A stretch of 64,000 nt of DNA, taken from the sequence record NC_103192.1. One strand, given 5' to 3'. Source of the stretch: a phage. The position numbers and the translations under genes are program-made. Below are positions 1 through 64,000 of the stretch, in pieces (position 1 is the first letter of the stretch; each line of letters starts with the position of its first letter). The notes beneath the pieces are model-generated. The model was not told the DNA's origin. It made no database searches and was given only the letters and a program-made list of their open reading frames with translations.

Positions 1-786
1 TTGAGAGACAACCCAGAATACCTTGCTTTCCTTGAAGGTCTGCCAGAACTGGAAAAAGCTCAGCTTCTTCATGGCAACTGGTTTGCCAAACCTGAGGGTG
101 CGAACTATTTCCAAAGATCTTTCCTTCGTGATGCCGATAGAGTGCCCCTTGGATCAGTATCTTGCAGGGCATGGGATAAGGCAGGAACAGAGAGAACTTC
201 CGGTAATAAATTTCCTGACTTTACCGCCAGTGTTAAGGTAAGTAAAGATAGCGACGGTTTTTATTACCTGTCCGGGGATTATTGTCCTGAGAACGTGGAT
301 GACGGTAGGTATTCCACAGGTCTGGAAGGCAAGTTCTGTAAAAAGGCTGGGGAACGAGATGTGATCATCAGGAAACAGGCGCAGTTTGATGGAGATGATT
401 GCATAATCGTATTCTCTGTGGACCCTGGTCAGGCAGGTAAGAGTGAGTTCTTAACCTCCTCCAGATCCTTACTCGCCGAAGGGTTCAGGGTTGAAGAAGA
501 CCCAATGCCTTCCAACAAATCTAAACTGACAAGGTTCTCACCTTTTGCCAATCTTGCACAACAAGGAATGGTGAGGATTGTAAAATCCAGTTTCCATCCT
601 GATACTCTGGAAGCATTTCTGACTGAACTTGAAAAATTCAACGGGGAAAGATCAACATTTAGCAGAAAAGACGACTGGGCAGACTGTGTAGCTTCTGCGA
701 TTAATTTTCTGGAGAAAGAGGAGGTAGCACTTCCTTGTGTGATTCCATCAATCTCATCACCTTCTATGTTCAAGCGTTTTATCTAA
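1..786 (+). CDS. terminase large subunit, C-terminal nuclease part (5' end outside window)
   Basis: ORF open from base 1; acidic Asp motifs (WDKAG..., SVDPGQAG, KDDWADCVASAI) resemble the RNaseH-like terminase nuclease domain; sits immediately upstream of the portal-sized gene. Confidence 0.6.
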   Translation: MRDNPEYLAFLEGLPELEKAQLLHGNWFAKPEGANYFQRSFLRDADRVPLGSVSCRAWDKAGTERTSGNKFPDFTASVKVSKDSDGFYYLSGDYCPENVDDGRYSTGLEGKFCKKAGERDVIIRKQAQFDGDDCIIVFSVDPGQAGKSEFLTSSRSLLAEGFRVEEDPMPSNKSKLTRFSPFANLAQQGMVRIVKSSFHPDTLEAFLTELEKFNGERSTFSRKDDWADCVASAINFLEKEEVALPCVIPSISSPSMFKRFI

Positions 787-789
787 GTG

Positions 790-818
790 TTGCCAATCTT
801 AATTAGATGTGGTAGAAT
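790..818 (+). promoter_or_regulatory. sigma70-like promoter TTGCCA-17-TGgTAGAAT
   Basis: -35 at 790-795, extended -10 at 810-818, 17-nt spacer, read directly from sequence. Confidence 0.45.
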
Positions 819-837
819 AGAGTAATCGGAGATACTA

Positions 838-866
838 GCCCTCTAACACGAGGGCTATTTTGTTAT
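838..866 (+). terminator. stem-loop AGCCCTC/GAGGGCT followed by AUUUUGUU in the portal 5' leader
   Basis: 7-bp inverted repeat 838-857 with U-rich tail; lies downstream of the predicted promoter and upstream of the portal RBS. Confidence 0.35.
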
Positions 867-888
867 ACTGTTTTGAGGGGTAAAGCTT

Positions 889-2445
889 GTGTCCAAAAAG
901 AACCGCAGGAAACACAACGCCACAGCCAAAACTGTGAATAAATCTGGGAACGCAGGCGCACCAACTCATAATGTTCGTATGAGTGAGATCGGTTCTGGCG
1001 CACTTTCCCAAATTATGGCAGAATCGCAATCTATGATGGTTGAGGAATTGCGTTGGCCTCAGCTGATTGCTACAGTGGAGACTATGAAATGTGATTCCAC
1101 AGTTGCTACTGCCTTAGATACAAAATATGTTTTCATCACGAAAGCATTCAATGATTTTAAGATCCTTTATAATGTTAAAAGTGAAGACTCTAAGAAAGCT
1201 GCAGAGCTTATAGAGTATTCTTTGCGTAATTTGGCAAACCAACAAACTCTTCGAGATATTGCAAGAAGCGCAGCTACCTTTAACGAGTATGGTTTTTCAC
1301 TGTTTGAGAAAGTATACCGCAGAGAGAAAGAAGGTAAATACGCCGGGATGCTTCTTATTGATAAAATTGCATTCCGACCTCAGGCCAGTTTGTCCAGATC
1401 AGAGCCGTTTGTCTTTGACAAGAACAGTAGAACACTGACAGGTATTTATCAGTCACCTAATGCATTTCTAAACACTCAGAATGCACGCTGGGCTGGACCT
1501 CTTGCCGCAATGCCTTCAAAAGGCTTTAATGAGCCTGAAATTTTCATCCCTGCTAAAAAGCTTATGCTCATGACCCTGTCAGGAACAGAATCTAACCCTG
1601 CAGGTGTGTCACCTATGATAGGTTGCTACAGATCTTTCCGTGAGAAAGTTCTGATTGAAAACCTTGAGGTTGTTGGCTGTTCCAAAGACCTTGGTGGTGT
1701 GCTTGAGCTGAAAATTCCTTCCAATATTTTGAACAAGGCCAGCATTGACCCGAATTCAATGGAAGGGAGAATGGTTGCAGACCTTATGCTTGACGCAGCA
1801 AACGCCCATAGTGGTGAGCAAAGTTTCTTTATACTTCCGTCTGATAGAGATAAGTCTGGTAAAGAGCTTTACTCCATGACCCTGAAGGGGGTTGACGGTA
1901 TGGGTAAGCAGTATTCCACTAAAGATTTGATTGATGCCCGTAAGAAGGCGATTCTTGACCGTTTCGGTGCTGGCTTTATTAACCTTGGTAACGATAACGT
2001 TGGATCCTTCTCTCTGTCTGAGTCAAAACAATCTATCCATGGTCATTTTGTTCAGCGTGATATAGATATTATCACTGAGGCCTTCAATAAAGATCTTATT
2101 CCACAGCTTCTGGCATTGAATGGTATCATCCTTGAAGATGATGATATGCCTAAACTGAAACCTGGTCTGATTGAAGAAGTGGACATGGAGAGCTTCTCCA
2201 AGTTTGTCCAGAGGATCGGTGCTGTAGGTTACTTGCCAAAAACTCCTGCAGTAATTAATAAGATTCTTGAAGTAGGCGGGTTTGATGAAAGATTTGACGA
2301 AGACATGGATCAGGAAGATCTGATGAAGCTCTTGGGCCAGGACATCAGTAGGGCTGGTGATGGAATGGCTGCAGGATCCACTGGTAACGGCACTTCTAAG
2401 ATGTCATCAACCAGAGATAATTCCATATCCAACATGGAAAATTAA
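889..2445 (+). CDS. portal protein
   Basis: 518 aa, GTG start with GAGGGG RBS; size and position between terminase and scaffold/capsid genes; acidic C-terminus. Confidence 0.6.
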   Translation: MSKKNRRKHNATAKTVNKSGNAGAPTHNVRMSEIGSGALSQIMAESQSMMVEELRWPQLIATVETMKCDSTVATALDTKYVFITKAFNDFKILYNVKSEDSKKAAELIEYSLRNLANQQTLRDIARSAATFNEYGFSLFEKVYRREKEGKYAGMLLIDKIAFRPQASLSRSEPFVFDKNSRTLTGIYQSPNAFLNTQNARWAGPLAAMPSKGFNEPEIFIPAKKLMLMTLSGTESNPAGVSPMIGCYRSFREKVLIENLEVVGCSKDLGGVLELKIPSNILNKASIDPNSMEGRMVADLMLDAANAHSGEQSFFILPSDRDKSGKELYSMTLKGVDGMGKQYSTKDLIDARKKAILDRFGAGFINLGNDNVGSFSLSESKQSIHGHFVQRDIDIITEAFNKDLIPQLLALNGIILEDDDMPKLKPGLIEEVDMESFSKFVQRIGAVGYLPKTPAVINKILEVGGFDERFDEDMDQEDLMKLLGQDISRAGDGMAAGSTGNGTSKMSSTRDNSISNMEN

Positions 2446-2512
2446 AAATTATCAACACAGGGGGTTGCAAAACCTCCTTTGGCGTGATAAAATAATCCAC
2501 ATGGGGAATAAG

Positions 2513-2932
2513 ATGCCACAGGAAGAAATGATTTCCTACGAAATCATCTACGAGCCTGACACTAAAGATGCTCACGGTGAGTGGATGAGTAAAGACACCA
2601 TCAAAAAGGCTAAAGATAACTGGGACGCAGCATACGCCGCAGGCCTAGTTTCTGAAAACCTTTTCCACTTGACCTCTACAGATGCTTTCACCATTGAAAA
2701 GACGTGGATTCAAGAAGAGTTTGATGTTGTAGTAATTGGTACTGAGCAGGTCATCAAGGCTGGCTCTTGGGTTGCTAAAGTTAAATATAACAATCCTGAA
2801 TTATGGGAAGCTAAGAAGGCTGGCATTGTTGGTGGACTAAGCATTCAGGCAACTGGTAATGTTGATGAAGAAACTGGAGAGATCACCAACGTAAACTTCG
2901 GGATCAGTGTTGTAGAAGAGGGCAATGAGTAA
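2513..2932 (+). CDS. XkdF-like protein (putative prohead protease or scaffold-associated)
   Basis: motif YEIIYEPDTKDAHGEWMSKDTIKKA resembles the XkdF/DUF2213 phage family; start uncertain (ATG at 2501, 2513 or 2528); stop overlaps next ATG (TAATG). Confidence 0.35.
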   Translation: MPQEEMISYEIIYEPDTKDAHGEWMSKDTIKKAKDNWDAAYAAGLVSENLFHLTSTDAFTIEKTWIQEEFDVVVIGTEQVIKAGSWVAKVKYNNPELWEAKKAGIVGGLSIQATGNVDEETGEITNVNFGISVVEEGNE

Positions 2933-3912
2933 TGTCTGAAAAAACAATCACTATTAAAGAGAAAGGGATTGCCCTGTGCCATAAGGCGCAAGGCTATAGC
3001 GCTAACAATCGGCCTGTATCTCTTTTAATGAAGAGCGATCTTAAGCCTGAGCAGTTAACAGACGATATTGTTAAGGCACTTCGCCAAGTTACTGTGGAGC
3101 TCAGTTTTGAAGAATACCTGCGTCGTTTTTTCGATATGTGGTATGACGATGCTAAGGCACTGGCTCACCTGCTTGGGTTCGAGATTGAGGAAGAAGCTTG
3201 GGCAAAAGAACACCCAGATTGGGAGTGGGCACAGGCTGATGCAGAGGCTTGTGTGCAGTGGTTAGAAGAACGTTGTGATAACGTAACCATTCACAAAGCT
3301 GCTAAAGAAGGTAAAGATTTAAGTATTGTTGACCAATACACTCTGCTGAAAACCCAACAAGTTTTTGAGCAGATGACCGCTGATCTCTTCGATGAAGAAG
3401 GGAAACTTATTAAAGCGGCACAGGAAACCACAGAAGAAGTTGTTACAGACGCTGTGGACAATGTTGATAAATCCGCAAATACCGAGGAGAATCCGGTGGA
3501 AGACGTAACCAAGTCTCAAGAGTACCTGGACCTGCTGAAACAGTTCGAAGAACTGAAGGCTACCAATGAAAAAGCTGAAGAAATCATCAAGGCTCAGGTA
3601 GAAGTTGAAAAAGCTAAAATGCTGGAAAAAGCTCAAGCGTTAAGCTTCGCTACTGAAGAAGATCACACAACTCTGGTCGAATTCATGCTGGACAAAGCTA
3701 ATGCTTCTGTTGTTGCATTGCTGGAAAAAGCCCAAGCTCGTATTGCTGAACTGGAAGCTGAAGTTGAAAAAGCTAAAGATGAGTTCGCAACTACCGAGCA
3801 AGGCAAAGATGGTGATGTCGTAGTAGATGACATTGCTAAATCTGCTGAAGATATTATTGCTGAAAACGTCGCTAAAGCTCTGGCTCGTGCACGTAAAGAA
3901 TCTAATAAATAA
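2932..3912 (+). CDS. scaffolding protein
   Basis: 326 aa, highly acidic, long Glu/Lys/Ala coiled-coil stretches (AEEIIKAQVEVEKAKMLEKAQ...), located between portal and capsid genes. Confidence 0.55.
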   Translation: MSEKTITIKEKGIALCHKAQGYSANNRPVSLLMKSDLKPEQLTDDIVKALRQVTVELSFEEYLRRFFDMWYDDAKALAHLLGFEIEEEAWAKEHPDWEWAQADAEACVQWLEERCDNVTIHKAAKEGKDLSIVDQYTLLKTQQVFEQMTADLFDEEGKLIKAAQETTEEVVTDAVDNVDKSANTEENPVEDVTKSQEYLDLLKQFEELKATNEKAEEIIKAQVEVEKAKMLEKAQALSFATEEDHTTLVEFMLDKANASVVALLEKAQARIAELEAEVEKAKDEFATTEQGKDGDVVVDDIAKSAEDIIAENVAKALARARKESNK

Positions 3913-3933
3913 TCTGCTTAATAGGGGAAAATA

Positions 3934-4308
3934 ATGATCACCACTCAATATTCTGATATCGTGCTCGGCAAAGTAGATGCAAGCGATGCAGGTTTCAACT
4001 TTAAAGAGATTGAAATTACCCTTACTGCTGATCACGTTGCTGGCGCAGTAGTTACCAAAACTGGCACTCTGGCTAATCAAGATGGCACAGATACCTTTGG
4101 TGTACTGGTTGACCGCGCTCTTCTGCCTGACGATTCTGGTAAAGTTAATCTGGCAGAGCCTCTGAAAGTTGGCGAGAAGTATAAACTGGTTGTTGCTGTT
4201 CGTGGCGTTACTTTCGCTAAAAAACATCTTAAAGTGGCTGGCGGCACGGCTGCACCTGCTGCAGTTCTGGAAGCTCTCGAAGCCAAAGGCAACAAAGTTC
4301 AGGAATAA
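3934..4308 (+). CDS. head decoration-like protein
   Basis: 124 aa, Gly/Ala/Val-rich small protein immediately upstream of the major capsid gene, lambda gpD-like position. Confidence 0.4.
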   Translation: MITTQYSDIVLGKVDASDAGFNFKEIEITLTADHVAGAVVTKTGTLANQDGTDTFGVLVDRALLPDDSGKVNLAEPLKVGEKYKLVVAVRGVTFAKKHLKVAGGTAAPAAVLEALEAKGNKVQE

Positions 4309-4354
4309 TCCTAGATCTTTGGGAAACAAATTTTAAAGTTATTTGGAGAAAATA

Positions 4355-5356
4355 ATGCGTAAAGATGATTTTGGTATTGTTGATTTAGGTGCTACTCTTG
4401 AACTGGTTCCGCGCCAATATCGCCTGATCACTGGTATGGATCTGTTTGAAACCCATCTCGGCACCTCAACAATCGCACAGATCGAACGTGTTGATGAAGT
4501 GGTTGGTGATATCGCCGCTCGCCGTCGTGGTGGTGAACGTAACTACGTTGATAGTGAACGTGCACAGATCAAAAACCTGAACATCCCGTTCTTCCCGCTG
4601 GATAAGGGCATTACTGCTGCGGACGTTCAGAACTTTCGTCGCTACTTCACCCCAGATGCACCGAAAACTGTGCAAGACGTGGTTACTCGTGTAGTTCGTC
4701 GTATTCGTCTGAGCCACGAAACCCTGCGTGAAAAAGCTCTTTTTTCTGCAATTCTGGGTAAATCCTATGCACCTGGTGACAAAACTTGCCAGTATGACTA
4801 TTACAAACTGTGGGGCGTTTCCCAGAAATCTATCGAAATCGATCCTAAAAATGCAGCACAGGACCCGATGGAAGTAATCGAAGATGCACGTCTGCACATT
4901 GCTCTGCAGGCTGGCGACAACGCTGGTGCTTACAACATCATCGCGCTGTGCTCTCCGAAATTCTTCTCTGCACTGGTTCATCATCCGCTGGTAGAGCTGG
5001 CTTACACCTACTACAGCTCTTCTCAGGAACCGCTGCGTCGTCGTCTGGGTGCAGGTGGCGAACAGAGCATTTACCGTGTGTTCGAACACAAAGGCATGAC
5101 CTTCATCGAAGACATCTCTGGTAACATTCCGGACGGTGAGGCTCGCCTGATGCCTATGGGTATCGATCAGATGTTCCAGCTGCACTTTGCTCCAGCTGAC
5201 ACTGTGGAAGATGCAAATACCCCAGCACAAGAACTGTATATGTGGTATAAACACTCTGCCTACCTGAGAGAACAGAAAATCGAATCTGAAACCTCTATGC
5301 TGGCAGTTAACACCCGTCCAGAGCTGGTTGTTAAAGCAACTCTGAAAAGTGAATAA
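4355..5356 (+). CDS. major capsid protein
   Basis: about 333 aa, ATG 4355 with GGAGA RBS (ORF track start 4343 is TTG); strongly biased codon usage; followed by the strongest intrinsic terminator in the window. Confidence 0.7.
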   Translation: MRKDDFGIVDLGATLELVPRQYRLITGMDLFETHLGTSTIAQIERVDEVVGDIAARRRGGERNYVDSERAQIKNLNIPFFPLDKGITAADVQNFRRYFTPDAPKTVQDVVTRVVRRIRLSHETLREKALFSAILGKSYAPGDKTCQYDYYKLWGVSQKSIEIDPKNAAQDPMEVIEDARLHIALQAGDNAGAYNIIALCSPKFFSALVHHPLVELAYTYYSSSQEPLRRRLGAGGEQSIYRVFEHKGMTFIEDISGNIPDGEARLMPMGIDQMFQLHFAPADTVEDANTPAQELYMWYKHSAYLREQKIESETSMLAVNTRPELVVKATLKSE

Positions 5357-5380
5357 TCACTACGGTGATTCATCCCATAT

Positions 5381-5413
5381 GGGGAGGGGGTTCTCCCCCT
5401 CCCCTTTTTATTT
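5381..5413 (+). terminator. rho-independent terminator
   Basis: perfect 10-bp stem GGGGAGGGGG/CCCCCTCCCC, loop TTCT, then TTTTTATTTATT. Confidence 0.8.
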
Positions 5414-5437
5414 ATTAGGGTTTAACAGGAGTGTCCC

Positions 5438-6286
5438 GTGAAGCGAACCGTCTACCCAGTTGAGTATGATCCTCTATTAAGAGTTTTCAACAATCAGTTA
5501 AGTTTTTATCAATTTTTAGCACAATATAACCCAGAAATCAATGTTGGCTTATCAGCCCTGCTGCCACCAACAGAATTCGTTATCGGCAGTGTTCACTATC
5601 CGTGCAGAACGATTGTAGACTTCTTCGAGAAGATTGCAAAACATACAGGCCTGCCAATTGATACTGGTATTTCAACTATCCGTATGGGTGTTATTCTTCT
5701 GTTCTTCACAGAGAACCTTGATGAAAGCACTTTAACACTGCAAAGCGGGGATGTCAATATTACACTCACCCCGTCAGTGTTTAAAGAGGTAGACGCTGCT
5801 TTCCAAGTTTCCGTGGCAGAGGGCCATCTATGGGACCCTGTAGGGATGCCTAAAAAAGTGACCATAAACGATGAGCAATGCAACATTGTTTATGAAGAAG
5901 ATACCCAAACTTTCACCATTGAGTGGCCTAAGAAACGTTCTCAGGTTGTGAATCTTGGGCTGACCTCTACGGTAGCTCCACCGCCTGAACCAGAGCCGGA
6001 GCCGCCTGTAGGTCCTACTGAACCTGGTGGTGGCGGTGAGGAATCCCAAGGCCCGACTGTACCTGAGGAAGGCACTGAGCAGGATCCTGAACAGGCACAA
6101 GAATCAAGATCTTCTCACGGCGATGTTGATGCCATACTGCAGCAAGCCGCAGCTCTTAACAACGAAGATGACAAGAGTGGTTCGAAAGATGCACTCCAAA
6201 CCTTCGCTAAAGAGCACGGTGTTACCTTAAGTAAGGCAAAAACTTTCCAAAATATGATGAAAGATTTTGAGGCTGCACTGGCATAA
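5438..6286 (+). CDS. hypothetical virion protein with Pro/Glu-rich linker
   Basis: 282 aa, GTG start with AGGAG RBS; low-complexity PPPEPEPEPPVGPTEPGGGGEE segment. Confidence 0.45.
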   Translation: MKRTVYPVEYDPLLRVFNNQLSFYQFLAQYNPEINVGLSALLPPTEFVIGSVHYPCRTIVDFFEKIAKHTGLPIDTGISTIRMGVILLFFTENLDESTLTLQSGDVNITLTPSVFKEVDAAFQVSVAEGHLWDPVGMPKKVTINDEQCNIVYEEDTQTFTIEWPKKRSQVVNLGLTSTVAPPPEPEPEPPVGPTEPGGGGEESQGPTVPEEGTEQDPEQAQESRSSHGDVDAILQQAAALNNEDDKSGSKDALQTFAKEHGVTLSKAKTFQNMMKDFEAALA

Positions 6287-6345
6287 TTTTGTTAAGGCCC
6301 CTTCCAAATCAGGAATGGGGCTTTATTTTTACGAGGTATTTTCAA

Positions 6346-6966
6346 ATGGCATGGTATGAAGATGAAGAGATTATCCCGTCACCGCCTAACCATGATGGTG
6401 TAGTCGATACCCCAGAAGAACCCCCAAAAGAAGATCCTGTGCCTCCGGAACCTGATCCAGACCAACCTCTTATTGACATTATGAGGTTATTGCTTGGCAA
6501 TGTTGATGAGGAAACACTCCCTGATGAGGTAATTAAAACATTCCTTGACATGGAGAAGCTGAAACTGAACTATCCGGCGGACCCTGATAAGCTACCCCTG
6601 CTTAAGTACAATGTGCTTGTGCAGCTTGTGCGGTGGCTGATGATGCAGGAAGTGTCCAGTGGTAATGCAAGTATAACTTCCCGTCTGGAAAAAATAGGTG
6701 ATGAGACCATAGAGATTCGTGGTGGATCTACCTACTCCCAATGGAAGGATTTCCTTGATTGGCTGCTGGCACACCCAGACTATGTAGATTCTGAGCTAGA
6801 TGCTTACAGCAGAATGATTATCATTGGTGGTGTTCGTGTAGACGAAGGGATTCGGGTTAAATTTAATAAAAACAGCAACGGACCGTTCGATGTCCAGGGG
6901 ATTACACCTATCAGTGGTCTAAATAACCAACCTCCTCGACACCCAAGACGCAAACGCAGTTTTTAA
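6346..6966 (+). CDS. putative head-tail connector / head completion protein
   Basis: ATG 6346 with GAGG RBS (track start 6289 is TTG inside a hairpin); position after capsid genes; acidic Pro-rich N-terminus. Confidence 0.4.
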   Translation: MAWYEDEEIIPSPPNHDGVVDTPEEPPKEDPVPPEPDPDQPLIDIMRLLLGNVDEETLPDEVIKTFLDMEKLKLNYPADPDKLPLLKYNVLVQLVRWLMMQEVSSGNASITSRLEKIGDETIEIRGGSTYSQWKDFLDWLLAHPDYVDSELDAYSRMIIIGGVRVDEGIRVKFNKNSNGPFDVQGITPISGLNNQPPRHPRRKRSF

Positions 6967-6972
6967 AAATTG

Positions 6973-7001
6973 TTGCTTTTGATGTATCTTTGTGGTAAAA
7001 T
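6973..7001 (+). promoter_or_regulatory. promoter TTGCTT-17-TGgTAAAAT
   Basis: -35 at 6973-6978, extended -10 at 6993-7001. Confidence 0.5.
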
Positions 7002-7019
7002 ACATTAGTGAGGGATATA

Positions 7020-7478
7020 ATGCTAAAGGTTAAATGTCAAACAAGGTTCAACCTAAAGCGTTTAGATCGCTTCTACAAAGAACTTGTGAGACTTGAAAGT
7101 AAAATAATAACCTACGGCTTTTATGATGAACCTCACCCGTCAGGCTTAAATATGGCAACATTGGCAGCTATTCACAACTTCGGTTGGAACGGGCTGCCTG
7201 TTCGCAATTTCATGGAGACGGCCTTTGCATTTCACAGCACGCAACTACAGACCTTGACAGAAAAATTGTTGAGAGCTATGGCTAGAGGATCAAGTGCAGA
7301 GGCTGTTCTTAGGCAGATGGGGGACACAGGGGCCAAAGCTATCCAGTTTGTTATTGAGGCTGGTCAGTTTAGTAACCCTACTGTTAGTGAGCAGTGGGCA
7401 CAAGAGAAGGGCTTCAACGAGGCTATGCGGCATTACGATGTGCTGCTTGAATCTGCAACCTTTAAAATTGGACAGTAA
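7020..7478 (+). CDS. putative neck / head-closure protein
   Basis: ATG 7020 with GAGGG RBS; synteny only. Confidence 0.35.
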   Translation: MLKVKCQTRFNLKRLDRFYKELVRLESKIITYGFYDEPHPSGLNMATLAAIHNFGWNGLPVRNFMETAFAFHSTQLQTLTEKLLRAMARGSSAEAVLRQMGDTGAKAIQFVIEAGQFSNPTVSEQWAQEKGFNEAMRHYDVLLESATFKIGQ

Positions 7479-7497
7479 AAAATAAGGGGGTGGTTGA

Positions 7498-7923
7498 GTG
7501 GCAGCAGGTTATAAGCTGATAGGAAAGAACAGGCTAATACCTCGTAAAACATTCAAAGGTCGCCACAGAGTGTATAACAAAACAGTTGGCAGTCCTTTTG
7601 CTAACGAGGGGTTAGAACTTGAGTATGAAGAGTTTGATGTCTTAGAGTGTGTTGTGCAGCCGTTGACAGGAAGAGCAGCTAAAGATTACTCCTCCCAGAT
7701 AAATCCTGAGGGTGACAGACAGTACGAGGCTTTTACAGTTTACTCCTCAACCAAGTTGTATAGTCCGGACGAAGGAACATATGCAATGGCTGACCAAATT
7801 CAGCTGCCTGACATCCGTGGTGACTTGAAATGGTTTACCGTTTTAAAATGCGATGCATATGTTACCTCTGGTGGTGGGAGATATAGATTTTTTGTGGTAG
7901 AAGAGCCTGAAGGAGAAAACTGA
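7498..7923 (+). CDS. putative tail completion / neck protein
   Basis: 141 aa, GTG start with AAGGGGG RBS; synteny only. Confidence 0.35.
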   Translation: MAAGYKLIGKNRLIPRKTFKGRHRVYNKTVGSPFANEGLELEYEEFDVLECVVQPLTGRAAKDYSSQINPEGDRQYEAFTVYSSTKLYSPDEGTYAMADQIQLPDIRGDLKWFTVLKCDAYVTSGGGRYRFFVVEEPEGEN

Positions 7924-8474
7924 TGGAAGCTTTCGAAAAAGTTTTTTCTGATCTTGAAACAACCATTGCTAAGCTCGTCAAGGTTGCCACAGGAAGAACT
8001 GTAGTTCTGGCAGAAAGCTCTACCATACCGAAGCCGGAAGGTGAGTTTGTACTTTTACAAACCTTGGCGATCAATCCCACCACTTGGGAAGATAATGAGT
8101 TTCAAGATGCGGAGGGTAATGCTTACGTCACCCACAGCTACACTGTTACCTATCTGCTAACAGCCTATCGTGGCAGGGCATATGCTGCACTTAGCAGAGT
8201 ATTGCAAGCAATAAACCTTCCAATGTTTTATGATAAGTATTTCCCTCTGGGATCGTGCTTTGCCTACTCTAACAATTCAACAATCTCACCTCAAAGAGTG
8301 CCGTTGAATAAGCAGACGTATGAAAATAGAGCCACTGTGATGCTGACATTTAACGTAAGGTTTGTTGAAACAGACATTGGGGCTTTTGAGGATCTTGAGG
8401 GAATTAAGGCTGAAATAACCACACACTTCCCTTCACCCAATTCTGGTAAAGCGGTTACAGACAGTGGTCAGTAA
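7923..8474 (+). CDS. putative tail completion / sheath-stabilising protein
   Basis: 183 aa, ATG overlaps previous stop (TGATG), AAGGAG RBS; synteny only. Confidence 0.35.
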   Translation: MEAFEKVFSDLETTIAKLVKVATGRTVVLAESSTIPKPEGEFVLLQTLAINPTTWEDNEFQDAEGNAYVTHSYTVTYLLTAYRGRAYAALSRVLQAINLPMFYDKYFPLGSCFAYSNNSTISPQRVPLNKQTYENRATVMLTFNVRFVETDIGAFEDLEGIKAEITTHFPSPNSGKAVTDSGQ

Positions 8475-8484
8475 TCGTTATAAT
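8455..8484 (+). promoter_or_regulatory. candidate promoter TTACAG-18-TATAAT
   Basis: consensus -10 TATAAT at 8479-8484; weak -35. Confidence 0.35.
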
Positions 8485-8489
8485 TGTGT

Positions 8490-8506
8490 AGTGTAATGAT
8501 TACACT
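8490..8506 (+). promoter_or_regulatory. 17-bp palindrome AGTGTAAT-G-ATTACACT (candidate operator)
   Basis: perfect 8-bp inverted arms around one central base, starting 6 nt after the TATAAT. Confidence 0.3.
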
Positions 8507-8546
8507 GCGTGTTTGATATCCGTGCACAGATATTAAGAGGAAACAA

Positions 8547-9923
8547 ATGCCATATTTAGATAAAGTGGTAGATGTTACAGTTAACCTCGGAACCCAACCT
8601 ATTGACACTGTAGGTTTCGAAACTCCCCTGTTCATCGCTATCCACAACAACTTTACTGAGCGAGCTCGTGTATATGCGGAGCTGGATCAGATGGTGGAGG
8701 ATGGTTTCGCACAAGGCTCTGCGGCGTATGAGTTTGCAGCAAAAGCTTTTGGTGGTGTATTCCCTCCACAATACGTTATGATCGGCAGACAGGCTAAAGA
8801 AAAAACCACCGTAGATTTTAAAGGTATTGCTGCTGCAGCCGATACCGATGTCGTAATGACTATTGCAAAAGGTGGCTACAATACTTCTTTGATAGTTCCT
8901 ATCTCTGGTGGGACAGGTGCAACTCAGATTGCAGAATCAATGAAGACTAAAATCGAAGCAGATGATAACTTGAACGATATCACTGTAGAGGCTGCTGATG
9001 GTGTTATCACCATCACTGGTGACTGTACTGTTGGTTATCATACTGGTAACTATACAATCAAAAATATCGCCAGTTCTGAAAAACCTTCTACAGTAGTTGA
9101 TAAGATCAATGCTGAGCGTGATAATTGGTACTTCCTGTGCCATGAAGACCACACCGACATTGAAGCATGTGCTAAGTGGGCTCAGGCCAATTATAAGCTG
9201 CACGTCTACTCTACTGCAGAAGATGTGACTGGCAAAGATAGTAACATCGCTACCAAACTGAAAGCTGCACAATATGACAGTGTTGGCATGTACGATCCTC
9301 GTGCAGATAAGGACTTCCCGGAGGGTGGTATCATAGGTGCTATGGCATCCAACGATCCGTCCTACGGTGACAGCTTGCACCTAAAACAGATGCCAGGTGT
9401 GATTGCACCATCTCTGACTTTAACTCAGCGTATGGCGATTTGGGAAAACCACGTTAACTTCTACAGAATGATTAACGGTGTTGGCGCTTTCTGGGAAGGT
9501 AAGTGTGCTTCAGGTCAGTATGCAGACGCTATTCGTTTTGCACACTGGATCAAGTTCAGATCTGAAGAATCCATGTTTGGGTACATGCATCGCCGCTCCA
9601 ATATGGGTTTAAGTATGAAGATGTCTGATGATGATCTTCCGGTTATCAAGTCTGTTCTGATGAACAACCCGATCAATACTGGCATTAAGAATGGCGCGAT
9701 CCTGACAGGTTTTGACGAAGACAACAATGTGTTCTACGACCCGATCATCACAGTTCCTAAACGTGCAGAGATCCCAACCAATCAGTTGGCTGCTCGTGTT
9801 CTGGAAGGTGTGAAAGTAGAACTGGTGTATAATAACGCCCTGCACTTCGTTCGTATCCGGATCAACGTCCTTCTGGACAAAGTTGGTTCTAAATCCACCA
9901 ATGCTGTTGCAATGACTGAATAA
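8547..9923 (+). CDS. putative tail sheath protein
   Basis: 458 aa, strong RBS; immediately followed by a 157-aa tube-sized gene, then chaperones and tape measure (myovirus order); no diagnostic motif verified. Confidence 0.5.
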   Translation: MPYLDKVVDVTVNLGTQPIDTVGFETPLFIAIHNNFTERARVYAELDQMVEDGFAQGSAAYEFAAKAFGGVFPPQYVMIGRQAKEKTTVDFKGIAAAADTDVVMTIAKGGYNTSLIVPISGGTGATQIAESMKTKIEADDNLNDITVEAADGVITITGDCTVGYHTGNYTIKNIASSEKPSTVVDKINAERDNWYFLCHEDHTDIEACAKWAQANYKLHVYSTAEDVTGKDSNIATKLKAAQYDSVGMYDPRADKDFPEGGIIGAMASNDPSYGDSLHLKQMPGVIAPSLTLTQRMAIWENHVNFYRMINGVGAFWEGKCASGQYADAIRFAHWIKFRSEESMFGYMHRRSNMGLSMKMSDDDLPVIKSVLMNNPINTGIKNGAILTGFDEDNNVFYDPIITVPKRAEIPTNQLAARVLEGVKVELVYNNALHFVRIRINVLLDKVGSKSTNAVAMTE

Positions 9924-9933
9924 GGAAGCCTAG

Positions 9934-10407
9934 ATGGAAACTCAAATTTTAACTCCTTATGCGTATGACCCTAAAAAGGTCAAACTGTATCTGATGCAGC
10001 AGCGTGTCACTGGCTTCGCTGCTGACACCAAGATTGTTGTTTCAAGAAACGAAGACAACATCTACCCTCATGTTGGTGTGGATGGCGAAATGTCTGCAGC
10101 CCTGTCTCGTAACCAATCTGGTGTTATGACTGTGTCTTTGCAGAACACTTCTGTATGGAACGCTTACCTTTCTGACTGGCAGAAACAGGCATCTATTACT
10201 GGTCTGGTATTCTTCCCGGTTCTACTGGAAGGTAGCCAGGGTCCTGGTATTGCTACAATCGGTTGGATCCAGAAACAGCCTGACCTGACTTACGGAACTG
10301 AAGTAGGTCAACTGGACTGGGATATCGGTATTCTGGATGCATGGCTCAACCGTGACAACATCACTGGTGCTCTCACTGGCCTCGCAGGTCTTGCAGGTAT
10401 TATCTAA
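9934..10407 (+). CDS. putative tail tube protein
   Basis: 157 aa, position between sheath-like gene and chaperones; followed by strong terminator. Confidence 0.5.
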   Translation: METQILTPYAYDPKKVKLYLMQQRVTGFAADTKIVVSRNEDNIYPHVGVDGEMSAALSRNQSGVMTVSLQNTSVWNAYLSDWQKQASITGLVFFPVLLEGSQGPGIATIGWIQKQPDLTYGTEVGQLDWDIGILDAWLNRDNITGALTGLAGLAGII

Positions 10408-10423
10408 GAGCACACCATAGCAT

Positions 10424-10456
10424 AGGCCTCACCTTCGGGTGGGGCTTTTTGCTTTT
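10424..10456 (+). terminator. rho-independent terminator with UUCG tetraloop
   Basis: stem GCCTCACC/GGTGGGGC (one G-U pair), loop TTCG, then TTTTTGCTTTT. Confidence 0.75.
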
Positions 10457-10462
10457 AGGGTT

Positions 10463-10496
10463 TTGACATATTTGTTTGTTTTTAGTATCCTATAAT
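10463..10496 (+). promoter_or_regulatory. promoter region with consensus -35 TTGACA
   Basis: TTGACA 10463-10468; -10 ambiguous (TAGTAT at 15-nt or TATAAT at 22-nt spacing). Confidence 0.4.
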
Positions 10497-10512
10497 AAAG
10501 GAGGAGACAGTC

Positions 10513-12135
10513 ATGGCTAAATTGAGTGCAGAAAGGTTTATCGAAAAAGCTCGTAGGGTTCACGGAGATAAGTACGACTATTCTCTTATAGAATACAAAA
10601 CATGCAAAGATAAGATAGAAATAGTCTGCAATACCTGTGGTAACCACTTCAACCAGACACCGGATAACCATATAAATCTAAAAAGAGGGTGCCCTGTTTG
10701 TGGAGCTGAGAGATCTGCAAAATCAAGAAAGGGTAAGAAATTCCCCCATGAGCGTGGTAACAGGTGCACTACAGAAGAGTGGATCAAGAAGGTACTAAAA
10801 AGATACCCTGAAAATGCTGAAAAGTATGATTATAGTCATGTAGTGTACAAGACCTCTGGAGATAAGGTTGAGATTCATTGCAAAATGTGCGGAAGAATAA
10901 TGCACCAGAAACCTAGCAAGCATTTATCAGGGCAAGGATGCAAGACTTGCGCAGCAAGATCTGTTTCTGCGAAAAAAGTTCCTAGCTTCCAAGAAATAGT
11001 TGAGAGATGTGTAGAAGTGCATGGTAGTGATTATGAGTATTTTGAAGACTCTTATGTGAACACCTCAACACCTATGATGATGCGCCACAAAGAGTGTGGG
11101 AATATCTTCATGCAGCGTCCTGAATTCCATTACGGGAAAGGACAAGGATGCCCTCGTTGCTGTCGAAATCAGTCTAATGGTGAGAAAGAGCTCCTGACGT
11201 TCATTAAAAGTGTGTATAGCGGCGATATTGAAGAGAACGTGCGTATTCTGGACAACTTTAAGGATCCTTCCAAGAAAAAGATGGAGCTGGACATTTATGT
11301 TCCGGAGCTTAAGCTTGCTGTGGAATATAATGGTGCCTACTGGCACTCTGTAGACAGTAAGGGGAAATGGTACCACATCCTGAAAAGGAAGGCCTGTGAA
11401 AAACAAGGTATTCGCATGTTGTCTATCTGGGATTGTGATTGGCAGGATGCTCGGAAAAGACCTATCATTGAGAGATATCTCAAGAATGCTTTAGGAGTCA
11501 AAGACGAGAAGACCGTCTATGCCAGAAAGTGCACAGTTAAAGATGTGGACAATAAAACTTACCGTGACTTTATGGAGAAAAACCACATTCAAGGGTATGC
11601 CCCCGCCAAGGAAGTGAAGAAGGGTCTGTTTACATCTGACGGCGAACTGGTAGCTTGTATGAGTTTTAAAATACTGAAAAACAGAGATCAAAAGGTAACC
11701 CCTTTCGTTATGTGGGATATGGTAAGGTATGCAACAAGCTGTAACGTTCCCGGTGGGCGTAGTAAGCTGTTTAAGCATATCCGAGAAGAGTTTAAGATGG
11801 ATCATGTTCAATCCTTCCTTGACAGAGATTACTTCACAGGCGTGTCCTATAAGGAGGATGGCTGGATTTTGGCAGAGGACGATCAGGTGTCTACTAGCTT
11901 CTGGAGCTACCGTGGTGGCAGAATGCCGAGGCAGGCGTGGTGGAAGTCAAACATCCCAGAGACACTGAAGCATCTCGGGTTGGACGAGTCCTTATACGAT
12001 CCTGAGAAAACACAAGAGTGGAATGCCAAAAATGCAGGCTGCTATATCCTTGAAAACAGTGGCAACTCCCGCTTTGAATGGCACAGCGATGAAGGTAAAA
12101 ATGATCCTGCATACTTGGATTGGTTGAAAGGTTAA
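10513..12135 (+). CDS. free-standing homing-endonuclease-like protein
   Basis: 540 aa; three N-terminal repeats each with paired CxxC motifs (CNTCGN...GCPVCG; CKMCGR...GCKTC; HKECGN...GCPRCC); central ELDIYVPELKLAVEYNGAYWHS resembles a PD-(D/E)xK (Vsr-like) nuclease core; own promoter and terminator. Confidence 0.5.
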   Translation: MAKLSAERFIEKARRVHGDKYDYSLIEYKTCKDKIEIVCNTCGNHFNQTPDNHINLKRGCPVCGAERSAKSRKGKKFPHERGNRCTTEEWIKKVLKRYPENAEKYDYSHVVYKTSGDKVEIHCKMCGRIMHQKPSKHLSGQGCKTCAARSVSAKKVPSFQEIVERCVEVHGSDYEYFEDSYVNTSTPMMMRHKECGNIFMQRPEFHYGKGQGCPRCCRNQSNGEKELLTFIKSVYSGDIEENVRILDNFKDPSKKKMELDIYVPELKLAVEYNGAYWHSVDSKGKWYHILKRKACEKQGIRMLSIWDCDWQDARKRPIIERYLKNALGVKDEKTVYARKCTVKDVDNKTYRDFMEKNHIQGYAPAKEVKKGLFTSDGELVACMSFKILKNRDQKVTPFVMWDMVRYATSCNVPGGRSKLFKHIREEFKMDHVQSFLDRDYFTGVSYKEDGWILAEDDQVSTSFWSYRGGRMPRQAWWKSNIPETLKHLGLDESLYDPEKTQEWNAKNAGCYILENSGNSRFEWHSDEGKNDPAYLDWLKG

Positions 12136-12136
12136 A

Positions 12137-12165
12137 TTGACAATGCACTATAATCATGGTAAAAT
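12137..12165 (+). promoter_or_regulatory. promoter TTGACA-17-TGgTAAAAT
   Basis: consensus -35 at 12137-12142, extended -10 at 12157-12165. Confidence 0.6.
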
Positions 12166-12208
12166 ACACAAATATGGTGCACAACATGACTAATAAGGAT
12201 GCTATAAA

Positions 12209-12682
12209 ATGGCTATAAACTTTAGACCTACAACAGAGATTGATTTAGCAGGGCACAACTTTGTGATCACCCACTGGGGACCGATGAAGGCAATGAAAAA
12301 CATGCCTAAAATCGGTAAGATTGTAGCTGTCCCGCTAGGTGCTATCGGTGGATCTATTCTCTCAGGCGGTCAGAATATGGCAGAGGTACTTCCTACAGCC
12401 CTGGCTTACCTGTTTCAAGAACTTGATGATAACTCTATTGAAGAGTTATTTAAAATCTTGTTCGAAGATATTACCGTGGATGGTGTGGATAAGCTTAACC
12501 CTGATGTTGTGTTTGCAGGGCATCTGCTGGAGATGATTAAGCTGGCAGGTAAGGTTCTGGAGGTTAACTACGGCTGTTTTTTCACACAAGACGGTTTAGG
12601 AAGCCTTCTGGAGATGTTACAGCAGATGGGTATGATTCAGCAGGTGAACAGTCTGGATCAGACTCCGGAAGAGCAGGAATAA
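12209..12682 (+). CDS. tail assembly chaperone (G-like)
   Basis: 157 aa directly upstream of the tape measure gene; contains slippery heptamer; acidic C-terminus. Confidence 0.6.
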   Translation: MAINFRPTTEIDLAGHNFVITHWGPMKAMKNMPKIGKIVAVPLGAIGGSILSGGQNMAEVLPTALAYLFQELDDNSIEELFKILFEDITVDGVDKLNPDVVFAGHLLEMIKLAGKVLEVNYGCFFTQDGLGSLLEMLQQMGMIQQVNSLDQTPEEQE

Positions 12683-12942
12683 GCAAGGTTGTTGTGAGGG
12701 CCAGTGAGTGGGCAGCCAAGAACAGTTCACTTAACTGGTTCGACTTTCTTTGGTGCAGGGTGCTCAAGAATTTCAAAGGGGAAAATTTTGAATCGCTAAA
12801 TCTTGCAGATATGGCGTATTTCCTGAAGCTCTGTGAGTATCTTGATATCGAAGAATTCCTAGATACCGTCCAAAACAGGGAAATGGAGCGGGAGCAGAAG
12901 GCTGCCGCAGCTGCTGCGAAAGCTAAGCGCAGGAGAGGATAA
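12209..12942 (+). CDS. tail assembly chaperone GT-like frameshift fusion (join 12209..12583, 12583..12942)
   Basis: predicted 244-aa product by -1 slip at 12577-12583; downstream part ends in Ala/Lys-rich tail (QKAAAAAAKAKRRRG). Confidence 0.5.
12577..12583 (+). other. -1 programmed ribosomal frameshift slippery site T_TTT_TTC
   Basis: X_XXY_YYZ heptamer in the zero frame of the chaperone ORF; the -1 frame opens at 12568 (TAA at 12565-12567) and stays open to 12942. Confidence 0.6.
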
Positions 12943-12947
12943 TCTAA

Positions 12948-12985
12948 GGGCCGGATTCCTTTTCTGGGATCTGGCCCTTTTTATT
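12948..12985 (+). terminator. stem-loop with U-tract between chaperone and tape measure genes (possible attenuator)
   Basis: GGGCCGGAU/AUCUGGCCC 9-bp stem (one G-U), 12-nt loop, then TTTTTATT. Confidence 0.4.
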
Positions 12986-12996
12986 ATGAGGAAACC

Positions 12997-15333
12997 ATGG
13001 CTACAAACAAAATAGTTGCCACAACAGTCAACAAGATTGGCTTTGAGATAGAGAACTCCTCCTACAAAAAAGCTGTAGAGAAAATTCGCAGTATTGGGAG
13101 GGAGTTCAGGAAACTAGGTGAGGATTTTAACTCAGCCAACCCCATGAGTAGATGGCAGGCGGTAGCTGTTAAAACCCAGCAGACAATGCAGCGGGTTGCC
13201 AGACAGCAATCTCAGGCAAATGCTAAACTGCACAGGGAGAGCGTAGCACAGGCCAAGAAAGAGGCTGCAGTAAGGGCTGCAATAGAACGTAGGGAGAATG
13301 CGAGACGTAAACAAGCTGTAGGTAATCTTACCGCTAAAAATCCAGAAATGGCTAGGATGCGTAAGTTCTACCAGCAGCAAGCTAAAGAGGCCAAAAAGGC
13401 TGCCAAATCTGCACCAGTGTCTTACGGCGGTTATAAGGCACCCAAGGCAAGAGTTTTGGCTAATGCCAAATCTTTCAAGTATATCCCAGGTAACCCTAAT
13501 ATGGGTGGTGTGGCTTCCGACCCTAACCTTGTGAAAGCTCAGACAGCCGCTATGAATCGTTATCATAGACAGCTAAGAAGAGACAGTAAAGCTGGTATGG
13601 ATAATAAGCTTATGTCGGATCGTGAGGCAAGGAGAACCCACCTCTACAACTCTGCGATAAGACTTTCTGCCAAGTACGGAGCCGGATTCCGTGGAAGCTT
13701 GCCAGGATACTCAGAGTTAGAGTCCAGGTTTGCTCGCGGGGAGATGAAAAAGTCAACCTTTAACGCCCACCTGTCAGCTCTGCAGTCCGGATTTAAAAGC
13801 GCCACCAGCCAAACGCTTACACTGGGTGATGCCATGAGAGACTTACGTAGGTCTGTTATTAATGCAACAGCTGCGTACACGGCTTTCTCTGGATTTACTG
13901 CTGTGAACAGATCTGGTCACATGATGGAGGGGGCAAGTGCTGCTCTTACTGCTGTTACTGGAGATCCAAACAAAGCCAACAGTGAGGTTGCGTTTGTCCA
14001 GCAAGAGGCTATGCGTCTTGGCTTTGATCTCAAATCTGGTCTTCAAGGTTACGCCCAAATGTCGGTAAACGCCAAAAACCAGATGACAAATCAGGAAGTG
14101 CATGAGCTGTTTTCTGCATATTCCCAGTATGCTGCTGCTTATGGTGCCGATGAGGTAAAATACCAGCGCGGTATTATGGCAATCCAACAGATGCTTGGCA
14201 AGGGACAAGTAATGTCCGAAGAACTGAAGCAACAACTTGCTGAAGCATTGCCCGGTGCATACGAACCTTTTATCAAGGCCACCAAAGAGGCTTTTGGTCT
14301 TTCTGAACTATCCATGGATCAGTTCATGGATATGATGAAGAAAGGTGAGGTTAAGACAGCCAAGATCATGAAGTATGTGGCTAAGTACATGAACGAGGCA
14401 TCTGCAGCTGGTTATGAAAGAATGCAGAAGTCTAACGTGCTGGCAGAAAACAGACTGAAAACCTTCATCGAACTGACTCGTCAGAAACTGTTCACTCGTT
14501 GGTCTGACGAACTAACAGAGTTCTATTATACACTAATCCGCACTGGTGAGACTCTGCAATTTGTGTGGGATGCCTCTGGTGATTTTGTTAGCGGGTTTGT
14601 GAGAGGCCTTAACTGGGTAGTTGGTGAACTAAACAACACTATAGTCAAGATCCGCATGTTTTTCCTTGAATGGGGGATTAAATGGGGATTCATAACAGCT
14701 AAGACGAAGGAATATTCTGAAGAGCTTCATGACACCTTTAGCTATGCTAAATGGGCAGGGTTTGCTGCTGCCATCATGCTGGTAGTCAACGCCCTAACAA
14801 AAGGTTTTGTCATGGCATCCATGCTTGTAAAAACCTTTAAATTCCTTAACTCTCTAAGGGGTGCAGCTGGAGCAGCAGGTGCCGCTACTACAGAAGGATC
14901 TGGTGGTGGAGCTCCGGCAGGAAAAGGTGGAGGTGGCCTCAAGACACCTGGTGGCAAAGTTGGTCTGCTCGGTAAGCTGGGCATTATCGGTACAATACTA
15001 AGCGCCGGGGAATTATTTAATGACCGTTACAACCCACTAAGTGAAAGAAATCAGCAGCTGGATACTATCAGCGATATGATTCGCAAAGATATCATATCGG
15101 GAGGTAACGGGTTTGTTAATCCTTTGGACACCTTACCGGGAGGGACTCTTCCGTTGCCAGGTGGCCCTGGTTTTGCCTCTCAATTAAGAACTATGGAAAT
15201 GCTACCTTTAGAGATCAGTGATGGGAAAATCACGCTTTCCATAGATGAGGGCGAGTTTAGCAAAATACTTGATGCAAAACTTGAGTGGGAGAACAGTAAA
15301 GATATCAACTTCATGTCTACCGACCTTTGGTAA
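12997..15333 (+). CDS. tail tape measure protein
   Basis: 778 aa, helical Ala/Gln/Lys-rich N-half, Gly-rich segment (GAAGAAGAATTEGSGGGAPAGKGGGG), directly downstream of frameshifted chaperones. Confidence 0.75.
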   Translation: MATNKIVATTVNKIGFEIENSSYKKAVEKIRSIGREFRKLGEDFNSANPMSRWQAVAVKTQQTMQRVARQQSQANAKLHRESVAQAKKEAAVRAAIERRENARRKQAVGNLTAKNPEMARMRKFYQQQAKEAKKAAKSAPVSYGGYKAPKARVLANAKSFKYIPGNPNMGGVASDPNLVKAQTAAMNRYHRQLRRDSKAGMDNKLMSDREARRTHLYNSAIRLSAKYGAGFRGSLPGYSELESRFARGEMKKSTFNAHLSALQSGFKSATSQTLTLGDAMRDLRRSVINATAAYTAFSGFTAVNRSGHMMEGASAALTAVTGDPNKANSEVAFVQQEAMRLGFDLKSGLQGYAQMSVNAKNQMTNQEVHELFSAYSQYAAAYGADEVKYQRGIMAIQQMLGKGQVMSEELKQQLAEALPGAYEPFIKATKEAFGLSELSMDQFMDMMKKGEVKTAKIMKYVAKYMNEASAAGYERMQKSNVLAENRLKTFIELTRQKLFTRWSDELTEFYYTLIRTGETLQFVWDASGDFVSGFVRGLNWVVGELNNTIVKIRMFFLEWGIKWGFITAKTKEYSEELHDTFSYAKWAGFAAAIMLVVNALTKGFVMASMLVKTFKFLNSLRGAAGAAGAATTEGSGGGAPAGKGGGGLKTPGGKVGLLGKLGIIGTILSAGELFNDRYNPLSERNQQLDTISDMIRKDIISGGNGFVNPLDTLPGGTLPLPGGPGFASQLRTMEMLPLEISDGKITLSIDEGEFSKILDAKLEWENSKDINFMSTDLW

Positions 15334-15344
15334 TAAACTGTGTA

Positions 15345-15368
15345 GGGGGCTCTGGCCCCCCTTTACTT
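15345..15368 (+). terminator. hairpin GGGGGC-TCTG-GCCCCC with weak U-tract
   Basis: 6-bp GC stem read from sequence. Confidence 0.45.
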
Positions 15369-15376
15369 CATCAGTG

Positions 15377-15405
15377 TTGTAAAAACGGCTATTTTATGAT
15401 ACAAT
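15377..15405 (+). promoter_or_regulatory. promoter TTGTAA-17-TGaTACAAT
   Basis: -35 at 15377-15382, extended -10 at 15397-15405. Confidence 0.5.
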
Positions 15406-15411
15406 ATTTAG

Positions 15412-16323
15412 ATGGTATCGGAGTGTCCTGGAGAGGTTATGCAAAGTAATATAGTTGATGAAAAAGACCTGTACAAGCCTCGAGAGGTTAAATCTCCAAA
15501 GGCTGAAAAGGCAGAGCAGCAAACCGAAAGCGATGTAAAGTACACCATGTTTGTCAGCGGTCTTAACTATGGCGGTCGCAACATAGAGATGAAGGGTAAA
15601 AACTTTACTAACGATCTTGCCATTATCTTCGATCAGGTTGAGAATTACTCTTTCAAACATTCTGTTGATAAGACGGGGTTTGCGGTGGAAGATAAATCTA
15701 CCCTGTCAGACCACGCTGTAATTAAAGATGGTGTATTTTCTTTTACTGGTAGGGTAAATACATCTCCACATATAATCTATGAGCAAAACTACATCGATAG
15801 GAATACTGACTCTAAAAACCCTGCAGCATCTATGCGACCAGGCGCTGCACTGGAGGCTTTGACTGAGATCATTAATAAGCGCCAGTTGGTTTCTTTGGTT
15901 ACCGAGGAGAGACTCCTTGAGAACTATATCATAACCAGCCTTTCTGCCAGTAAGTCCGTTGGTGAAGGTGCTGCGATGGTGTTTGATGTAGAACTTACAG
16001 AGTTCCGCACATTCTACTTGAACAAGGTTGTTAATGCAACTGTATACAGCAACCCTAAGAAAGTAGGCAAGACCCAGCAAAAAGGTGCTGTCAACGATTG
16101 TAAGAATGGCAGTAACGTAGGTAACAAGAGGGACACAGGGGCATTTGCAGACACTGCATCCACAAATGCTGCAGAAGAGTGGCAGCCATACAAATCTATG
16201 ATGTGGACGGATGAAAACGGTGTTACCCAATCTGCTGCGGATTGGTATTATCAGGAATATGGAAGACCTTCTACCATAGTCCCATCTGAGCAGGGAAACT
16301 ACAACAAAGTTAACGGAAAATAA
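15412..16323 (+). CDS. hypothetical tail/baseplate protein
   Basis: 303 aa; start ambiguous (ATG 15412 leaderless-like, or ATG 15439 with GAGAGG RBS); synteny after tape measure. Confidence 0.4.
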   Translation: MVSECPGEVMQSNIVDEKDLYKPREVKSPKAEKAEQQTESDVKYTMFVSGLNYGGRNIEMKGKNFTNDLAIIFDQVENYSFKHSVDKTGFAVEDKSTLSDHAVIKDGVFSFTGRVNTSPHIIYEQNYIDRNTDSKNPAASMRPGAALEALTEIINKRQLVSLVTEERLLENYIITSLSASKSVGEGAAMVFDVELTEFRTFYLNKVVNATVYSNPKKVGKTQQKGAVNDCKNGSNVGNKRDTGAFADTASTNAAEEWQPYKSMMWTDENGVTQSAADWYYQEYGRPSTIVPSEQGNYNKVNGK

Positions 16324-16335
16324 GGGGAGCGTGTA

Positions 16336-16716
16336 ATGGAGCTTAAAGATTGGTGCATAATCACCTTTGTGTGGGACATTGACGGCTTTCCTGATCAAAC
16401 CATGCGTGTTGTTTTAGACAATGAGACGTATGAAATGCGTATGCAATGGAATGAGAGGGACGAGTCCTGGTGGTTATCTCTTGGTCCGGTAGGTGACAGC
16501 CCTTTAGTAACCAGAAAAGTAACAGCTTGTCAAGATATTTTAGACGGACTGCATTACAGAGATGATTTACCGAAAGGAAGACTGATGGTGCTGTCGTTTA
16601 AAGACGATCAATATTGGGGTAGAGTTGGAAGATATAACCTTGGGGCGAGATCTGAGCTACAACTTGTATACGGCACCCCGGTTGATCTTTACAAGGAACA
16701 GCAAGGGTTAGAATAA
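16336..16716 (+). CDS. hypothetical tail protein
   Basis: 126 aa, AGGGGAG RBS. Confidence 0.4.
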   Translation: MELKDWCIITFVWDIDGFPDQTMRVVLDNETYEMRMQWNERDESWWLSLGPVGDSPLVTRKVTACQDILDGLHYRDDLPKGRLMVLSFKDDQYWGRVGRYNLGARSELQLVYGTPVDLYKEQQGLE

Positions 16717-17714
16717 TGGCAGAGTACAGACGTAGAACATGGCGATTATTGTTTGGTCGTCCGGTAGAGCATGGTGGTAAATCAAAAACCAATATCCCAA
16801 AATCTGTTGAAAAGAAAGGGGAGAGTGATTCCGGAGTTTATGAAGTTAGCTCAGACACTGGTGCTGCCAATATAGAGTTTGACATACAAAAGGACAATAC
16901 CAAAGAGCCAAACAAAGGTTATGTGACAGTTTACAACCTGTCTGACGATACAGTTAACTATCTGGATATGCATCAGGCTGATGCCCTTGCAGTTATGTTT
17001 GAAGCTGGCTATGATAATGAGAACCAGTTGATATTCTCCGGAACTGTGGAGTTTGTTGAAGACAGATGGGAAGGTCCGACCAGAAAAACTAAGTTCATCT
17101 TTGGAGATGGCACTGAGAACATCATTAAGTGCCAAAGCACAAGATCTTATCAGAAAGGCACACCTCTGAACTCTGTGCTTAATGACCTGCTGAAGGATAT
17201 GAACTTGCCAAAAGGTAGGGTTGTTGGTTTTGGAAACCAGACTTTGCAATACTCTATGGCTTTCTCTGGAAACACTGCAGAGAACCTCCGCAGGTTTGCA
17301 AGGCTGACAAACTCAACATTTAGCGTTCAGGATGGGGCTTTATATTGGACCAAGGTTGGAAAAAGGTTCAAGGACTCTGTATTTGAAATAAGTGCAGAAT
17401 CTGGGATGCACGGATCACCTACTCCTAAAAACCCAGAACCTGCTAAAAAACGAAAAGCTAAAGCTGCTGCGAAAGGTGGCACAAGTAAGAAAAAGAAAAA
17501 CCCGAGAGAGGATGTTGGTCTTACTGTAACAACATGCCTTAACGGAGCTATCCTCCCAGAGTCCACCATTTATCTTAAAAGTAGGCAATACACAGGTTTC
17601 TATAAGGTGATCACGGTGCACCATAAGGGCACCATAGAAGGCGGTGATTACACTACAGAGCTTGGCCTTGGGGAAACAATAGGTGGAGTTGTTGACAAAA
17701 CTGAGGAGGTATAA
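16716..17714 (+). CDS. putative baseplate hub protein
   Basis: 332 aa with Lys-rich segment (PAKKRKAKAAAKGGTSKKKKNP); position directly upstream of the gpV-like spike. Confidence 0.4.
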   Translation: MAEYRRRTWRLLFGRPVEHGGKSKTNIPKSVEKKGESDSGVYEVSSDTGAANIEFDIQKDNTKEPNKGYVTVYNLSDDTVNYLDMHQADALAVMFEAGYDNENQLIFSGTVEFVEDRWEGPTRKTKFIFGDGTENIIKCQSTRSYQKGTPLNSVLNDLLKDMNLPKGRVVGFGNQTLQYSMAFSGNTAENLRRFARLTNSTFSVQDGALYWTKVGKRFKDSVFEISAESGMHGSPTPKNPEPAKKRKAKAAAKGGTSKKKKNPREDVGLTVTTCLNGAILPESTIYLKSRQYTGFYKVITVHHKGTIEGGDYTTELGLGETIGGVVDKTEEV

Positions 17715-18391
17715 TGGCAATAAATAGGAAAGATGCTGCCGTAAGATCCTTTATAGAAAAAATAATGAGGGACTACCACACCAGTATCAGGGCTAGAGTT
17801 GTCAGCGTAGATTACAGTATCCCTTCCGCAGCCGTGCAGCCAATAGCTGAAACCACGTTTGATGACGGAGATGTTGAGAGATACCCTCTTATCTATGATG
17901 TGCCAATCCAGGTGATGTCTGCAAACAGTGGGAAGGCAAGGTTAACACTCCCTATTAAGGCTGGAGATGTTGTAGGATTGCAGTTTTCAGAGAGAAATGA
18001 AAACAATAATGATGATCAACAAACTCACGGCCTGTTTCCGGGGTGGGCAATCACCTCTGTTCATTCAGACTCAAACGCCTTACAGATCGATCCTGATAAC
18101 GTAGAGTTATGGAATGATAGGGTTTATTTTAAACTGACACCTTCTGGCGATTTTGAGCTTCAAACACCTGGTGGGACATTACGGTGCGACAGCAGCGGGG
18201 AGTTTTCTTTCACTAACGGGGCTGCCAATTTGCGAGCTGCTGTGGATGGGAATATCAGAATGAATGGTGCTACAATAGACCCATCTGGTAGAATTATAAC
18301 TGCTGCTGGCGTGGATTTGGATTCATTCTATGCAGAATATAAAGGTCATACCCACTCTTGCCCTGATGGCGAGACAAGTGGACCGCACTAA
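17714..18391 (+). CDS. baseplate spike protein (gpV-like)
   Basis: 225 aa; C-terminus GHTHSCPDGETSGPH matches, from memory, the HxH...G..TGSP apex motif of P2 gpV-type spikes. Confidence 0.55.
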   Translation: MAINRKDAAVRSFIEKIMRDYHTSIRARVVSVDYSIPSAAVQPIAETTFDDGDVERYPLIYDVPIQVMSANSGKARLTLPIKAGDVVGLQFSERNENNNDDQQTHGLFPGWAITSVHSDSNALQIDPDNVELWNDRVYFKLTPSGDFELQTPGGTLRCDSSGEFSFTNGAANLRAAVDGNIRMNGATIDPSGRIITAAGVDLDSFYAEYKGHTHSCPDGETSGPH

Positions 18392-18403
18392 TAGAGGGCT
18401 TTC

Positions 18404-19120
18404 ATGGCTACGCTTTATAGTGATATATTGATGGACCCACAGACAGGCGATTTGGCGATAGACAAAGGTCTTGAGTTGATAGATTCAAACCAAGTAAGTC
18501 TGCGCCAGCGCTTGTGGATGAGGTTTAATACGTGGAAGGGGAGCTGGTACTTTGACGAGTTGTTTGGCTTCCCTTATATGGACTTTCTCAGTAAGAAGGT
18601 CATGAAGACTGTTCTTGATAACAAGATTATGGAAGTGGCAAGACAAGAGCCGGATGTGCTAAACATCGTAAACTTCCAGTCTACCATGGATCGAAGATCG
18701 AGAACATACCAAGCGTTCTTTGAGGTTGTTACCAAAGAGAACGAGATTGTAAGGCTGGCTTTTGTAGGTCTTGATCAGTTTACCTACCCACAGCCCGATT
18801 CTGGGACAACCTCTCTCTGTGATGATGAAGGTTGGATTAAGTGGGCTAATAAACTGTACTACCTGATCAACTTCAGATTGCCTAGAACCGGAGATGCCAC
18901 ATGGTGGAACCAGTATGCTGGTCCTGAGATGGAAAACCCGATCCCTGTAGGCTCTCTGTTGACTCAGGATAAAGATCTGCTGATGACTGAGGCAGAACAA
19001 ACCATTAACCGCAATACCTGGACGCTTGCTCCAGATGAGCGCGAATACTCTGGTGTTATTGCTACCTCTAATGATGAGGCTATTGCCAACCAGTCTGGTC
19101 GTGCTATTGATGTTAACTAA
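18404..19120 (+). CDS. baseplate wedge protein (gpW/gp25-like N-terminal domain)
   Basis: N-terminal pattern DILMDPQTGDLAID...LRQRLWMRFNTWKGSWYFDELFGFPY resembles gpW/gp25; 238 aa, so carries an extra C-terminal extension. Confidence 0.45.
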   Translation: MATLYSDILMDPQTGDLAIDKGLELIDSNQVSLRQRLWMRFNTWKGSWYFDELFGFPYMDFLSKKVMKTVLDNKIMEVARQEPDVLNIVNFQSTMDRRSRTYQAFFEVVTKENEIVRLAFVGLDQFTYPQPDSGTTSLCDDEGWIKWANKLYYLINFRLPRTGDATWWNQYAGPEMENPIPVGSLLTQDKDLLMTEAEQTINRNTWTLAPDEREYSGVIATSNDEAIANQSGRAIDVN

Positions 19121-19129
19121 GGAGAAATC

Positions 19130-19798
19130 ATGGCTGTAGCTTATCCTACAATACCAATCCCAGATCTTGAAGATGCAGAAACAGTCTTGAGTGATGACTT
19201 CTTGGTTGTCAACCAGACTGACGGGACAAGAAAGGCTAAGATTGATGATGTTGTCAATGATCTTAGCATTACTAAAATAGTTTATTTCACAGAGGGCGGT
19301 TATCTTAAGAGCAAGAAGGATTTTGCTTATGATCCGGAAACTAAGCGCTACTACACATGGAATGGAGATTATCCTAAAATAATTCTCCCAGATTCCACTG
19401 TAGAGGGTGCCGGAGGTGTGTCTGCAAAAGCATGGTCTGTTTTTGGAGAGCTTGCTGCAACTTCTTCAGGTAGGATAGTTGATTACGGCTCTATTGGTGG
19501 TCAACTTGACATGGATCTTGACGTTGCAGACACGTTTAAAGTTCGGCTCACTTCAAACACCACAATCTCTTTTGAAAATCAAACAGAAGGGCTCGACGGA
19601 GTGGCAAGAACTATAACTGTATGCATAACGCAGACCTCTGGTGGTAACAAAGTTTATTGGCCTGACAATGTTAAATGGGCCTACGGAAGAGATCCTATCC
19701 TAACATTTACAGCTGGCGCAACAGATATTTTCAAGTTGGAAACCTATGATAATGGGCTAACTTGGTACGGGGCATTGATCATCGCAGGAGCTATCTAA
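19130..19798 (+). CDS. short fibre/adaptor protein with conserved N-terminal anchor domain
   Basis: first ~100 aa (DDFLVVNQTDGTRKAKIDDVV...FTEGGYLKSKKDFAYDPE...AKAW) are clearly paralogous to the N-terminus of the 22434 gene product. Confidence 0.45.
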   Translation: MAVAYPTIPIPDLEDAETVLSDDFLVVNQTDGTRKAKIDDVVNDLSITKIVYFTEGGYLKSKKDFAYDPETKRYYTWNGDYPKIILPDSTVEGAGGVSAKAWSVFGELAATSSGRIVDYGSIGGQLDMDLDVADTFKVRLTSNTTISFENQTEGLDGVARTITVCITQTSGGNKVYWPDNVKWAYGRDPILTFTAGATDIFKLETYDNGLTWYGALIIAGAI

Positions 19799-19799
19799 G

Positions 19800-22397
19800 A
19801 TGCGTATTCAACACAACATTGATAACGTATTTCAGATGATCGAGGGGCACAGGAAGTGCCTCGATAACAACACAGGTATTACCAATCTCCCTACACAGAA
19901 CAAACTGGTAAACCAGGATGGACTTATAGCGTCAGGTTGGTCAGGGAGTAAGATAAACAATGATTGGGCAATGCATGAGTCCCAAGCTGTGTTGATTCTG
20001 GGATACATTGAGGCATACAGGGCATCAAAAAGCGATTTTTATCTAGACAGGGCCAAAGAGGCTTGGGAAGCCTACAACAGTCATCTTCTGGGCGTATATG
20101 CAGTAGAAAGTAAAATGCAAAGATTGTCCCACTACCCGTTATCCACAGATGGTGTTCCATCACATGGTGGGTTTAAAGATGTGGTTGTGTCTTTTAACAA
20201 AGGTAGAGGAAAAATCCCAGCAGGATCCCCGACATGGGGAGAATACTTGGACAAGGCTTTTCAGGCGTATAACGGTGTTTTAGGAAGAAACACTGTAGAC
20301 TCTGATGTTTACGGCGGCACAGATGCTAATCCTAATTGGACAACTTCCGGATTAAGTTGGTGGGTTGAGTGGTATATAGCATGGGATGGTAACCGCTATT
20401 GGGCCAACGGTAGCATAGCCGACAGTGGTCATACGTCTGCAGAGTTCGGCACAATCCAACTGCAAGATAAGGGTGTTACAGGCAACCACAAGGTTACCTA
20501 TTGTGTGAGATTGCCTCAAGAGCAAGGCGGATCGGTGATACCTGCTGGATCCCCTGTAATTGTAAATCCTATAAACGTGGTTGCAGACAATCAAGCCCCA
20601 GAGTTAGACGGGGAAGAGATGTGGTGTGACGCTTGTTATCAACTCTATACCTTAACAGGCGAGGAAAAGTATTACACCGCGTTTAAACAGTCTTACAATA
20701 AGTTGCTTAATTTCAGCGATATAAACGCCTACGACAAGCTGTTCAGAAAGACTACGTTGATTAAGGCACCGTTCACAGATGGCACTTGTCTAGTTGCAGG
20801 AACAGTACCTGTCATGAGTAGGGACAGTGACGGATATATCAATTTTAGAATGAACGCACGTCAGCCTTGCGAAATAATCCAAAAAGGGACTACATACAAA
20901 ATAGGCAGAGATGCTGAAATTGTTATGAATTTCGGAGGGGAAGGGGTTCTGTTCCAGCCACATTTCATCCTTAATGATGGCAACAATAACAAAAAACAGT
21001 ACAGAATAGGTGTCCCTTTTGGAGGAGCAGAGGTAACAGAAACAGTTGCCAAGGTTACTGATTTTGTAGAGGTGGTTGGTAAAGACGGTAACCCATATCT
21101 CTTGCCAAAAGAGGAAAACATTGCCGTAAGCGGTGGCGCTAGTGTCAGTATGCAGTATGATACCGACATTTACAACCACTCTGACAACTTCACCCGTTGT
21201 AATATAGCAAGAGGTAAAGTAACTTTCAATTTTGGGAGAGAGATTTCTTTAAACTCAGTAACTTATCGATCAGATGATGAGATGGTAAGGGTCAAATTTC
21301 TTGACAAAGACAGGTGGTTATGGTATGCTGATCTATATGCCACTAATGGACAATGGATAACAGAAACTCTTACTCTAGGAGATTTCAAATTAGATCCGAC
21401 ACAACCTCATCACACCGAAGAAGAGATTAAACCTTTCTTTGCTAATCCTAAGGGGCTCACCTCTGTAGATTTCAGCCTAAGCGACAGGCAGATAGGTAAT
21501 GGCTTGTTTGATCTGTATTGCGTCAACACACTGCCGCAATTTTATATTGCAGATAGAGATGCTTATCTAATCTGGTTTAGCGTATGGATGGCAAGCAAGA
21601 CAGAATCAACCGCTAAGGTTGGCGATTGCTATGTCAGAAACTACAAGCAAGGTGCATACAGGCACACACCAGGTGTGTTCCCTGCCGGAAAGGTGATAGA
21701 TAAGGAAAACTATCTCTTAGAGGAAAGGCCAAATTGGCCCTACCCTGGCATGCAATACCCAGCAGTCTACTGCATGGGTGCAGAAAACATAGATCGCCAT
21801 AGATTGTCAAATACAATAGGCTTTCTGTATGACGCTCAAGTCTGGTATAATAATACATTTAAGACAGAGGGTCCAGTTGCCTCACGTTATGTATGGCAGA
21901 GAGGTAATGAAGGATTAACTGGTTGGTGGGAGATGGTAGATAACTCTAAGCTCCAGTCAAGATCTTTTGTTGCTGCGTGCCGCACAATATATGAGCTCAA
22001 GAAACATAAAGAACCTGTTGATGAAAGACTATTCCTGTTCTGCCAGAAATGGGCATGGTTCCTCAACAGATTCCAGTCATCTCATTCAGGAAATTTGCCT
22101 ACAGACTTTAACACCTCTGGTGGATACTCTTATCAAGATAGAGGAGATAGGATGTGGGTGGTAGGTGAATGGCTTGCAGGTTGCTGCTGGCTAGGTCTGT
22201 GCGGGTATTCAGAAACAATACCTCAAATAGATATTGTTGTAGAAGCCTGTATGAAGCTACTGCAAAAGCACCACTTTATTAATGGGGATAATGTTTTAAA
22301 TGGCTGCTGGGCAGTTTCTGATCCGGTAGGCTATCACTCTGGCGAAATCCTTCGCGGTCTGGGCCTTTATGCTCAATACCGTGGATTGTACCTTTAA
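19800..22397 (+). CDS. tail-associated protein, possible glycan-degrading enzyme
   Basis: 865 aa; aromatic/Trp-rich segments that could fit an (alpha/alpha)6-barrel hydrolase, unverified. Confidence 0.4.
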   Translation: MRIQHNIDNVFQMIEGHRKCLDNNTGITNLPTQNKLVNQDGLIASGWSGSKINNDWAMHESQAVLILGYIEAYRASKSDFYLDRAKEAWEAYNSHLLGVYAVESKMQRLSHYPLSTDGVPSHGGFKDVVVSFNKGRGKIPAGSPTWGEYLDKAFQAYNGVLGRNTVDSDVYGGTDANPNWTTSGLSWWVEWYIAWDGNRYWANGSIADSGHTSAEFGTIQLQDKGVTGNHKVTYCVRLPQEQGGSVIPAGSPVIVNPINVVADNQAPELDGEEMWCDACYQLYTLTGEEKYYTAFKQSYNKLLNFSDINAYDKLFRKTTLIKAPFTDGTCLVAGTVPVMSRDSDGYINFRMNARQPCEIIQKGTTYKIGRDAEIVMNFGGEGVLFQPHFILNDGNNNKKQYRIGVPFGGAEVTETVAKVTDFVEVVGKDGNPYLLPKEENIAVSGGASVSMQYDTDIYNHSDNFTRCNIARGKVTFNFGREISLNSVTYRSDDEMVRVKFLDKDRWLWYADLYATNGQWITETLTLGDFKLDPTQPHHTEEEIKPFFANPKGLTSVDFSLSDRQIGNGLFDLYCVNTLPQFYIADRDAYLIWFSVWMASKTESTAKVGDCYVRNYKQGAYRHTPGVFPAGKVIDKENYLLEERPNWPYPGMQYPAVYCMGAENIDRHRLSNTIGFLYDAQVWYNNTFKTEGPVASRYVWQRGNEGLTGWWEMVDNSKLQSRSFVAACRTIYELKKHKEPVDERLFLFCQKWAWFLNRFQSSHSGNLPTDFNTSGGYSYQDRGDRMWVVGEWLAGCCWLGLCGYSETIPQIDIVVEACMKLLQKHHFINGDNVLNGCWAVSDPVGYHSGEILRGLGLYAQYRGLYL

Positions 22398-22400
22398 CAT

Positions 22401-22424
22401 AGGGGGCTGTTTGCCCCCTTTTCA
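22401..22424 (+). terminator. hairpin AGGGGGC-TGTTT-GCCCCCT + TTTT
   Basis: 7-bp stem read from sequence. Confidence 0.55.
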
Positions 22425-22433
22425 GGAGAAAGA

Positions 22434-25400
22434 ATGGCTGATATTAAAGTTGTCAGAATTGAATCTCTTCCTGCCACTACTGCAGTGACAGAGGATGATT
22501 ACCTGGTTGTTCAACAACCAGACCTGACCCGTCGTGTAAAAATTGGCGATGTTGTCCATGTGGATGGGACTGTTTCTCATGTAATCTCCTTTAAGGAAGG
22601 TGGTAAGTTAAACGGCCCAATGGATTTTGCCTACTTCGAAGAGGAAGACCTCTACCTGCGTTGGAAAGGCGAATTTCCGCACACCGTTCCTGCACTGTCT
22701 TCACCTTACGCTGATGGTGGGATTACCGATGCTGCATGGATGGTATATACAGATCCGTCCTTAAGGGAGGAGCTGGAGTCTACCATTGGCGCATCTATGA
22801 TCATGACAGCCGAAGGGCAGTCTGTCCAGGATGTAATGGATGTTACGGTTCAGACAGCCAACGATGCTAAAGCACTTGCACAGCGGGTAGATTTTGGTAC
22901 AGTGCATACTGTAGGCGATGTTATTCACCTTGTCAACTTTGTTGGTCCTGCAGTTATTGAAGAGGGAAGAACTACTAACTACCCTTCTGTAGCAGCTGGT
23001 GAAAAATTTCTGAACGGTGTGGTATCTCGTCGTGATACTACAACTGTTGATGGTATTTTCCGTGGTGCTACCTCTGGAGCCATGTATACCATTGCAGTAA
23101 CCAATGGTGTGGCAACAACAAAAAGAATAGCCCTTCGTGATGAATTTAAACGCCTGGAGGCAAACAACCCAACAAGAACAATTATCCGTGCCGGAGATGA
23201 TTTAAACACGGCAGGGTACTTGCAGCTTGATGCAACAGGTCGTTGGGGTATGTGGAACCAACAAACAGCCTCGTGGCAACCTCTTGCTATAGAGCAAGGC
23301 GGCACAGGGGCCAGAGATGCCGCAGGTGCACGCATTAATTTAGGGGCTTTCTATAAGCAACGTGCAGCCCTTGAGTCAAATTTTAATATCAATAACTTGA
23401 CTGGTAATCAGGATGGTATATACTACCAGCCGATGACTGCTTATGCAACTGAGGCAAATGGTTACCCTGCAGGTTCTGGTGCTGGTCACTTGATTGTCTG
23501 GCAGAACAATGCTAACGGCGGTACAGGTTGTCGTCAGGAATACTATCCATTCTCTAACGTAGATGTTTGGTATTTGAGAACCTATCAGGCCAACACAAAT
23601 CAGTGGACCGCATGGCAGCCGATGGTCAGACCTCGTAACGATGAGACCTTTAGATCGCACATCGGTCTTGGGTCTAGGAATTCTCCTACCTTCGGGAACC
23701 TTTACTTATCTCAAAGTTCTGCTAATGTTAAGTCGGCATCTGGCATTGTTAACGGGGACAAATACAGTGCTGACGGTGTCCTTGAGCATGGGTATAGGAT
23801 CTATTCCGAGGTAAGAGACGACAATAAGGCGTGGTTAACAATCCACCTGCACAAAGGGGCAAAAGGGTCTGAAACTCATAAATATTTAGGTTTCCGCGAA
23901 GACGGTGTATTAGACTGTCCTAAATACATGCAGGTTGGGGATCTTACTGGTCAGTTGACAAACTGGGGACTTGGAGAGTGGATTCGTAGCTCAGGAGCAG
24001 AAAGAGGCTTCTGGGGGTCCAAGAAAGCCGCCAAGATGGTCATCTGGGATGGTGGGATGGATGAGTCTGGTAACGGCACTCTGGAATGGGGTGTTTATAA
24101 CAACCGGAAGGCCAAGTGGGAACCTTTACCTCACGCCGCAGGTGGTACTGGGGCTACAACTTTAGCAGAAGCTCAAAACCTGTTTAGAATACCTATGGCA
24201 GGTGGGGTTAAGGATTTCTTAACTCTACCAAGAACAGCAGCCATGGTAGATGGTAAATATTACCCTATTATTGTAAGAACAGATCCGTACTATGCATCAG
24301 CTGTTGGGACAGATATTACAATAGTTACAAGATCCTCTGCTGGCGACGACCCTATGAACTGCGCAACACTCCAGTGTCATTACAGAACTGGTGGTTGGAC
24401 AGATCGTGGAGACTCTTTTACTGGTGTTGTAAACTTCTACCAGAACGAAAGAGCAATACTTGGCTGTGTTTCTCCTACTCGCGGAAAACAAGAGTATGTT
24501 GCTTTTTATGTAGAGGCTAGAGCTTTCCCGGTAAGCGTATATACAAGCCGAAACGTGCTTGAGGTATTTACCAGAGAAAATGACTGGCAGGTAGGGAATG
24601 TAACTGATAATCAGGACGGTGTTAAGTTTTGTGCTCCGTTAGAGTCGGCAGACTTAAATCTTGCGATCAAGGGTGGTGGTGTAACAAACACCAGACCTCT
24701 GGTTGAGTTCAAGGGAACACCTGGGTTCTATACAGGCGGTAGTACAGATCGGCACTATGTAGGCACACCTGACAGAATGGTTCTAATGAGTAAGACAGAA
24801 ATGCCTCCTGTAGAGATGTGGTACAACGGTCTTAACTACATTTGCCCAGGCAGCCAAACCACCAGGAAAGCACTGTTCTCTAACGCAGGGTTCCAAGCTG
24901 CATCGGAAGGAACAGAGGATCTGATCAACAATACCTTTACCTCTAAATGCGGTAATGGCGCTGGTCTCAAAGGTCAGGCAGAGTTCAGATCTACTCCAGA
25001 GGCTGGTCAAGTTATTGTTCGTGATGTTGTAGGTTCTGCTCACAGATTCTACAATTTCAATAAAGATGGTACTTTCTCAGCTCCTGGTGGTTTTGTATGT
25101 CATACTGGTGCAGACTGGAACAACCAGTTCGGGCCTAACAACCCGTCAAAAATAATGGCTGGCAACGTCAACGGGCCAGAAGGTTCGATGGTTGTTGGTG
25201 GACTGTCTGTGGCGTTTTCTGGGAATTATGCTTTCCAGATAGCTGGTCGCCTTGATCAGTTGTATACCAGATCTATCGAAGGTGGTACTCATAGACCGTG
25301 GAACAAAATCTTCTCACACAAAGGTGCAGGTCTTGACTCTACAGACCTAAACACTTACGATGGTACTCGTGAGGGCATTTACCACCAACCATTCGATGCC

Positions 25401-26249
25401 AACTCAACATCTGAAAGACATTACCCGGCACCATATGCTGGTCACCTAATTGTTTACCAGAACAATACAAACAATCCGAGAGGCTGCGTACAGGAGTACA
25501 TTACACGTTTTGGTGACAGATACACGCGTGTTGGTAACATGGATAGAACTGGTTCCACTTATATGTGGGAAGTTTGGCGGCATGATTCTGGTAAAGCTAT
25601 CCAGTTACGCCCGAACCGCAATGTTGATGAAACAGATAAAGAGCTGTGCATTCATGTTGGTGGTTCTGAAAATCCCAGCAACAACGGTAACTTACCTAAG
25701 GATAATGCTGTGCTCCATTATTGGGGCAACGGCAGCACAGGAAATCGTCCAAACGTGTTAGAGTTTAAGGTTCTTGACGATTCTCAAGCAAATTGGGTAT
25801 GGCATTGTGGTACCTTGCCGGATAAATCAAGATATCTTTCTGTAAACGGTGCAGTAAACTGTGTATCCGTGAACCAAAACTCTGACCGCGACCTGAAGGA
25901 TAACATAGAAGTTATTCCTAACGCGTTAGAAGCTATCCGGAAGATGAATGGCTATACCTACACTTTAAAAGAGAATGGTATGCCTTACGCAGGGGTAATT
26001 GCTCAAGAGGTTATGGAAGCATTACCTGAAGCGGTTGGATCTTTCGTGCAAAGGAAAGAGGCTCCTGATCCCACTCAAGATGGAACTCCTTTGATAACAG
26101 AGGAAAGATTCTACAGCGTGGATTACGCAGCTGTGACAGGCTTGCTTGTCCAAGTTTGTAGGGAACAGGATGATAAAATAACCGCCCTTGAGGAACAGGT
26201 TAAAAAATTGACAGAGGTTGTTACTGGGTTGCAAGAGAAACTGAAGTAA
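22434..26249 (+). CDS. long tail fibre with C-terminal intramolecular chaperone (peptidase S74-like) domain
   Basis: 1271 aa; N-terminal anchor shared with the 19130 gene product; C-terminal ~140 aa (...NQNSDRDLKDNIEVIPNALEAIRKMNGYTYTLKENG...) matches the self-cleaving chaperone domain of endosialidase/T5 L-shaped fibre type proteins. Confidence 0.7.
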   Translation: MADIKVVRIESLPATTAVTEDDYLVVQQPDLTRRVKIGDVVHVDGTVSHVISFKEGGKLNGPMDFAYFEEEDLYLRWKGEFPHTVPALSSPYADGGITDAAWMVYTDPSLREELESTIGASMIMTAEGQSVQDVMDVTVQTANDAKALAQRVDFGTVHTVGDVIHLVNFVGPAVIEEGRTTNYPSVAAGEKFLNGVVSRRDTTTVDGIFRGATSGAMYTIAVTNGVATTKRIALRDEFKRLEANNPTRTIIRAGDDLNTAGYLQLDATGRWGMWNQQTASWQPLAIEQGGTGARDAAGARINLGAFYKQRAALESNFNINNLTGNQDGIYYQPMTAYATEANGYPAGSGAGHLIVWQNNANGGTGCRQEYYPFSNVDVWYLRTYQANTNQWTAWQPMVRPRNDETFRSHIGLGSRNSPTFGNLYLSQSSANVKSASGIVNGDKYSADGVLEHGYRIYSEVRDDNKAWLTIHLHKGAKGSETHKYLGFREDGVLDCPKYMQVGDLTGQLTNWGLGEWIRSSGAERGFWGSKKAAKMVIWDGGMDESGNGTLEWGVYNNRKAKWEPLPHAAGGTGATTLAEAQNLFRIPMAGGVKDFLTLPRTAAMVDGKYYPIIVRTDPYYASAVGTDITIVTRSSAGDDPMNCATLQCHYRTGGWTDRGDSFTGVVNFYQNERAILGCVSPTRGKQEYVAFYVEARAFPVSVYTSRNVLEVFTRENDWQVGNVTDNQDGVKFCAPLESADLNLAIKGGGVTNTRPLVEFKGTPGFYTGGSTDRHYVGTPDRMVLMSKTEMPPVEMWYNGLNYICPGSQTTRKALFSNAGFQAASEGTEDLINNTFTSKCGNGAGLKGQAEFRSTPEAGQVIVRDVVGSAHRFYNFNKDGTFSAPGGFVCHTGADWNNQFGPNNPSKIMAGNVNGPEGSMVVGGLSVAFSGNYAFQIAGRLDQLYTRSIEGGTHRPWNKIFSHKGAGLDSTDLNTYDGTREGIYHQPFDANSTSERHYPAPYAGHLIVYQNNTNNPRGCVQEYITRFGDRYTRVGNMDRTGSTYMWEVWRHDSGKAIQLRPNRNVDETDKELCIHVGGSENPSNNGNLPKDNAVLHYWGNGSTGNRPNVLEFKVLDDSQANWVWHCGTLPDKSRYLSVNGAVNCVSVNQNSDRDLKDNIEVIPNALEAIRKMNGYTYTLKENGMPYAGVIAQEVMEALPEAVGSFVQRKEAPDPTQDGTPLITEERFYSVDYAAVTGLLVQVCREQDDKITALEEQVKKLTEVVTGLQEKLK

Positions 26250-26256
26250 CTGTTTT

Positions 26257-26286
26257 GCCCTCGCTTCGGCGGGGGCTTTTTGTTTG
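26257..26286 (+). terminator. rho-independent terminator with UUCG tetraloop
   Basis: GCCCTCGC-TTCG-GCGGGGGC then TTTTTGTTTG; shares 13-mer CGCTTCGGCGGGG with the terminators at 31768 and 58128. Confidence 0.75.
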
Positions 26287-26288
26287 TA

Positions 26289-26317
26289 TTGCGTATTAAC
26301 TTAAAATCTGGTAAAAT
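26289..26317 (+). promoter_or_regulatory. promoter TTGCGT-17-TGgTAAAAT
   Basis: -35 at 26289-26294, extended -10 at 26309-26317. Confidence 0.55.
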
Positions 26318-26348
26318 AACTATCATGATTGTTTAACCTGGAGGCACA

Positions 26349-26939
26349 ATGTTTTTATGGGAAAGGCCTAGATACCTTCCGGATATTAGATTGGAGCTGC
26401 TGGCAGATATTGTTACGTTTAAAAGTCCGTTTACAGGTAAAACGCAAAAAGTAACCTATGCCACACCTAATTGGAAAGGCACTTTGACGGTCTCTAATAT
26501 TAGCGAGTCACAGTTACTAGAGCTTAAGAGCTTTGTTGATCAGGTGTATAAAGATGGAAACATCTTTCTTATTAAAACTTACGGTCACTCAGTAACAGCT
26601 AATGAGCCAATCGCCCTTGGGCCTACTGGTAACGACGATTTTTTGAAGACGGTTGGGTGGGAGCCGAACAGAGACATAGCCAGAGCTGGGGATAAAATAT
26701 CTGTCAATGATGAGTTGAAAGTGGTAACAGCTCCAGTACGCAGCGATGGTGTGGGGGCTGCTGTTATAAGCATATCTCCAAGACTTAGAAAACCTATTGC
26801 CGCAGGGGATACTATGAAGATAATAACTCAATCTCCGAAGGGCAGGTTTCATATCAGGGATATTTATAAAATTAAGCAAAAAGTCGATGCTATGCAAAAA
26901 GGTGATAATATAGTTATCAACTTCTTTGAGGATTTCTAA
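26349..26939 (+). CDS. hypothetical tail tip protein
   Basis: 196 aa, GGAGG RBS; first gene of a four-gene block ending with the J-like protein. Confidence 0.4.
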   Translation: MFLWERPRYLPDIRLELLADIVTFKSPFTGKTQKVTYATPNWKGTLTVSNISESQLLELKSFVDQVYKDGNIFLIKTYGHSVTANEPIALGPTGNDDFLKTVGWEPNRDIARAGDKISVNDELKVVTAPVRSDGVGAAVISISPRLRKPIAAGDTMKIITQSPKGRFHIRDIYKIKQKVDAMQKGDNIVINFFEDF

Positions 26940-26940
26940 G

Positions 26941-27492
26941 ATGATTAGAGCGCCATTAGATAATTTATTTCTTGAAAAGCTGGAGCTTGATGGTGTTGAG
27001 ATCTTAATTGCTGCAAAGTTGGAGCTACCGACAGGAACTGTCAGGGTGTGTTCAGGAACCGGTGTTGTAGTAATTGAGGGGCAACATTTTATAGGGATAG
27101 GTGGATCAGCAACATTAACTGCTGTGTCTGAGAAAGATGCCACCAACTTCGGATCTGTGGTAGCGACATTGAACGGGTTTGATCCTAAGTATGTGGGTGA
27201 TCTACTGAAGACGGAGTATTCTGGTTGTCGTGCCACGTTGTACATTACCGCTATGGAGAATGGTCTGCCTGTTACAACCAATGGCTTGTTTGACGGCCTT
27301 ATAACAGATATGGCTATTCAGACAGGTGAGAATAGTGCTTTGTCCATATCCATCTCTTCCATCTTCAACAGTTGGTTAAGAGGTTTTCCTTATCGGTACA
27401 CGGAGGAAAGCCACAGCTCAAGAAACGATAATGACAGATTTTTTAAATATGTGGATCAGGTGGCGAGCCGCCCGATCATTTGGGAGGTTTAA
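26941..27492 (+). CDS. hypothetical tail tip protein
   Basis: ATG 26941 with GAGGA RBS (track start 26926 is TTG). Confidence 0.4.
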   Translation: MIRAPLDNLFLEKLELDGVEILIAAKLELPTGTVRVCSGTGVVVIEGQHFIGIGGSATLTAVSEKDATNFGSVVATLNGFDPKYVGDLLKTEYSGCRATLYITAMENGLPVTTNGLFDGLITDMAIQTGENSALSISISSIFNSWLRGFPYRYTEESHSSRNDNDRFFKYVDQVASRPIIWEV

Positions 27493-27917
27493 TGAGCACA
27501 CGCCCTCGTTTAGTGGATTGGCAAGAAAGATTGTGGAAAGTGTTTGACGAAGAGGCCACCATACCTTTTGAATGGGGATTCCACGATTGCTGCACCTTTG
27601 CAGCTAAGTGTGTTGATGCCCAATACGGAACAGATTTTCTTTCTAACTTCGAAGGAACGTATAAAACAGAGTTGGAAAGCAAAAGATGGTGCATGCTCCG
27701 TTTCAAAACCACACACCTGCCTACTATTTTTGATCTCTTTATGACTCGACTAGATACTCCTAAACAGGTTCAGCGTGGCGATATTGTTATCTTCGAGGGT
27801 CTGAACGGGCTCACCGCTGGTGTGTTCTGGAACAACCAGATTTGGGCGAAAGGTGATAAAGGGGTCTTTATGTTCGATATGAAAGATTCTATCGTTGTTG
27901 ATGTCTGGAGGTATTAA
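27492..27917 (+). CDS. NlpC/P60-like tail protein (gpK-like)
   Basis: 141 aa; Cys motif WGFHDCCTFAAKC and later GDIVIF...G resemble the papain-like NlpC/P60 catalytic core; ATG 27492 with GGGAGG RBS. Confidence 0.45.
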   Translation: MSTRPRLVDWQERLWKVFDEEATIPFEWGFHDCCTFAAKCVDAQYGTDFLSNFEGTYKTELESKRWCMLRFKTTHLPTIFDLFMTRLDTPKQVQRGDIVIFEGLNGLTAGVFWNNQIWAKGDKGVFMFDMKDSIVVDVWRY

Positions 27918-30900
27918 TGCCAATTGCAATGATTGATAACATCGTTGCTTCTGCAAGATCTTCAAGTTATGACTGGAACGCATCCAAGGCAGCTCTGGCT
28001 GACAGCCTGAACACTGTTACCACCAGAACTCTGGATAAGATTTTCGAAGGAAACAAATCTTACAGGAGTCAGCAAGATAGACAAAAACTTCTCAGATCTT
28101 CTGCTGCACCTTGCTCTGTAGTGTATGGGAAGACACGCACATCTGGGTTGCTTGCGTTTTTGGAGCAGGACAGGGACAGAACCCTTCATTGTGCTATTGT
28201 TCTTGCCAATCATCCCTTGGAAGGTATAGAAGATATACTTATCGACGGTAATCCTATTTCTTCGTATGGCGATTTGGTATCGTGGGAGTTACATACCGAC
28301 AGGAAAACCTCTGATCCTTTCATGGGCACACACTGCCCTTCATGGTCACCAGACATGATAGGCAGAGGGATCAGTTGGCTACGTGCCAGCTTCAAGTTTG
28401 ACCCTAACAAGTTTCCTTTTGGGTTGCCAAACGTTACACTTGTCAAGGTTGGTAAAAAATGCTATGATCCTCGTATCAGTAAAGAGGTGTATACCAATAA
28501 CGCGGCCTTGGTGATCCTAGACTATTTAAGAACGTACCTCAAATGTCCTGACGAAACCATTAACTGGGAGTCCTTCAAGGAGGCTGCCAACATATGCGAC
28601 GAGGCGGTAAAAAACGCTGACGGAACCAGTGAGCGACGTTACACCATTAACGGTGAGTTTGACATGGATGAGGCCCCAGCAAGCATTATGGCAGAAATGC
28701 TGAAAGCTTGTGGTGCAGATCTCAGCTATGTAGCTGGTAAGTATGGTTTGCTGGTTGGTGCATACTATGGCCCGGCAACAATGACACTGAGTGAGGATTG
28801 TGTCTGTGGTGAGGTCAAGATCTATCCGGAAGCCTCATTTGACAAAAGATCCAACACAATAACTGGCAGATTCACCAGTCCTACCAAAGGGTATTCTGAA
28901 ACAGATTTTCCATCAGTGTTTGTCCCAGAGTGGATAGAGAAGGATGGAGAAAGAAAGATAATCGATATAGACTATCGCTTTGTTACCAGCCCTTATCAAG
29001 CTCAGCGTGTTTCTGCAATCTTCTTAAGACGTGCCAGAGCTGGCAGGATTATTGAAGTCACCTGCAATATGCGAGGTTTTAAATTTAAGCCTGGCCGTTA
29101 TGTTACAATGGACCTCCCAAGTATTGGTATAGTGGGCCAAGAAATGAGGGTTCTTGAATGGGAGTTTACCAAAAAGGGTGGTGTCAAGGTAAAACTCCGT
29201 CAAGATGCTAAAGAGTGGAATGATGCCACAGGGCAACTTCCGGATTCTGGCGATGTAGATATTCCGATATCTCCATCTGGTGTAGCTCAACCGCAAAACT
29301 TCAGATATTCCGTTCTCCAAGCTGGAGAAGTAACTCACGGTGTTTTGGCTTGGGACAACGTTGGGACCTACGCTCAAAATATTGTGCAGGTAAGAAAGAA
29401 CGGAGAGATTGTTTGGACAGCACAAACAGTTGAGCAGTTTGTCCGAGTAGAAGGCTTGACCAAAGGGTCATACACAGCAACCGTGGTTGCAACATCTTAT
29501 AAAGGTGGCGTATCTCCGGAAGCATATTGTGAGTTCAACATTCAGGCACCTGAAGCTCCTGTTTCTGTAGAGGTTAAGCAAGGATACTTTGCTATCACCT
29601 TGATTCCGCATAGTAGGGATTTAGCAAGTGTTAGCACTCAGTACGACTTTTGGACATCTGGGATGACAAGATTGCCAGATACCAGTGATGCAACCGTTAC
29701 TTCAAAAGCCACCCGCATGGGTGTTGGTTCAACTTGGACATCTGAAGGTCTGCAGAACGATAAGATTTATTATTGGTATATTCGAACCACAAATGCTTTT
29801 GGTAGTTCTCAGTTTGTAGAGTGTGCTGCACGCTGCTATACCTCCATTGAAGATTTGATGCCTCAGATAGATGCTGAATTTAAAAAGACAGAAACTTATA
29901 AAGAGTTGATGAGCACTTTAGATTCCTCTATTGAAGAGGTTGAAAATCGTGTCACAGAACTTAACAAGTACATGGACGGAAGGGTAGATGAGGCATTCCA
30001 ACAACTTGGGGATAGGATAGGTGCTGTAGTTACAGAGACAACTCAGAAGTTTGAGGATGTCAATGGCAATATTACAGCGCTGGATAAGAAACTTGTTGCT
30101 GCACAGAACAAGTTCACCAACGATCTGAACACTGAAAGTGGAAGACTGGCATCCCTGATTGAGACAACCAATAAAGCAACCACTGATCTTCTGAACAAAA
30201 AGACAGAGGCTTTAGACGAGAAATTGGTTGCAGCCAAAGGGGAGTTGGTAGAACAAATAGGTGGAGTGGAGAGCGGATACCTTGCCGGAGATAAAACTCT
30301 GGATGGCAAGATCAATACCCAGAGAACAGAACTTGACGCAAGCATCTTGAGCACCAATAAGGCGACAGTGGATCTTCTTAACAGGACCTCTGAAACTCTG
30401 GATCAAAAGATCAGTCAGACAAACGCGACGGTATCTAAGAACTATACCACCCTTGACGGTAAGATAACTACCGCAAAAACTGATCTCAATACCTTGATTG
30501 CCAATACCAACAAGGCTACCACAGATTTGTTGAATCAGAAAACCTCTGCACTGTCAGAGCAGATAACTTCTGCACGTGGGGAGATTTCTACCAACAAACA
30601 GGCGATTAAGGATTTGGATGGGAAGCTGACCTCCACAAAAACAGCACTGGACGCTACAATCTCCGATACCAACAAAGCAACTGTGGATCTTATTAACGGC
30701 ACAGCGTCAGCTATTCGTCAAGAACTTGCTGTTGCTAAGCAGGAGATCATTAATGATGTTGGGGATGTATCAGAGCTAAGAGCTGCAGTGGCTACAACAT
30801 CTAAGGCTGTGACCGACTTAGAGGGCAAAGTAAATGCTCAATGGGGCACAAAAATACAGGTAGACTCCGCAGGGAATAAGTATGTGGCAGGTATCCAATT

Positions 30901-31756
30901 GGGCATGGAAGGCTCTGGAGGCCAAGTTCAATCATACTTCATGGTTAGTGCAAACAACTTTGCGGTATACAACCCCGGAAATGGAACAGCAACCCTTGCT
31001 TTCGCAATCAAGAACAACCAAGCGTTCTTGAAAGATGCTTTTATAGAGAACGGGACGATCTCTTCTGCCAAGATTGCACAAGAAATTTCGTCAAACAACT
31101 ACGATGGCAACGGGTACCATAAATACGGTCGGTATATTAACAAGAACGGGCACGCCCAGTTTATGGATGTGTGGGTGAAAGGTAATATCAACGCTAGTGC
31201 AGGTAACTTCACAGGGGCAGTTAACGCCACCAGTGGTACCTTCCGTGGAGATGTTTATGCCAATAATGGTAGCTTTAGAGGCACCATAGATGCAACAGGA
31301 GGTACATTCCGTGGACGTGTAGAAGCTTCCGTTATCCGTGCTAACCAGTTCGAAGGTGCAATCGTTGCACATAGGACCTATGGTGACTGCCCTCCGGTAT
31401 ATAACTCGCAGCAGAGGGTTTGCCGTTGGAGGTGGAGATATGTGGACAACGTGCAAGGCCAAGGTAAAAACGTAACATTCTTCTTTAAACTGAACGGTAC
31501 TCGTGCCAACTCTCAACTAAATGCGTGGATAGCTGGTCACCAATTACTTGCTGGCAAGAAGTACGGAAACGATAACGATGGCATGTGTGCAGTTGGGATA
31601 ACAGGTCTAGGTGAACAAACTATAGACATTATTATCGAGATTTACACACCATGGTCAACAGGGAACGTGACAGGCATTACAATATCTTGTCCTACAGTCG
31701 TTGTAAGTCGTTCTAACTCAAGTTTCCAAGGTCCTTGGAATGAGTCTCACGACTAA
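27917..31756 (+). CDS. lambda-J-like central tail fibre / host specificity protein (Phage-tail_3 domain)
   Basis: 1279 aa; N-terminal region (SVVYGKTRTSGLLAFLE...LHCAIVLANHPLEGIEDILIDGNPI...GRYVTMDLPSIGIVGQEMRVLEWEF) matches the gpJ-type domain pattern; central tandem coiled-coil repeats; Gly-rich C-terminus. Confidence 0.65.
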   Translation: MPIAMIDNIVASARSSSYDWNASKAALADSLNTVTTRTLDKIFEGNKSYRSQQDRQKLLRSSAAPCSVVYGKTRTSGLLAFLEQDRDRTLHCAIVLANHPLEGIEDILIDGNPISSYGDLVSWELHTDRKTSDPFMGTHCPSWSPDMIGRGISWLRASFKFDPNKFPFGLPNVTLVKVGKKCYDPRISKEVYTNNAALVILDYLRTYLKCPDETINWESFKEAANICDEAVKNADGTSERRYTINGEFDMDEAPASIMAEMLKACGADLSYVAGKYGLLVGAYYGPATMTLSEDCVCGEVKIYPEASFDKRSNTITGRFTSPTKGYSETDFPSVFVPEWIEKDGERKIIDIDYRFVTSPYQAQRVSAIFLRRARAGRIIEVTCNMRGFKFKPGRYVTMDLPSIGIVGQEMRVLEWEFTKKGGVKVKLRQDAKEWNDATGQLPDSGDVDIPISPSGVAQPQNFRYSVLQAGEVTHGVLAWDNVGTYAQNIVQVRKNGEIVWTAQTVEQFVRVEGLTKGSYTATVVATSYKGGVSPEAYCEFNIQAPEAPVSVEVKQGYFAITLIPHSRDLASVSTQYDFWTSGMTRLPDTSDATVTSKATRMGVGSTWTSEGLQNDKIYYWYIRTTNAFGSSQFVECAARCYTSIEDLMPQIDAEFKKTETYKELMSTLDSSIEEVENRVTELNKYMDGRVDEAFQQLGDRIGAVVTETTQKFEDVNGNITALDKKLVAAQNKFTNDLNTESGRLASLIETTNKATTDLLNKKTEALDEKLVAAKGELVEQIGGVESGYLAGDKTLDGKINTQRTELDASILSTNKATVDLLNRTSETLDQKISQTNATVSKNYTTLDGKITTAKTDLNTLIANTNKATTDLLNQKTSALSEQITSARGEISTNKQAIKDLDGKLTSTKTALDATISDTNKATVDLINGTASAIRQELAVAKQEIINDVGDVSELRAAVATTSKAVTDLEGKVNAQWGTKIQVDSAGNKYVAGIQLGMEGSGGQVQSYFMVSANNFAVYNPGNGTATLAFAIKNNQAFLKDAFIENGTISSAKIAQEISSNNYDGNGYHKYGRYINKNGHAQFMDVWVKGNINASAGNFTGAVNATSGTFRGDVYANNGSFRGTIDATGGTFRGRVEASVIRANQFEGAIVAHRTYGDCPPVYNSQQRVCRWRWRYVDNVQGQGKNVTFFFKLNGTRANSQLNAWIAGHQLLAGKKYGNDNDGMCAVGITGLGEQTIDIIIEIYTPWSTGNVTGITISCPTVVVSRSNSSFQGPWNESHD
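30064..30790 (+). repeat. tandem ~50-aa coiled-coil repeats inside the J-like gene
   Basis: repeated unit ...LDGKI.T.KT.L...I..TNKAT.DLLN... at least four times at protein level, with correspondingly similar DNA units. Confidence 0.5.
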
Positions 31757-31763
31757 CAGTAAA

Positions 31764-31790
31764 GCCCCGCTTCGGCGGGGTTTATTTTTA
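31764..31790 (+). terminator. rho-independent terminator with UUCG tetraloop
   Basis: GCCCCGC-TTCG-GCGGGG then TTTATTTTTA. Confidence 0.75.
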
Positions 31791-31798
31791 TGCTCAGA

Positions 31799-31827
31799 TT
31801 GACTATTGTTACAAAATTTGGTAAAAT
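31799..31827 (+). promoter_or_regulatory. promoter TTGACT-17-TGgTAAAAT
   Basis: -35 at 31799-31804, extended -10 at 31819-31827. Confidence 0.6.
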
Positions 31828-31860
31828 ACCTTGTAGAGATTTTCATACCGGAGGAGTGAC

Positions 31861-33351
31861 GTGGCTAAGTATGGATTGACAGAGGCTGGTTTCGTTATAC
31901 CAACCCTAAATGACCTAATCGTTGAAACTAAGCAAAGCCTGATCCGTGCTTTTGGCGAAAACTTCAACGTACAGAGTAACTCCGTTGCAGATAAGCTGAC
32001 CACTATCTTCAACGAGCGAGAGTATCAACTTATTCTTATGGCAGCATCTGTATACGCATCGCAGACGCTGTATGGGGCAGAAGGTATTTACCTGGATGAG
32101 CTTCTTGGAAGACAGGGTATTTACCGAAGAGGCCGTTCTAAATCATCAGGTACCTGCCAGTTGACAATCAACACAACTGTGCCGTACAATATGATTTATG
32201 ATTCCAAAACTTATACGCTGGACAGTGGCAACTTTGTTCTTAGCAACGATGTGCAAGTAGCAGGGAATCTTATTGCTCACAGAATAAATGCTCCAGACCT
32301 AAGGATTGGGAAATACAACTTTCAAATTACCAACCAGACAGATGGAAGCATCAAAACAAAAAGTCTGGTTTTAACCGATAAGTCTCTGGACTCTTCTGAT
32401 TTACCAAGCTTTTACGGCGAGATTAAGCAATTCATTGTAGATAATACAACCCTGTTGAACGACGATTTGATTCAGATCGATATGTTGACAGGAACGTTGT
32501 GGATAGGATACAATTCGAATCTTGATCAAGTTGGGCTTAATAGCAGAGTAGATTTCAGAGTATCCCCGATTGTAGGTGAAAGAACTATCACCCTAGATGT
32601 TATCGCTAACGAGGCTGGTGAGCTGTCAAGAGAGGCAGAAACCGTGACAACAATGTCGCCTACTCCCAGCGGATTTATCAAGCTTACCAACCGAGAAAGA
32701 TTCAATGAGGGCAGGGATGTTGAGAAGGACTCAGAGTATCGCTTAAGAGCTTCCAGCACTAAACAGTTGACATCTAAAGCTACCCGTCCTGCAATCCTTA
32801 GCGCTGTAAGCGAGGTGAAAGGTGTTGAGAAAGTAAGAGTGTTCTCTAACAACACCGATAAAACGGATGCGAAAGGTATACCACCTTATAAGTTTCAAGT
32901 GGTGGTGTTTGGTGGTGCAACAGAGGATATCTGTCAGGCGCTGTATCAAACCATAGCTTGCACAAACAGAACTTATGGGAATATCTTCTACGATATTACC
33001 ACATCAGACGGTCAAACTGAAAGGATTTATTACTCCAAGGCAAATACCTACCGCCTAGATGTAAGAATTACCTACTCAGGTGCTGCGCTTTCCACAACCG
33101 AAAAAGATGCCATTACAGAGGCTCTTTTGCAGGTTGTTAACGGCTTGGATGTTGCCGATACGTTGTACAATATCCAATTGGTCGGTGCTGCATCAGCTGC
33201 TGTGTCAATAGGCAGATTTAACAGACTGGTAATTCAAGTTAAACCTGTTGGAGCCTCTGATGAAGCTTACACTACAAACGATATTGTTGCGAACATGACC
33301 GAGGTGTTTGACCTCGATGAAAGTAATATAACTTTCCAACAAACTATTTAA
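31861..33351 (+). CDS. baseplate J-like protein (gp6/gpJ family)
   Basis: 496 aa, GTG start with GGAGGAG RBS; N-terminal pattern (...GFVIPTLNDLIVETK...GAEGIYLDELLGRQGIYRRG...) recalled as baseplate-J-like. Confidence 0.5.
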   Translation: MAKYGLTEAGFVIPTLNDLIVETKQSLIRAFGENFNVQSNSVADKLTTIFNEREYQLILMAASVYASQTLYGAEGIYLDELLGRQGIYRRGRSKSSGTCQLTINTTVPYNMIYDSKTYTLDSGNFVLSNDVQVAGNLIAHRINAPDLRIGKYNFQITNQTDGSIKTKSLVLTDKSLDSSDLPSFYGEIKQFIVDNTTLLNDDLIQIDMLTGTLWIGYNSNLDQVGLNSRVDFRVSPIVGERTITLDVIANEAGELSREAETVTTMSPTPSGFIKLTNRERFNEGRDVEKDSEYRLRASSTKQLTSKATRPAILSAVSEVKGVEKVRVFSNNTDKTDAKGIPPYKFQVVVFGGATEDICQALYQTIACTNRTYGNIFYDITTSDGQTERIYYSKANTYRLDVRITYSGAALSTTEKDAITEALLQVVNGLDVADTLYNIQLVGAASAAVSIGRFNRLVIQVKPVGASDEAYTTNDIVANMTEVFDLDESNITFQQTI

Positions 33352-33362
33352 GGCGGCGGGAT

Positions 33363-34049
33363 ATGGCAGAGATTAAGTCGGATGTTAACCACATCCACAC
33401 TCTGCCAGATTTTGTTCAGGGGGGTCTTGATTACCTCCCTGGGGATTTTCTGGCTGAGAAGGTTAATTTAGTCACATTCTTAACCGTATACCTTAAAAGG
33501 TTGGAGAATGTTGATAAAATGCTGGTAGGCTTGGCTGAAGGAAGATTGCTTAACAATGCCAGCGGGAGATACCTTGACGAAGTTGGTAATCAACTTGGTA
33601 TTCTTAGGAATGGTCTTTCAGACGCGGATTTTCGTGCTACGCTGATTATTCAGCAGGCAGCATCATCAAGAGGTGGTACTCGCGAAGATGTCATCTCCAC
33701 CTTGCGACAATTGTTCGGAAGAGACAATTTCGATACGTGGAAAGGTGACAACTTTAGATTTGACATAAATATTAGAAAAACTTGCTTCGACATATTACAG
33801 TCCATCGATCAGATCTTAGATATGCTGCCATTGCCTTGTCATTTGCGTCTTACAGAATCGCAAGGGCAAGCTTTTGGTTTTGAAGGAGACTCTACAGCTC
33901 TTGGCTTCGGATCAGTGTGGGAAGAAAACCAGTTCGGAGTTGGTGGGCTGGCTACTTTGCTGTATGTTCCTGACGTAAGACCTGATTGGGACACCACAAC
34001 TATTTATTGTGAAAGTATTACAGTAAACGCAACTAGACAGGAGGGTTAA
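33363..34049 (+). CDS. putative baseplate wedge protein (gpI-like)
   Basis: 228 aa, immediately downstream of the J-like baseplate gene; synteny only. Confidence 0.4.
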   Translation: MAEIKSDVNHIHTLPDFVQGGLDYLPGDFLAEKVNLVTFLTVYLKRLENVDKMLVGLAEGRLLNNASGRYLDEVGNQLGILRNGLSDADFRATLIIQQAASSRGGTREDVISTLRQLFGRDNFDTWKGDNFRFDINIRKTCFDILQSIDQILDMLPLPCHLRLTESQGQAFGFEGDSTALGFGSVWEENQFGVGGLATLLYVPDVRPDWDTTTIYCESITVNATRQEG

Positions 34050-36121
34050 TGGCAACAGCTGTTTTTAAACCTTACCGTGATTACTCTACGATGGCTGCAC
34101 GGTTTCATTACCGCACAGTTCAGGATACTGCAGTTCCAGGTAGGGATTATGATCATGTTGAGGGAGATGTAACTATCCCGGTTGGAGCAACCAGTATTGA
34201 GATCCCTGTAGAAATTGTTGACAAATTGCCAAACAGGTTGCCAAGAAGCTTCTTTATGGAGTTTTCATCAAACTCCCAAGGGGTTATGATTGGAACACAA
34301 AGAGCGAAATGTACAATAGTTTCAGATGAGAATCTTGACAGAATATCTTGGGATACCGTTGAGGAGAGAATGTTTCACCCAAGATATTGGGTTACAACCA
34401 CACAGCAGACTGAAAGCACCTGCATTGTTGCGGATAATAACTGCTGTATTAACCGTTTAGTGTCAAGAACATATGGAGGCATGGCTGGGTGCATTTGGGA
34501 AACAGTTGACAAGTATGACCATTTCGGCATTGGATTTGATGATCACTACGAGATGAGAAACACCAAGCTTTGGTTCAGAATGTCAATAACCAATGCCAGC
34601 AACTTCTCCACCCCTGAAAAGATGATTATGACTGTAGACCTTGTTGACGGCACAATCATCTATGTTCCTTTAGCTCAATATGCTGTCAGCATCTCAGAGG
34701 ATAAGAATGTTGCAGAAATTCATATTGATTTCGAGGACTGCGTCGGGATGGACCAGAACAACAATATGATGGGTGTTGATCCTCGGCAGGTGAGAAAGAT
34801 TTTAATACCGCTTATGCCTAAAGATTGGGTAAGTAATAGCACAGACCCAAGAACGGAAAATGTAGAGTGCGAGTTGCGTCTAGATCTGCTTCAGCCGGAC
34901 ACAGGCTGGAAAATGATGCAACTTAACAATATCCAGGTGAAAGAGCACGACGTCGGGATCTGCACAGCATATGACGATATGTGGAACGTATCCCCTTTAA
35001 GGGTGTTGAGCAATATCAAGCGTCTGGGCTATACCGGAACCATAAATCATTATGTTGGTATGAGTCATTATTATGACTACACATGGTCAGGAACCCAATG
35101 GTCTATAAACAAAACAGGGGCTCTAAACGCTGCAGCTTATAAATGGCATGATGATTTTATGTACAATGCCAAACGACATGACTTCGACGTTATGCAGTCT
35201 GTAAGCTTCGAGCTTTATAGCGATGCCTGTCCGTTGGAATGGACCCAGAGAGACTGGAACGATAACTACGCTAAAACAGGATATACACCTTGTAGCTACC
35301 TCCTGTCTCCAACCATTGAAGAGGGTATGAATTTCCTTACTGCAGTATTTAAGAATTTTGCATCAGCCGCTATGAGAAACAACCTGCCAGTGATTATGCA
35401 GGTTGGTGAACCGTGGTGGTGGTACAATACCGATACTCGTAGACCTTGTATTTATGATTACCCTACAAAGCAGGCGTTTTATGATGAGACAGGTGAGTAT
35501 GCATTAGATATTGGGACTATTGACGATCCTAAAACTGGTGGTGTTTACGACAAGTATGTAGCATTTTGTCGTGGTAAGCTTGGCGCTCGTATTGCGGCTA
35601 TTTCAAAGGCAATAAAAGCACACGCTGCATCGGCTCAGATGACAGCTTTACTGTTTTTCCCCACTATTATGGAAACCGAGCTTACGCAAAAACTGAACCT
35701 TGCTGACCAATATAAAAAGGAAGCAGGCGCTCTTGATTTCTTCTGCACTGAGTGCTACGATTGGGTGATGCAGGGAGGTATTGAAAAGGCAAAAGAGTCT
35801 GTAAACATACCTATCGTTAAGTTAGGTTGGAAACCGTCTGAAATACAATACCTTGCAGGGTTCGTTCCTAGCAAAGAGCTTGCTCCGGTATATGGCTACG
35901 ACCCAACCAGGAATTACCAAGAATTTTTATGGAGATGTATTTGCGGAAACATGGCAACCATAGAGTATAGATACCCTGAGGTAAAACAGTATGTGTGGGC
36001 ATACCCGCAAGTAATGTCTGACAGCATCACTGTTACCGCCAGAGATTCTACCGTGCTTCATATGGGACAGGTTGCTCTGAAAGGGTATGTAGAAGATGTT
36101 GTCCCGCCAGACTTCTCATAA
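34049..36121 (+). CDS. tail fibre/spike protein with N-terminal Calx-beta-like domain
   Basis: 690 aa; residues ~15-95 (FHYRTVQDTAVPGRDYDHVEGDVTIPVGATSIEIPVEIVDK) fit the Calx-beta pattern; Trp/Tyr-rich C-terminal body. Confidence 0.5.
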   Translation: MATAVFKPYRDYSTMAARFHYRTVQDTAVPGRDYDHVEGDVTIPVGATSIEIPVEIVDKLPNRLPRSFFMEFSSNSQGVMIGTQRAKCTIVSDENLDRISWDTVEERMFHPRYWVTTTQQTESTCIVADNNCCINRLVSRTYGGMAGCIWETVDKYDHFGIGFDDHYEMRNTKLWFRMSITNASNFSTPEKMIMTVDLVDGTIIYVPLAQYAVSISEDKNVAEIHIDFEDCVGMDQNNNMMGVDPRQVRKILIPLMPKDWVSNSTDPRTENVECELRLDLLQPDTGWKMMQLNNIQVKEHDVGICTAYDDMWNVSPLRVLSNIKRLGYTGTINHYVGMSHYYDYTWSGTQWSINKTGALNAAAYKWHDDFMYNAKRHDFDVMQSVSFELYSDACPLEWTQRDWNDNYAKTGYTPCSYLLSPTIEEGMNFLTAVFKNFASAAMRNNLPVIMQVGEPWWWYNTDTRRPCIYDYPTKQAFYDETGEYALDIGTIDDPKTGGVYDKYVAFCRGKLGARIAAISKAIKAHAASAQMTALLFFPTIMETELTQKLNLADQYKKEAGALDFFCTECYDWVMQGGIEKAKESVNIPIVKLGWKPSEIQYLAGFVPSKELAPVYGYDPTRNYQEFLWRCICGNMATIEYRYPEVKQYVWAYPQVMSDSITVTARDSTVLHMGQVALKGYVEDVVPPDFS

Positions 36122-36133
36122 TCAGGAGATAAA

Positions 36134-37174
36134 ATGTCAAAACCTAGTTTTCCATTAGAGATTTGGGCAGAGGAGGATCAGGTTCTGCCTAACACCCACA
36201 GACAGAACAGGCTACGCCCGATTGATGATTTGTGGAGAAAAGGTTGGGATCTTGGTCAAAAGCCATCCTGTGAAGAACTTAACTATATTTTCAATATGCT
36301 CGGGACTTGGGCAAAATACATTGCTGACGAGCAGATCCCCGCTCAAGAAGGCCGTTATCTGGTACGTGATAATAACTTGAGTGATCTTTTGAACATCCCT
36401 GTTGCCCGTAGAAACCTTGGTATTATTACTAAGGAAGAGGCAGACGCCAGGTATGTGAAAGTTGCAGGTGATACAATGACAGGCCCATTGGGTTTGCAAC
36501 GTATCAACTTTAAAGCTGCCGATACAGATAAGGCTTGGATAGAGACAACTATTGGCCCAGATAAGACAACCCTTGACTTTGGGTTAAGTGATAATATTGG
36601 GGCGTTCGATGATGGTGGCACATCTACAGTAGATGCGTTCCGTTGGAGATTCCAGCCAACTCAGCCGGACATTAACCCAGAGTTCACTCTGATGTACCTG
36701 AACGCAATCACGGCTAATCGTGCGTTGTTGAAAGTGGTGGGCAATGTTGAAGTTGTTGATAACATGCGATGTAATAACCTCACCATTAGCAGCACAGCAA
36801 CATTCACCAACTGCAATGTAGCTAGTCAGTTGACGGCTGGGTCAGTATATGTCAATGGTGGTGCAAGTTGTGACAGTATGGTTGTAAGAAGCCAGCATTG
36901 TGTTGTCGGTAACAGAAATGTGGTGCGCTCTGTGAATGGAGTGACGGCTAACGGCAACGGAGATGTAACGATCACCATCCCGCAGACAGGTGTACAGGAT
37001 ATCAGAATCGGTGCAAGACTTGTTGACGGTGTTTCTGAATCTCCGGTTCGCAACGGTTATGTTGTCACAGGTTGGCATTTTGGTGATAAAAAAGAGATGC
37101 GTGGTTCAACCTACTGGGCAGGACCTTTACAAAAACTTGTAAATGGTCAATGGATCACTGTTAATTATGCGTAG
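36134..37174 (+). CDS. tail fibre protein, paralogue A
   Basis: 346 aa; contains GDTMTGPL fibre motif; ends ...YWAGPLQKLVNGQWITVNYA; paralogous along its whole length to the 38189 gene product. Confidence 0.6.
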   Translation: MSKPSFPLEIWAEEDQVLPNTHRQNRLRPIDDLWRKGWDLGQKPSCEELNYIFNMLGTWAKYIADEQIPAQEGRYLVRDNNLSDLLNIPVARRNLGIITKEEADARYVKVAGDTMTGPLGLQRINFKAADTDKAWIETTIGPDKTTLDFGLSDNIGAFDDGGTSTVDAFRWRFQPTQPDINPEFTLMYLNAITANRALLKVVGNVEVVDNMRCNNLTISSTATFTNCNVASQLTAGSVYVNGGASCDSMVVRSQHCVVGNRNVVRSVNGVTANGNGDVTITIPQTGVQDIRIGARLVDGVSESPVRNGYVVTGWHFGDKKEMRGSTYWAGPLQKLVNGQWITVNYA

Positions 37175-37188
37175 ATCGGAGGACTAGC

Positions 37189-37773
37189 ATGAAAATACTT
37201 CAAGAGTTTAAACTTTACCAGCCGGGATCTGGCGAATACTACACCAACAAGGAGACCAAGGAGCTGACTCCTCAGGAGGTTGAGGATTACACAGCATACA
37301 CTGGATATTTTTTACGTAATGATGATGGCGATTGGTATGTGCAATCACGAACACTGCGACAAGAAAATCCAGGCTGTATCTTCCTACTTGTTGACGAGAA
37401 GGGTATTCTTAAGACATCTACAGAAGAACCTGATGCCTTGTGGCCTGCTCCAGGTCTTCGTGTGGTTATCGCCAAAAAAGAAGAGGTACCAGAAAACATT
37501 ATGCTCCACCACGACGCTTTGCGTTTAGTTGGTGATGAATTTGTCACAGACAATGAATTCTTTGTTCAACAGGCAGAGGGTGTCATAGAGACAGAACTTG
37601 CTTGGGCTACTGCTAGAATTGGTGCCTATCAAGACATGATTGACCTTGAATACGATCTTACTGATGACCAAAAACGCAACATCAGAGATTTGAAAATGTA
37701 CAGGGTAAAACTTCTTGAAATAGATACATCTAAAGCCCCTGACATTTTCTTCCCGGAACGACCTACCCTCTAA
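37189..37773 (+). CDS. tail fibre assembly chaperone (Tfa-like)
   Basis: 194 aa; C-terminal ...AWATARIGAYQDMIDLEYDLTDDQKRNIRDLKMYRVKLLEIDTSKAPDIFFPERP fits the conserved Tfa C-terminal pattern. Confidence 0.55.
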   Translation: MKILQEFKLYQPGSGEYYTNKETKELTPQEVEDYTAYTGYFLRNDDGDWYVQSRTLRQENPGCIFLLVDEKGILKTSTEEPDALWPAPGLRVVIAKKEEVPENIMLHHDALRLVGDEFVTDNEFFVQQAEGVIETELAWATARIGAYQDMIDLEYDLTDDQKRNIRDLKMYRVKLLEIDTSKAPDIFFPERPTL

Positions 37774-37784
37774 GAGGAGGTGTT

Positions 37785-38099
37785 GTGGAGTTGGATTTGG
37801 CGGCATTGTACGGTATCTGCATGGGTACCGTTGTCCCGATCTGTGTATGGGCTTTCAACCAGTGGCACACCAAATGGAAAGGCATTTCCAAGAGGTTGGA
37901 TGAACTGGAGAAAGACCTCATCTTAGTGAAAAACAGTATGGTTACAAAAGATAAACTTGATTCCGTTATAGAGACCCGGTTAAGCAAGCTAGAGGCCGAT
38001 ATTAACGACCTTAAGCAGGATGTCAGGACAGATGTCTCCGGTATCCGAGCCGATGTACAAAAGATTTTGCACATGCTCGTAGAGCATAGTAAAAGGTAA
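37785..38099 (+). CDS. small membrane-anchored coiled-coil protein (spanin-like?)
   Basis: 104 aa; N-terminal hydrophobic helix then heptad-like region; GTG start 4 nt after GAGGAGG. Confidence 0.4.
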   Translation: MELDLAALYGICMGTVVPICVWAFNQWHTKWKGISKRLDELEKDLILVKNSMVTKDKLDSVIETRLSKLEADINDLKQDVRTDVSGIRADVQKILHMLVEHSKR

Positions 38100-38108
38100 A
38101 CAAAGGTC

Positions 38109-38141
38109 AGAACGGAAAGGACTCCGTTCTTGCATTTTGTT
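38109..38141 (+). terminator. hairpin AGAACGGA-AAGGAC-TCCGTTCT + TGCATTTTGTT
   Basis: 8-bp stem; U-tract overlaps the next promoter's -35. Confidence 0.5.
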
Positions 38142-38158
38142 CCCTAAAGTGTTAAAAT
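38130..38158 (+). promoter_or_regulatory. promoter TTGCAT-17-TGtTAAAAT
   Basis: -35 at 38130-38135, extended -10 at 38150-38158. Confidence 0.55.
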
Positions 38159-38188
38159 AGTCCTAAGGAATTTTCTCAGGAGAACGTG

Positions 38189-39232
38189 ATGACTAAACCA
38201 GTTATCCCTCTTGATATTTGGGCCAATCAGGATGTTGTGCTTGAAAATACGGGAGAGTTGAATAAGTCTCAACCAAAAAAAGAAGAGAGATTGAAAGGTT
38301 GGGATATGACACAAAGAGTGGCATGTGAAGTTGTTAACTTTGAACTTCACATGCTTTCTGCGTGGTTAAAGCATTTAACAGAAGATGTTGTCCCAGGATG
38401 GGATAATAGATTCTTAAGGGTCACTAATAATCTAGCAGACGTTCCAGACAAAGCTGCTGCACGTCAAGTTCTCAATGTATACTCGCCTGAAGAAATGGAT
38501 GACCTTTATGTTGACAAGACTGGAGACACAATGATCCAGACTCAAACTTTAGGTCTTCAAAGAATTGAGTTTGCATCTGCGTCAACAGACAATGCGGCGA
38601 TATACACCACCATAACTCCAGACAAGACGATGATGGATTTCTGGATTATGGACAACATTGGTGGCGCTGACGGCACAGACCTTGATGATCCTTCTCACCA
38701 AATAGACGGTTTCCGTTGGAGATTTCAACCTTCTGGTGGGCAGCCTGTGTTTTCGGCTATGAAGCTCAATGCTATAACTGCCAACCGTGCAAGACTGGCT
38801 ATCCAAGGAAATCTTGAATGCAATGATGCAAAAAGCTCCTCTGCAAATGCCAATGCGGTAACGATACCAAGAGCCACTGTTAATGGACAACAATCCTGCG
38901 GCAGCGCTCAAATAGGTGGAAGAGTAGATTGTAACGATAAAACCGCCAGGGGTCAATATGCAACAGTTGGTGGAAGAAACGTGGTCCGCAGGGTAAATGG
39001 TAGTAGCGCAGATAGCAGTGGTAACCTTACCATCCCTATGCCTAGTAGAGGTGTTGAGGATGTAAGGATAGCAAACCGTTTCAGAACCACCTACAGAGAA
39101 TCGAGAGTATACCCTGGGCATGTAATGTGCTCCGGCAATTACGCCTATAAACACCCGTATCAGGGCGACTATTGGACTGGTGCTATTCAAAAATTTGTAA
39201 ACGGTCAATGGATCACTATATCTTATGCTTAA
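38189..39232 (+). CDS. tail fibre protein, paralogue B
   Basis: ATG 38189 (MTKPVIPLDIW, parallel to MSKPSFPLEIW of paralogue A); GDTMIQTQTLGLQRIEF motif; ends ...YWTGAIQKFVNGQWITISYA. Confidence 0.6.
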   Translation: MTKPVIPLDIWANQDVVLENTGELNKSQPKKEERLKGWDMTQRVACEVVNFELHMLSAWLKHLTEDVVPGWDNRFLRVTNNLADVPDKAAARQVLNVYSPEEMDDLYVDKTGDTMIQTQTLGLQRIEFASASTDNAAIYTTITPDKTMMDFWIMDNIGGADGTDLDDPSHQIDGFRWRFQPSGGQPVFSAMKLNAITANRARLAIQGNLECNDAKSSSANANAVTIPRATVNGQQSCGSAQIGGRVDCNDKTARGQYATVGGRNVVRRVNGSSADSSGNLTIPMPSRGVEDVRIANRFRTTYRESRVYPGHVMCSGNYAYKHPYQGDYWTGAIQKFVNGQWITISYA

Positions 39233-39241
39233 AGAGGGTAA

Positions 39242-39508
39242 ATGAAATTAACTCAGTTTTTATGGGGACTGGTTGCAGCATCTGATGACCCTACAAAAGT
39301 GTCCCAATCTAAGCTATGGTCAAACATAGGCATGGCAGTGATGACTGGGGTGTTTATTCATATGGGGTATAATGATACGCTTCCTGAATGGTATGCGTGG
39401 ATATACGCACCTTCGGTAGCTTGCCCCCAGCTTATTAGCAAATTCATCTCGCTCCGGTGGGGTTGCCAACACCCTGACCACGTTAAAAACGAAGAGCAAA
39501 AAGCTTAA
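39242..39508 (+). CDS. small membrane protein (holin-like or exclusion-like)
   Basis: 88 aa with two predicted hydrophobic helices; strong RBS. Confidence 0.4.
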   Translation: MKLTQFLWGLVAASDDPTKVSQSKLWSNIGMAVMTGVFIHMGYNDTLPEWYAWIYAPSVACPQLISKFISLRWGCQHPDHVKNEEQKA

Positions 39509-39517
39509 GGAGAAATC

Positions 39518-41263
39518 ATGGCGCAAGACATGACAAGCTTCGAGCAGGCGGTAGATCAAGTAATTGTTGATTCTGAACGTTTGCACTTGATTGTCAACGG
39601 TAACGCTGTGGATGAAGTTGTCGTAGAGGATGGGACCACTATCCCTACGGTACGAAAAGCCATGCTTGACACCCTTTATTTTAAAACGCCGCCGATCCCT
39701 TGGGCGTATGGTGCATCCACAACAGTTTTTAACCAGTTGTATGAGTTTAAAGGAGATACGGGCACTCAGTGGTGGTACGCCCCAGCAGCATCAAAATCTA
39801 ACCCAGTTAGGATGCCAGCAGATCCTTCAGAATCTCCGAACTGGAGATTATATACCGATTCTGCAGTAATGGCAAAATACTACGCAAAACTTAACAGTCC
39901 AAGGTTCGAAGGTGACCCGAGAGTACCTACACCTCCAATGGACGATAAGTCCGAGTCTATAGCAAACACAGAGTTTGTTGTTGACTATGTGGATAGTATA
40001 TTCAAAGCCATGGAGGGGATGAAAGTAACTGTAGGGTCTTTGGTGGTAAAAGGTCTTACAGAACTTGCTAACACCATAGTTGGTGGCACCCTTACCTTGC
40101 ACGGGCCTGTTAATGGAGCGGATTCTACTGCACGCTTCAGGAACCTAATCCTTACTGCAAATACTTCTACATTGACTTTTGCGTGGAGCGATCCTAAGCA
40201 TGCAGACTGGAGAAGCACAGAGCTGCAACCTCATGAAGTATCCACCCACAGAGTTATAGCTGACACTATAACTTCTGGGAAACCAGTGGCTAATAACAAC
40301 GATGTGCATTTTGATGGTCTAGGTAATAACTTTTTTGACTACGTGTACATTCGTGGTAATGCCATGAAGGCAGCCACCGAACCGACATTGCAGGTTGATG
40401 GGACCACTAGGGTTAAGAACCTTGAGGTGACAGGCACCGTTACAGGGATAACCTACTCTGTAGATGGCACCATGATCTACCCTAGCTATATTGAAAGCAC
40501 GGGAGATGCACTGATCAATGGAGATTTAGAGGTTGGCGGGTCTGTAGTCATTCGTGGCACAGCATCTGTCCAGAACATATCTTTAAATACTCTGAGGGTG
40601 AATGAGCGTGCCACTTTTGAAGGAGAGGGGCTTACAGCCAACAAAGGTGTAATTACCGAGCTGACAACCACCACTCTAACTGCAACAACTGCAAACTCTG
40701 AAAACTGCAACGTTACCAGAAACTTGCAGGTAAATGGAGATGTTAGTTTAAACACAGCAGGGACGGGCACTACCCACCTTCACAACCTTGAAATATCAGG
40801 TACAGTGACTGGGTGGCTGCCAGACTTCTCTAATGTCAACTTTGTCTGTAATGGCATTAACTCCAGTGGCAAGATAACCACCTCTCAAGAAATTGAAGCT
40901 GGTAAAACTATTACTGCCCCTGCTTTCCATGCAGGGAAGGTGGAGTTTGACTTAGAGGAGGCTGACGCATCTAGTGGGACATGGACACCTAACGGGCAGG
41001 CCAATATGTATGTTGTCCACGCGAAAGGGGATTTTACAATAGGGCAATGGCCTGGAACATCGGCTGAAGATAAACCTTACCCGTTCACTGCAATCATCTA
41101 TGTCATTCAGGATGCTGTAGGCCACAACGTGACCTTACACGATAAATATGCCATACTGTCGGCTACTCCTGTTATTAACAACAAAGCCAACAGTGTCACC
41201 TTGCTACAATTGACATATTGTGGTGTTGGTGATATTGTGGATGTGGTTATTGCACAACGTTAA
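39518..41263 (+). CDS. tail fibre protein with beta-helical repeats
   Basis: 581 aa; repeated NLEVTGTVTG / NLEISGTVTG type motifs typical of fibre shafts. Confidence 0.5.
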   Translation: MAQDMTSFEQAVDQVIVDSERLHLIVNGNAVDEVVVEDGTTIPTVRKAMLDTLYFKTPPIPWAYGASTTVFNQLYEFKGDTGTQWWYAPAASKSNPVRMPADPSESPNWRLYTDSAVMAKYYAKLNSPRFEGDPRVPTPPMDDKSESIANTEFVVDYVDSIFKAMEGMKVTVGSLVVKGLTELANTIVGGTLTLHGPVNGADSTARFRNLILTANTSTLTFAWSDPKHADWRSTELQPHEVSTHRVIADTITSGKPVANNNDVHFDGLGNNFFDYVYIRGNAMKAATEPTLQVDGTTRVKNLEVTGTVTGITYSVDGTMIYPSYIESTGDALINGDLEVGGSVVIRGTASVQNISLNTLRVNERATFEGEGLTANKGVITELTTTTLTATTANSENCNVTRNLQVNGDVSLNTAGTGTTHLHNLEISGTVTGWLPDFSNVNFVCNGINSSGKITTSQEIEAGKTITAPAFHAGKVEFDLEEADASSGTWTPNGQANMYVVHAKGDFTIGQWPGTSAEDKPYPFTAIIYVIQDAVGHNVTLHDKYAILSATPVINNKANSVTLLQLTYCGVGDIVDVVIAQR

Positions 41264-41272
41264 TATATCTGA

Positions 41273-41297
41273 CCGCTCCTGACGGGGCGGTTTTCTT
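41273..41297 (+). terminator. hairpin CCGCTCC-TGAC-GGGGCGG + TTTTCTT
   Basis: 7-bp stem (one G-U) read from sequence. Confidence 0.55.
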
Positions 41298-41311
41298 ATC
41301 TGGAGAACACA

Positions 41312-44300
41312 ATGCTTCCAATCCCTTTGCTAAAACTTGGTCGTCATTTCCTCGATAAGAGGGGTGGAGTTAAGGAACTTGCTGTTCTGTCATACCCAAT
41401 AGACAACAGTGACGGTACAAGCACTACAGTAGCTTATGTAAATAGCTTAGCTATACTTTTTGACGACGGTCAGCTTAATATTACTGGCTATAACAAGTTC
41501 GGGGAGTGTCGCACTGGGGATCGTAACCCTATAAACTACCCGAGCGAGACGGCCTGGAATGTTGATCATGTGTGGAGAGCAGACCGTGCGTTTGTGATCC
41601 GGACTTTTGATAACCAGTTTTTCTACATCGGTTGCACTGCAGGTCTTATCGGATCCACTGCGGCAGGTGGTAACGATGTTTGCGTAAACGAGTGGACACC
41701 TCTTCCGGAACAGATTGTTCAAGGATTGCACCTTGACACCCACCCAGAGCGCCTTATCGAGGTAATGGGTGGTATTAACAACACTGTTTGGGTTATGGCA
41801 GAGGCTGAGGGTGACGGCATTTTACACCTGTACGGGTCTGGTAACAACACCTACGGATCTTTACATGTAGATAAGAACCAGCATGCAACTCCTGTAAAGA
41901 TTGGTGAAACATCAGAAAATCCTGAAACAGGCCCTTGGAAAAACCCAAGTATCAACTGCGAGGTGCATGACAACTCTGTTATTTTCGGTGGGCCTAGAGG
42001 TTTTTGGATTGCTGGATACGACTTTCTGAGAAACAACAGTAGAAACGACCTTGTTTGGCCCCCTGCTCAGATTACTCGCAACGATTTGAAAGGCATTCCT
42101 GCAGATGAGGAGTGGAAAGGATTCATGTGTGGTCCGAACGGGGCAGTGGTTGCAACACAAAGAATGCACAGACCTGATGACCAACAACTTGTTAACGTAT
42201 TTTATGGTCAAAACGTTTGGGGGGATGATACCTGGCGTGCTTTGAATATAACCTACACCCATGAGGTGATAATGGCTCGTGGGTACGGCACAAGTGGCAT
42301 TTTCTTCAACAATGGTACTAAGCAGTATCGTGGCTTCTCTCGAAACCTGTGCAACGATATTGGCGCACAATCTGCAAACAATAACCCCCGTGCCGATTTT
42401 GTTCATTACCAGGCCCTTGCTACGGCTAAATACGTTGAGCAACGCCTCCCAGTTAGCTGGACAGAGAGTGTTTATTTCCAAGGCATTCACAGAGAAGGTT
42501 TCTTAGGGACCTTTACTGTTGTTAATGGTAAACTTTGGTGGTCAGGCATCCCAAGGGGAAGTTTTGCAGGTTCTAATAACCTGTTTGGTGGCAGACTTAA
42601 TAGTCAAGGGTTCACAGAGGTTCCTGAGAATTGGTATAAAAATGTCCCAGTAGATAGTTGGGGTGTTGATGATATTTTTGACGTTAACGGTGTTAGCAGC
42701 GTTAGCAATATCTACATTGGTGACACGGTAAAGATGAAATTGAAGCCTCAGCCAGAGGGAGCTACGTTCATTATTGACAAGATTGAACTGGTAAATGCTG
42801 CAGGTACGGTTGTTACAGATGCAAATTACCAATTCTCCACCAACTGGAACCACGGCGGGGCCAACGAAGTTGTTGTTACTCAGTATAACAGGAATGTGAA
42901 CAGACGTGGCCTGTACTCTGTAAAAATAACCTATCATGACAAGCATGGCACAGGCAGAACGCACACGACAAGGAACTTGAACTGGAACACCATAGTTCCT
43001 GCGTATCCTTCTGACGGTAAGTGGCATACTGTCGGTAGAAACAAACAGTTCCATGTTAATGACACTGTATACTTCGGGCTGAATGGGACTCAGCCTGCGG
43101 TAGAAGGAGATACATCGTATATGGTCCGACTCCACAGAATGGATGGTGGATCAGTCACTTATGATGTTACCCAAGAGATTTATGATCAGAGACGAAATAC
43201 CTACAACAACTTAGTGCAGACACAGGCCGTATGGGAGTTCAACCCTAACGGCAGAGGTGGTAAAATGTTGCAGGTTAACGAGCAAAACGGAACGTCGTTG
43301 ACTGTCCACGAACACCCAGACCCTTGGCCTGATCCTGGAAAACCTCACCCAGGTGCTCGTACACTGAAAATTGTCAGCCATGATGCAGGATATTTCGGAA
43401 TACGCTGGGAAGCCACAGTAAGATATGCCGACGGGACAACAAACAACATAGGGATTACACTTGGGGGCACCAGTGAGGATAACTCACTGAAAATTGCCTA
43501 CACCCCTAGAGGCATCTCTATTGACAATATGGATGTTGTTCGCAACGGTTACGGAGATGTGAACATCAAAGTTACTCTTGGTGAACATCTTGGCGGGGAA
43601 AGGATCATCATGTACGCCTTTGATCACGACCCACGCACTGACGGAACCTATGCAGACCAAGCGTGGAGCTACCTGATAAGCGCACCTGAGCCAAATACCA
43701 AAGAATTCTACTACGGTATGAAACGGGATGTGTGCAAGAAAACAGGGACACATGACTGGATTGCAATCTGCGTTAAAGATGAACGTACCGCTTGGGACGA
43801 GCCTGTTAACAGATGGTTCATAGGAATTCCCACTCGAAGTGATAAATACGTTGAAGAATATATTGTATGCATGGGCGGCACCAACCTCAACATGTGTTGG
43901 AACGAGGATGCAAACAAATACTCTGATTACGATTATATGAGGGATTACTCTTGCAATCAATGGTTTAACCAAACCGGGTATGCTAATCGACAGTCAAGAG
44001 TAAACCCTGCAATCTTTACAGATACGCAGGTTTTCTTGACAAAACAGGCCAACGAGGTTCAGACCTTCAAGAACAAATACGACCCTAACAAGTGGTTTTA
44101 TAACTGTTATGGCGCATTTTTCTGGGGGCCAGGGGAACTGCCTAACGGGGGATCTTGCTTCGAGGCTGCAACTTACGCCAGTGACAGGTTCATGGGGCAG
44201 GTTAAGAAGTACAAGATAATCCCCGGGCCTGAAACTTTAGGCAACGCTGTTGACCCATATATCATCATGACAGCACTAAGATCGAACATGGACGGAACAT

Positions 44301-46945
44301 CCCTATCTATGCAAGTTCCAGTAACAAACGGGTACAAACGTGTTGTGATGATCATTAAGTGCGACTTAATAGGTAAGCAAGTTCTTGCAGAAAACGGAAC
44401 CTCAACACATCTATTCGAGACTGCTCTGCATTATCAGTTTGCTGATTCACCTTTTGCAGGGGATAAGAGAATATCTGATACAGACAATACTCGATGCAAG
44501 AAATTTATGCTTGGTGGTGGATGGTGGTGGTATGAATTTGATTTAACAGACAAATTCACTGACACGTCTAAAGTGGTGACAGGGCTTCGTCTAGATCTTG
44601 GCGAAAACATGCACAAAAGTGTTTGTGATGGCACCTACGGTGACCCAACAATCTACTTAAAGTATGTCTCTTTTGAGCATCCGGAAGATGTTGTTTACGG
44701 TCCAAAACTGAGATTGTTTGGCAGTTGGATTGCAAAAGACAGGGTAGGCATGGGTAAAAAGGTAAGAGGGTTCTTGGTTGATGCAGGAACAGAAGACATG
44801 CTGGTTAATGCAGTGTGGCCTGAATTACCTGGGACTCAGTGGGATAACTCAGCCAAGTCCATAAACTGGTTCAACATTCACAGAGCTATGTGGACAACTA
44901 ACTGCTACCTGTGGAAAGAGTTGAATGACGGCGCTTTCGGGTTTACAGGTGGCAGAAGAATGGCAATCATTTGCTGGACAACGCTGCAAAGATGTTATGA
45001 CCATGACTACGAGATTGGGGGTAGGGCATGGAAAAATATTAGGGATAGAATCATAACTAACTTCGCAGACCCTAATGGTGGTGGAGCGTATGGCTTCGAC
45101 TGCAGCAGGCTCATCCATTTGAACGGGTCCTCTGCATATAAGAAAGAGGGTTACTCTGGATCTATGATTGAGTGGGGCCTGGTGAAAGATGCTCGCGTAT
45201 TGATGGGTCAACAACTTGCTGCTGCAATAGGACCTAACGCAGTGCAGTCTGTTAAACCAGCGTGGTTCGATATCCCAATATGGTCATCTGGAACACCAGG
45301 AACTGCGGCAATCAACCCTACCACTGGGGATCTGGAAATCTCTTGGGAGGACTTGAAGCAGGTTGGTGGCTGGGATAAGACAGGCTACCAGGTACAATGG
45401 TGGAGATCTGACGGATCGTTAGCGGCTGATGAGTTTGTTAAGGACAATTTCTACACTATGTCCTCTGCAAAAGCACAGCAATTGTTTGGTCAGGCAACTC
45501 CGTCAACGATCACCATGTCCATGTGCTGTAAAGACAACAGGACTGGAGCCTTGGGACCGAGGGTTGCTAAAGTTTTCTCAGGTATTAAATGGAATCTCCC
45601 TGTTCAAAGTGTTTCATGGAAGCAAATAGGTGATAACAAGCTGCTGGTTACTCCTGCCTGTCAGTTCAACGCAACTCTTAACGTTGATCCTGCTGTTGCG
45701 GCAAACTCAGCTAAAGCTTCTGACTTCTCTGTGTCTAACACTGCTATGGCAGATGTGAGGAAGATTGACACACTGAACGCCAGAATTACCTGTAAAAACA
45801 CTTATGGCACATTCCAGATCATCAACAACTTCACAGATGCTGATTCTAAGGTAGTGAGGACAGCAAGCCAGACTATGCAGTTGGGCACTCTGGCATACTC
45901 TGCCCGGATCACTGAACAATCTCCTACTCTTCAGGGTGGGGGTGTTGGTAAGTTGATCACAACACCTGTGTGGAAGCCAAATGAGTGGGTTGTGTTTGAT
46001 TTGACTGTAGACTTCTCCAGTGACAATAACTGGACATGGGTAAGGAATTGCTTGTCACAGTTGATGGGTGGTCCAAGCTCTGTTAGTGATAGCCACGACT
46101 CTACTGACCCCAGCGTGTTCCAGGTTGGTAAAACTCACCCAGAGACGGGAGCAACGTTGCCTGACAGGAAGTATGCTTTGGTTTGCATCTCTTACGGAAA
46201 AGCAGATGTCACCTTCTCAGGGACGCACACTTATAACGGAACTTACAACTTCTCAAGGAAGTATAGTCTCAAGGCAGGTAACATTATAGATGAAGTTGGT
46301 GCGTTGTATAACCCAGGTAACGGCATAGGGATTGTGGGTGGTAAACTGCAGATGCAGGAACCTTCTATTACCCCTTCCAATGTGTCTGGGATTAGAAAGA
46401 CTTGGGAAAGCAGTAATACCAACATTGCAACAGTGGATGCCACCACAGGACTGGTAACATTTAAAGCTACTGGGAATGTCACCATAAAGTTTGTAGTTAC
46501 TGATGATGCAGGGCGCAAAACGTCTTCAACATCTTTTACTGTCAAACAGATGGCACCACAGTGGAGAATGTGGATAGGTACAGCAACAAACGGGGCATAC
46601 CCTAATCCGGCAGGTACTTCTGGTATGAAGACTTTCTCTACAAGCAAACCGATGGAGTACGGCAGCGGTCCTAAGGTAGGGCAGATGGTGTACTTTGGTG
46701 CGTATATTCCTGAAATTATAGGGCTTCCGAGAAGTCAGCTTCAGTTGCTGTTTGGGGCTGGTGTTGACGATCTTGCCACTTTCGGGTATAGCGACAACAT
46801 CGAGGCTGCAAGGAGTTCAGGATGGGTAGGGTTCAGAATGGAGTCTGGAAAGGAAGGCAGGATTCTAGGGACAGCCTCTATAGGTGTTATGTTCCCTGGT
46901 GACCAGCAGTATCGTCTGGGAGCCTACGCGACTTTCTCTCTTTAA
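41312..46945 (+). CDS. giant virion-associated protein (1877 aa) with possible N-terminal beta-propeller and C-terminal Big_2-like Ig domain
   Basis: single uninterrupted ORF with TGGAGAA RBS; N-terminal repeats resembling RCC1-type blades (LFDDGQLNITGYNKFGECRTGD; HLYGSGNNTYGSLHVD); Ig-like segment near residue 1700 (SNVSGIRKTWESSNTNIATVDATTGLVTFKATGNVTIKFVV). Confidence 0.6.
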   Translation: MLPIPLLKLGRHFLDKRGGVKELAVLSYPIDNSDGTSTTVAYVNSLAILFDDGQLNITGYNKFGECRTGDRNPINYPSETAWNVDHVWRADRAFVIRTFDNQFFYIGCTAGLIGSTAAGGNDVCVNEWTPLPEQIVQGLHLDTHPERLIEVMGGINNTVWVMAEAEGDGILHLYGSGNNTYGSLHVDKNQHATPVKIGETSENPETGPWKNPSINCEVHDNSVIFGGPRGFWIAGYDFLRNNSRNDLVWPPAQITRNDLKGIPADEEWKGFMCGPNGAVVATQRMHRPDDQQLVNVFYGQNVWGDDTWRALNITYTHEVIMARGYGTSGIFFNNGTKQYRGFSRNLCNDIGAQSANNNPRADFVHYQALATAKYVEQRLPVSWTESVYFQGIHREGFLGTFTVVNGKLWWSGIPRGSFAGSNNLFGGRLNSQGFTEVPENWYKNVPVDSWGVDDIFDVNGVSSVSNIYIGDTVKMKLKPQPEGATFIIDKIELVNAAGTVVTDANYQFSTNWNHGGANEVVVTQYNRNVNRRGLYSVKITYHDKHGTGRTHTTRNLNWNTIVPAYPSDGKWHTVGRNKQFHVNDTVYFGLNGTQPAVEGDTSYMVRLHRMDGGSVTYDVTQEIYDQRRNTYNNLVQTQAVWEFNPNGRGGKMLQVNEQNGTSLTVHEHPDPWPDPGKPHPGARTLKIVSHDAGYFGIRWEATVRYADGTTNNIGITLGGTSEDNSLKIAYTPRGISIDNMDVVRNGYGDVNIKVTLGEHLGGERIIMYAFDHDPRTDGTYADQAWSYLISAPEPNTKEFYYGMKRDVCKKTGTHDWIAICVKDERTAWDEPVNRWFIGIPTRSDKYVEEYIVCMGGTNLNMCWNEDANKYSDYDYMRDYSCNQWFNQTGYANRQSRVNPAIFTDTQVFLTKQANEVQTFKNKYDPNKWFYNCYGAFFWGPGELPNGGSCFEAATYASDRFMGQVKKYKIIPGPETLGNAVDPYIIMTALRSNMDGTSLSMQVPVTNGYKRVVMIIKCDLIGKQVLAENGTSTHLFETALHYQFADSPFAGDKRISDTDNTRCKKFMLGGGWWWYEFDLTDKFTDTSKVVTGLRLDLGENMHKSVCDGTYGDPTIYLKYVSFEHPEDVVYGPKLRLFGSWIAKDRVGMGKKVRGFLVDAGTEDMLVNAVWPELPGTQWDNSAKSINWFNIHRAMWTTNCYLWKELNDGAFGFTGGRRMAIICWTTLQRCYDHDYEIGGRAWKNIRDRIITNFADPNGGGAYGFDCSRLIHLNGSSAYKKEGYSGSMIEWGLVKDARVLMGQQLAAAIGPNAVQSVKPAWFDIPIWSSGTPGTAAINPTTGDLEISWEDLKQVGGWDKTGYQVQWWRSDGSLAADEFVKDNFYTMSSAKAQQLFGQATPSTITMSMCCKDNRTGALGPRVAKVFSGIKWNLPVQSVSWKQIGDNKLLVTPACQFNATLNVDPAVAANSAKASDFSVSNTAMADVRKIDTLNARITCKNTYGTFQIINNFTDADSKVVRTASQTMQLGTLAYSARITEQSPTLQGGGVGKLITTPVWKPNEWVVFDLTVDFSSDNNWTWVRNCLSQLMGGPSSVSDSHDSTDPSVFQVGKTHPETGATLPDRKYALVCISYGKADVTFSGTHTYNGTYNFSRKYSLKAGNIIDEVGALYNPGNGIGIVGGKLQMQEPSITPSNVSGIRKTWESSNTNIATVDATTGLVTFKATGNVTIKFVVTDDAGRKTSSTSFTVKQMAPQWRMWIGTATNGAYPNPAGTSGMKTFSTSKPMEYGSGPKVGQMVYFGAYIPEIIGLPRSQLQLLFGAGVDDLATFGYSDNIEAARSSGWVGFRMESGKEGRILGTASIGVMFPGDQQYRLGAYATFSL

Positions 46946-46952
46946 CAAGGGG

Positions 46953-46988
46953 TAAATAAAAAGGGGCCAAACGGCCCCTTTCTTTTTA
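46953..46988. terminator. bidirectional intrinsic terminator between convergent operons
   Basis: stem AGGGGCC-AAAC-GGCCCCT flanked by an A-run upstream and T-run downstream. Confidence 0.7.
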
Positions 46989-46991
46989 TAA

Positions 46992-47192
46992 TTAGTAGTA
47001 TTCCCAACACGACCCATCTTCAGACGGCTGGACACGCTTACCTTCATGATCGACATAGGTGTAACCACAGCCTTCACAAATAACAGGTGCTGCATAGCCT
47101 TCCTTCCACTGATCCTCAGTGATCAATCCTTTCAGATCTCCGCAGTCACTACCAAACAACTCTTCAGAACAGTCTTTACAAAAATCAGCCAT
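46992..47192 (-). CDS. small Cys-rich protein (zinc-ribbon-like)
   Basis: 66 aa with CxxC...C and CEGCGY motifs; GGAGA RBS. Confidence 0.45.
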   Translation of the reverse strand: MADFCKDCSEELFGSDCGDLKGLITEDQWKEGYAAPVICEGCGYTYVDHEGKRVQPSEDGSCWEYY

Positions 47193-47261
47193 CTCTATCA
47201 GTCTCCATATTTAACCAATCTATATTACATATTGCCGAAGAAACAGTATTTCATTTCATCA

Positions 47262-47480
47262 TCACAGATCTCCAACAACTTCCCAAATACCCCAGTGAGC
47301 ATCTATATCCTTGATAAAGTATCTTTCTCCACGGTTTGTCCACACACCTATCCCAACTTTACCATCTATCCCATTGTATACATCTGCCTCATACTCTTTG
47401 CCCGGTGTAAAGTGTACACCCATCATAAGGGCTGTTATTCCATTAGGATTTTTAAATTTAACAAATTTTACTTTGCTCAT
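47262..47480 (-). CDS. hypothetical protein
   Basis: 72 aa, AAGGA RBS, tightly packed with neighbours. Confidence 0.4.
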   Translation of the reverse strand: MSKVKFVKFKNPNGITALMMGVHFTPGKEYEADVYNGIDGKVGIGVWTNRGERYFIKDIDAHWGIWEVVGDL

Positions 47481-47481
47481 A

Positions 47482-47811
47482 TTACTTAATCCTTGCAGTT
47501 ACAGTAGCGCTATACCCTATGTAGTTATGAGACATAAAGAATGTAAGCCCTTTAAGTTCAGGATTCTTTCTAAGAAATCGTTTCAATTTTCGAATGCAAT
47601 TAACACCATGATCATAATTTGAGAAATTAAATTTAATACCCTGCTCCATCATAGTACACACTTCTTCATGGGTATGCCATTGTCTATCGTGGTCACAAAA
47701 CCAGTAACCAATACCTTCTTTTTCTTGGATATGCAATCCCCAAAATACTTTATGCATTGGATATTTTGGTTTTCTACCATGATAATGTAGTTTAATATTC
47801 ACATGTGCCAT
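47482..47811 (-). CDS. hypothetical His-rich protein
   Basis: 109 aa, GGAG RBS. Confidence 0.4.
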   Translation of the reverse strand: MAHVNIKLHYHGRKPKYPMHKVFWGLHIQEKEGIGYWFCDHDRQWHTHEEVCTMMEQGIKFNFSNYDHGVNCIRKLKRFLRKNPELKGLTFFMSHNYIGYSATVTARIK

Positions 47812-47844
47812 TTTTTGTTACTCCGTTCTGTATCTGTGATAATG

Positions 47845-47874
47845 AGAATAGCAAACTGGGGTGTGTGCTGTCAA
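47845..47874 (-). promoter_or_regulatory. internal promoter on minus strand TTGACA-18-TATTCT
   Basis: reverse complement of 47869-47874 is TTGACA; -10 is reverse complement of 47845-47850. Confidence 0.4.
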
Positions 47875-47979
47875 CAACATTTTTAAGCGTTTTGGGGAAG
47901 TTTTTTGAAAGGTGGGTGTAATCACAAGAGAGGGTGGAGTTGTTGAAGGCACAGGCCTCTTTTGAGGCCTTAAAATCGA

Positions 47980-48360
47980 TTATGACACTTTGACGTAGCG
48001 CTCTGACAGAGCTGGAAAGCCAAAAGCAGTACCTATACTACCGTATGCTACCCACCATTGAAGTTCATCGTGACACCATTTTCCGATCAGGAAGGTGCTG
48101 GGGTAGCGGGTCAGTATTTTGGCATAAGCTTTAGGATCTGCATCCTCTGGGATAATGATACTTGGAACATCTTTGTTATGACCACAGCAGCAGTTTAGAG
48201 TTTTCAATCCTGCCGCCCATAGACTCATGATAGGCTTAGCCATGCACTTATCAAGGCACACACGTTTTTTGCCGTCACGGAGCTTTTTAGGCACATCAAC
48301 GATAACATTTTGATGCTTGGCACCTTTCACTTTCCAATTATAGGATTTACACTTGCACAT
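47980..48360 (-). CDS. Cys-rich hypothetical protein
   Basis: 126 aa with CKCK...C.DKC...CCCGH motifs suggesting metal binding; GGAGA RBS. Confidence 0.45.
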   Translation of the reverse strand: MCKCKSYNWKVKGAKHQNVIVDVPKKLRDGKKRVCLDKCMAKPIMSLWAAGLKTLNCCCGHNKDVPSIIIPEDADPKAYAKILTRYPSTFLIGKWCHDELQWWVAYGSIGTAFGFPALSERYVKVS

Positions 48361-48518
48361 TTAATCAGTCTCCATCTAGAAAGCAATACTTTACTTAAAG
48401 TCTTTATCACCTGCCACGATTGCATGAATCCACTCATTGTGATGCTCAATAGCGGTGAGATGTAACATGATGTAGTGATCGTCATTGCCAAACATGATAT
48501 GATAGGCTTTGGCAGCAT
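48327..48518 (-). CDS. possible small ORF overlapping the previous gene's 5' end
   Basis: ATG with GGAAG RBS but 34-nt overlap and no recognisable features. Confidence 0.2.
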   Translation of the reverse strand: MLPKPIISCLAMTITTSCYISPLLSITMSGFMQSWQVIKTLSKVLLSRWRLIKCASVNPIIGK

Positions 48519-48566
48519 TTTGATATAACTTCCACATCAGGTAATGATATCTTCGCCTCATGGCTC

Positions 48567-49031
48567 TTACTCCGGTTCAGGATCTGGGTAATCTTCGATA
48601 ATAAAGGGCCATCCGTTCCGCTTAGCCGCAGACTTATACTCGATCTCCTTCATTGCAAACTCTAACTGATTCTTAGCCGGAATACATGCCGGAGAATCAT
48701 CAATCCAGATATCTGGGTAGATATCAAACTGCGCCAGATAGGCTGCCTTCTGGACACCACCAGTATAAAACACACCAACATCGAGATCCTTACGCCAATA
48801 CTCAATGTCTACATTATCTTGAGTAATGAATCGGAAAGTCACAAGGTATACTGTCCACCCTTCCTTTTTCAAGTCCCTAATCAGGCGGGAGAAGATGAAA
48901 GGACTCGCATTAAATGTTCCATCAAAGTCAATGGCAATGATGTGTGTGCCGTGGCGTGTCTCATATGGATTGCTTGTGGTAAGATTGCTGTAGTTAAAAG
49001 GAACTTCTTCCCCGCAGTAGCTGTAGTCCAT
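48567..49031 (-). CDS. HAD-superfamily phosphatase (nucleotidase-like)
   Basis: motif I IAIDFDGTF (DxDGT) and later WIDDS; ATG 49031 with GAAGGTG RBS (track start 49037 is GTG). Confidence 0.5.
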   Translation of the reverse strand: MDYSYCGEEVPFNYSNLTTSNPYETRHGTHIIAIDFDGTFNASPFIFSRLIRDLKKEGWTVYLVTFRFITQDNVDIEYWRKDLDVGVFYTGGVQKAAYLAQFDIYPDIWIDDSPACIPAKNQLEFAMKEIEYKSAAKRNGWPFIIEDYPDPEPE

Positions 49032-49033
49032 AT

Positions 49034-49309
49034 TCACACCTTCTCGTTGATAAATTTACGGGCGGTTTGGTGAGTTGTTTCTGCTGTCTTCAGAATGATA
49101 TTAATCTTATTGTCAAGATCATTCATCTCTGCAGTTAATTCAGGAATCTCTCCGGCATGCATAGTGAAATCATACATAGACATGCCCAGAATCTCATTGA
49201 TTCGGCGGTTGCATTCTGCAGCACGCTGGTTCATTTTCCAAGCTAACACCAGAGCCTCTTGCGTAGCCTCCAGTGCAAAGTCTAATACGTCAGCTTCTTC
49301 TTTCGTCAT
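49034..49309 (-). CDS. hypothetical small helical protein
   Basis: 91 aa. Confidence 0.4.
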   Translation of the reverse strand: MTKEEADVLDFALEATQEALVLAWKMNQRAAECNRRINEILGMSMYDFTMHAGEIPELTAEMNDLDNKINIILKTAETTHQTARKFINEKV

Positions 49310-49364
49310 CTCAGTCTCTCTTGTTGTATTGTTGGTAGGTGCATGAACACCTTATATCTCACTT

Positions 49365-49931
49365 TTATTCAAACTGCAATAGCAAGTCCACCACCGCACT
49401 AGGCCTGTCAACAAATTCCCCAGGCCCACATGCCCATAGAGGGTATCCATCAACATACCGCCATATCCAACCTGCAGTGTGAAGCTCAAGCAGGGCAGTG
49501 CCGTCCTTACTGTCAACCACCCTTTCCCACAGTGTTGGGCAGCGAAGCTTGAGAATCGGGTCCCCGCCCTTATACCCGTCCATGTAGATACCCATTGCAA
49601 AGTTCAGCATCATCTTTTTGTGCACTGATCTTTTACTGAGGGTGCTCATCACTTCCTCTTTGTGAATGTTTGTAAGCTTCTCTTTGGCTACCCGCAGATC
49701 ATTGCAACCATTGTTCAGCAGATCTTCCAGACACTTGATCCGAAGGTCGTGAATGTCTTTGTCGTGTACCGTTGGCACAGGGTCGTAGCGGTATAGCACT
49801 GTTGATACAAGGTTGCTCGGGTGTGGGTCTGACAGCAACCCATAACCCCAATACTCCTCTGTATCTGAAAGGACAAGACACCCAATGTCTCTGTCAAGCT
49901 TTCCTGTGTTGTAAGCCACATTGACCGCCAT
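49365..49931 (-). CDS. hypothetical protein
   Basis: 188 aa, GGAG RBS; no motif recognised. Confidence 0.45.
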   Translation of the reverse strand: MAVNVAYNTGKLDRDIGCLVLSDTEEYWGYGLLSDPHPSNLVSTVLYRYDPVPTVHDKDIHDLRIKCLEDLLNNGCNDLRVAKEKLTNIHKEEVMSTLSKRSVHKKMMLNFAMGIYMDGYKGGDPILKLRCPTLWERVVDSKDGTALLELHTAGWIWRYVDGYPLWACGPGEFVDRPSAVVDLLLQFE

Positions 49932-49933
49932 GA

Positions 49934-50179
49934 CTATAGCTCCACTAGCAAAGTGCTTTCAAAGTGCCGTTCATGCAAACCATTGTAAGGGACCACTTCT
50001 ACAACGCCATCACGGACATATGGGGCCATCATAGTGGTATAATCTCCAAACGGGTTGGTATTGTCACTAACCACAACCACCTTCTGCCCTTCCTTGGCAG
50101 AGTGCCAAATAGATCTGCACTTCATCAGGTGTTCGAGAGCTCCAGGTAAAATTTTGTTACGTTCTTTACGAGTCTTCAT
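49934..50179 (-). CDS. hypothetical protein
   Basis: 81 aa, AAGGAG RBS; start overlaps upstream stop (ATGA). Confidence 0.4.
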   Translation of the reverse strand: MKTRKERNKILPGALEHLMKCRSIWHSAKEGQKVVVVSDNTNPFGDYTTMMAPYVRDGVVEVVPYNGLHERHFESTLLVEL

Positions 50180-50625
50180 AACAGGTATAGCTCCTTATGA
50201 AAGTGATCTTTTAATTTCTCACTGAGAAACTTCTTGATACCTTCCTCTAAAGTGTTTTCGATGTAGTCCAGCTTAACTGCTTCGATGGACATATCATAGA
50301 TCGCCAGCTCTAAGCTGTCAAGTCCCATCATAGCATGAACCATAAGATTTTCATCTTCAGATACATTCAGGGGGCTTCCTATAACATCTGGAGGCAGAAT
50401 AGTTTCCCAATTATTCTGGGTGGTAGTTCTCCCTCCCTCTACTTTACGGCGCAGTTCGAATGTGTTCTTAGTGTAGAACACTTCATAAGAAACGATACGA
50501 CTGTCGCTCTCATAATAAACGAAGTTCAGGTAGGAGCCTAGCCGCAGTCGGCAAACTTCCACCCCAAACCATTGTTTCTTATAAGAATTCAGGCTAATGC
50601 TGTCGCATTCACGTTTGCTCAACAC
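50176..50625 (-). CDS. hypothetical protein
   Basis: 149 aa, GTG start with AAGGAGAG RBS. Confidence 0.4.
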   Translation of the reverse strand: MLSKRECDSISLNSYKKQWFGVEVCRLRLGSYLNFVYYESDSRIVSYEVFYTKNTFELRRKVEGGRTTTQNNWETILPPDVIGSPLNVSEDENLMVHAMMGLDSLELAIYDMSIEAVKLDYIENTLEEGIKKFLSEKLKDHFHKELYLL

Positions 50626-50641
50626 GGCTCTCTCCTTCTTG

Positions 50642-50875
50642 TTAATCTTCGTAAATAATGATTTCTGCTTTAGGTTTTCGTGCTTTCAGGTCCAGCTCTA
50701 TCCAGTGCACCATCGCTGTTTCAAGAAAAACAGCCTGGATGCATCCGTCTTCAGCGTGCCCTACCAGCATAACAAGATCTTCACATTCATCATCTGCATC
50801 ACGGACATACAAGATCTCTCCAGATTCAAAGTCTTTCACAACCTGATTGCTGGATAATTTACGAATTTTTGCCAT
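50642..50875 (-). CDS. hypothetical acidic protein
   Basis: 77 aa, GAGGG RBS. Confidence 0.4.
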   Translation of the reverse strand: MAKIRKLSSNQVVKDFESGEILYVRDADDECEDLVMLVGHAEDGCIQAVFLETAMVHWIELDLKARKPKAEIIIYED

Positions 50876-50876
50876 A

Positions 50877-51140
50877 TCAGAAACCCTCTAAAAAGCTCTT
50901 GTAGAAAATAATCTCAGTATCCACACCAGTCACGATCTTGTCGTTCCAGATTTCATCTGTAAGATAGGTGTCAAAACGCAGCACCTGTGTGGTATTGTCA
51001 CACATCCACTCGGCTGTGACCATGGCAAAAATCTTGGCATCTTCATTATCTGGTGTGAATGTTACCACCTCGCCGCACTTAAACTTTTCGATAGGTTGAG
51101 TGTTAGCTTTCGGTTCTGCGATAGTGATTTTCGTGGTCAT
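50877..51140 (-). CDS. hypothetical protein
   Basis: 87 aa; TAATG overlap with upstream gene. Confidence 0.4.
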   Translation of the reverse strand: MTTKITIAEPKANTQPIEKFKCGEVVTFTPDNEDAKIFAMVTAEWMCDNTTQVLRFDTYLTDEIWNDKIVTGVDTEIIFYKSFLEGF

Positions 51141-51397
51141 TACTCTTCCTCCATAGTTTCACCAAATACTTCGATACGAGCATCGAGCTCGGTTGCTTTC
51201 AGCTCACCAACAAAATCTTTTAGTTCTTTCTCGTCCAGATCGTAAGCCCACACACAAGAAGAACATGCAGATTTCACAATCAGCAGCGTAGATACACGAC
51301 CTGACTCCGTGATCATGCTCACAATGGTTCCTACAGGGAACGTGTTGATAGCTTTTTTAACTGGGCGTTCAGCTTTGATTACTACCTCTGTTGCCAT
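51140..51397 (-). CDS. hypothetical protein
   Basis: ATG at 51397 with GAGAGGA RBS preferred over track start 51406. Confidence 0.4.
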   Translation of the reverse strand: MATEVVIKAERPVKKAINTFPVGTIVSMITESGRVSTLLIVKSACSSCVWAYDLDEKELKDFVGELKATELDARIEVFGETMEEE

Positions 51398-51412
51398 AAA
51401 TAACATCCTCTC

Positions 51413-52873
51413 TTATTTAGCGTACCCGATCAATTCTACAGTTTTCCCAAAGCTTGGGATATAATTTTTATTATACCCTTCGGTGAGAACCCATAAAGTA
51501 TCGTACTTTTTCCACTTGTTGTCAACAACCTTTTGTTCAAAGTTGTGCTCAAAGTAGAGGTCGGTCAGGACGATGACATCTTTTGCATTTGGTATGTTAG
51601 CGTCCAGATACTCGAACACGCAAGCGGCTGTTGTGCCCCATGTTGAGTGGACCTCGTAGTTGATCATCTCGTCGATGTTCCCGCGAGTGTATACTTTAAC
51701 CTCTCCAACCTCAGTTGACCAACAGAACATCGTAACCTTGAACTCTTTATACAGATTGCACAACCCAGTGATCTCATTGAACATTTTCTTTAAAGTTCTT
51801 TGTGAGATCGATCCAGAAACGTCTAAAGCCACCACAATATCTATAGTGTTTTCCGGATTACGACCAGGAACAACAACGTGCTGATTCTTGTTTATAGCTC
51901 CAACTTTTCGCATTGTGCTGGTCAAAGACCCAGATCGGCGACCAGGTTTTCTGTAGGTTAGTTCAGCCTTTCGTTTAGACAGCATACGTTGCTTAATGAT
52001 GTCTATATAATTGATTACAGGCTTGCCTCTGTTTTTGACAAACTCGCGCACAGCCTCAGGGCAACGACCTCCGGAAGCTTGCATTGCTGCTTCCAACATG
52101 TCACCAGAGTCCTGCATGGCCTGATCTTTATCAGATTGACTGATCACGGGTTGTGGCTGATCATACCCCATAGCCTTTCCAAGATCGTCACTTGTGCCAC
52201 CGTTCCCACTCATGTGATCATCGGTTTGTCGTTTATCTCCTTGAGAGTTCTCGCCTTTACCGTTCTTACTTTTACCACTATTCTGATCTCTTTGCTTATC
52301 AAGAACTGCATAGACGTTCTCAGCAATCCATCCATGGAACCTCATGTCACAGTAGCAACTAGCTAAGAAGCCAAAAGGCTTACCTTTTACGAACGTAGTG
52401 CTTTTCCCCTTCGGAAAGAAAACACAAGGGGGCTTGCTAAAGTCAACCACAAGACCTGTGTTGATAACATGATCACAGGCAATATTGAACAGTTCCGGCT
52501 CAAAGCTTTTACCACGGACCAGATGATCGCAGATAATATGCCCCACTTCATGCGATAGAAGAAAGGCCACCTCTTTCACAGATTTGGGGGAATAGAAAAC
52601 CTCAGCCATCTCAAACTGCTCGTCAGTCAGAGATGCTTTAAGAATGGTTTTGCGCTCATCAGCCAGTCCCATAATGAACTCGGGACTGTAATAAATGCGT
52701 TTATGGTCTGTTGCCATGGTGGAGCACCATGTGTGGTTTTCTACGAACTGCAGCCCTGACAATAGTGTGCCATAAAACGGCAGTTTTTCAAGAAGATACA
52801 TGCGTGCTGCCTGCAGCATTCGCAAGGCGTCATCTTTTTGTGCGGCAATGATTTCTGAACTTCTGCTATCCAT
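51413..52873 (-). CDS. VWA-domain protein with N-terminal HExxH metallopeptidase-like domain
   Basis: zinc motif SHEVGHIICDH; C-terminal MIDAS-like VVALDVSGSIS; ATG 52873 with GGAG RBS (track start 52894 is TTG inside a hairpin). Confidence 0.6.
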   Translation of the reverse strand: MDSRSSEIIAAQKDDALRMLQAARMYLLEKLPFYGTLLSGLQFVENHTWCSTMATDHKRIYYSPEFIMGLADERKTILKASLTDEQFEMAEVFYSPKSVKEVAFLLSHEVGHIICDHLVRGKSFEPELFNIACDHVINTGLVVDFSKPPCVFFPKGKSTTFVKGKPFGFLASCYCDMRFHGWIAENVYAVLDKQRDQNSGKSKNGKGENSQGDKRQTDDHMSGNGGTSDDLGKAMGYDQPQPVISQSDKDQAMQDSGDMLEAAMQASGGRCPEAVREFVKNRGKPVINYIDIIKQRMLSKRKAELTYRKPGRRSGSLTSTMRKVGAINKNQHVVVPGRNPENTIDIVVALDVSGSISQRTLKKMFNEITGLCNLYKEFKVTMFCWSTEVGEVKVYTRGNIDEMINYEVHSTWGTTAACVFEYLDANIPNAKDVIVLTDLYFEHNFEQKVVDNKWKKYDTLWVLTEGYNKNYIPSFGKTVELIGYAK

Positions 52874-52885
52874 TAAAACTCCAGA

Positions 52886-52902
52886 AGGGGCCAACGGCCC
52901 CT
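52886..52902 (-). terminator. hairpin between minus-strand genes (partial terminator/processing site)
   Basis: AGGGGCC-AAC-GGCCCCT inverted repeat with U-run downstream on the minus strand. Confidence 0.35.
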
Positions 52903-52906
52903 GTCA

Positions 52907-53896
52907 TTATTTAACGTGCTTGAAAATACCAGCCAACTCGGTCATTGTCATGCGAGTGGTCTTCATAAGGTCTGTCATAGCCTTCTCCATAATTGGAGAT
53001 ACTACCATAAAGTTACCTTTGGTGAAACCTTTATTCCAGTCGGTCACTAATAACGGTTTAAGTCCTGCCCCGAAACGCTCACCAGTTAAAGCACAGCATT
53101 TTCGAATGTACGTGCTCTTAAATTGGCTGAATGACAGATCAACTTTCATACCTGCATCGTAGAACGTCTGGCAATAGAAAGTGTAGGCTTTAGCAATCTC
53201 AACATCGTCAGGCAGTGCAGGAACCTCTTCTGTAAGCCCTTCTTCGACCTTTTGAGGCTCTTTTTCCTCTTCGTGAGCCTGTTGCGTCATTTCTTCAATC
53301 TCTTCTGTTACAGGCTCATTTACGATGTCAGAAATGTGCTTGTTGGCTTCACGATTAGCCATGAAGTTTTTAAAATCCTGCATTGGTGACATATCTTCCT
53401 CCCATTCTTCGTCAAAGAGTGCCAGTTTATCCTCTTCCGTTCCATATTGCAAGATGAAATCTTCAAAAGTGTAATCACCTTTCAATTTCTCCATGCGCTC
53501 TTCGCTCAGGTGAAGCATCATCTGCTGGACAATTTTTCGATCAGTTTTGTCTTTAATCAAGACTGCGGTCTTTTTATCTACCAGACAGTCCTTCAGGGAG
53601 TTGCACCTTAACCCAACCACACAACAGTTATCAATTGCGTAAGGACCTTCATCATCTATCCGCTCTAAGGATGGATAGAAAGGATTGCCCAACCCGTTTT
53701 CATCTGTGTGCATGTCAAAAGGTATAAGGGTATAGTCGCACACCCCCTCTCCTAAAAGTTTTTTACCAAATAGGAGGTATTCTTCCCATGACAGGTTGAA
53801 CTCTATATCTCGTTTCCGTGCATTATTTTGTTTGCGTCTGTATTTTTTGAGCAGGCGCTCTAACTCTTCTGGTGTATAATATTTTTCAAGATTCAT
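52907..53896 (-). CDS. HNH-like nuclease-domain protein (two Cys-rich modules, acidic linker)
   Basis: segment GVCDYT...HTDENG...SLERIDDEGPYAIDNCCVVGLRCNSLK fits an HNH-like C...N...CxxCN..K pattern; second Cys module near C-terminus; ATG 53896 preferred (53962 is TTG without RBS). Confidence 0.4.
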   Translation of the reverse strand: MNLEKYYTPEELERLLKKYRRKQNNARKRDIEFNLSWEEYLLFGKKLLGEGVCDYTLIPFDMHTDENGLGNPFYPSLERIDDEGPYAIDNCCVVGLRCNSLKDCLVDKKTAVLIKDKTDRKIVQQMMLHLSEERMEKLKGDYTFEDFILQYGTEEDKLALFDEEWEEDMSPMQDFKNFMANREANKHISDIVNEPVTEEIEEMTQQAHEEEKEPQKVEEGLTEEVPALPDDVEIAKAYTFYCQTFYDAGMKVDLSFSQFKSTYIRKCCALTGERFGAGLKPLLVTDWNKGFTKGNFMVVSPIMEKAMTDLMKTTRMTMTELAGIFKHVK

Positions 53897-53927
53897 AAGT
53901 CGTCTCTTGTGCTTTGTAGGTGAAGAA

Positions 53928-53956
53928 ATCTTATCAAGTGCCTCAACAGATGTCAA
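53928..53956 (-). promoter_or_regulatory. leftward promoter TTGACA-17-TAAGAT
   Basis: -35 is reverse complement of 53951-53956, -10 is reverse complement of 53928-53933. Confidence 0.5.
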
Positions 53957-53969
53957 CCTCAAAAACGTG

Positions 53970-53998
53970 TTGACTTTACTCTAAATCCACGATATAGT
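53970..53998 (+). promoter_or_regulatory. rightward promoter TTGACT-17-TATAGT
   Basis: -35 at 53970-53975, -10 at 53993-53998. Confidence 0.5.
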
Positions 53999-54038
53999 GC
54001 ACCCATTCTAAAGAAAACGAACACAGGATCACTTAATC

Positions 54039-54938
54039 ATGTCAAATCTTAACAGCTTTAGCACTCGGTGGAAACAAGATATCACAACCAATCTCTCAGC
54101 AGGGGATATCCTTTCTGCAATTTACGAGGCCTTGGATGATAAAGCTACTTCAAAATCGGTCTGTACCAACCCGCTAATTCCTATAGTAATGAAGGTGATT
54201 GAACGTAGGTTGGTATCCGGATCTGATAAGTGGACATATCTGGATAATGGAGGCCACACTTACTCCAACGGATATGTTGATATAAAAGTGGAATACGCAG
54301 TATCATATCGCCGGAGCGGCTCTGTAACTTTCAACTTCTCTGGTGGTTTCCGATCTCTGGCAACTTCACCTTTTGTTTCCTCAGAGGAGAAGTTTGAACT
54401 TCCGTTCCTTTGGATGATGGCTAACGCGACAGGCAAAACCCCTGTAAGCATTCGCGTAAAATACAACTACAACGGATCTAGTAAGATCTATGCCGAGAGT
54501 GTCTCAGCAAGTTTTTATTTTGTGATGGGAGATGGAATCCTCAAACATATAAAGATGTGTGATATGCATGATGTTATAAATGAAGTAACTGATAAGAATG
54601 TTCTAGTAAAAGACCTCAACAATTTTTATACACCTGGAGACTATTACGTCAACCGTCCACTGTGCATCTTTAATGCCGCACACCCTTTAGGTGAGTATTT
54701 GATCGCCAATAGCGATATTGCCAATAACCGCTTCGAGGTAGCAAGAGTACAGAATGAGGTGTTGACATCTTGCAAGAGTGGTGATAAGTTTACCGAAGAA
54801 GAGATGAGTGTTTTAGAAATGATGGGATATAAGTGTAGCCTTTGGGTAGATGAGGTGTTTAATGACGGCATCTATGGACAGGATATTTACCCGTTAAAGA
54901 AGTATACTGATTCCAGTTTAATTTACGCGGAGATTTGA
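54039..54938 (+). CDS. hypothetical protein
   Basis: 299 aa, first gene of the rightward operon. Confidence 0.45.
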   Translation: MSNLNSFSTRWKQDITTNLSAGDILSAIYEALDDKATSKSVCTNPLIPIVMKVIERRLVSGSDKWTYLDNGGHTYSNGYVDIKVEYAVSYRRSGSVTFNFSGGFRSLATSPFVSSEEKFELPFLWMMANATGKTPVSIRVKYNYNGSSKIYAESVSASFYFVMGDGILKHIKMCDMHDVINEVTDKNVLVKDLNNFYTPGDYYVNRPLCIFNAAHPLGEYLIANSDIANNRFEVARVQNEVLTSCKSGDKFTEEEMSVLEMMGYKCSLWVDEVFNDGIYGQDIYPLKKYTDSSLIYAEI

Positions 54939-54940
54939 CT

Positions 54941-55213
54941 ATGATGAAGTCATGTGGTAGTGTATATTATGTTGGTGAGGATGTTCAGGCAGATAGTGTG
55001 TGGAAATCCATTAAGTCCACCACCGACGATGCCTTCTTGAGCGGGTTATGTTTCCCCAATCCAGGAGACATTCTCCCTCACCCTGGAGATTTTGTTGTCA
55101 ACAAGACGGACGGTTATACCGTGTGCCTGATGGTTGAAAAAATCTTTTTAGACACTAGACACAATCACCGTCTTGTGCTAAAATTTCAAGAATGTAAAAT
55201 GACAGTTGCCTAA
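54941..55213 (+). CDS. hypothetical protein
   Basis: ATG 54941 with GGAGA RBS (track start 54935 is TTG). Confidence 0.35.
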   Translation: MMKSCGSVYYVGEDVQADSVWKSIKSTTDDAFLSGLCFPNPGDILPHPGDFVVNKTDGYTVCLMVEKIFLDTRHNHRLVLKFQECKMTVA

Positions 55214-55226
55214 GGAGGCCTTACCG

Positions 55227-55583
55227 ATGTCCAAAGTTACTTATCGTGCAGCTATTTACTGCAATGAACAACCAATCAATAATGACGGTCACTGCCTTTT
55301 TAAAGAAAATCAGTTGGGCTGTATTGTCCTCCCTGATGAAGGGGAAGGTTATCTGATTGCATTGACAGGGTTTGAGCCTGAAGCCTTGGAAGCCAATCTG
55401 GACTACCTGGTAGAGAAGGGTGCTGCAGACCTGGTTGCCAATGGCCTCTCCATAAGCCTTGAAGAAGTGGAGCGCTTCATGGGCAATTACCGTGTAGTGC
55501 GTGAGTTTACTGTCGAGGTGGAAACTCCAGAGTGGGGTAGCACTGAAACTAATGCTGAAGAAAAAGAAGAGGAGGTAGAATAA
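55227..55583 (+). CDS. hypothetical acidic protein
   Basis: ATG 55227, 8 nt after TAAGGAGG. Confidence 0.4.
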   Translation: MSKVTYRAAIYCNEQPINNDGHCLFKENQLGCIVLPDEGEGYLIALTGFEPEALEANLDYLVEKGAADLVANGLSISLEEVERFMGNYRVVREFTVEVETPEWGSTETNAEEKEEEVE

Positions 55584-55840
55584 TGAAAGTGCAAATCTTG
55601 ACTAATGCCGAGAAGATGTTTATCGAAGATACGCCTTTTGAAACTGGTGAGCTACAGTTTGTATATTTTGTTGACTTAGATAAGGTTTTTCCTGCGCTGA
55701 ATCTGGGTTTGGAGAAAGTACCTTATAAAACTCTATGCCAGGTTGTCCGTGCCTTAGCGGCAGATGGGGAGTTCCGCACCCTTGAAGATATCCAGACCTG
55801 TGGGTATCTTGAACTGCAACGAGAAGAAGAGGTGGACTGA
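55583..55840 (+). CDS. hypothetical protein
   Basis: 85 aa, GGAGG RBS, TAATG coupling. Confidence 0.4.
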   Translation: MKVQILTNAEKMFIEDTPFETGELQFVYFVDLDKVFPALNLGLEKVPYKTLCQVVRALAADGEFRTLEDIQTCGYLELQREEEVD

Positions 55841-55842
55841 TA

Positions 55843-56223
55843 ATGGCCCAGTGGAAGACAACAGTTGACCTTCATGATCAGTGGTTAGGACGCATCACCG
55901 AAGACGGGAAACTAGTGGAGTGGGACAACAAGCATGTTAGCGAGTTGGCAAGCATTGTGGCTGGTAAATTACGCTCCAAGTTCCCTGAACAACTGGATCC
56001 TGATAGTTCAAAGTTCGATCCTGAGTTGGAGGATGTTGTATACTACTTCGACACCGTTGATGACTACGACGCGTGGTTTGCAGCACGGGAGCTTTACCCA
56101 CAAGGCTCTGCTATGCGCCAGATGGAAGAAGATTATCCTCCGTGTGAGCAATTCAATAGTGCAATGACTTGCCTCTATGATTGGGCAGATAAGAACCTTG
56201 TCTGGATTCGGACTGCATTTTAG
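55843..56223 (+). CDS. hypothetical acidic protein
   Basis: 126 aa, GAGGTGG RBS. Confidence 0.4.
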   Translation: MAQWKTTVDLHDQWLGRITEDGKLVEWDNKHVSELASIVAGKLRSKFPEQLDPDSSKFDPELEDVVYYFDTVDDYDAWFAARELYPQGSAMRQMEEDYPPCEQFNSAMTCLYDWADKNLVWIRTAF

Positions 56224-56267
56224 TGGGCAGGAATGGCGGCAAGGATGCTGCTTAAGGAGTAGTAGAG

Positions 56268-56537
56268 ATGTTATACCAGCAATATGAACTTCGTGCAGAA
56301 AAAGAGTTAAATTTTGACAAAGATATTCACAGATATTATTATGGGAAAGTTAGAGGGCAAGCAAGAAAGTGTACTCCAACACTCTTTTATGCCAGCAGAC
56401 GACTAGCGCCAGAAGAGGCAACAGCAGAAAGGGTTGCATATGGCTGGAGAGTTGCGTATGATATTGACAGATCCGATGTGATGTCTGTTTTGGAAAACTT
56501 TGAAAACACTTACACACAAGTAGAGGACTTTTACTAA
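56268..56537 (+). CDS. hypothetical protein
   Basis: 89 aa, AAGGAG RBS. Confidence 0.4.
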   Translation: MLYQQYELRAEKELNFDKDIHRYYYGKVRGQARKCTPTLFYASRRLAPEEATAERVAYGWRVAYDIDRSDVMSVLENFENTYTQVEDFY

Positions 56538-57721
56538 TGTCAAGAAACGTATTCGAAAGTGGTCAAATCACTGTCCGCGAGTTGCCAGCTATTATTCAAT
56601 TTGCCCAGCGTCATAACCGATCTGTCCTGATTTTAGGACCGATGGGTGTGGGGAAGAGCCAGGTGATGAAGCAGATTGCTGATAATATGTTCGGTGAGCG
56701 AGATGACAACCTGGTTGACGTGCGGCTGTCAGATAAAGATCCTGCTGACTTGTCTGGACTACCTATCCCTGTAGAGGCAGATGGAACTACACGCACAGTG
56801 TTTGCAATTCCAGAATTTTGGCCTGCAGACTCGGACTGGAGCGGAATTATCTTTCTGGATGAGCTTACTCATGCAGATAACTACCTGCAGAAGGTTGCAA
56901 TGCAAATTATGCTCGACCACAAGTGCGGCACCTATGCATTTCCTAAGGGCTCTGTTTTTGTAGCTGCAGGTAACCGTTCTACAGATGGTACGGTTCTTTC
57001 GGCGCTCGAAGCTCCTCTGGCTAACCGCTTTATCATTGTAGAAGTTACAAGCAATGCAGAGGTGTTTATTGAGGACTATGCATTCCTTAATGGGGTGCAC
57101 TCCTCTGTAATTGGATATTTGAAAAGAGTTCCATCAGCTATTGATAATTATGAGGCTATGGCTGAGATTAATTGTCCATCTTTTGCCACACCGCGATCTT
57201 GGGTTGCTGCATCTGATATCTTGCACGATTTTGACAGCGGTATTATTTCTGACGCTATGGCCCGTGTTCTTCTGCAAGGTGCTATTGGTCACACTGCAGC
57301 GGTAGAGATCTGGACTTACCACACCAAGAAACGCAATTTACCGGAAATCGGTCGGATTATGGCAGGTGGCTGCAAAGAATACGTAGGTCCTAAGCAGCCA
57401 GACATTTTGTGGATTCTTGGATCTGAAGGTTGTATCGCTATTCGTAATATGATGGAAAATGCAAGTATCTCAGACGAAGATCTTGTCAGCTGCGTGGCAA
57501 ACTTCCTCGATTTCCTTTGGGAAAACTTCAAGGACGAGAACCGAGATTTTGTATTCTCAGTCTTTATGGCGATGATGAAACCTAATGCCTTAGGAAATGC
57601 CTTGCTTATCGGTAAAGGGCGTGACAAGATTGTTGCTCAGCTGATCAAAGCATACCCAAACCTGATGAAGATTGTAAAAGAGTTTGGTGAAGAGTTTAGC
57701 GCCATTTTGGCTAAAGCTTAA
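56537..57721 (+). CDS. MoxR-like AAA+ ATPase (AAA_5 type)
   Basis: Walker A LILGPMGVGKSQ, Walker B IIFLDELTHA, sensor-1 FVAAGNRS, Arg-finger region LEAPLANRF. Confidence 0.65.
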   Translation: MSRNVFESGQITVRELPAIIQFAQRHNRSVLILGPMGVGKSQVMKQIADNMFGERDDNLVDVRLSDKDPADLSGLPIPVEADGTTRTVFAIPEFWPADSDWSGIIFLDELTHADNYLQKVAMQIMLDHKCGTYAFPKGSVFVAAGNRSTDGTVLSALEAPLANRFIIVEVTSNAEVFIEDYAFLNGVHSSVIGYLKRVPSAIDNYEAMAEINCPSFATPRSWVAASDILHDFDSGIISDAMARVLLQGAIGHTAAVEIWTYHTKKRNLPEIGRIMAGGCKEYVGPKQPDILWILGSEGCIAIRNMMENASISDEDLVSCVANFLDFLWENFKDENRDFVFSVFMAMMKPNALGNALLIGKGRDKIVAQLIKAYPNLMKIVKEFGEEFSAILAKA

Positions 57722-57730
57722 GGGGGTTGT

Positions 57731-58111
57731 ATGGCTAAAGTAGGTAAGCGGGGAAACTACCTGGTGGTATTGACCGAGGAGCCGGAGAAGGAGTACGAAT
57801 GCAGCTCCACTTGCGTGATCGATATCCGAGAAAAAGATGTAGATGAAATCTGGTTTAAAATATTGGACGCTTGCGATAGCAGTGATTATTTCTTCATCTA
57901 TGTCAACGATAAGGCTGGGTTCTTCCATGACGACGGAGAGTTGCCGTATGAAATCTATGAACTTGTAGAGGCTTGCCATCGTGGAGATGCGGAGTTATTT
58001 GGCTTACGGCTGAAAAGCGGTAAATTCTTCTACCAAGACGAGTGCATGAATCTTCACAACTTCGTAGAGGGAACTTGCAACGATGGAGAGATTTTGGCAC
58101 ACTACGACTAA
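57731..58111 (+). CDS. hypothetical Cys-containing acidic protein
   Basis: 126 aa, AGGGGG RBS. Confidence 0.4.
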   Translation: MAKVGKRGNYLVVLTEEPEKEYECSSTCVIDIREKDVDEIWFKILDACDSSDYFFIYVNDKAGFFHDDGELPYEIYELVEACHRGDAELFGLRLKSGKFFYQDECMNLHNFVEGTCNDGEILAHYD

Positions 58112-58123
58112 TTTCTAAGACCA

Positions 58124-58151
58124 CCCCCGCTTCGGCGGGGATTTTCTATTT
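58124..58151 (+). terminator. rho-independent terminator with UUCG tetraloop
   Basis: CCCCCGC-TTCG-GCGGGG then ATTTTCTATTT. Confidence 0.7.
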
Positions 58152-58160
58152 GGAGCTATT

Positions 58161-58661
58161 GTGAAAATTAAAATCTTTGCTATTATTTTGAGCGCATTTT
58201 TATCGCTGCCTGTTGTTGCAGCACCCAAACAAAAAGTATATCACACCTGCAAGCCATCGGATACTAAGGAGAACATTCTGGCATGCAATATCTACAGGGA
58301 AGCCAGAGGAGATGGCACGATGGGTATGCTGGCATCAGGGTTTGCCACACTAAACAGGAAATCTCACCCCAAATACCCGGACACCATAAGAAAGATTGTC
58401 TACCAACCTAACCAGTTTTCGTGGACAAACCACGGCAAAACTTTTAAGGTGACAGAAAAAGATTCATGGGATCACGCTAAAAGTCTTGCAAAGATGCTTC
58501 TAAAGGTCTATAATAACAACCATGTTGCATACATGGCTATGGATATAACAGGTGGAGCAACGCACTATCATACAACAAAAGTACGACCGAAATGGGCAAA
58601 AAAGATGCAGAGGACAGCTCAATTCGGGAGTCATATCTACTACAAGGAGCGCAATAAATGA
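58161..58661 (+). CDS. secreted SleB-like cell wall hydrolase (endolysin candidate)
   Basis: N-terminal signal-peptide-like MKIKIFAIILSAFLSLPVVAAP; core NIYREARGDG...ATLNR...PDTIRKIVYQPNQFSW fits the Hydrolase_2 (SleB) pattern. Confidence 0.6.
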   Translation: MKIKIFAIILSAFLSLPVVAAPKQKVYHTCKPSDTKENILACNIYREARGDGTMGMLASGFATLNRKSHPKYPDTIRKIVYQPNQFSWTNHGKTFKVTEKDSWDHAKSLAKMLLKVYNNNHVAYMAMDITGGATHYHTTKVRPKWAKKMQRTAQFGSHIYYKERNK

Positions 58662-60640
58662 TTGTAAACAGTAATGAAACTAAAGCAGTACTAACCGGAA
58701 ATATGGAGGTCACCAGGGGCTCAATTTCTCTGAACAAAGAGACTTTTGGGCTAATCATTAAAGGGATTTACGAAGATAAGGTGCTGGCAAGCTGCCGTGA
58801 ACCAATCTTCAATGCCGTGGACTCCCATGTTGAGTCTGGACGAGGTGATGTACCGATCATTATTCACTCTCCTACAGACCTTGAACCATACTTCTTTGTG
58901 CAGGACGTTGGATTGGGCATGTCAGAAGAGATGGTCCGCAACACTTTCATGAACCTCGGGGAGTCAACCAAGCGCAACAGCAACGCTCTGGTAGGTAATA
59001 AAGGTGTAGGTTCAAAGGCCCCGTTCAGCATGGTGGACACTTTCGATGTGATCAGTGTGCACAACGGTGTTGAAAGCACATATCTGTTGTTCTTGGATCA
59101 GGGTATCCCAAACGTTACCAAGATCCGCGAGCGGAAGACTGAAGAGCACAACGGGGTAAAAGTTCAGTTCCATGTTAAGAAAGAGCATGTCCTGAAATAT
59201 CGCACTGCTATTGCATCGTGCTTACGCTATGCGAAGTTTCCGTTCACCGTCACCGACCCTATGACCAGTAAAATGCTGGAAGGTGACAAGGTTGAGGCGC
59301 AGTATCACTACGAGAAAGATGGTTGGAAAATGACTATCCTAAAGGGCTATACCAGCTCTGACGAGAGTCGTGTGGTAATGGGGCACCAACCTTACCGATC
59401 TAAATTTCTGGAAACATTGACAGACTACCCTGCAATCTGTGTAGAGATCCCTATCGGGGATTGCAATATTAACCCAGGGCGTGAATGGACTATAGAGGGT
59501 CACGACGATGGTGGATTCCAAGAGCGTCTGGAGGCTTTTGTCAAAGAGGGTATCCGCCTACGTGGGGCAGAAGTTGTTGCGGAATTAGAGACAGCAAAAA
59601 CATCCTCAGAAGCACGCGAGATGATGAAGAACAGTGGAGTGTTCGGGCACATCTTCGGTAAAAATTTTATGTGGGAACGATGGGAAGAGACAGGACTAGG
59701 AAGCTTGGGAGATTGCGAGATCTTCGCTGGCGGCTTAAATAAAGGCCGTATAGGTTACGCCTGCTACGGAAAGGTAGAATTCTTACGGGGAGTCTATTTA
59801 GTATTTAACGACGGAGACGGCAAATATAACCGAAATAAGTGTAACTACTTAAGCGAGATCACCGGACGCAACGTTTTCTATTGCCGAAACACGGATCTGG
59901 TGAAAGAGTTTAAAGAGGCGGCACACCATCCTTTCTTTGCAGATACGGTCAAATTGTTATCAGAGCTCCCTCGCCGACCTGCGAAGAAAGGTGAAACAAA
60001 AACTCATTATGAGCCAGGCTATTGGGTTAAAAAACTTGAGAAGGATGGTTACTTCCGTCGTGAGCGTATTACTAAGGCAGAGTTCAAGAAGATTAAGCAC
60101 TGCATTCCTTATGAGGGTGATATCCAACGTGGAAGTTGTTGGCTGGGACAGCTAAGTAACATCTACCAGCAAAATTATGACCGTGTGCGTGCGGCACTCC
60201 AGATTCCTGAAGGGGAAGATCTGTACCTGGTATCAGAATCTCGTCTGCTTTGGACTGATCCTGATTGCCAGTATGTTACAGAGAAAAATGTGGAACATTT
60301 GTTGAAAGAGGACGCCTGGAAATTCTTACTGACTCGCGCAGCAAATGAAACTTCATATGACAGCCTGTATAGACAATTAGGGAAAATTATCCCCATGCAA
60401 GATTTTGGAAATTATCGGCCACATTTTCACAAGTGGGAAGGTAACACCGCGTGGAAGCACAGTGAGCTAAATCATCGTGCCAAAATCTTAATCGCCAACC
60501 GAGTCAAGTGCGGGAAGGCCTATATTGCAAGATTGGAAAAGAAATATCCACTTTTGAAGCATGTGGGCTTGAAATATTGGGACACTCCTGCTATGATTGA
60601 ATACCGTGAACTGATCGACGCAAAGAATAACACCAAATAA
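58658..60640 (+). CDS. rIIA: rIIA-like protein with N-terminal GHKL-type ATPase fold
   Basis: 660 aa; N-box-like EPIFNAVDS, G1-like FVQDVGLGM, G2-like GNKGVGSKAPF; ATGA overlap with upstream gene. Confidence 0.55.
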   Translation: MIVNSNETKAVLTGNMEVTRGSISLNKETFGLIIKGIYEDKVLASCREPIFNAVDSHVESGRGDVPIIIHSPTDLEPYFFVQDVGLGMSEEMVRNTFMNLGESTKRNSNALVGNKGVGSKAPFSMVDTFDVISVHNGVESTYLLFLDQGIPNVTKIRERKTEEHNGVKVQFHVKKEHVLKYRTAIASCLRYAKFPFTVTDPMTSKMLEGDKVEAQYHYEKDGWKMTILKGYTSSDESRVVMGHQPYRSKFLETLTDYPAICVEIPIGDCNINPGREWTIEGHDDGGFQERLEAFVKEGIRLRGAEVVAELETAKTSSEAREMMKNSGVFGHIFGKNFMWERWEETGLGSLGDCEIFAGGLNKGRIGYACYGKVEFLRGVYLVFNDGDGKYNRNKCNYLSEITGRNVFYCRNTDLVKEFKEAAHHPFFADTVKLLSELPRRPAKKGETKTHYEPGYWVKKLEKDGYFRRERITKAEFKKIKHCIPYEGDIQRGSCWLGQLSNIYQQNYDRVRAALQIPEGEDLYLVSESRLLWTDPDCQYVTEKNVEHLLKEDAWKFLLTRAANETSYDSLYRQLGKIIPMQDFGNYRPHFHKWEGNTAWKHSELNHRAKILIANRVKCGKAYIARLEKKYPLLKHVGLKYWDTPAMIEYRELIDAKNNTK

Positions 60641-60650
60641 GGAGACAGCT

Positions 60651-61856
60651 ATGATTTTCATCTACGAACATTTCAAAACTCGTAAAGAAGCACGTGACCG
60701 CCGTGCAGAGCTTGAGAAGAAGGGTTTCACATGCGCTATTGAGAAAGGTAACACAACCTGGACACTGGCAGTGGGTGCCCCAGAGTTGTTCGATCCTGAC
60801 CGTGACAGCGTCTGCTACACCCGTGAGGATTTTGAAACCCGTGAAGAGGCCCGTTTATTTCGATATGGGCTGGAAGATAACGGTAAGTACGCCATGATCT
60901 TAGACTTAGGAGAAGGTTCCGTTAAACGTTGGGGCGTGGTATATCCGCTGTGTGTTGTTCACGGTGTAGGGTTCACTGGGGTAGCAATCAAGTCAGAAGA
61001 ACCTTTAGTAGAAGTAAAAGACCCGGTGCTGGAGGTGGTGAGCAGTGTGTCTCAGCAACAGACCCGAAGCATCGAGCCTTTGGTGGTTATTTGCGGAGAA
61101 CTCCTCCAGATCACCTGTAACGAAGGCATTTTTGAAATTCGCCGCAGTGAAAGTGAGGAAGTTTACCAGAAAGTTTTCGACCATATCTCTGTTCAGGAAT
61201 ATGATGAGGCAATTGGTGAAATCCTTGTCTGGCTGGAACGCAAGAATGAGTTCACCACACTTGCAGACAACCTGATCATGAAAGATGGCAAGCTCTACTA
61301 CTACGGTGTAGAGATGCGATCCACCATTGCAAAGAAAATTGAGAAAGATTATGCAGATGGAACACTGGATGACCGCTATGTGAAATTCCTCGTTCGCCTG
61401 CTACGCAATCCTTCTGCAAAATCTGTAAACATGCTCTACGATTTTATGCAGGCCAACGATATCCAGATTGCAGAAGATGGTCGAATCATTTGCTACAAAG
61501 GGGTTCAGTTTAACGGCAGCAAATGGGTGGATTGGCACAGTGGTAAAGTTCCACAATACCAGGGTGCTTTTGTATCCATGCCTCGTAACTTTGTAGAGGA
61601 TGATCCGGAAGCTGCGTGCTCCTATGGCTTACACTGCGCCAGCAAAGAGTATGCAAAGAGCTACGGCACTGTAATGATGGTTATGGTTGATCCTGCAGAT
61701 GTGGTTAGTGTGCCATACCAACACAATAGCGCTAAGTGCCGTGCATGCCGCTATGAGATTGTGGTAGCTCCGGAAGCACGCAAAGATGGAGACCCTATCG
61801 AATATGTAGTTGATCGTGACGGTAACACTATCGACATTCTTTACGAGGAGGCGTAA
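60651..61856 (+). CDS. rIIB: rIIB-like protein
   Basis: 401 aa; C-terminal region (LYDFMQANDIQIAEDG...GLHCASKEYAKSYG...VMVDPADVVSVPYQHNSAKCRACRYEIVV) resembles the conserved rIIB core as recalled from T4; adjacent to rIIA-like gene. Confidence 0.55.
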   Translation: MIFIYEHFKTRKEARDRRAELEKKGFTCAIEKGNTTWTLAVGAPELFDPDRDSVCYTREDFETREEARLFRYGLEDNGKYAMILDLGEGSVKRWGVVYPLCVVHGVGFTGVAIKSEEPLVEVKDPVLEVVSSVSQQQTRSIEPLVVICGELLQITCNEGIFEIRRSESEEVYQKVFDHISVQEYDEAIGEILVWLERKNEFTTLADNLIMKDGKLYYYGVEMRSTIAKKIEKDYADGTLDDRYVKFLVRLLRNPSAKSVNMLYDFMQANDIQIAEDGRIICYKGVQFNGSKWVDWHSGKVPQYQGAFVSMPRNFVEDDPEAACSYGLHCASKEYAKSYGTVMMVMVDPADVVSVPYQHNSAKCRACRYEIVVAPEARKDGDPIEYVVDRDGNTIDILYEEA

Positions 61857-63226
61857 TGGAAAAAGGGCAGTATGATGTAGGCACAGATGCTGCCCTCGTT
61901 GCAATCATGAGTGGTGAGAATGTCTTCGTTTCAGGACCTGCAGGTTGTGGGAAGACGTATCTCATCAACATGATCCAGTCAATGTATGGAGACTCTTGCA
62001 TAACGGTTGCCCCGACAGGGGTAGCCGCTTTAAACGTTAATGGAGCAACAGCACACCGAACATTCGATCTTGCAGCAGGTGTGAGCATGGAGTCGGACTG
62101 GACCGCAATAAGGGCAAAAACAGCAAAGCCTTTGAAAAGCAAGGCATTTACCATCCTAATTATCGATGAAATCTCTATGATCCGTGCTGATAAGTTTATA
62201 GAGATGGATAGGAAACTCCGCTTCCTTCGAAAAAATGACAAACCTTTCGGAGGCATACAGGTCATATTGTTTGGCGATTTTTACCAGGCACCTCCTGTTG
62301 TCTCTTCTATGGAGAAGGAAGCCTACTTCAACTTCTACCATACGGACCTGTGTTGCTATACCGAATCTTGGAAAGAGCTTGACCTCCACAACATAGCCCT
62401 AGTAGATCAGTTCCGACAGGAGTCTATTCGATTTGCCACAATGCTCAACTGTGTTCGTGAGGGTCGTCGCATAAAAGAGGTTGTAGCAGAACTTAATGCT
62501 CGCTGTTACAAAGGCGGTGTACCAACAGACGCTCTCACAATTTGCGCTACCAACAAACAAGCGGAGGAAGTGAACAGAAGGTTCTATGATGCCATCAACG
62601 CCCCAGAGAAGGTATACACTGGTGAAATGAAAGGTAAGTTTCCCTCCACCCTGCCAGTTGAGCAGGAGATGAAGTTGAAAATTGGCATGAAGGTCATGAT
62701 AACCGCTAACGATGTTGACCCGACTCACAAAGTACCTTATTATGTTAACGGAACACGTGCCACAATTGTTAAATTTAAGAACAAGGCGGTGGTGGTAGAG
62801 CTTGAAGATGGAACACAGGTTGACATAGAGCAGAGGTTGTGGGAGAATAACGAGTATAAGCCATCTCAGAGATACAACATTGCAGAAAGGAAGATGGAGA
62901 AGTTTATAGAGAGGGTAGTGATTGGGTCATACAAGCAACTTCCTCTGAAATCTGGGTACGCCGTAACATCTCATAAAAGTCAAGGACTTACGCTAGATTG
63001 TTACAACCTAGACCTTGGAAAGAACGGGGCTTTCTCTCCTGGGATGACGTATGTTGCTTTGAGTCGAGTTAAGACAATACAAGGAATAAACTTGTTGCGT
63101 CCACTAAGAGAAGTTGACATTATTGTTGACCCGCGAGTCGTAGAGTTTTACAATACAACATTCCCTGACTTAGACAAAATTGTCAGGAAAGATTTTGAAA
63201 CCAGAACTGAAGAGGGGGACGTATGA
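61856..63226 (+). CDS. SF1B DNA helicase (Dda/PIF1/RecD-like)
   Basis: Walker A GPAGCGKT, Walker B IIDEISM, motif ILFGDFYQAPPV. Confidence 0.65.
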   Translation: MEKGQYDVGTDAALVAIMSGENVFVSGPAGCGKTYLINMIQSMYGDSCITVAPTGVAALNVNGATAHRTFDLAAGVSMESDWTAIRAKTAKPLKSKAFTILIIDEISMIRADKFIEMDRKLRFLRKNDKPFGGIQVILFGDFYQAPPVVSSMEKEAYFNFYHTDLCCYTESWKELDLHNIALVDQFRQESIRFATMLNCVREGRRIKEVVAELNARCYKGGVPTDALTICATNKQAEEVNRRFYDAINAPEKVYTGEMKGKFPSTLPVEQEMKLKIGMKVMITANDVDPTHKVPYYVNGTRATIVKFKNKAVVVELEDGTQVDIEQRLWENNEYKPSQRYNIAERKMEKFIERVVIGSYKQLPLKSGYAVTSHKSQGLTLDCYNLDLGKNGAFSPGMTYVALSRVKTIQGINLLRPLREVDIIVDPRVVEFYNTTFPDLDKIVRKDFETRTEEGDV

Positions 63227-63564
63227 GTTTGTGGAGAAATATAGTTAACTACGTGTGCGGCAATCCAACTCCTGAAGAGAAGGATGTTGTGATTCACGAT
63301 TTTACTAAAAGATCTCGTGAAAAAGATCTACTGCTAACAAAGGTGACTGATAAAGATCCTGCAGTAGGGGACTGGGCAGGTTTTGCGTTCACATCGGACA
63401 AATACACCTTTAACAAAGGTGACTATCTTGTTGTGGATTTTAACGAGGACATCGAGGGTGCTGAACCTTACTATCAGACCCTTATCGTTGCAGGGTGTGT
63501 TAATCTCTCTGCAGGTATGCACAGTTTGATTCTTTTTGAGCTTGACTCTGAAGACCTCCAGTAG
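63223..63564 (+). CDS. hypothetical protein
   Basis: 113 aa, GAGGGGGA RBS, ATGA overlap with helicase gene. Confidence 0.4.
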   Translation: MSLWRNIVNYVCGNPTPEEKDVVIHDFTKRSREKDLLLTKVTDKDPAVGDWAGFAFTSDKYTFNKGDYLVVDFNEDIEGAEPYYQTLIVAGCVNLSAGMHSLILFELDSEDLQ

Positions 63565-63625
63565 TAAGATGTGAGTATAAAGGGGAGGCACTCCTCCCCA
63601 CAAAAACTAAGGAGAGCACCAAACG

Positions 63626-64000
63626 ATGAGTAAAACCAAATTAGAACTTACCTGGATAGGTAAAAACGAGCGCAAAAAGTTAGAGCCGCACATTTTGTTA
63701 GAAGATTCTAGCAAGTCTTACCACAGCCAGAAAGTGACCGAAAACGATATTTTTGATAATAAACTGATTTTTGGAGATAACTTATTAGCATTGAAGGCGC
63801 TAGAGCAAGAGTATGCAGGCAAAGTGAAGTGTGTTTACATAGACCCACCATTCAATACTGGAAGGGCTTTTGAGCACTACGATGATAGCCTTGAGCATTC
63901 CATTTGGCTGGGCTTAATGAGGGATAGGTTAGAAATAATTCGTAATCTTCTAAGTGATGATGGGGTAATATTCGTTCACTTAGATGATTGCGAGATGGCG
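63626..64000 (+). CDS. N6-adenine DNA methyltransferase, Type III Mod-like (3' end outside window)
   Basis: N-terminus LTWIGKN...LIFGDNLLALK...KVKCVYIDPPFNTG...HYDD...HSIWLGLMRDRL matches the Mod-type layout with DPPF/Y motif IV. Confidence 0.65.
   Translation, partial: MSKTKLELTWIGKNERKKLEPHILLEDSSKSYHSQKVTENDIFDNKLIFGDNLLALKALEQEYAGKVKCVYIDPPFNTGRAFEHYDDSLEHSIWLGLMRDRLEIIRNLLSDDGVIFVHLDDCEMA

Follow-up and report, generated by a model that had tools for sequence, protein, structure and literature searches.

Genes and signals at the terminase–portal junction

The first 3 kb of the window (the whole stretch of 64,000 nucleotides that was analysed) matched 119 phage records at 95–99% identity, all of them from E. 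coli myoviruses of the rV5-like genus Vequintavirus (e.g., HeinrichReichert, FFH2, Murica, and Gotham). Positions 1–786 of the plus strand hold the 3′ portion of the gene for the terminase large subunit (Pfam Terminase_6C, PHROG 979; stop codon TAA at 784–786), which carries the same annotation in HeinrichReichert, Murica, and rV5 and is the final gene of an upstream i-spanin/o-spanin/terminase unit. The Mu-type portal gene (Pfam Portal_Mu, PHROG 113; annotated as portal in HeinrichReichert) starts with GTG and spans 889–2445 on the same strand, and an XkdF-type prohead protease gene, assigned by protein family match, lies at 2513–2932. The gene order in HeinrichReichert is i-spanin, o-spanin, terminase, gap, portal, protease, scaffold, decoration protein, and major capsid protein, with the terminase gene split by a homing endonuclease gene.

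The gap between terminase and portal (787–888, 102 nt) reads GTG-TTGCCA-ATCTTAATTAGATGTGG-TAGAAT-AGAGTAATCGGAGATAC-TAGCCCTC-TAACAC-GAGGGCTA-TTTTGTTATACTGTTTT-GAGGGG-TAAAGCTT and is followed by the portal GTG start. The promoter scan recognized on the plus strand a −35 hexamer, TTGCCA (790–795, 5/6 match to TTGACA), a 17-nt spacer (796–812) ending in the extended −10 TG at 810–811, and a −10 hexamer, TAGAAT (813–818, 5/6 match to TATAAT), in which the A at position 2 and the T at position 6 are present. The predicted promoter thus has the parts expected of a sigma-70-type extended −10 promoter (a −35, a spacer of 16–18 nt with TGn, and a −10), and with 10/12 hexamer matches plus the TG it scored highest among the promoters of positions 1–5000. 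The first-pass annotation had placed an extended −10 promoter at 790–818, and this call was upheld. The usual distance between the −10 hexamer and the start site is 7 ± 1 nt, which puts the predicted start near 824–826 (about 825).

At loose scanner thresholds neither type of signal was enriched in positions 1–5000 (10 promoters vs. 7.3 expected, five terminators vs. 4.4 expected). Stringent promoter sites, i.e., those with at least 10/12 matches and the TG, numbered 14 in the window vs. 1.2 ± 1.1 in 200 Markov-1 simulations of a 64-kb sequence. Positions 810–819 (TGGTAGAATA) fit the TggTAaAAtA motif reported 5′ of the rV5 late genes, and TGGTARAATA with at most one mismatch occurred 26 times in the window vs. 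9.4 expected, 21 times on the late strand. The next promoter of the same class, TTGCAA-17-TGaTAAAATA, lies at 2465–2494 on the plus strand, before the prohead protease gene. The portal–protease gap contains TTGCAA-17-TG(a/t/c)TAAAATA in the four genera examined (Vequintavirus, Mydovirus, Seunavirus, and Certrevirus) and TTGCAT-17-TGgTAGAATAG in L018, a contig of an uncultured sister lineage described below, giving the consensus TTGCnA-17-TGnTA(A/G)AATA before the protease gene in these genera and L018. Since the same element fills the same gap in all four genera and in L018, the class is conserved subfamily-wide. By its sequence, the 790–818 site belongs to this deeply conserved structural-gene promoter class of the Vequintavirinae, which resembles the host sigma-70 extended −10 promoter. 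T4-like late factors were not found by the authors of the rV5 study (PMC3606486).

Downstream of the promoter, the terminator scan and folding placed the hairpin TAGCCCTC-TAACAC-GAGGGCTA at 836–857 on the plus strand (8 bp, five of them G-C, and a 6-nt loop), with the conserved core AGCCCTC/GAGGGCT at 837–843 and 850–856. It is completed as an intrinsic terminator by the T-tract TTTTGTTAT (858–866, plus strand); the tail reported by the scanner was TTTTGTTATA. The hairpin and its U-tract noted in the first-pass annotation are therefore real, only the stem is 8 bp at 836–857, with the tract at 858–866, and not 7 bp within 838–866. The hairpin energy is −13.4 kcal/mol, and the 42-nt RNA 825–866 folded with z = −3.5 relative to shuffles. 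The tail score is 4.05. With a d-score of +15.6, the hairpin ranks near the middle of 11 late terminators; the one following the capsid gene reached +65. With a GC-rich stem, a short loop, and an adjoining U-tract, all sequence features of an intrinsic terminator are present and the hairpin is predicted to be an ordinary terminator of medium strength.

The stem begins 17 nt after the end of the −10 hexamer. The intervening stretch (819–835, plus strand), made up of the discriminator and the region that would be transcribed first, is where the block varies, and the predicted start site lies only about 11 nt before the stem. The portal RBS, GAGGGG (875–880, plus strand), follows the hairpin. Hence the expectation that the hairpin lies less than 20 nt from the promoter and before the portal RBS, and that a transcript from the predicted promoter would meet it almost at once, agreed with the measured distances. 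At the sequence level, a terminator is located between the predicted start site and the first gene (−10 at 813–818, hairpin at 836–857, GTG at 889). The stem was predicted to form with a mean pair probability of 0.87–0.98 in RNAs begun anywhere from 400 to 828 (including 819–828), and with the hairpin formed the portal RBS remained unpaired.

Each of the two elements had been predicted before. In rV5, Table S4 lists P064 (57980..58016, minus strand, "putative late promoter found by MEME"; PMC3606486), one of eight putative late promoters with the motif TggTAaAAtA (Kropinski et al. 2013, PMC3606486), and t064ABC (57949..57975, −11.5 kcal/mol), one of 20 rV5 terminators (PMC3606486). These are the rV5 alleles of the promoter and the hairpin at the homologous site, differing by TACAAT instead of TAGAAT and by a 4-nt TGAC loop instead of TAACAC. 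At exactly these positions, the Gotham record MT682716 has a promoter called by PhagePromoter and a terminator called by ARNold, whereas in the GenBank records of Murica, HdK5, and rV5 the terminator alone is annotated. Altogether, the terminator was called in rV5, Gotham, Murica, and HdK5 by ARNold and other annotators. Both elements are thus already predicted, separately and in silico; their pairing, the reversed order, the clade-specific origin, and the conservation are not discussed there. A literature search retrieved no transcriptome or start-site map for any rV5-like phage.

Conservation and origin of the block

Relatives of the junction were sought among GenBank phages, in IMG/VR, and in a metagenome scan. 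The block of approximately 85 nt was confined to Vequintavirus and one uncultured sister lineage. In 118 Vequintavirus records it was present in one place per genome, in two main haplotypes. The sister lineage comprised six contigs (L018, L019, and L032–L035) with 77–78% identity in the portal N-terminus; to GenBank phages, their nucleotide identity did not exceed 73.6%. The junction of this lineage reads TTGCCA-ATCTCTGTTGAATGTGT-TACAAT-AGTCTATAGAGCACAATATA-AGCCCTC-TTCG-GAGGGCT-ATTTCTTTTGTCT...GAGGG...GTG. In more than 25 more distant relatives the terminase is joined directly to the portal. The terminase stop, the RBS, and the portal GTG lie within approximately 15–25 nt in Mydovirus, Seunavirus, and Certrevirus (portal identity 57–70%), and the same junction of approximately 15–25 nt was seen in over 20 additional relatives, viral or from metagenomes (portal identity 39–64%). 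Neither a promoter nor a hairpin was found at the terminase–portal junction of those three genera and of the more than 20 relatives. The RBS GAGGGG is ancestral, as it follows the terminase stop directly in the other genera. This distribution points to the block as a single clade-specific insertion common to Vequintavirus and the uncultured sister lineage.

The window was compared with L018 after the functional positions had been fixed in advance; the −35, TG, −10, stem, and T-rich tail were kept while the remainder diverged. The −35 was identical at 6/6 positions and the −10 at 5/6. In the spacer 11/17 positions were identical, with the length and the TG kept, and only 7/20 were identical between the −10 and the stem. 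The stem was identical at 14/14 positions, the loop at 1/6, and the tail at 10/18, being T-rich in both (L018 has ATTTCTTTTGT at the position of the T-tract). Overall, 31/32 functional positions were identical vs. 34/72 of the others (Fisher p = 2e-7); against the 73.6% coding baseline, the conservation of the functional positions gave p = 7e-4. The distance from the −10 to GCCCTC was 19 and 21 nt in the two lineages. The TTGCCA −35 was invariant across the Vequintavirus variants seen and the sister lineage. The sole variable position of the −10 was the third, non-critical one (TAGAAT in the window, TACAAT in rV5 and L018).

Within the genus, changes were found at this third −10 position, in the spacer (L014), at three to four polymorphic sites in the 17 nt before the stem, in the loop, and as one A-U to G·U change in the stem (L015). 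The loops seen were TAACAC, TGACAC, TGAC, TGAT, and TTCG, 4 or 6 nt long on an unchanged stem, with the hairpin energy ranging from −13.4 to −16.4 across the variants. In the stem alignment 96.9% of the cells were paired, 6/8 pairs never varied, and two-sided changes were absent. Conservation, the variable loop, and the energy speak for the stem structure; there is no two-sided covariation, so the support falls short of proof. The varying loop at constant energy fits an RNA hairpin better than a DNA-binding site of fixed spacing, and a protein-binding DNA palindrome was disfavoured, the distance between its half-sites being 4 or 6 nt depending on the allele. Taken together, these comparisons indicate that both the promoter and the hairpin are under purifying selection in the two lineages.

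How the block arose is a separate question. It might be the scar of a lost gene, a moron or a free-standing homing endonuclease with its own promoter and terminator, from which the ORF was deleted. A clade-specific insertion at a place where the terminase stop and the portal RBS abut in all other relatives would fit such an origin, as would the terminase gene being a hot spot for homing endonuclease insertion in these phages and the presence of GGAG at 828–831, 9 nt past the −10, where the gene RBS stands in other promoters of the class. We nevertheless regard this origin as unlikely. Among 118 GenBank genomes, eight viral contigs, and 13 metagenome loci, no relative was found with a gene or ORF between the promoter and the hairpin, or with just one of the two elements. 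Moreover, purifying selection in two lineages means that the elements are maintained now, whatever their origin.

Order of the signals and possible roles of the hairpin

The order of the two signals sets the gap apart from the rest of the late region. A terminator followed by a promoter was found in the late gaps at 10408, 15334, 26250, 31757, and 38100, and weakly at 2446; a terminator alone at 5357, 12943, 22398, 41264, and 46946; and a promoter alone at 6967 and 12136. Only in 787–888 does the promoter stand 5′ of the terminator among the late-region gaps of the window. The order scan covered approximately 135 kb (the window and the remainder of HeinrichReichert) with approximately 45 terminator-like hairpins, and 787–888 was the sole clear case of a promoter and then a terminator; one other, weak candidate consisted of a promoter-like site inside an ORF (41210–41238) and a hairpin at 41271–41292. 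The promoter-then-terminator order is therefore the exception, with five or six other late gaps arranged in reverse. In rV5 there is one further such pair, in which P231, in the last codons of ORF232, is followed approximately 21 nt on by the strong terminator t232. The scan of the window-type genome did not pick up P231–t232. None of the 200 simulated 64-kb sequences contained a promoter with a terminator-like hairpin at most 40 nt behind it, and conservation in the sister lineage shows that the juxtaposition is not a chance event.

Several other readings of the gap were considered and rejected. A second promoter, TGTTATACT at 861–869, overlaps the T-tract; it was not kept in L018, where TGTCTAACT stands, and its start would fall in the RBS. 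A promoter at this place would have restored the usual order of terminator and then promoter. A terminator on the minus strand was rejected, as the reverse-complement hairpin is followed by GTATCTCC, without a T-tract, and the minus-strand ORFs 835–1029 and 863–1003 are spurious, lying within the portal gene.

The reading that we favour, with a probability of about one half, is a constitutive, leaky promoter-proximal terminator that would also close the spanin–terminase unit. Transcription would start ahead of the hairpin, at the structural-gene promoter of sigma-70 extended −10 type, and the intrinsic terminator approximately 11 nt past the predicted start would at the same time end the i-spanin/o-spanin/terminase unit. 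Because the hairpin is predicted to form whatever the 5′ end of the RNA, it should act on transcripts arriving from upstream and on those started locally. Since the terminator sits downstream of the promoter, part of the local transcripts would be stopped at it: a fixed fraction would end as a short RNA of roughly 35–40 nt, and the remaining transcripts would pass the hairpin into the portal gene. The net result would be constitutive damping of portal transcription, without regulation. The next promoter, at 2465–2494, would then give extra expression of protease, scaffold, and capsid, the portal being kept low before that point. Predicted parts of this scheme are the stoichiometric rationale, the promoter's activity and its start site, and how efficiently the hairpin terminates. 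A strong promoter that is attenuated at once looks wasteful, which speaks against it.

The first-pass annotation had suggested an attenuator rather than a simple terminator. The first term suits the gap in a weak sense only, that of a constitutive, leaky terminator. Folding of RNAs starting from 400 to 828 gave no antiterminator or alternative fold with upstream RNA, and no leader ORF with an RBS was present in 825–888. Two candidate leader peptides were rejected, the ATG-TGG-TAG at 807–815, located upstream of the predicted start, and a 7-codon TTG frame at 860–883, lacking an RBS. The Rfam scan of 500–1300 returned sub-threshold matches alone (Phe_leader with 24 bits vs. a gathering score of 55). 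Regulated attenuation is thus left without a basis, because a competing fold, a leader ORF, and an Rfam family are all missing. The opposition to a simple terminator did not hold up either, given the complete set of intrinsic-terminator features, the calls by several annotators, and a position that also ends the spanin–terminase unit.

In the simplest case, the hairpin would be a plain terminase terminator, the promoter-like site would be weak, inactive, or irrelevant, and the portal would be transcribed by read-through from upstream. Other genera do without a promoter between co-transcribed terminase and portal, so an own portal promoter is not intrinsically needed, and the annotation of the terminator alone in Murica, HdK5, and the rV5 GenBank record fits such a case. 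We hold it to be quite unlikely. The −35 (6/6), the TG, the −10 (5/6), and the exact 17-nt spacing were kept in the sister lineage while 6/17 spacer bases and 13/20 downstream positions changed, and the site belongs to the class conserved throughout the subfamily. Moreover, a terminator with no promoter to restart transcription would leave the portal, and the head genes as far as 2465, starved.

The use of the opposite order in five or six gaps leaves room for a specific function of the order at 787–888. A polymerase fresh from the promoter, perhaps still with sigma and without NusA, might terminate differently from polymerases arriving from upstream. In vitro, a terminated polymerase slides in both directions and restarts at a nearby promoter, also an upstream one (PMC6978380); if such a restart holds in vivo, the two signal orders may differ less than they appear to.

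It is improbable, in our estimate, that the order itself is the function, that is, that the ancestor of the rV5-like phages took up the block, on one occasion, as a device dedicated to control. In one version of such a device, a phage factor or a change in the RNA polymerase would permit late read-through, as a non-lambdoid counterpart of Q-type control. In the other, a polymerase just off this promoter would ignore the terminator whereas a polymerase from upstream would obey it, and the head operon would be insulated with its promoter retained.

The first version resembles a regulated switch of the lambda PR′–tR′ kind, in which transcription would stop after approximately 40 nt until a phage factor or a modified polymerase appears, thereby timing the head genes. 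In lambda, tR′ lies at +194, and read-through requires Q, loaded at a sigma-dependent pause. The block shares with PR′–qut–tR′ a strong, seemingly constitutive promoter heading late/morphogenesis genes, a promoter-proximal intrinsic terminator, and a predicted short RNA; late control of the Q type is typified by a strong promoter with an immediate terminator in front of morphogenesis genes. Before the stem, a −10-like hexamer near +7 to +12 (window, GATACT; L014, GATAAT) could give a sigma-dependent pause, and rV5 holds the second pair of P231 and then the strong terminator t232. However, the terminator here lies at about +12 to +40, and no Q-like factor is known, nor any N or put-like component. 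The rV5 paper reports no late-transcription factors, just the Srd-like gp11 (PMC3606486). The sequence of the −10-like hexamer is not kept in L018, which offers loose AT-rich matches there, and P231–t232 went undetected in the window-type genome. The recurrent terminator-then-promoter restart modules along the late region, needless under processive antitermination, argue against such a mechanism as well. A switch of the lambda kind is, on this balance, improbable.

The hairpin could instead act post-transcriptionally, as a 5′ stem-loop guarding the portal mRNA against decay that depends on the 5′ end or as a processing site defining mRNA ends; the first-pass annotation had named both a 5′ stabilising stem-loop and an RNase processing site. 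The hairpin would stand near the 5′ end of locally started transcripts, and the RBS remains unpaired when it forms. Protection of the mRNA 3′ end is a general property of terminator hairpins, and this one would also guard the 3′ end of the terminase mRNA. Classical 5′ protection requires a stem within a few nucleotides of the 5′ end. The approximately 11 unpaired nt before the stem in both lineages are too long for that, and a stabiliser would not need the T-rich tail, which is conserved in character; the stabilising role is accordingly disfavoured. RNase III requires a stem far longer than 8 bp, which leaves the processing site unsupported, and no Rfam family matched. We consider a post-transcriptional role very unlikely.

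That the terminated RNA of approximately 35–40 nt is the actual product, a small regulatory RNA that is single-stranded at its 5′ end and continues into a terminator hairpin and a U tail, seems the least credible option: the layout is like that of a minimal small RNA and 5′UTR-derived short RNAs occur in other virulent phages (PMC10914365), but the would-be seed (825–835) is in the least conserved part of the block (7/20 vs. L018, polymorphic in the genus), no target is known, and the RNA would be unusually short.

Related systems and meaning for the rV5-like phages

Arrangements similar to the favoured leaky promoter-proximal terminator have been mapped in other virulent phages. ONT-cappable-seq of six virulent Pseudomonas phages revealed 42 terminators located in 5′UTRs just past promoters (Putzeys et al. 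2024, PMC10914365). Most of them yield either a short RNA or a full-length mRNA, with more than 90% premature stops at T102 of phiKZ (PMC10914365). The short RNAs that arise from 5′UTRs by premature termination are abundant in those phages, and a 71-nt phiKZ RNA was confirmed by Northern analysis (PMC10914365). Like these units, the block at 787–888 has a promoter and then an intrinsic terminator within its own 5′UTR. Unlike them, it is predicted from sequence, with an expected RNA of approximately 35–40 nt, whereas the Pseudomonas phage units were mapped experimentally and give RNAs of approximately 70–250 nt. A further difference is that the terminator here doubles as the terminator of the upstream gene. 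Among the known systems, the block fits best as a 5′UTR premature-termination unit built of standard parts.

The PeSL cassettes of T4-type phages consist of a stem-loop, an AT-rich region, and then a promoter (Arbiol et al. 2010, PMC2839356; Comeau et al. 2014, PMC4122927). They recur many times, bordering ORFans in early hyperplastic regions, and they mediate recombination (PMC2839356, PMC4122927). The block resembles them in that a strong, sigma-70-like promoter is compactly combined with a terminator stem-loop rich in G-C, and in lying between genes of a large virulent coliphage. In contrast to a PeSL, it is promoter-first, single-copy, and situated between core late genes. A dispersed or PeSL cassette was thus rejected, the block being single-copy, with no second copy of the hairpin in the window, and the PeSL order being opposite.

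As noted for lambda, the restart promoters along the late region argue against processive antitermination. The feature is real, conserved, and clade-specific, composed of ordinary, already predicted elements of which only the order is unusual.

If the reading as a constitutive, leaky terminator is true, a promoter and the terminator of the preceding gene share approximately 70 nt in the "wrong" order, and a compact phage genome tunes the dose of the low-copy portal via constitutive premature termination. A dedicated switch or a promoter-proximal escape, if true, would be considerably more interesting, and a long-standing question would be opened only if the read-through were regulated. For annotators, the hairpin should not be taken as a hard operon boundary, and in the engineering of these therapeutic or typing phages the block would best be left intact. 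The block also gives a dated evolutionary event and helps to define the structural-gene promoter class of the Vequintavirinae.

Promoters followed by terminators at other positions

The order seen in the terminase–portal gap, with the promoter placed ahead of the terminator, was also found in phage rV5, where P231 (TTGACA-17-TACAAT) precedes t232 on the minus strand (locus L056, 601-673, corresponding to rV5 132395-132472). P231 lies in the final codons of ORF232, the strong terminator t232 (-22.3 kcal/mol) follows approximately 21 nt downstream, and the RBS of ORF231 comes after t232. The P231–t232 pair was not detected in the promoter/terminator scan of the HeinrichReichert genome. A second candidate pair was noticed in the window itself (41210-41292). 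Its promoter-like motif, TTGACA-17-TGaTATTGT, sits in the 3' end of the ORF at 39518-41263, 32 nt upstream of the terminator 41271-41292 (t028 of rV5), and is absent from the promoters listed in the rV5 paper.

Promoter variants and inverted repeats

In L014, the metagenome variant, two changes in the promoter spacer (approximately 1401-1417, corresponding to 796-812 of the window) replace TAATTA, a palindromic hexamer, with TGATCA. These changes are symmetric and introduce a GATC (Dam) site into the spacer, which may be coincidental. The promoter TTGCAA-17-TGnTAAAATA in the portal–protease gap (2446-2512 in the window; the same gap in L005-L009 and L018) has been kept in four genera of Vequintavirinae, and in the window copy a weak hairpin, GGGGG-TTGCAAAA-CCTCC, carries the -35 motif of this promoter in its loop.

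An inverted repeat of 9 bp, TGCACTATA...TATGGTGCA (approximately 12144-12181), brackets the near-consensus promoter TTGACA-17-TGGTAAAAT (12137-12165, within 12136-12208). This repeat covers the -10 motif and the predicted start and is perfect in rV5 (GCACCATA/TATGGTGC); it could act as an operator or as a 5' hairpin. The hairpin GGGGAGG-CACT-CCTCCCC (63582-63599) is placed directly upstream of the methyltransferase-like gene starting at 63627 on the plus strand; its T-rich tail is present on the minus strand only, yet the genes nearby are on the plus strand.

The split terminase gene and the relatives of the phage

The gene for the terminase large subunit is split in these phages (1-786 in the window, 1-2400 in L004, and 683-3113 in L027), and the first base of the window falls inside its last exon. 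The rV5 record joins three pieces and places the HNH homing endonuclease ORF65 within the gene; the HeinrichReichert record gives two pieces and a homing endonuclease, and those of Gotham and HdK5 present separate fragments.

Between 18 and 24 GenBank records entitled 'Campylobacter phage' (MG0656xx, host C. jejuni), most of them without annotation, showed approximately 98% identity in this region to the E. coli rV5-like phages, and this similarity suggests that they represent contaminating coliphages or mislabelled entries. Six metagenomic or viral contigs of 86-141 kb (L018, L019, and L032-L035) form one lineage, whose portal N-terminus is 77-78% identical to that of Vequintavirus and to which no GenBank phage exceeded 73.6% nucleotide identity. 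This lineage is probably an undescribed sister group of the rV5-like phages at the genus level.

Follow-up and report, generated by a model that had tools for sequence, protein, structure and literature searches.

Predicted extended -10 promoters and intrinsic terminators in the structural gene block of an rV5-like phage and their conservation across Vequintavirinae

Eight sites in the structural gene block of the analysed phage are probably sigma-70 extended -10 promoters used by the host holoenzyme, and the hairpins of the same block intrinsic terminators, the two together defining nested transcription units. The analysed DNA, referred to below as the window, is a stretch of 64,000 nt from record NC_103192.1, and the phage, a Vequintavirus of E. 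coli, shares about 94% identity with rV5. The layout is already known: it was predicted for rV5, the type phage, by Kropinski et al. 2013 (PMC3606486, Table S4), whose list contains seven of the eight promoters together with most terminators, and it is partly annotated in NC_011041. Since the site list of the rV5 authors was reached independently, it counts for the promoter reading. Cross-genus conservation of the promoters, and of terminator-promoter pairs at matching gene junctions, is the new element added here. The first-pass annotation of the window had likewise called these elements promoters and terminators, an identification which agrees with the match to the sigma-70 extended -10 consensus and to the features of intrinsic terminators, both kept across genera.

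Predicted promoters

The composite motif TTG-N17-TGNTANAAT (that is, TTG-N17-TGnTAnAAT) occurs eight times in the 64-kb window against 0.28 occurrences expected, with a maximum of two in 100 shuffles. All eight matches (790, 2465, 6973, 12137, 15377, 26289, 31799 and 38130) are located on the + strand inside intergenic gaps of structural genes, the start codons of which follow 12-64 nt 3' of the promoters. The shared layout reported in the first-pass annotation is therefore real, and every coordinate given there is correct. Its list of at least six sites plus a variant at 790 overlooked the eighth site, 2465, and its motif TGnTAAAAT is found at most of the listed sites, the exception being 15377, which reads TGATACAAT. 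Moreover, TGNTAAAAT has 11 matches in the window, on the + strand only (3.6 +/- 2.0 in shuffles), and TGNTAAAATA has seven (0.86 expected). Six sites have TAAAAT as their -10 hexamer, and one each has TAGAAT and TACAAT. TG stands at -15/-14, one base 5' of this hexamer, in 8/8 window sites; the -35 element begins with TTG in 8/8 and is a complete TTGACA in only one, and the resulting consensus is TTGnWWWW-N9-TRTGnTAAAATA. A relative for which the complete genome was scanned shares about 93% identity over the compared region, and 8 of the 10 sense-strand motif matches in that genome lie in the structural block.

The predicted promoters all combine a 17-nt spacer with the TG extension. The first precedes the portal gene (790-818, TTGCCA-17-TAGAAT, rV5 P064) and the second the prohead protease gene (2465-2493, TTGCAA-17-TAAAAT). 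The latter is additional to rV5 Table S4 and has a counterpart in Mydovirus (L004:2312); a GCAA-loop hairpin at 2460-2479 covers its -35 region. The site before the neck/tail-completion gene (6973-7001, TTGCTT-17-TAAAAT, rV5 P056) is the best-conserved promoter across genera. It is followed by the promoter of the tail assembly chaperone gene (12137-12165, TTGACA-17-TAAAAT), which corresponds to rV5 P051 and is annotated in NC_011041, and by that of the tail-tube initiator gene (15377-15405, TTGTAA-17-TACAAT, near rV5 P048). The remaining three stand before the distal tail protein gene (26289-26317, TTGCGT-17-TAAAAT, rV5 P040), a baseplate wedge gene (31799-31827, TTGACT-17-TAAAAT, rV5 P036) and the second short tail fibre gene (38130-38158, TTGCAT-17-TAAAAT, rV5 P030). 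A further rV5 entry, the intragenic P055 (TGGTAGAAG), is probably a false positive.

Conservation across Vequintavirinae

In four other genera of the Vequintavirinae, promoters occupy the corresponding gene junctions. The comparison comprised 23 sites from five genera, selected only by TGnTAnAAT and by intergenic position; the TG column is part of this search pattern and so is not independent in the relatives' sites, and the invariant columns at -12 (T), -11 (A) and -7 (T) are likewise built into the pattern. Outside it, T was found at -35 in 22/23 sites and at -34 in 23/23, G at -33 in 16/23, A or T at -30 to -28 in 23/23, T at -17 in 16/23, a purine at -16 in 21/23 and A at -6 in 20/23, although matching sites of related genera are not independent samples and these counts are therefore inflated. 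The TT at -35/-34 and the G at -33 always keep the 17-bp spacing. Among aligned relatives of the same genus, most promoter gaps show 0-3 changes per 80-130 nt, with the promoter changes confined to spacers, at an overall divergence of about 6% in the compared region.

The extended -10 (TGn / TRTGn) class of sigma-70 promoters has been described (PMC3950348), and the window sites resemble its E. coli members in the TG one base 5' of TAnAAT and in the enrichment of T/purine at -17/-16. A partial -35 element is also common to both, and in some genera T-runs replace it: in the phi92-like phage and Certrevirus the -35 slot reads TTTTTT or TTTTAA and derives from the terminator T-run. The window sites differ from the E. 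coli class in that all of them keep the TTG at -35 and that A stands at -6 almost without exception.

The rV5 authors described the motif as "TggTAaAAtA" and noted its likeness to T4 late promoters (PMC3606486). If the sites were promoters of this kind, a phage sigma-like protein would read the -10-centred motif (cf. TATAAATA) with no need of a -35 element. Both sets of sites are indeed A/T-rich, centred on -10 and placed before structural genes, the present motif is concentrated in the structural block, and the final AAATA at -10 to -6, including the frequent A at -6, fits the T4 late consensus. Positions -13 to -11, however, read G/A-T-A rather than the T-A-T of T4, and T at -12 with A at -11 is the sigma-70 signature; the TG at -15/-14 and the TR at -17/-16 correspond to sigma-70 region 3 contacts, and TT(G) is kept exactly 17 bp upstream. 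A direct trial of the T4-type TATAAATA at -13 to -6 gave the same picture, as the consensus (G/A)TAAAATA fits 5/8 positions and has T/A instead of A/T at -12/-11. T4 late transcription employs gp55, gp33 and gp45, of which no homologues were reported for rV5 (PMC3606486), and PHROG scans of the small early proteins of the window, which covers only part of the genome, yielded no sigma-like, gp55, gp33 or gp45 match. T4-type late recognition is thus very unlikely here. The conserved unselected positions fit recognition by sigma-70 and not a T4-type late promoter, and where the rV5 paper drew the comparison with T4, the positional evidence from the window favours plain sigma-70 recognition.

Another explanation retains sigma-70 and adds a phage activator which binds the A/T-rich stretch immediately 3' of TTG (-32 to -28), in the manner of MotA at T4 middle promoters. 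The uniform A/T at -30 to -28, unlike what is seen in early TTGACA promoters, would suit such a protein, and the sequence TTGCTTTTG at 6973 and its counterparts is similar to the MotA box TGCTTtA. In T4 middle promoters the MotA box, (a/t)3TGCTTtA, is centred at -30 and placed 12 +/- 1 bp from the -10 hexamer. The likeness is limited to the single junction at 6973, where the box stands about 15 bp from the hexamer, and neither the annotation of the relatives nor the searches of the window revealed a MotA or AsiA homologue. Moreover, A/T-rich spacers are common in A/T-rich intergenic gaps. An activator of this kind therefore appears improbable. Two features, the A at -6 and the A/T-rich positions -30 to -28, exceed the usual sigma-70 consensus and could point to an additional phage factor.

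Predicted terminators

The stability of the hairpins ranges from -12.8 to -26.1 kcal/mol, with z <= -3 in 9 of the 12 hairpins folded. A U-rich tract follows the stem directly in the 11 hairpins that pass a consensus scan, most of them having 5-8 U within the next 8-10 nt; the tracts at 15345 (CUUUACUUCA) and 38109 (UGCAUUUUGU), though poor, pass. All terminators listed below are on the + strand unless stated otherwise.

Two strong hairpins lie 5' of the tape measure gene (12946-12989, -26.1 kcal/mol, z -6.6, rV5 t050) and 3' of the major capsid protein gene (5381-5414, -24.8 kcal/mol, rV5 t060), and neither has a downstream promoter. The same applies to the terminator 5' of the giant Ig-like fibre gene (41271-41302, -15.3 kcal/mol, rV5 t028) and to a hairpin between two tail fibre genes (22402-22425), which reads GGGGGC-UGUUU-GCCCCC followed by UUUUC and was folded only within its whole gap. 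A UUCG-loop terminator stands 3' of the tail tube gene (10424-10457, -20.6 kcal/mol, rV5 t052), and the end of the structural block is marked by a bidirectional terminator (46960-46992, rV5 t026/t027). Three further UUCG-loop terminators contain the 13-mer CGCTTCGGCGGGG: 26257-26288 (-16.9 kcal/mol, z -4.6, rV5 t041), 31762-31795 (-16.5 kcal/mol), which is additional to rV5 Table S4, and 58125-58152 (rV5 t003). The three exact copies of the 13-mer, which the first-pass annotation had recorded (26262, 31768 and 58128, against 0.01 expected in the window), each form part of a hairpin that has a UUCG loop and is succeeded by a T-run, and together with 10427 they make up the top direct-repeat family of the window (D1).

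The closer claim, that several promoters directly follow UUCG hairpins, holds for two of them only (26257-26276 before 26289 and 31762-31783 before 31799). The terminator 3' of the tape measure gene, upstream of 15377, is weak (15345-15370, z -1.4, rV5 t049) and has a 6-bp GC stem and a UCUG loop with a poor U-tract, while at the matching sites of other genera the loop is UUCG and the U-tract is good. The hairpin at 38130 (38109-38142, -12.8 kcal/mol, z -2.7) is weak, has a 6-nt loop and overlaps the site, its 3' arm adjoining the -35 element. No hairpin is present upstream of 6973 or 12137 in the window, and at 790 the order is reversed, the hairpin (836-857) being downstream. The third 13-mer copy, 58128, is situated outside the structural block and no such promoter comes after it. 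The UUCG loop is also not a special feature: it is one loop type of several, found in 4/12 hairpins, and at the 31768 site one relative has UUAG instead. UUCG is among the commonest loops of E. coli terminators. The window hairpins share with the UUCG intrinsic terminators of enterobacteria and their phages the short GC stem, the stable UUCG loop and the U-tract, and have no distinctive feature in comparison with them. Terminator-promoter pairs occur at the same two junctions in Seunavirus, Mydovirus, the phi92-like phage and Certrevirus, with hairpin sequences that vary by genus, and a similar pair is present in a phAPEC8-like outgroup.

It is also conceivable that the hairpins act mainly in RNA stability or processing, as 3' exonuclease barriers or protective 5' stem-loops, and that transcription passes through them. 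A case in point is the hairpin at 836-866 (8-bp stem and 6-nt loop followed by UUUUGUUAU, -14.2 kcal/mol, z -4.6, rV5 t064ABC), which lies 3' of its promoter within the predicted leader of P790; the same promoter-then-hairpin order is found in an outgroup phage, a placement more in keeping with a 5' stabiliser than with a terminator. The poor U-tracts at 15345 and 38109 point the same way, and the genes behind promoterless terminators must still be expressed. Most of the hairpins, however, carry the run of U that is the hallmark of intrinsic terminators, and the one at 46960 is bidirectional and placed at the convergence of two gene blocks. A terminator role and a stability role can coexist. 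A mainly stabilising function of the whole set is unlikely, and intrinsic termination remains the preferred reading.

Proposed regulation of the structural block

The sigma-70 holoenzyme of the host RNA polymerase would read the eight promoters and drive the structural genes, and the promoters and terminators would partition the rightward structural block of 47 kb into a nested set of transcription units. Terminators 3' of genes for presumed bulk products (capsid, tube, chaperone) are presumably leaky and would lower the amount of downstream transcript, and internal promoters would bring transcription back at five junctions, at one of which the pair is split by an endonuclease gene. Such an arrangement may set the ratios of the proteins. 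The first-pass annotation goes too far in stating that every tail sub-module can be re-initiated, as five or six terminators have no following promoter; the genes behind 5381, 12946, 22402, 41271 and 836 must therefore depend on read-through. A literature search found no transcript 5' or 3' ends for any Vequintavirus.

A late timing of the promoters is suggested only by the products of their genes. P12137, with 11/12 consensus positions and the TG, should be within reach of the unmodified host polymerase, and, with several promoters so near to consensus, activity from the very onset of infection is conceivable. The early promoters, of the form aaaa-TTGACA-N17-TAnnnT, are found outside the structural block, whereas those inside it have a TG extension and a weak -35 element. 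About one third of the rV5 early promoters also have TG (our count from Table S4, PMC3606486), and hence the classes differ by degree, in -35 strength versus -10 extension. A plausible route to late timing, by analogy with T4 AsiA and P23-45 gp39, is a phage factor that blocks -35 recognition and would thereby silence the early TTGACA promoters and spare the TG-dependent ones. Both proteins displace sigma region 4, shutting off the -10/-35 class (PMC3950348, PMC3351154), and leave the extended -10 class untouched (PMC3950348); in addition, intrinsic termination is suppressed by gp39 (PMC3351154). Thermus phage P23-45 and T4 likewise combine, in one genome, -10/-35 promoters with extended -10 promoters before later genes, but their hosts and phage lineages are unrelated to the present ones, and the class switch is here a hypothesis only. 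No gp39- or AsiA-like protein, nor any other factor blocking -35 recognition, was identified in the window. The window offers a single candidate regulator, an Srd-like protein encoded on the - strand (52907-53959; PHROG 1400 at 5.7e-12, PHROG 4592 at 2.6e-14), for which Pfam and PDB searches returned no match. T4 Srd is now tied to RNase E, not to sigma.

The window phage differs from rV5 in carrying a free-standing homing endonuclease gene between t052 and P051 (10513-12135, + strand, PHROG 559, E 8.5e-112). About 4 of 117 relatives have it, and in relatives the t052 counterpart is located about 50 nt 5' of the promoter matching 12137. By this comparison, the insertion splits the ancestral terminator-promoter pair, 10424/12137.

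Results

Positions 20000-40000 of the window (20 kb) share about 93-94% nucleotide identity with some 120 Escherichia phages belonging to Vequintavirus, the genus of rV5-like myoviruses, and the gene order of the window is that of the annotated relative EduardKellenberger. The structural block occupies positions 1-47000 on the plus strand, opening with the last part of the large terminase gene and closing with a giant Ig-like fibre, and is followed by early and metabolic genes on the minus strand (47000-54000) and then on the plus strand (54000-64000). Eighteen GenBank records (MG0656xx) titled "Campylobacter phage", for which Campylobacter jejuni is given as the host, are about 93% identical to this Vequintavirus; the host label on those records looks doubtful.

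The first-pass annotation had described sites sharing a TTG element, a 17-nt spacer and TGnTAAAAT, several of them behind UUCG hairpins. All of its site coordinates proved correct on rechecking. The element TGNTAAAAT has 11 matches in the window, all on the plus strand, against 3.6 expected from shuffles, and with a trailing A it has 7 against 0.86. The full layout TTG-N17-TGNTANAAT occurs exactly eight times against 0.28 expected (maximum two among 100 shuffles), at 790, 2465, 6973, 12137, 15377, 26289, 31799 and 38130, always intergenic and on the plus strand. Site 15377, however, has TGATACAAT in place of TGnTAAAAT, and site 2465, an extra promoter upstream of the prohead protease gene (product matching Pfam Peptidase_S78_2), had been overlooked. 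The 13-mer said to be shared by three hairpins, CGCTTCGGCGGGG, was found in three exact copies against 0.01 expected; together with the hairpin at 10427 these copies form the top direct-repeat family of the window. The shuffle controls rule out a chance origin of the motifs and of the 13-mer, and the punctuation pattern is genuine and of biological meaning, at a frequency far beyond chance. EduardKellenberger, which shares about 93% identity with the window across the 20 kb compared, was searched as a complete genome with the slightly relaxed pattern TT[G/T]-N17-TGnTAnAAT. It has 11 matches: eight structural-block sites, one antisense match and two sense matches elsewhere (MZ501061.1). Of these two, 73167 precedes a pair of hypothetical genes in the early region, and 129802 lies ahead of the tRNA cluster and is equivalent to rV5 promoter P074.

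The anatomy differs from gap to gap. On the plus strand, predicted terminators are directly followed by promoters at 15345/15377 (UCUG loop, poor U-tract), 26257/26289 and 31762/31799, and a weak hairpin at 38109 adjoins the -35 element of promoter 38130. Among these directly paired hairpins only 26257 and 31762 have UUCG loops, so that the "several" promoters said to lie behind such hairpins number two. Promoters 6973 and 12137 have no upstream hairpin in the window, and at 790, between the terminase and portal genes, the order is reversed, the promoter being followed by a hairpin with a U-tract (836-866) inside the predicted leader; this leader hairpin could be an attenuator or a 5' stabilising stem-loop. 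The same promoter-before-hairpin order, with a different hairpin sequence, was observed in the terminase-portal gap of a phAPEC8-like outgroup (L012:1652-1752). No promoter lies behind the terminator of the capsid gene at 5381, the one that precedes the tape measure gene at 12946, those at 22402 and 41271 or the bidirectional one at 46960, nor behind the third 13-mer hairpin, at 58125 in the early/metabolic region. A rule of terminator then promoter is consequently true for roughly one promoter in two and for less than half of the terminators. The proposal that each tail sub-module can be re-initiated after partial termination is partly right: re-initiation is possible at about five junctions and does not extend to every sub-module, given the terminators that lack a following promoter. 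A special role for the 13-mer was rejected, since its copies are merely similar short GC hairpins and one has no promoter behind it. The identical 13-mer is also present in a terminator of an outgroup phage, which could reflect either convergence or common descent. An Rfam scan of the window gave zero matches.

One pair has been split in the window. EduardKellenberger and rV5 both have the UUCG terminator that follows the tail tube gene (window 10424) some 50 nt ahead of the counterpart of promoter 12137; in the window a 1.65-kb insertion parts the two. The inserted gene (10513-12135), placed exactly between this terminator and the next promoter, encodes a free-standing homing endonuclease (PHROG 559, E 8.5e-112, and PHROG 3339), and the insertion is rare among relatives (about 4/117). 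This comparison indicates that the ancestral layout had one UUCG terminator-promoter pair more than the window.

The structural blocks of four further genera, represented by SSE121 (Seunavirus), VLCpiM5a (Mydovirus), UPEC06 (phi92-like) and POP17 (Certrevirus), were also compared; their sheath proteins are 52-60% identical to that of the window. TGnTAAAAT(A) is again found between genes at corresponding junctions, namely upstream of the neck gene, the tail-tube initiator and the baseplate wedge. At the latter two a GC hairpin with a T-run stands immediately 5' of the promoter in every genus, and all four of the other genera have a UUCG loop at the tail-tube initiator junction. The stems vary by genus (GGGGC/GCCCC, GGGAGCC/GCTCCC, CCCCGC/GCGGGG), which points to selection acting on hairpin structure rather than on sequence. 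In some genera the terminator T-run also serves as the -35 element or the upstream part of the next promoter. The phAPEC8-like outgroup, with a sheath only 27% identical, has at its tape-measure junction CCTCGCTTCGGCGGGG-T7 followed by TTGACA-N18-TACAAT with TG. An IMG/VR search with the baseplate junction added little diversity, since it returned no more than three loci, whose protein matches were near-identical (99%). Within Vequintavirus, where the compared region diverges by about 6% overall, most promoter gaps of the relatives aligned show 0-3 changes per 80-130 nt; changes inside promoters are confined to spacers, and in one relative UUAG replaces UUCG in the 31768 loop. Judging from the cross-genus comparison, the promoter motif is a subfamily-wide feature of the Vequintavirinae. 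Upstream of the sheath gene, SSE121 (L002:8842-8970) and UPEC06 (L003:8852-8962) have three hairpins in a row, none of them with a U-tract and the first showing compensatory changes between the two phages, and this trio may be a structured leader; the counterpart gap in the window (8475-8546) has one weak A/T-rich hairpin only.

The polymerase specificity of the promoters was examined in 23 sites from five genera, chosen solely by TGnTAnAAT and intergenic position. Three columns, with T at -12, A at -11 and T at -7, show no variation, yet were built into the selection pattern. Among the unselected columns, T is found at -35 in 22 of 23 sites and at -34 in all 23, and G at -33 in 16, the exceptions being mostly T from the terminator T-run; positions -30 to -28 are A or T in 23/23, -17 is T in 16/23 and -16 a purine in 21/23 (a TRTGn pattern), and -6 is A in 20/23. 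These counts overstate the evidence somewhat, since sites at equivalent junctions of related genera are not statistically independent. The columns fit the contacts of the sigma-70 holoenzyme, and by sequence the class is sigma-70 extended -10. A T4 late promoter was rejected because its consensus, TATAAATA, has A/T at -12/-11 and no -35 element and so mismatches at the discriminating positions; a MotA box was rejected as well, being resembled at one junction only, with the wrong spacing. Promoters of the early regions have the form aaaa-TTGACA-N17-TAnnnT, in which the -35 element is perfect and the -10 varies. Since TG is nevertheless present in about one third of the rV5 early promoters (our own count from Table S4 of the rV5 paper), the early and structural classes differ in emphasis and not absolutely. 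Back-to-back divergent early promoters at 53956-53998 (TTGACA-17-TAAGAT on the minus and TTGACT-17-TATAGT on the plus strand; rV5 P010/P011) belong to the strong -35 class, in contrast to the structural-gene promoters.

Discussion

The pattern is an ordinary promoter/terminator layout, and its core was already published in 2013, as a prediction, for the type phage rV5. Thirty-three sigma-70-type promoters, 11 with an extended -10, and 20 Rho-independent terminators were reported, and homologues of gp33, gp45 and gp55 are absent from rV5 according to the authors (Kropinski et al., 2013; PMC3606486). Promoters P064, P056, P051, P048, P040, P036 and P030 of its Table S4 correspond to window sites 790, 6973, 12137, 15377, 26289, 31799 and 38130, and terminators t064ABC, t060, t052, t050, t049, t041, t028, t026/27 and t003 to window hairpins (PMC3606486). 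P51 and several terminators are also annotated as regulatory features in RefSeq NC_011041. Literature searches found no usable transcript mapping for any Vequintavirus. What is added here is the subfamily-wide conservation, the sigma-70 extended -10 assignment and the pair-splitting homing endonuclease insertion.

The conventional host-polymerase reading is best supported. The comparison demonstrates the sequence features and their conservation; which enzyme acts, that the terminators leak and that timing is late are inferred. The host sigma-70 holoenzyme would initiate at the extended -10 promoters, intrinsic terminators behind genes whose products are presumably required in quantity (capsid, tube, chaperone) would cut the onward flow of transcripts, and internal promoters would bring transcription back at selected junctions. 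The promoter at 12137 matches 11 of 12 consensus positions and carries TG; it should be active with unmodified polymerase, which makes strict late timing of the structural promoters doubtful.

A temporal switch could plausibly be obtained by a route that has precedent. T4 AsiA and P23-45 gp39 prevent recognition of the -35 element but leave extended -10 promoters active, and suppression of termination is a further activity of gp39 (PMC3950348, PMC3351154). By analogy, it is conceivable, though unlikely, that TTGnWWWW-N9-TRTGnTAAAATA, conserved across the Vequintavirinae, is the spared target of a promoter-class switch. A putative early phage protein would, like AsiA or gp39, stop host sigma-70 from recognising -35 elements, and possibly suppress termination too; the TTGACA early promoters of the phage and the host promoters would go silent, while the structural-gene promoters would remain active and polymerase could read past the terminators just upstream of them. 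Among 19 small early proteins scanned against PHROG, none was AsiA/gp39-like; the matches were only to families of unknown function. The only regulator lead is Srd-like, an early protein encoded on the minus strand (52907-53959) by the gene that opens a leftward early operon. Its PHROG matches to "Srd anti-sigma factor" and "decoy of host sigma70" are weak and that to an "HNH endonuclease" family is strong; Pfam and PDB scans of this protein gave no match. Relatives label it an anti-sigma factor, on thin evidence.

No new kind of element is revealed; the sites have been in print since 2013. The analysis provides a checked map of the transcription units in the structural block of rV5-like phages, a widely used therapeutic and typing group, and the choice of sigma-70 extended -10 over a T4-like late assignment narrows the question of structural-gene timing. 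The map also helps in the annotation and engineering of tail-fibre modules. Promoter 38130 is flanked by a pair of paralogous short tail fibre genes (36134-37174 and 38186-39232) whose C-terminal ends are marked by a 63-nt repeat, 78% identical (37111-37173 and 39169-39231), which suggests that a fibre cassette was duplicated.

Follow-up and report, generated by a model that had tools for sequence, protein, structure and literature searches.

The stretch of phage DNA analysed here (64,000 nucleotides of record NC_103192.1, hereafter the window) belongs to a Vequintavirus, an rV5-like coliphage with a genome of 137 kb. In the spacer between the terminator of its tail tube gene and the promoter of its tail assembly chaperone gene lies what is very probably a free-standing gene for a homing endonuclease of the Hef / I-Bth0305I (Vsr-like, 'EDxHD') family. 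The gene is intact and strongly constrained by purifying selection, and it has a sigma70-like promoter of its own as well as a strong ribosome-binding site. It belongs to a known phage family and is an ordinary kind of element, the addition being its Mom-like C-terminal end.

Layout of the tube-chaperone spacer

The following features of the locus are referred to below:

9934-10407, + strand: tail tube gene, 157 aa, upstream neighbour (ORF; phrog_280 virion structural protein, 1.4e-41)
10424-10456, + strand: rho-independent terminator of the tube gene (cUUCGg hairpin and T-run)
10463-10491, + strand: sigma70-like promoter of the endonuclease gene (TTGACA-17-TATCCT, 10/12 matches)
10469-12110 (approximate), + strand: about 1.64 kb of DNA missing from gene-free relatives, which have 7-8 variable nt instead (alignments)
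10499-10504, + strand: Shine-Dalgarno sequence AGGAGG, 8 nt 5' of the endonuclease ATG (read from the sequence)
10513-12135, + strand: probable homing endonuclease gene, 540 aa, ATG start (ORF; phrog_559, 8.5e-112)
10525-11178, + strand: three tandem zinc-ribbon / treble-clef repeats (aa ~5-70, ~88-152 and ~158-222)
11176-11487, + strand: Vsr-like (EDxHD-family) nuclease domain (aa ~222-325; conserved E224, D260, N273, H278 and H288)
11500-12132, + strand: Mom-like GNAT-fold domain (aa ~330-540)
12115-12135, + strand: last 7 codons including the stop (LDWLKG*), 21 nt, with a copy in gene-free relatives
12137-12165, + strand: promoter of the chaperone and tape-measure genes (TTGACA-17-TAAAAT, TG extension, 11/12 matches)
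12209-12682, + strand: tail assembly chaperone gene, downstream neighbour (phrog_3840 tail assembly chaperone, 8.7e-69)

The 540-aa gene, which a preliminary description had placed between tail tube and tail chaperone genes, is an open reading frame with a strong ribosome-binding site; its product also matches phrog_3339 'homing endonuclease' (2e-68), and the tail tube label of the upstream neighbour is that given to its counterpart in the annotation of FFH2 and the BASEL phages. The two flanking signals named in that description are likewise present. The terminator consists of a hairpin with a 10-bp G+C-rich stem and a UUCG loop (10424-10447) followed by TTTTTGCTTTT, and its fold (dG -22.8 kcal/mol, z = -4.4) was equalled in stability by none of 200 shuffles. 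The downstream promoter is the top-scoring site across the 11 kb scanned, figures in the rV5 record as sigma70 promoter P51, and includes TGGTAAAATA, a match to the rV5 late-gene motif TggTAaAAtA (PMC3606486).

Since both signals are kept in relatives that have no endonuclease gene (the terminator in FV3, FFH2, ECP26 and rV5), they are, on this comparison, resident signals outside the cassette. The earlier picture of a self-contained cassette spanning 10424-12165 needs correcting in this respect, the DNA missing from relatives covering about 10469-12110. Similarly, the transcriptional insulation proposed for the cassette holds upstream only, because no terminator is found between the endonuclease gene and the chaperone gene. 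The promoter-like site of the endonuclease gene itself was missing from the earlier list of signals; at the same position the PDX/A147 alleles have TTGACA-17-TATCAT and L006 has TTGACA-17-TATAGT.

An Rfam scan of 9800-12800 (E up to 1) for intron families returned two chance-level matches only, and an intron- or intein-borne endonuclease is rejected, as the gene occupies an intergenic spacer with its own promoter-like and ribosome-binding sites; it had rightly been called intein-less. A compositional signature of insertion was also considered and rejected, the G+C content of the gene (0.40-0.44) not being distinctive against that of its flanks (0.43-0.50). A tblastn search of the 64-kb window with the 540-aa protein for paralogues yielded only the self-match.

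Domains of the 540-aa protein

The three zinc-finger-like repeat units noticed earlier are present, with CxxC/HxxC and CxxC ligands, and 36 homologues share C39, C60, C63, C123, C143, C146, C213 and C216 without exception. The region is modelled with a pLDDT of ~90 and gives weak Pfam matches to DUF723 and DUF4379, which are strong in relatives. The three DUF723-type ribbons are presumed to be DNA-binding modules. Such modules have been shuffled between alleles, which differ in the number and type of their repeats.

Profile searches identify a Vsr-like nuclease in the middle of the protein. The PD-(D/E)xK-like core of the preliminary description therefore stands as a nuclease core, but it belongs to the Vsr-like branch: the classical PD-(D/E)xK type of I-Ssp6803I is rejected, since the motif, E271-Y-N273 with H278 after it, is of the form seen in Vsr and I-Bth0305I. 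Phage Hef-type enzymes have been placed in this Vsr-like (EDxHD) family by Taylor et al. (PMC3239194). Across the 36 homologues E224, D260 and H278 never vary, and at least 90% of them share N273. D260, N273 and H278 align with D196, N208 and H213 of the EDxHD prototype I-Bth0305I (PDB 3R3P), and E224, judged from its spacing, would be the equivalent of E170. The fifth residue of the prototype, D222, is aligned with His288, which is conserved in at least 90% of homologues and is also a histidine in the T4-type homologue; this replacement of the fifth EDxHD residue is a counterpoint to be kept in mind. I-Bth0305I is an intron-encoded protein of 266 aa with N-terminal NUMOD/HTH modules and a C-terminal nuclease, whereas the window protein is free-standing, has zinc ribbons and an additional C-terminal GNAT domain, and shows no match to NUMOD modules. 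Neither Pfam nor NCBIfam detects an HNH domain in it, and the HNH identity implied by the label of PHROG 559 is rejected as a misnomer, the nuclease having the Vsr fold.

The C-terminal domain, left unassigned in the preliminary description, has a GNAT fold closest to that of phage Mu Mom, an enzyme that adds a glycine-derived carbamoylmethyl group to N6 of adenine in DNA. Alignment with Mom by hhalign gave a probability of 6% with a shallow profile and 81% with a deeper one. Even at E up to 1 the Pfam Mom model (PF25680) does not match the 540-aa protein; its threshold is exceeded by direct homologues (E 1e-16 to 1e-19), and the homologues P0091, P0210 and P0135 pass it with 33.8, 39.5 and 30.6 bits (cut-off 27.1). 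We compared the residues essential for momylation (R111, S124, D149 and R151) and, in addition, H58, Y59 and Y159. In the alignment R405, D437 and Y446 correspond to R111, D149 and Y159. R405 and Y446 do not vary among 112 homologues, and the D437 position holds Asp in 81 and Asn in 26 of these. The R151 position is taken by D439 (Arg in 19 of the 112), and the equivalents of S124 and H58 are ambiguous in the alignment. That no role in homing is established for the conserved Mom-like domain is a further counterpoint.

Gene-free relatives and probable mobility of the gene

The gene is present in only 4 of ~116 close records. In the ~112 others, which share a uniform tube-to-chaperone allele of 1110 bp, alignment of the junction reveals flanks that are 94-100% identical (carrier and gene-free sequences measure 5501 and ~3862 bases, respectively). 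Far from being a fixture of this position in all relatives, the gene is thus absent from most of them. That it 'has invaded' the structural module, as had been proposed, agrees with this distribution, but for most of the genus the direction may be the opposite one. Indeed, the eight gene-free alleles that we read all have TTGAC(A/G), then 7-8 variable nt, then TTG(A/G)ATTG(C/G)TTGAAAGGTTAA; the spacing is equal in seven of the eight, that of ECP26 being 1 nt longer. The first of these elements is the -35 hexamer of the endonuclease promoter (10463-10468), persisting as an orphan, and the copy of 12115-12135 is identical at 19-20 of 21 bases. With the -35 box and the gene's final 21 nt still in place, the 'empty' alleles are probably deletion scars of earlier occupancy, going back to one old deletion. 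In Seunavirus and Avunavirus, which have a 75-bp spacer only, none of the scar elements was found.

The converse, namely that the gene captured its last codons from the spacer, was judged less likely. The 17-aa tail exceeds the 35-nt spacer of the empty allele and is predicted to be helical, and the coding tail GACTGGTTGAAAGG recurs with identical nucleotides in a paralogue at the nrdD-nrdG site. Capture is possible if that paralogue derives from the copy at the tail locus.

The population signature of the gene is that of presence or absence at one conserved site, with an allele history discordant with the flanks. Between the window and the PDX/A147 alleles the endonuclease genes differ at 0.68-0.70 of synonymous sites (dN/dS 0.06) and the tube and chaperone genes at 0.12-0.13, an approximately 5-fold excess. 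Between the window and HMD-6 the endonuclease gene (pS 0.045) is less diverged than its flanks (0.08-0.12). In phage contigs measuring 141 kb and 40 kb, paralogues 46-53% identical to it occupy the nrdD-nrdG gap, a different and classical homing site. The earlier proposal of a mobile homing endonuclease is supported by the excess and by these paralogues.

Some of the evidence could be read in another way, as that of a gene which descended vertically from the ancestor of the subfamily, was lost once in the main Vequintavirus lineage, no longer homes, and survives in a few lineages because it serves a different purpose, for instance regulation or exclusion. Same-site orthologues in the distant L005/L006 clade are diverged about as much as the structural genes (62-67% and 59-87% at the amino acid level, respectively), a pattern that long vertical descent followed by loss would fit as well; the empty alleles resemble a single old deletion, and the -10 box of the endonuclease promoter, TATCCT, is weak. 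We nevertheless regard such an immobile relic or domesticated gene as very unlikely. The synonymous difference from the PDX/A147 alleles requires horizontal movement of either the gene or its flanks, the invariant catalytic residues and the low dN/dS indicate that the nuclease is maintained, and the comparison with HMD-6, in which the gene is more similar than its surroundings, likewise speaks against it.

We therefore return to homing, for which the following course may be envisaged. In a mixed infection the zinc ribbons would bind DNA and the nuclease would cut the allele lacking the gene, at the tube-chaperone junction or close to it, whereupon recombinational repair from the carrier genome would copy the 1.64-kb cassette, with the ~97% identical flanks providing the homology. 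As the cassette comes to lie 3' of the tube terminator and 5' of the resident chaperone promoter, tail gene expression would remain unharmed, and this placement may be why the cassette persists in a structural operon. One old deletion in the genus would then have produced the present gene-free alleles. If these are indeed its products, the locus is probably in the cycle of gain, loss and regain expected of homing genes.

Self-immunity and related elements

Free-standing homing genes usually achieve self-immunity through polymorphism of the flanks. In a 6.5-kb alignment of the flanks of four carriers and four non-carriers, however, the only bases separating the two groups were the junction positions 10469, 12113 and 12123, and 12123 fails as a discriminator in a further empty allele. 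Immunity through flank polymorphism is consequently not discernible here, which constitutes another counterpoint.

This absence bears on a second alternative, in which the protein is a single-chain weapon of restriction plus modification: the Mom-like domain would modify the phage's own adenines, the nuclease would destroy host or co-infecting phage DNA that lacks the modification, and the gene would be an accessory 'moron' gained and lost through ordinary recombination. Phages of the jumbo type do encode REase-Mom fusions, which likewise pair a nuclease with a Mom-family GNAT domain and which Iyer, Aravind and colleagues read in 2021 as restriction-modification-like weapons, predicting exactly such a role (PMC7824862). 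The Mom-like nature of the C-terminal domain, the invariance of R405 and Y446, the match of D437 to D149, and a self-immunity that no flank polymorphism explains are in line with this. Several observations are not. The family, with 1110 phage records, reaches up to 12 copies per genome, and its sites near nrdD/nrdG, between nrdA and nrdB, and within introns are, like this multiplicity, signatures of homing genes and not of one protective system; PHROG 559 members are also found inside group I introns of Bacillus phage terminase genes (PMC11878797). In addition, the variable tandem zinc ribbons suggest long, specific targets, Mom R151 is replaced and D437 is Asn in some homologues, the protein stays below the Pfam Mom model, and the sole PADLOC match is to a weak 'homing endonuclease' model. 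Finally, the window genome is not that of a jumbo phage, and its population pattern of site-specific presence or absence and discordant divergence points to homing. We thus consider the weapon unlikely, with the reservation that it and homing are not mutually exclusive. A known defence system was rejected on the same PADLOC result.

A combination of the two ideas, which we hold to be rather unlikely, is that the Mom-like domain is catalytically active and (amino)acylates adenines at or near the protein's own recognition sites, so that carriers would be immune to their own nuclease. This would explain why carriers and non-carriers show no flank polymorphism, and why the GNAT domain is conserved as strongly as the nuclease. 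If true, Hef-type elements would be single-chain 'restriction-modification-like' homing genes with an epigenetic rather than sequence-based self-immunity. Compared with Mu Mom, the window domain is joined to a nuclease and zinc ribbons, its R151 equivalent is Asp, and it has no com-like regulator.

Among the closest known systems are Hef of the T4-related phage U5 and the 'Hef-like' enzymes, free-standing endonucleases reportedly described by Sandegren in 2005, which similarly lie between conserved phage genes. In the region of its Vsr-like nuclease and of the first half of its GNAT domain, the 540-aa protein is 38% identical (E 5e-29) to a 544-aa nrdA-nrdB ORF of Tequatrovirus ESh36, which makes the link to U5 Hef an indirect one; we take the position of this ORF to be that of Hef, and mobE of T4 also lies between nrdA and nrdB. 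Going by the title of a paper, Hef replaces mobE, and it cleaves nrdB (PMC2988022). Database relatives of the 540-aa protein are labelled 'Hef-like homing endonuclease'. The Dickeya phage LIMEstone1 has 'Hef-like' free-standing endonucleases (F-LimIII/VII/VIII/X), and one Hef-like gene there likewise adjoins a tail tube gene. By contrast, the T4-type protein has none of the three DUF723-type zinc ribbons, and the locus of the window gene is the tail tube-chaperone spacer and not nrdB.

To find a homing gene within the tail operon of a phage is in itself routine, as large phage genomes are riddled with such genes, which complicates their phylogenies. The locus nevertheless offers a clean natural case of the life cycle of a homing gene, with two old alleles, mosaic DNA-binding modules and a common deletion scar in more than 100 genomes, and since all of these occur on nearly identical backbones it lends itself to crosses. 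As regards annotation, the names now given to the gene, 'HNH endonuclease' in PHROG and 'hypothetical protein' in GenBank, should give way to Hef-like (Vsr-fold) homing endonuclease. Moreover, the same architecture has been read differently in two literatures, on Hef/EDxHD homing endonucleases and on REase-Mom fusions, which this locus connects. With the use of Gly-tRNA by Mom for DNA modification reportedly demonstrated in 2026, the role of the Mom-like domain has become directly testable.

The endonuclease gene and its flanking signals

The 540-aa reading frame, which the preliminary description took for a homing endonuclease cassette, lies as described between a terminator and a promoter in the interval between the tail tube and tail chaperone genes of the window:

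9934-10407, tail tube gene (upstream neighbour), ending in a strong hairpin
10424-10447, terminator hairpin, 10-bp stem and cUUCGg loop, followed by a T-run
10463-10491, second promoter-like site (TTGACA-17-TATCCT) between terminator and ORF
8 nt 5' of the ATG of the endonuclease ORF, ribosome-binding site AGGAGG
10513-12135, + strand, endonuclease ORF (540 aa)
12137-12165, downstream promoter (TTGACA-17-TAAAAT with TG extension)
12209-12682, chaperone gene (downstream neighbour)

The terminator hairpin folds with -22.8 kcal/mol (z = -4.4; none of 200 shuffles was as stable), and 12137-12165 is the top promoter-like site within the 11 kb scanned; the site at 10463-10491 was absent from the preliminary list. 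The promoter and terminator scan found no terminator between the endonuclease ORF and the chaperone gene, so that the cassette, said to be transcriptionally insulated, is shielded solely against upstream transcription. Likewise, terminator and downstream promoter had been counted as parts of the cassette, but our alignments place both in gene-free relatives; they are therefore resident and were not brought by the cassette. The carrier-specific DNA comprises about 10469-12110.

The chaperone promoter is annotated as P51 in the rV5 record, and its -10 region (12156-12165, TGGTAAAATA) fits TggTAaAAtA, a motif reported upstream of rV5 late genes (PMC3606486). The endonuclease gene's own promoter is devoid of this motif, which hints at an expression timing different from that of the chaperone promoter. 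Directly 3' of the tail assembly chaperone, an 82-aa ORF (12694-12942) is found in the -1 frame to it, and in the rV5 record the annotated ORF50 overlaps ORF51; chaperone and 82-aa ORF might represent the usual chaperone frameshift pair.

Domain architecture of the protein

Pfam yielded only sub-threshold matches for the 540-aa protein (DUF4379 treble clef, REase_MTES_1575 and DUF723), with DUF723 and DUF4379 matching strongly in relatives' proteins. The search for a nuclease family succeeded with PHROGs, where phrog_559 (labelled 'HNH endonuclease') matched at 8.5e-112 and phrog_3339 ('homing endonuclease') at 2e-68. Despite its name, phrog_559 consists of Vsr-fold nucleases without an HNH motif; the gene in the relative HMD-6 (XLV54124.1) is annotated 'hypothetical protein'. 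A structure model built from 36 homologues (mean pLDDT 88.9) predicts three parts:

Residues ~5-222, zinc ribbons, three small repeats with invariant Cys ligands in the 36 homologues
Residues ~222-325, Vsr-fold nuclease
Residues ~330-540, GNAT fold, the domain previously left unassigned

The three zinc-finger-like units described earlier are these zinc-ribbon repeats, and in the third, HxxC replaces the first CxxC. The expected nuclease core is also present, but it is of the Vsr-like 'EDxHD' type and not of the classical (D/E)xK type. D196, N208 and H213 of I-Bth0305I align with D260, N273 and H278, and the likely counterpart of its E170 is E224, whereas the last Asp of the 'EDxHD' family (D222) is His288 here. 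Phage Hef-type endonucleases were expressly placed in this family by Taylor et al. (PMC3239194).

A 112-sequence profile of the GNAT domain matched Mu Mom with 81% probability (E 1.2e-5). Phmmer against 1.84 billion representatives returned 9457 clusters at E <=0.001; among the best 150 of these the domain is C-terminal in nearly all, the proteins being some 430-830 aa long. The curated Pfam Mom model is passed by some direct matches (E 1e-16 to 1e-19) and other relatives, and is not passed by the 540-aa protein itself. Among the residues that Mom has been shown to require (PMC13219725), R111 and Y159 correspond to invariant R405 and Y446, and D149 to D437 (D in 81 and N in 26 of the 112 homologues), while R151 is replaced by D439; S124 and H58 have no confident placement in the alignment.

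Distribution and allelic divergence

Megablast of 8500-14000 identified the window as an rV5-like coliphage (genus Vequintavirus), with the insert covered by only 4 of 135 matching records. HMD-6 carries the same gene (99.6% aa identity), and PDX and two 'Campylobacter phage' records, A147 and A135, a 611-616-aa variant. Gene-free alleles are common at this junction in related phages: a search with that of FV3 retrieved 112 records at >=80% coverage, and tube start to chaperone end measures 1110 bp in all sampled full-length matches but one (1111 bp). The tube-chaperone position is also taken by orthologues with 62-67% identity in a more distant clade (metagenome contigs L005 and L006), in which structural proteins share 59-87% identity with those of the window and the -35 box of the chaperone promoter falls within the gene's end. 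Seunavirus and Avunavirus possess a bare 75-bp spacer.

L005 harbours a second cassette between tube and endonuclease genes (3473-4000), which consists of a 108-aa ORF without a PHROG match and of a promoter (TTGACA-18-TATATT) and terminator of its own. This spacer looks like a hotspot for self-contained promoter-gene modules. In this part of the genome, 18 'Campylobacter phage' records (e.g. MG065644, MG065690, L004) share 93-97% identity with E. coli Vequintavirus phages and are probably mislabelled or from contaminating coliphages; the ones inspected bear the mark UNVERIFIED and lack annotation.

Between the window and the PDX and A147 alleles, 68-70% of synonymous sites differ, compared with 12-13% in tube and chaperone and 11-28% in sheath (PDX 0.28, A147 0.11) of the same genomes. 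Divergence of the alleles thus long predates that of the neighbouring tube and chaperone genes, and a dN/dS of about 0.06 indicates strong constraint on the protein. The zinc-ribbon region is mosaic, with one repeat type common to A147 and the window, PDX sharing it with a distant clade, and the first repeat missing from the window allele. Against HMD-6, pS is lower in the gene (0.045) than in its flanks (0.08-0.12). Midway along the sheath gene (8834-9433), PDX identity falls to 85-88% between segments of 95-100%, a local mosaic unrelated to the endonuclease gene.

By tblastn, 1110 phage records contain the family; a genome can have as many as 12 copies (the maximum in Campylobacter phages), and annotations include 'Hef-like homing endonuclease' and 'nuclease/acetyltransferase'. 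Tequatrovirus ESh36 has a 544-aa homologue between nrdA and nrdB (E 5e-29), with 38% identity from the nuclease to the middle of the GNAT domain. In T4, mobE lies between nrdA and nrdB. Hef reportedly replaces mobE, to go by the title of a paper, and the ESh36 ORF can be identified with Hef only indirectly. The cleavage target of Hef is nrdB (PMC2988022). Group I introns in Bacillus phage terminase genes also encode phrog_559 members (PMC11878797).

The nrdD-nrdG gap of contigs 141 kb and 40 kb long contains paralogues that share 46-53% identity with the window protein. In L015 (89-7372) and L016 (717-5495), two contigs with such paralogues, gene calling splits nrdD into 3-5 pieces separated by 230-420 bp, a pattern suggestive of introns or additional insertions. 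A 157-aa ORF with DUF723 and MUG113 (T5orf172-like) precedes nrdG in L015 and may be another mobile nuclease at this site.

Gene-free alleles and proposed homing

All eight gene-free alleles read (FV3, FFH2, ECP26, rV5, a window-proximal set and three IMG/VR contigs) contain, 3' of the terminator, TTGAC(A/G), a variable 7-8 nt and TTG(A/G)ATTG(C/G)TTGAAAGGTTAA, followed by the resident promoter. The first element equals the gene promoter's -35 box but lacks a -10 partner; the last corresponds to the gene's final 7 codons and stop (19-20 of 21 bases matching). Spacing is identical in seven alleles, ECP26 being 1 nt longer, as a single ancestral deletion would explain. The coding tail (DPxY[LQ]xWLK...), predicted to be helical, also occurs in the nrdD-nrdG paralogues with the same nucleotides (GACTGGTTGAAAGG) and another continuation. 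On the most economical interpretation of these sequences, which is quite probably right, a single deletion of some 1.64 kb in an ancestor gave rise to the gene-free alleles; alternatively, the gene's last codons were originally taken from the spacer and the nrdD-nrdG copies descended from the gene. In the scar that such a deletion would have left, comparison of window 10469-12135 with L003, L011, L012, L013, L019, L020 and L021 revealed at least four variants of the central 7-8 nt in the eight alleles (CACGTTC, CACCATTT, CACGGTT, AACTCTT); two positions vary in the retained coding tail, and the adjoining terminator and promoter are almost invariant. The variation could mean that a remnant is decaying neutrally or that resistance to cleavage is being selected.

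Gene structure, domain folds, conservation and population pattern, which we regard as established, support a free-standing homing endonuclease gene of Hef/EDxHD type, a kind already known. The original observation stands, and the evidence supports how it was interpreted once the assignment of signals and the nuclease family are corrected. The zinc ribbons would provide sequence recognition, the Vsr-like domain would cut the gene-free allele, and the cassette would be copied by repair from the carrier genome. When four carriers and four non-carriers were aligned over 6.5 kb, the two groups had at least one base in common at every position except at the junction. Two explanations follow: a recognition site that lies across the scar junction, so that carriers have it split, or a self-immunity that does not depend on sequence. 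The latter would leave room for a minority reading, compatible with homing, in which the Mom-like domain makes this a restriction-modification-like nuclease-Mom fusion, a mode of action that Iyer and colleagues predict for such fusions (PMC7824862). What makes the element worth pursuing is its conserved Mom-like domain and the probable scar common to more than 100 genomes.
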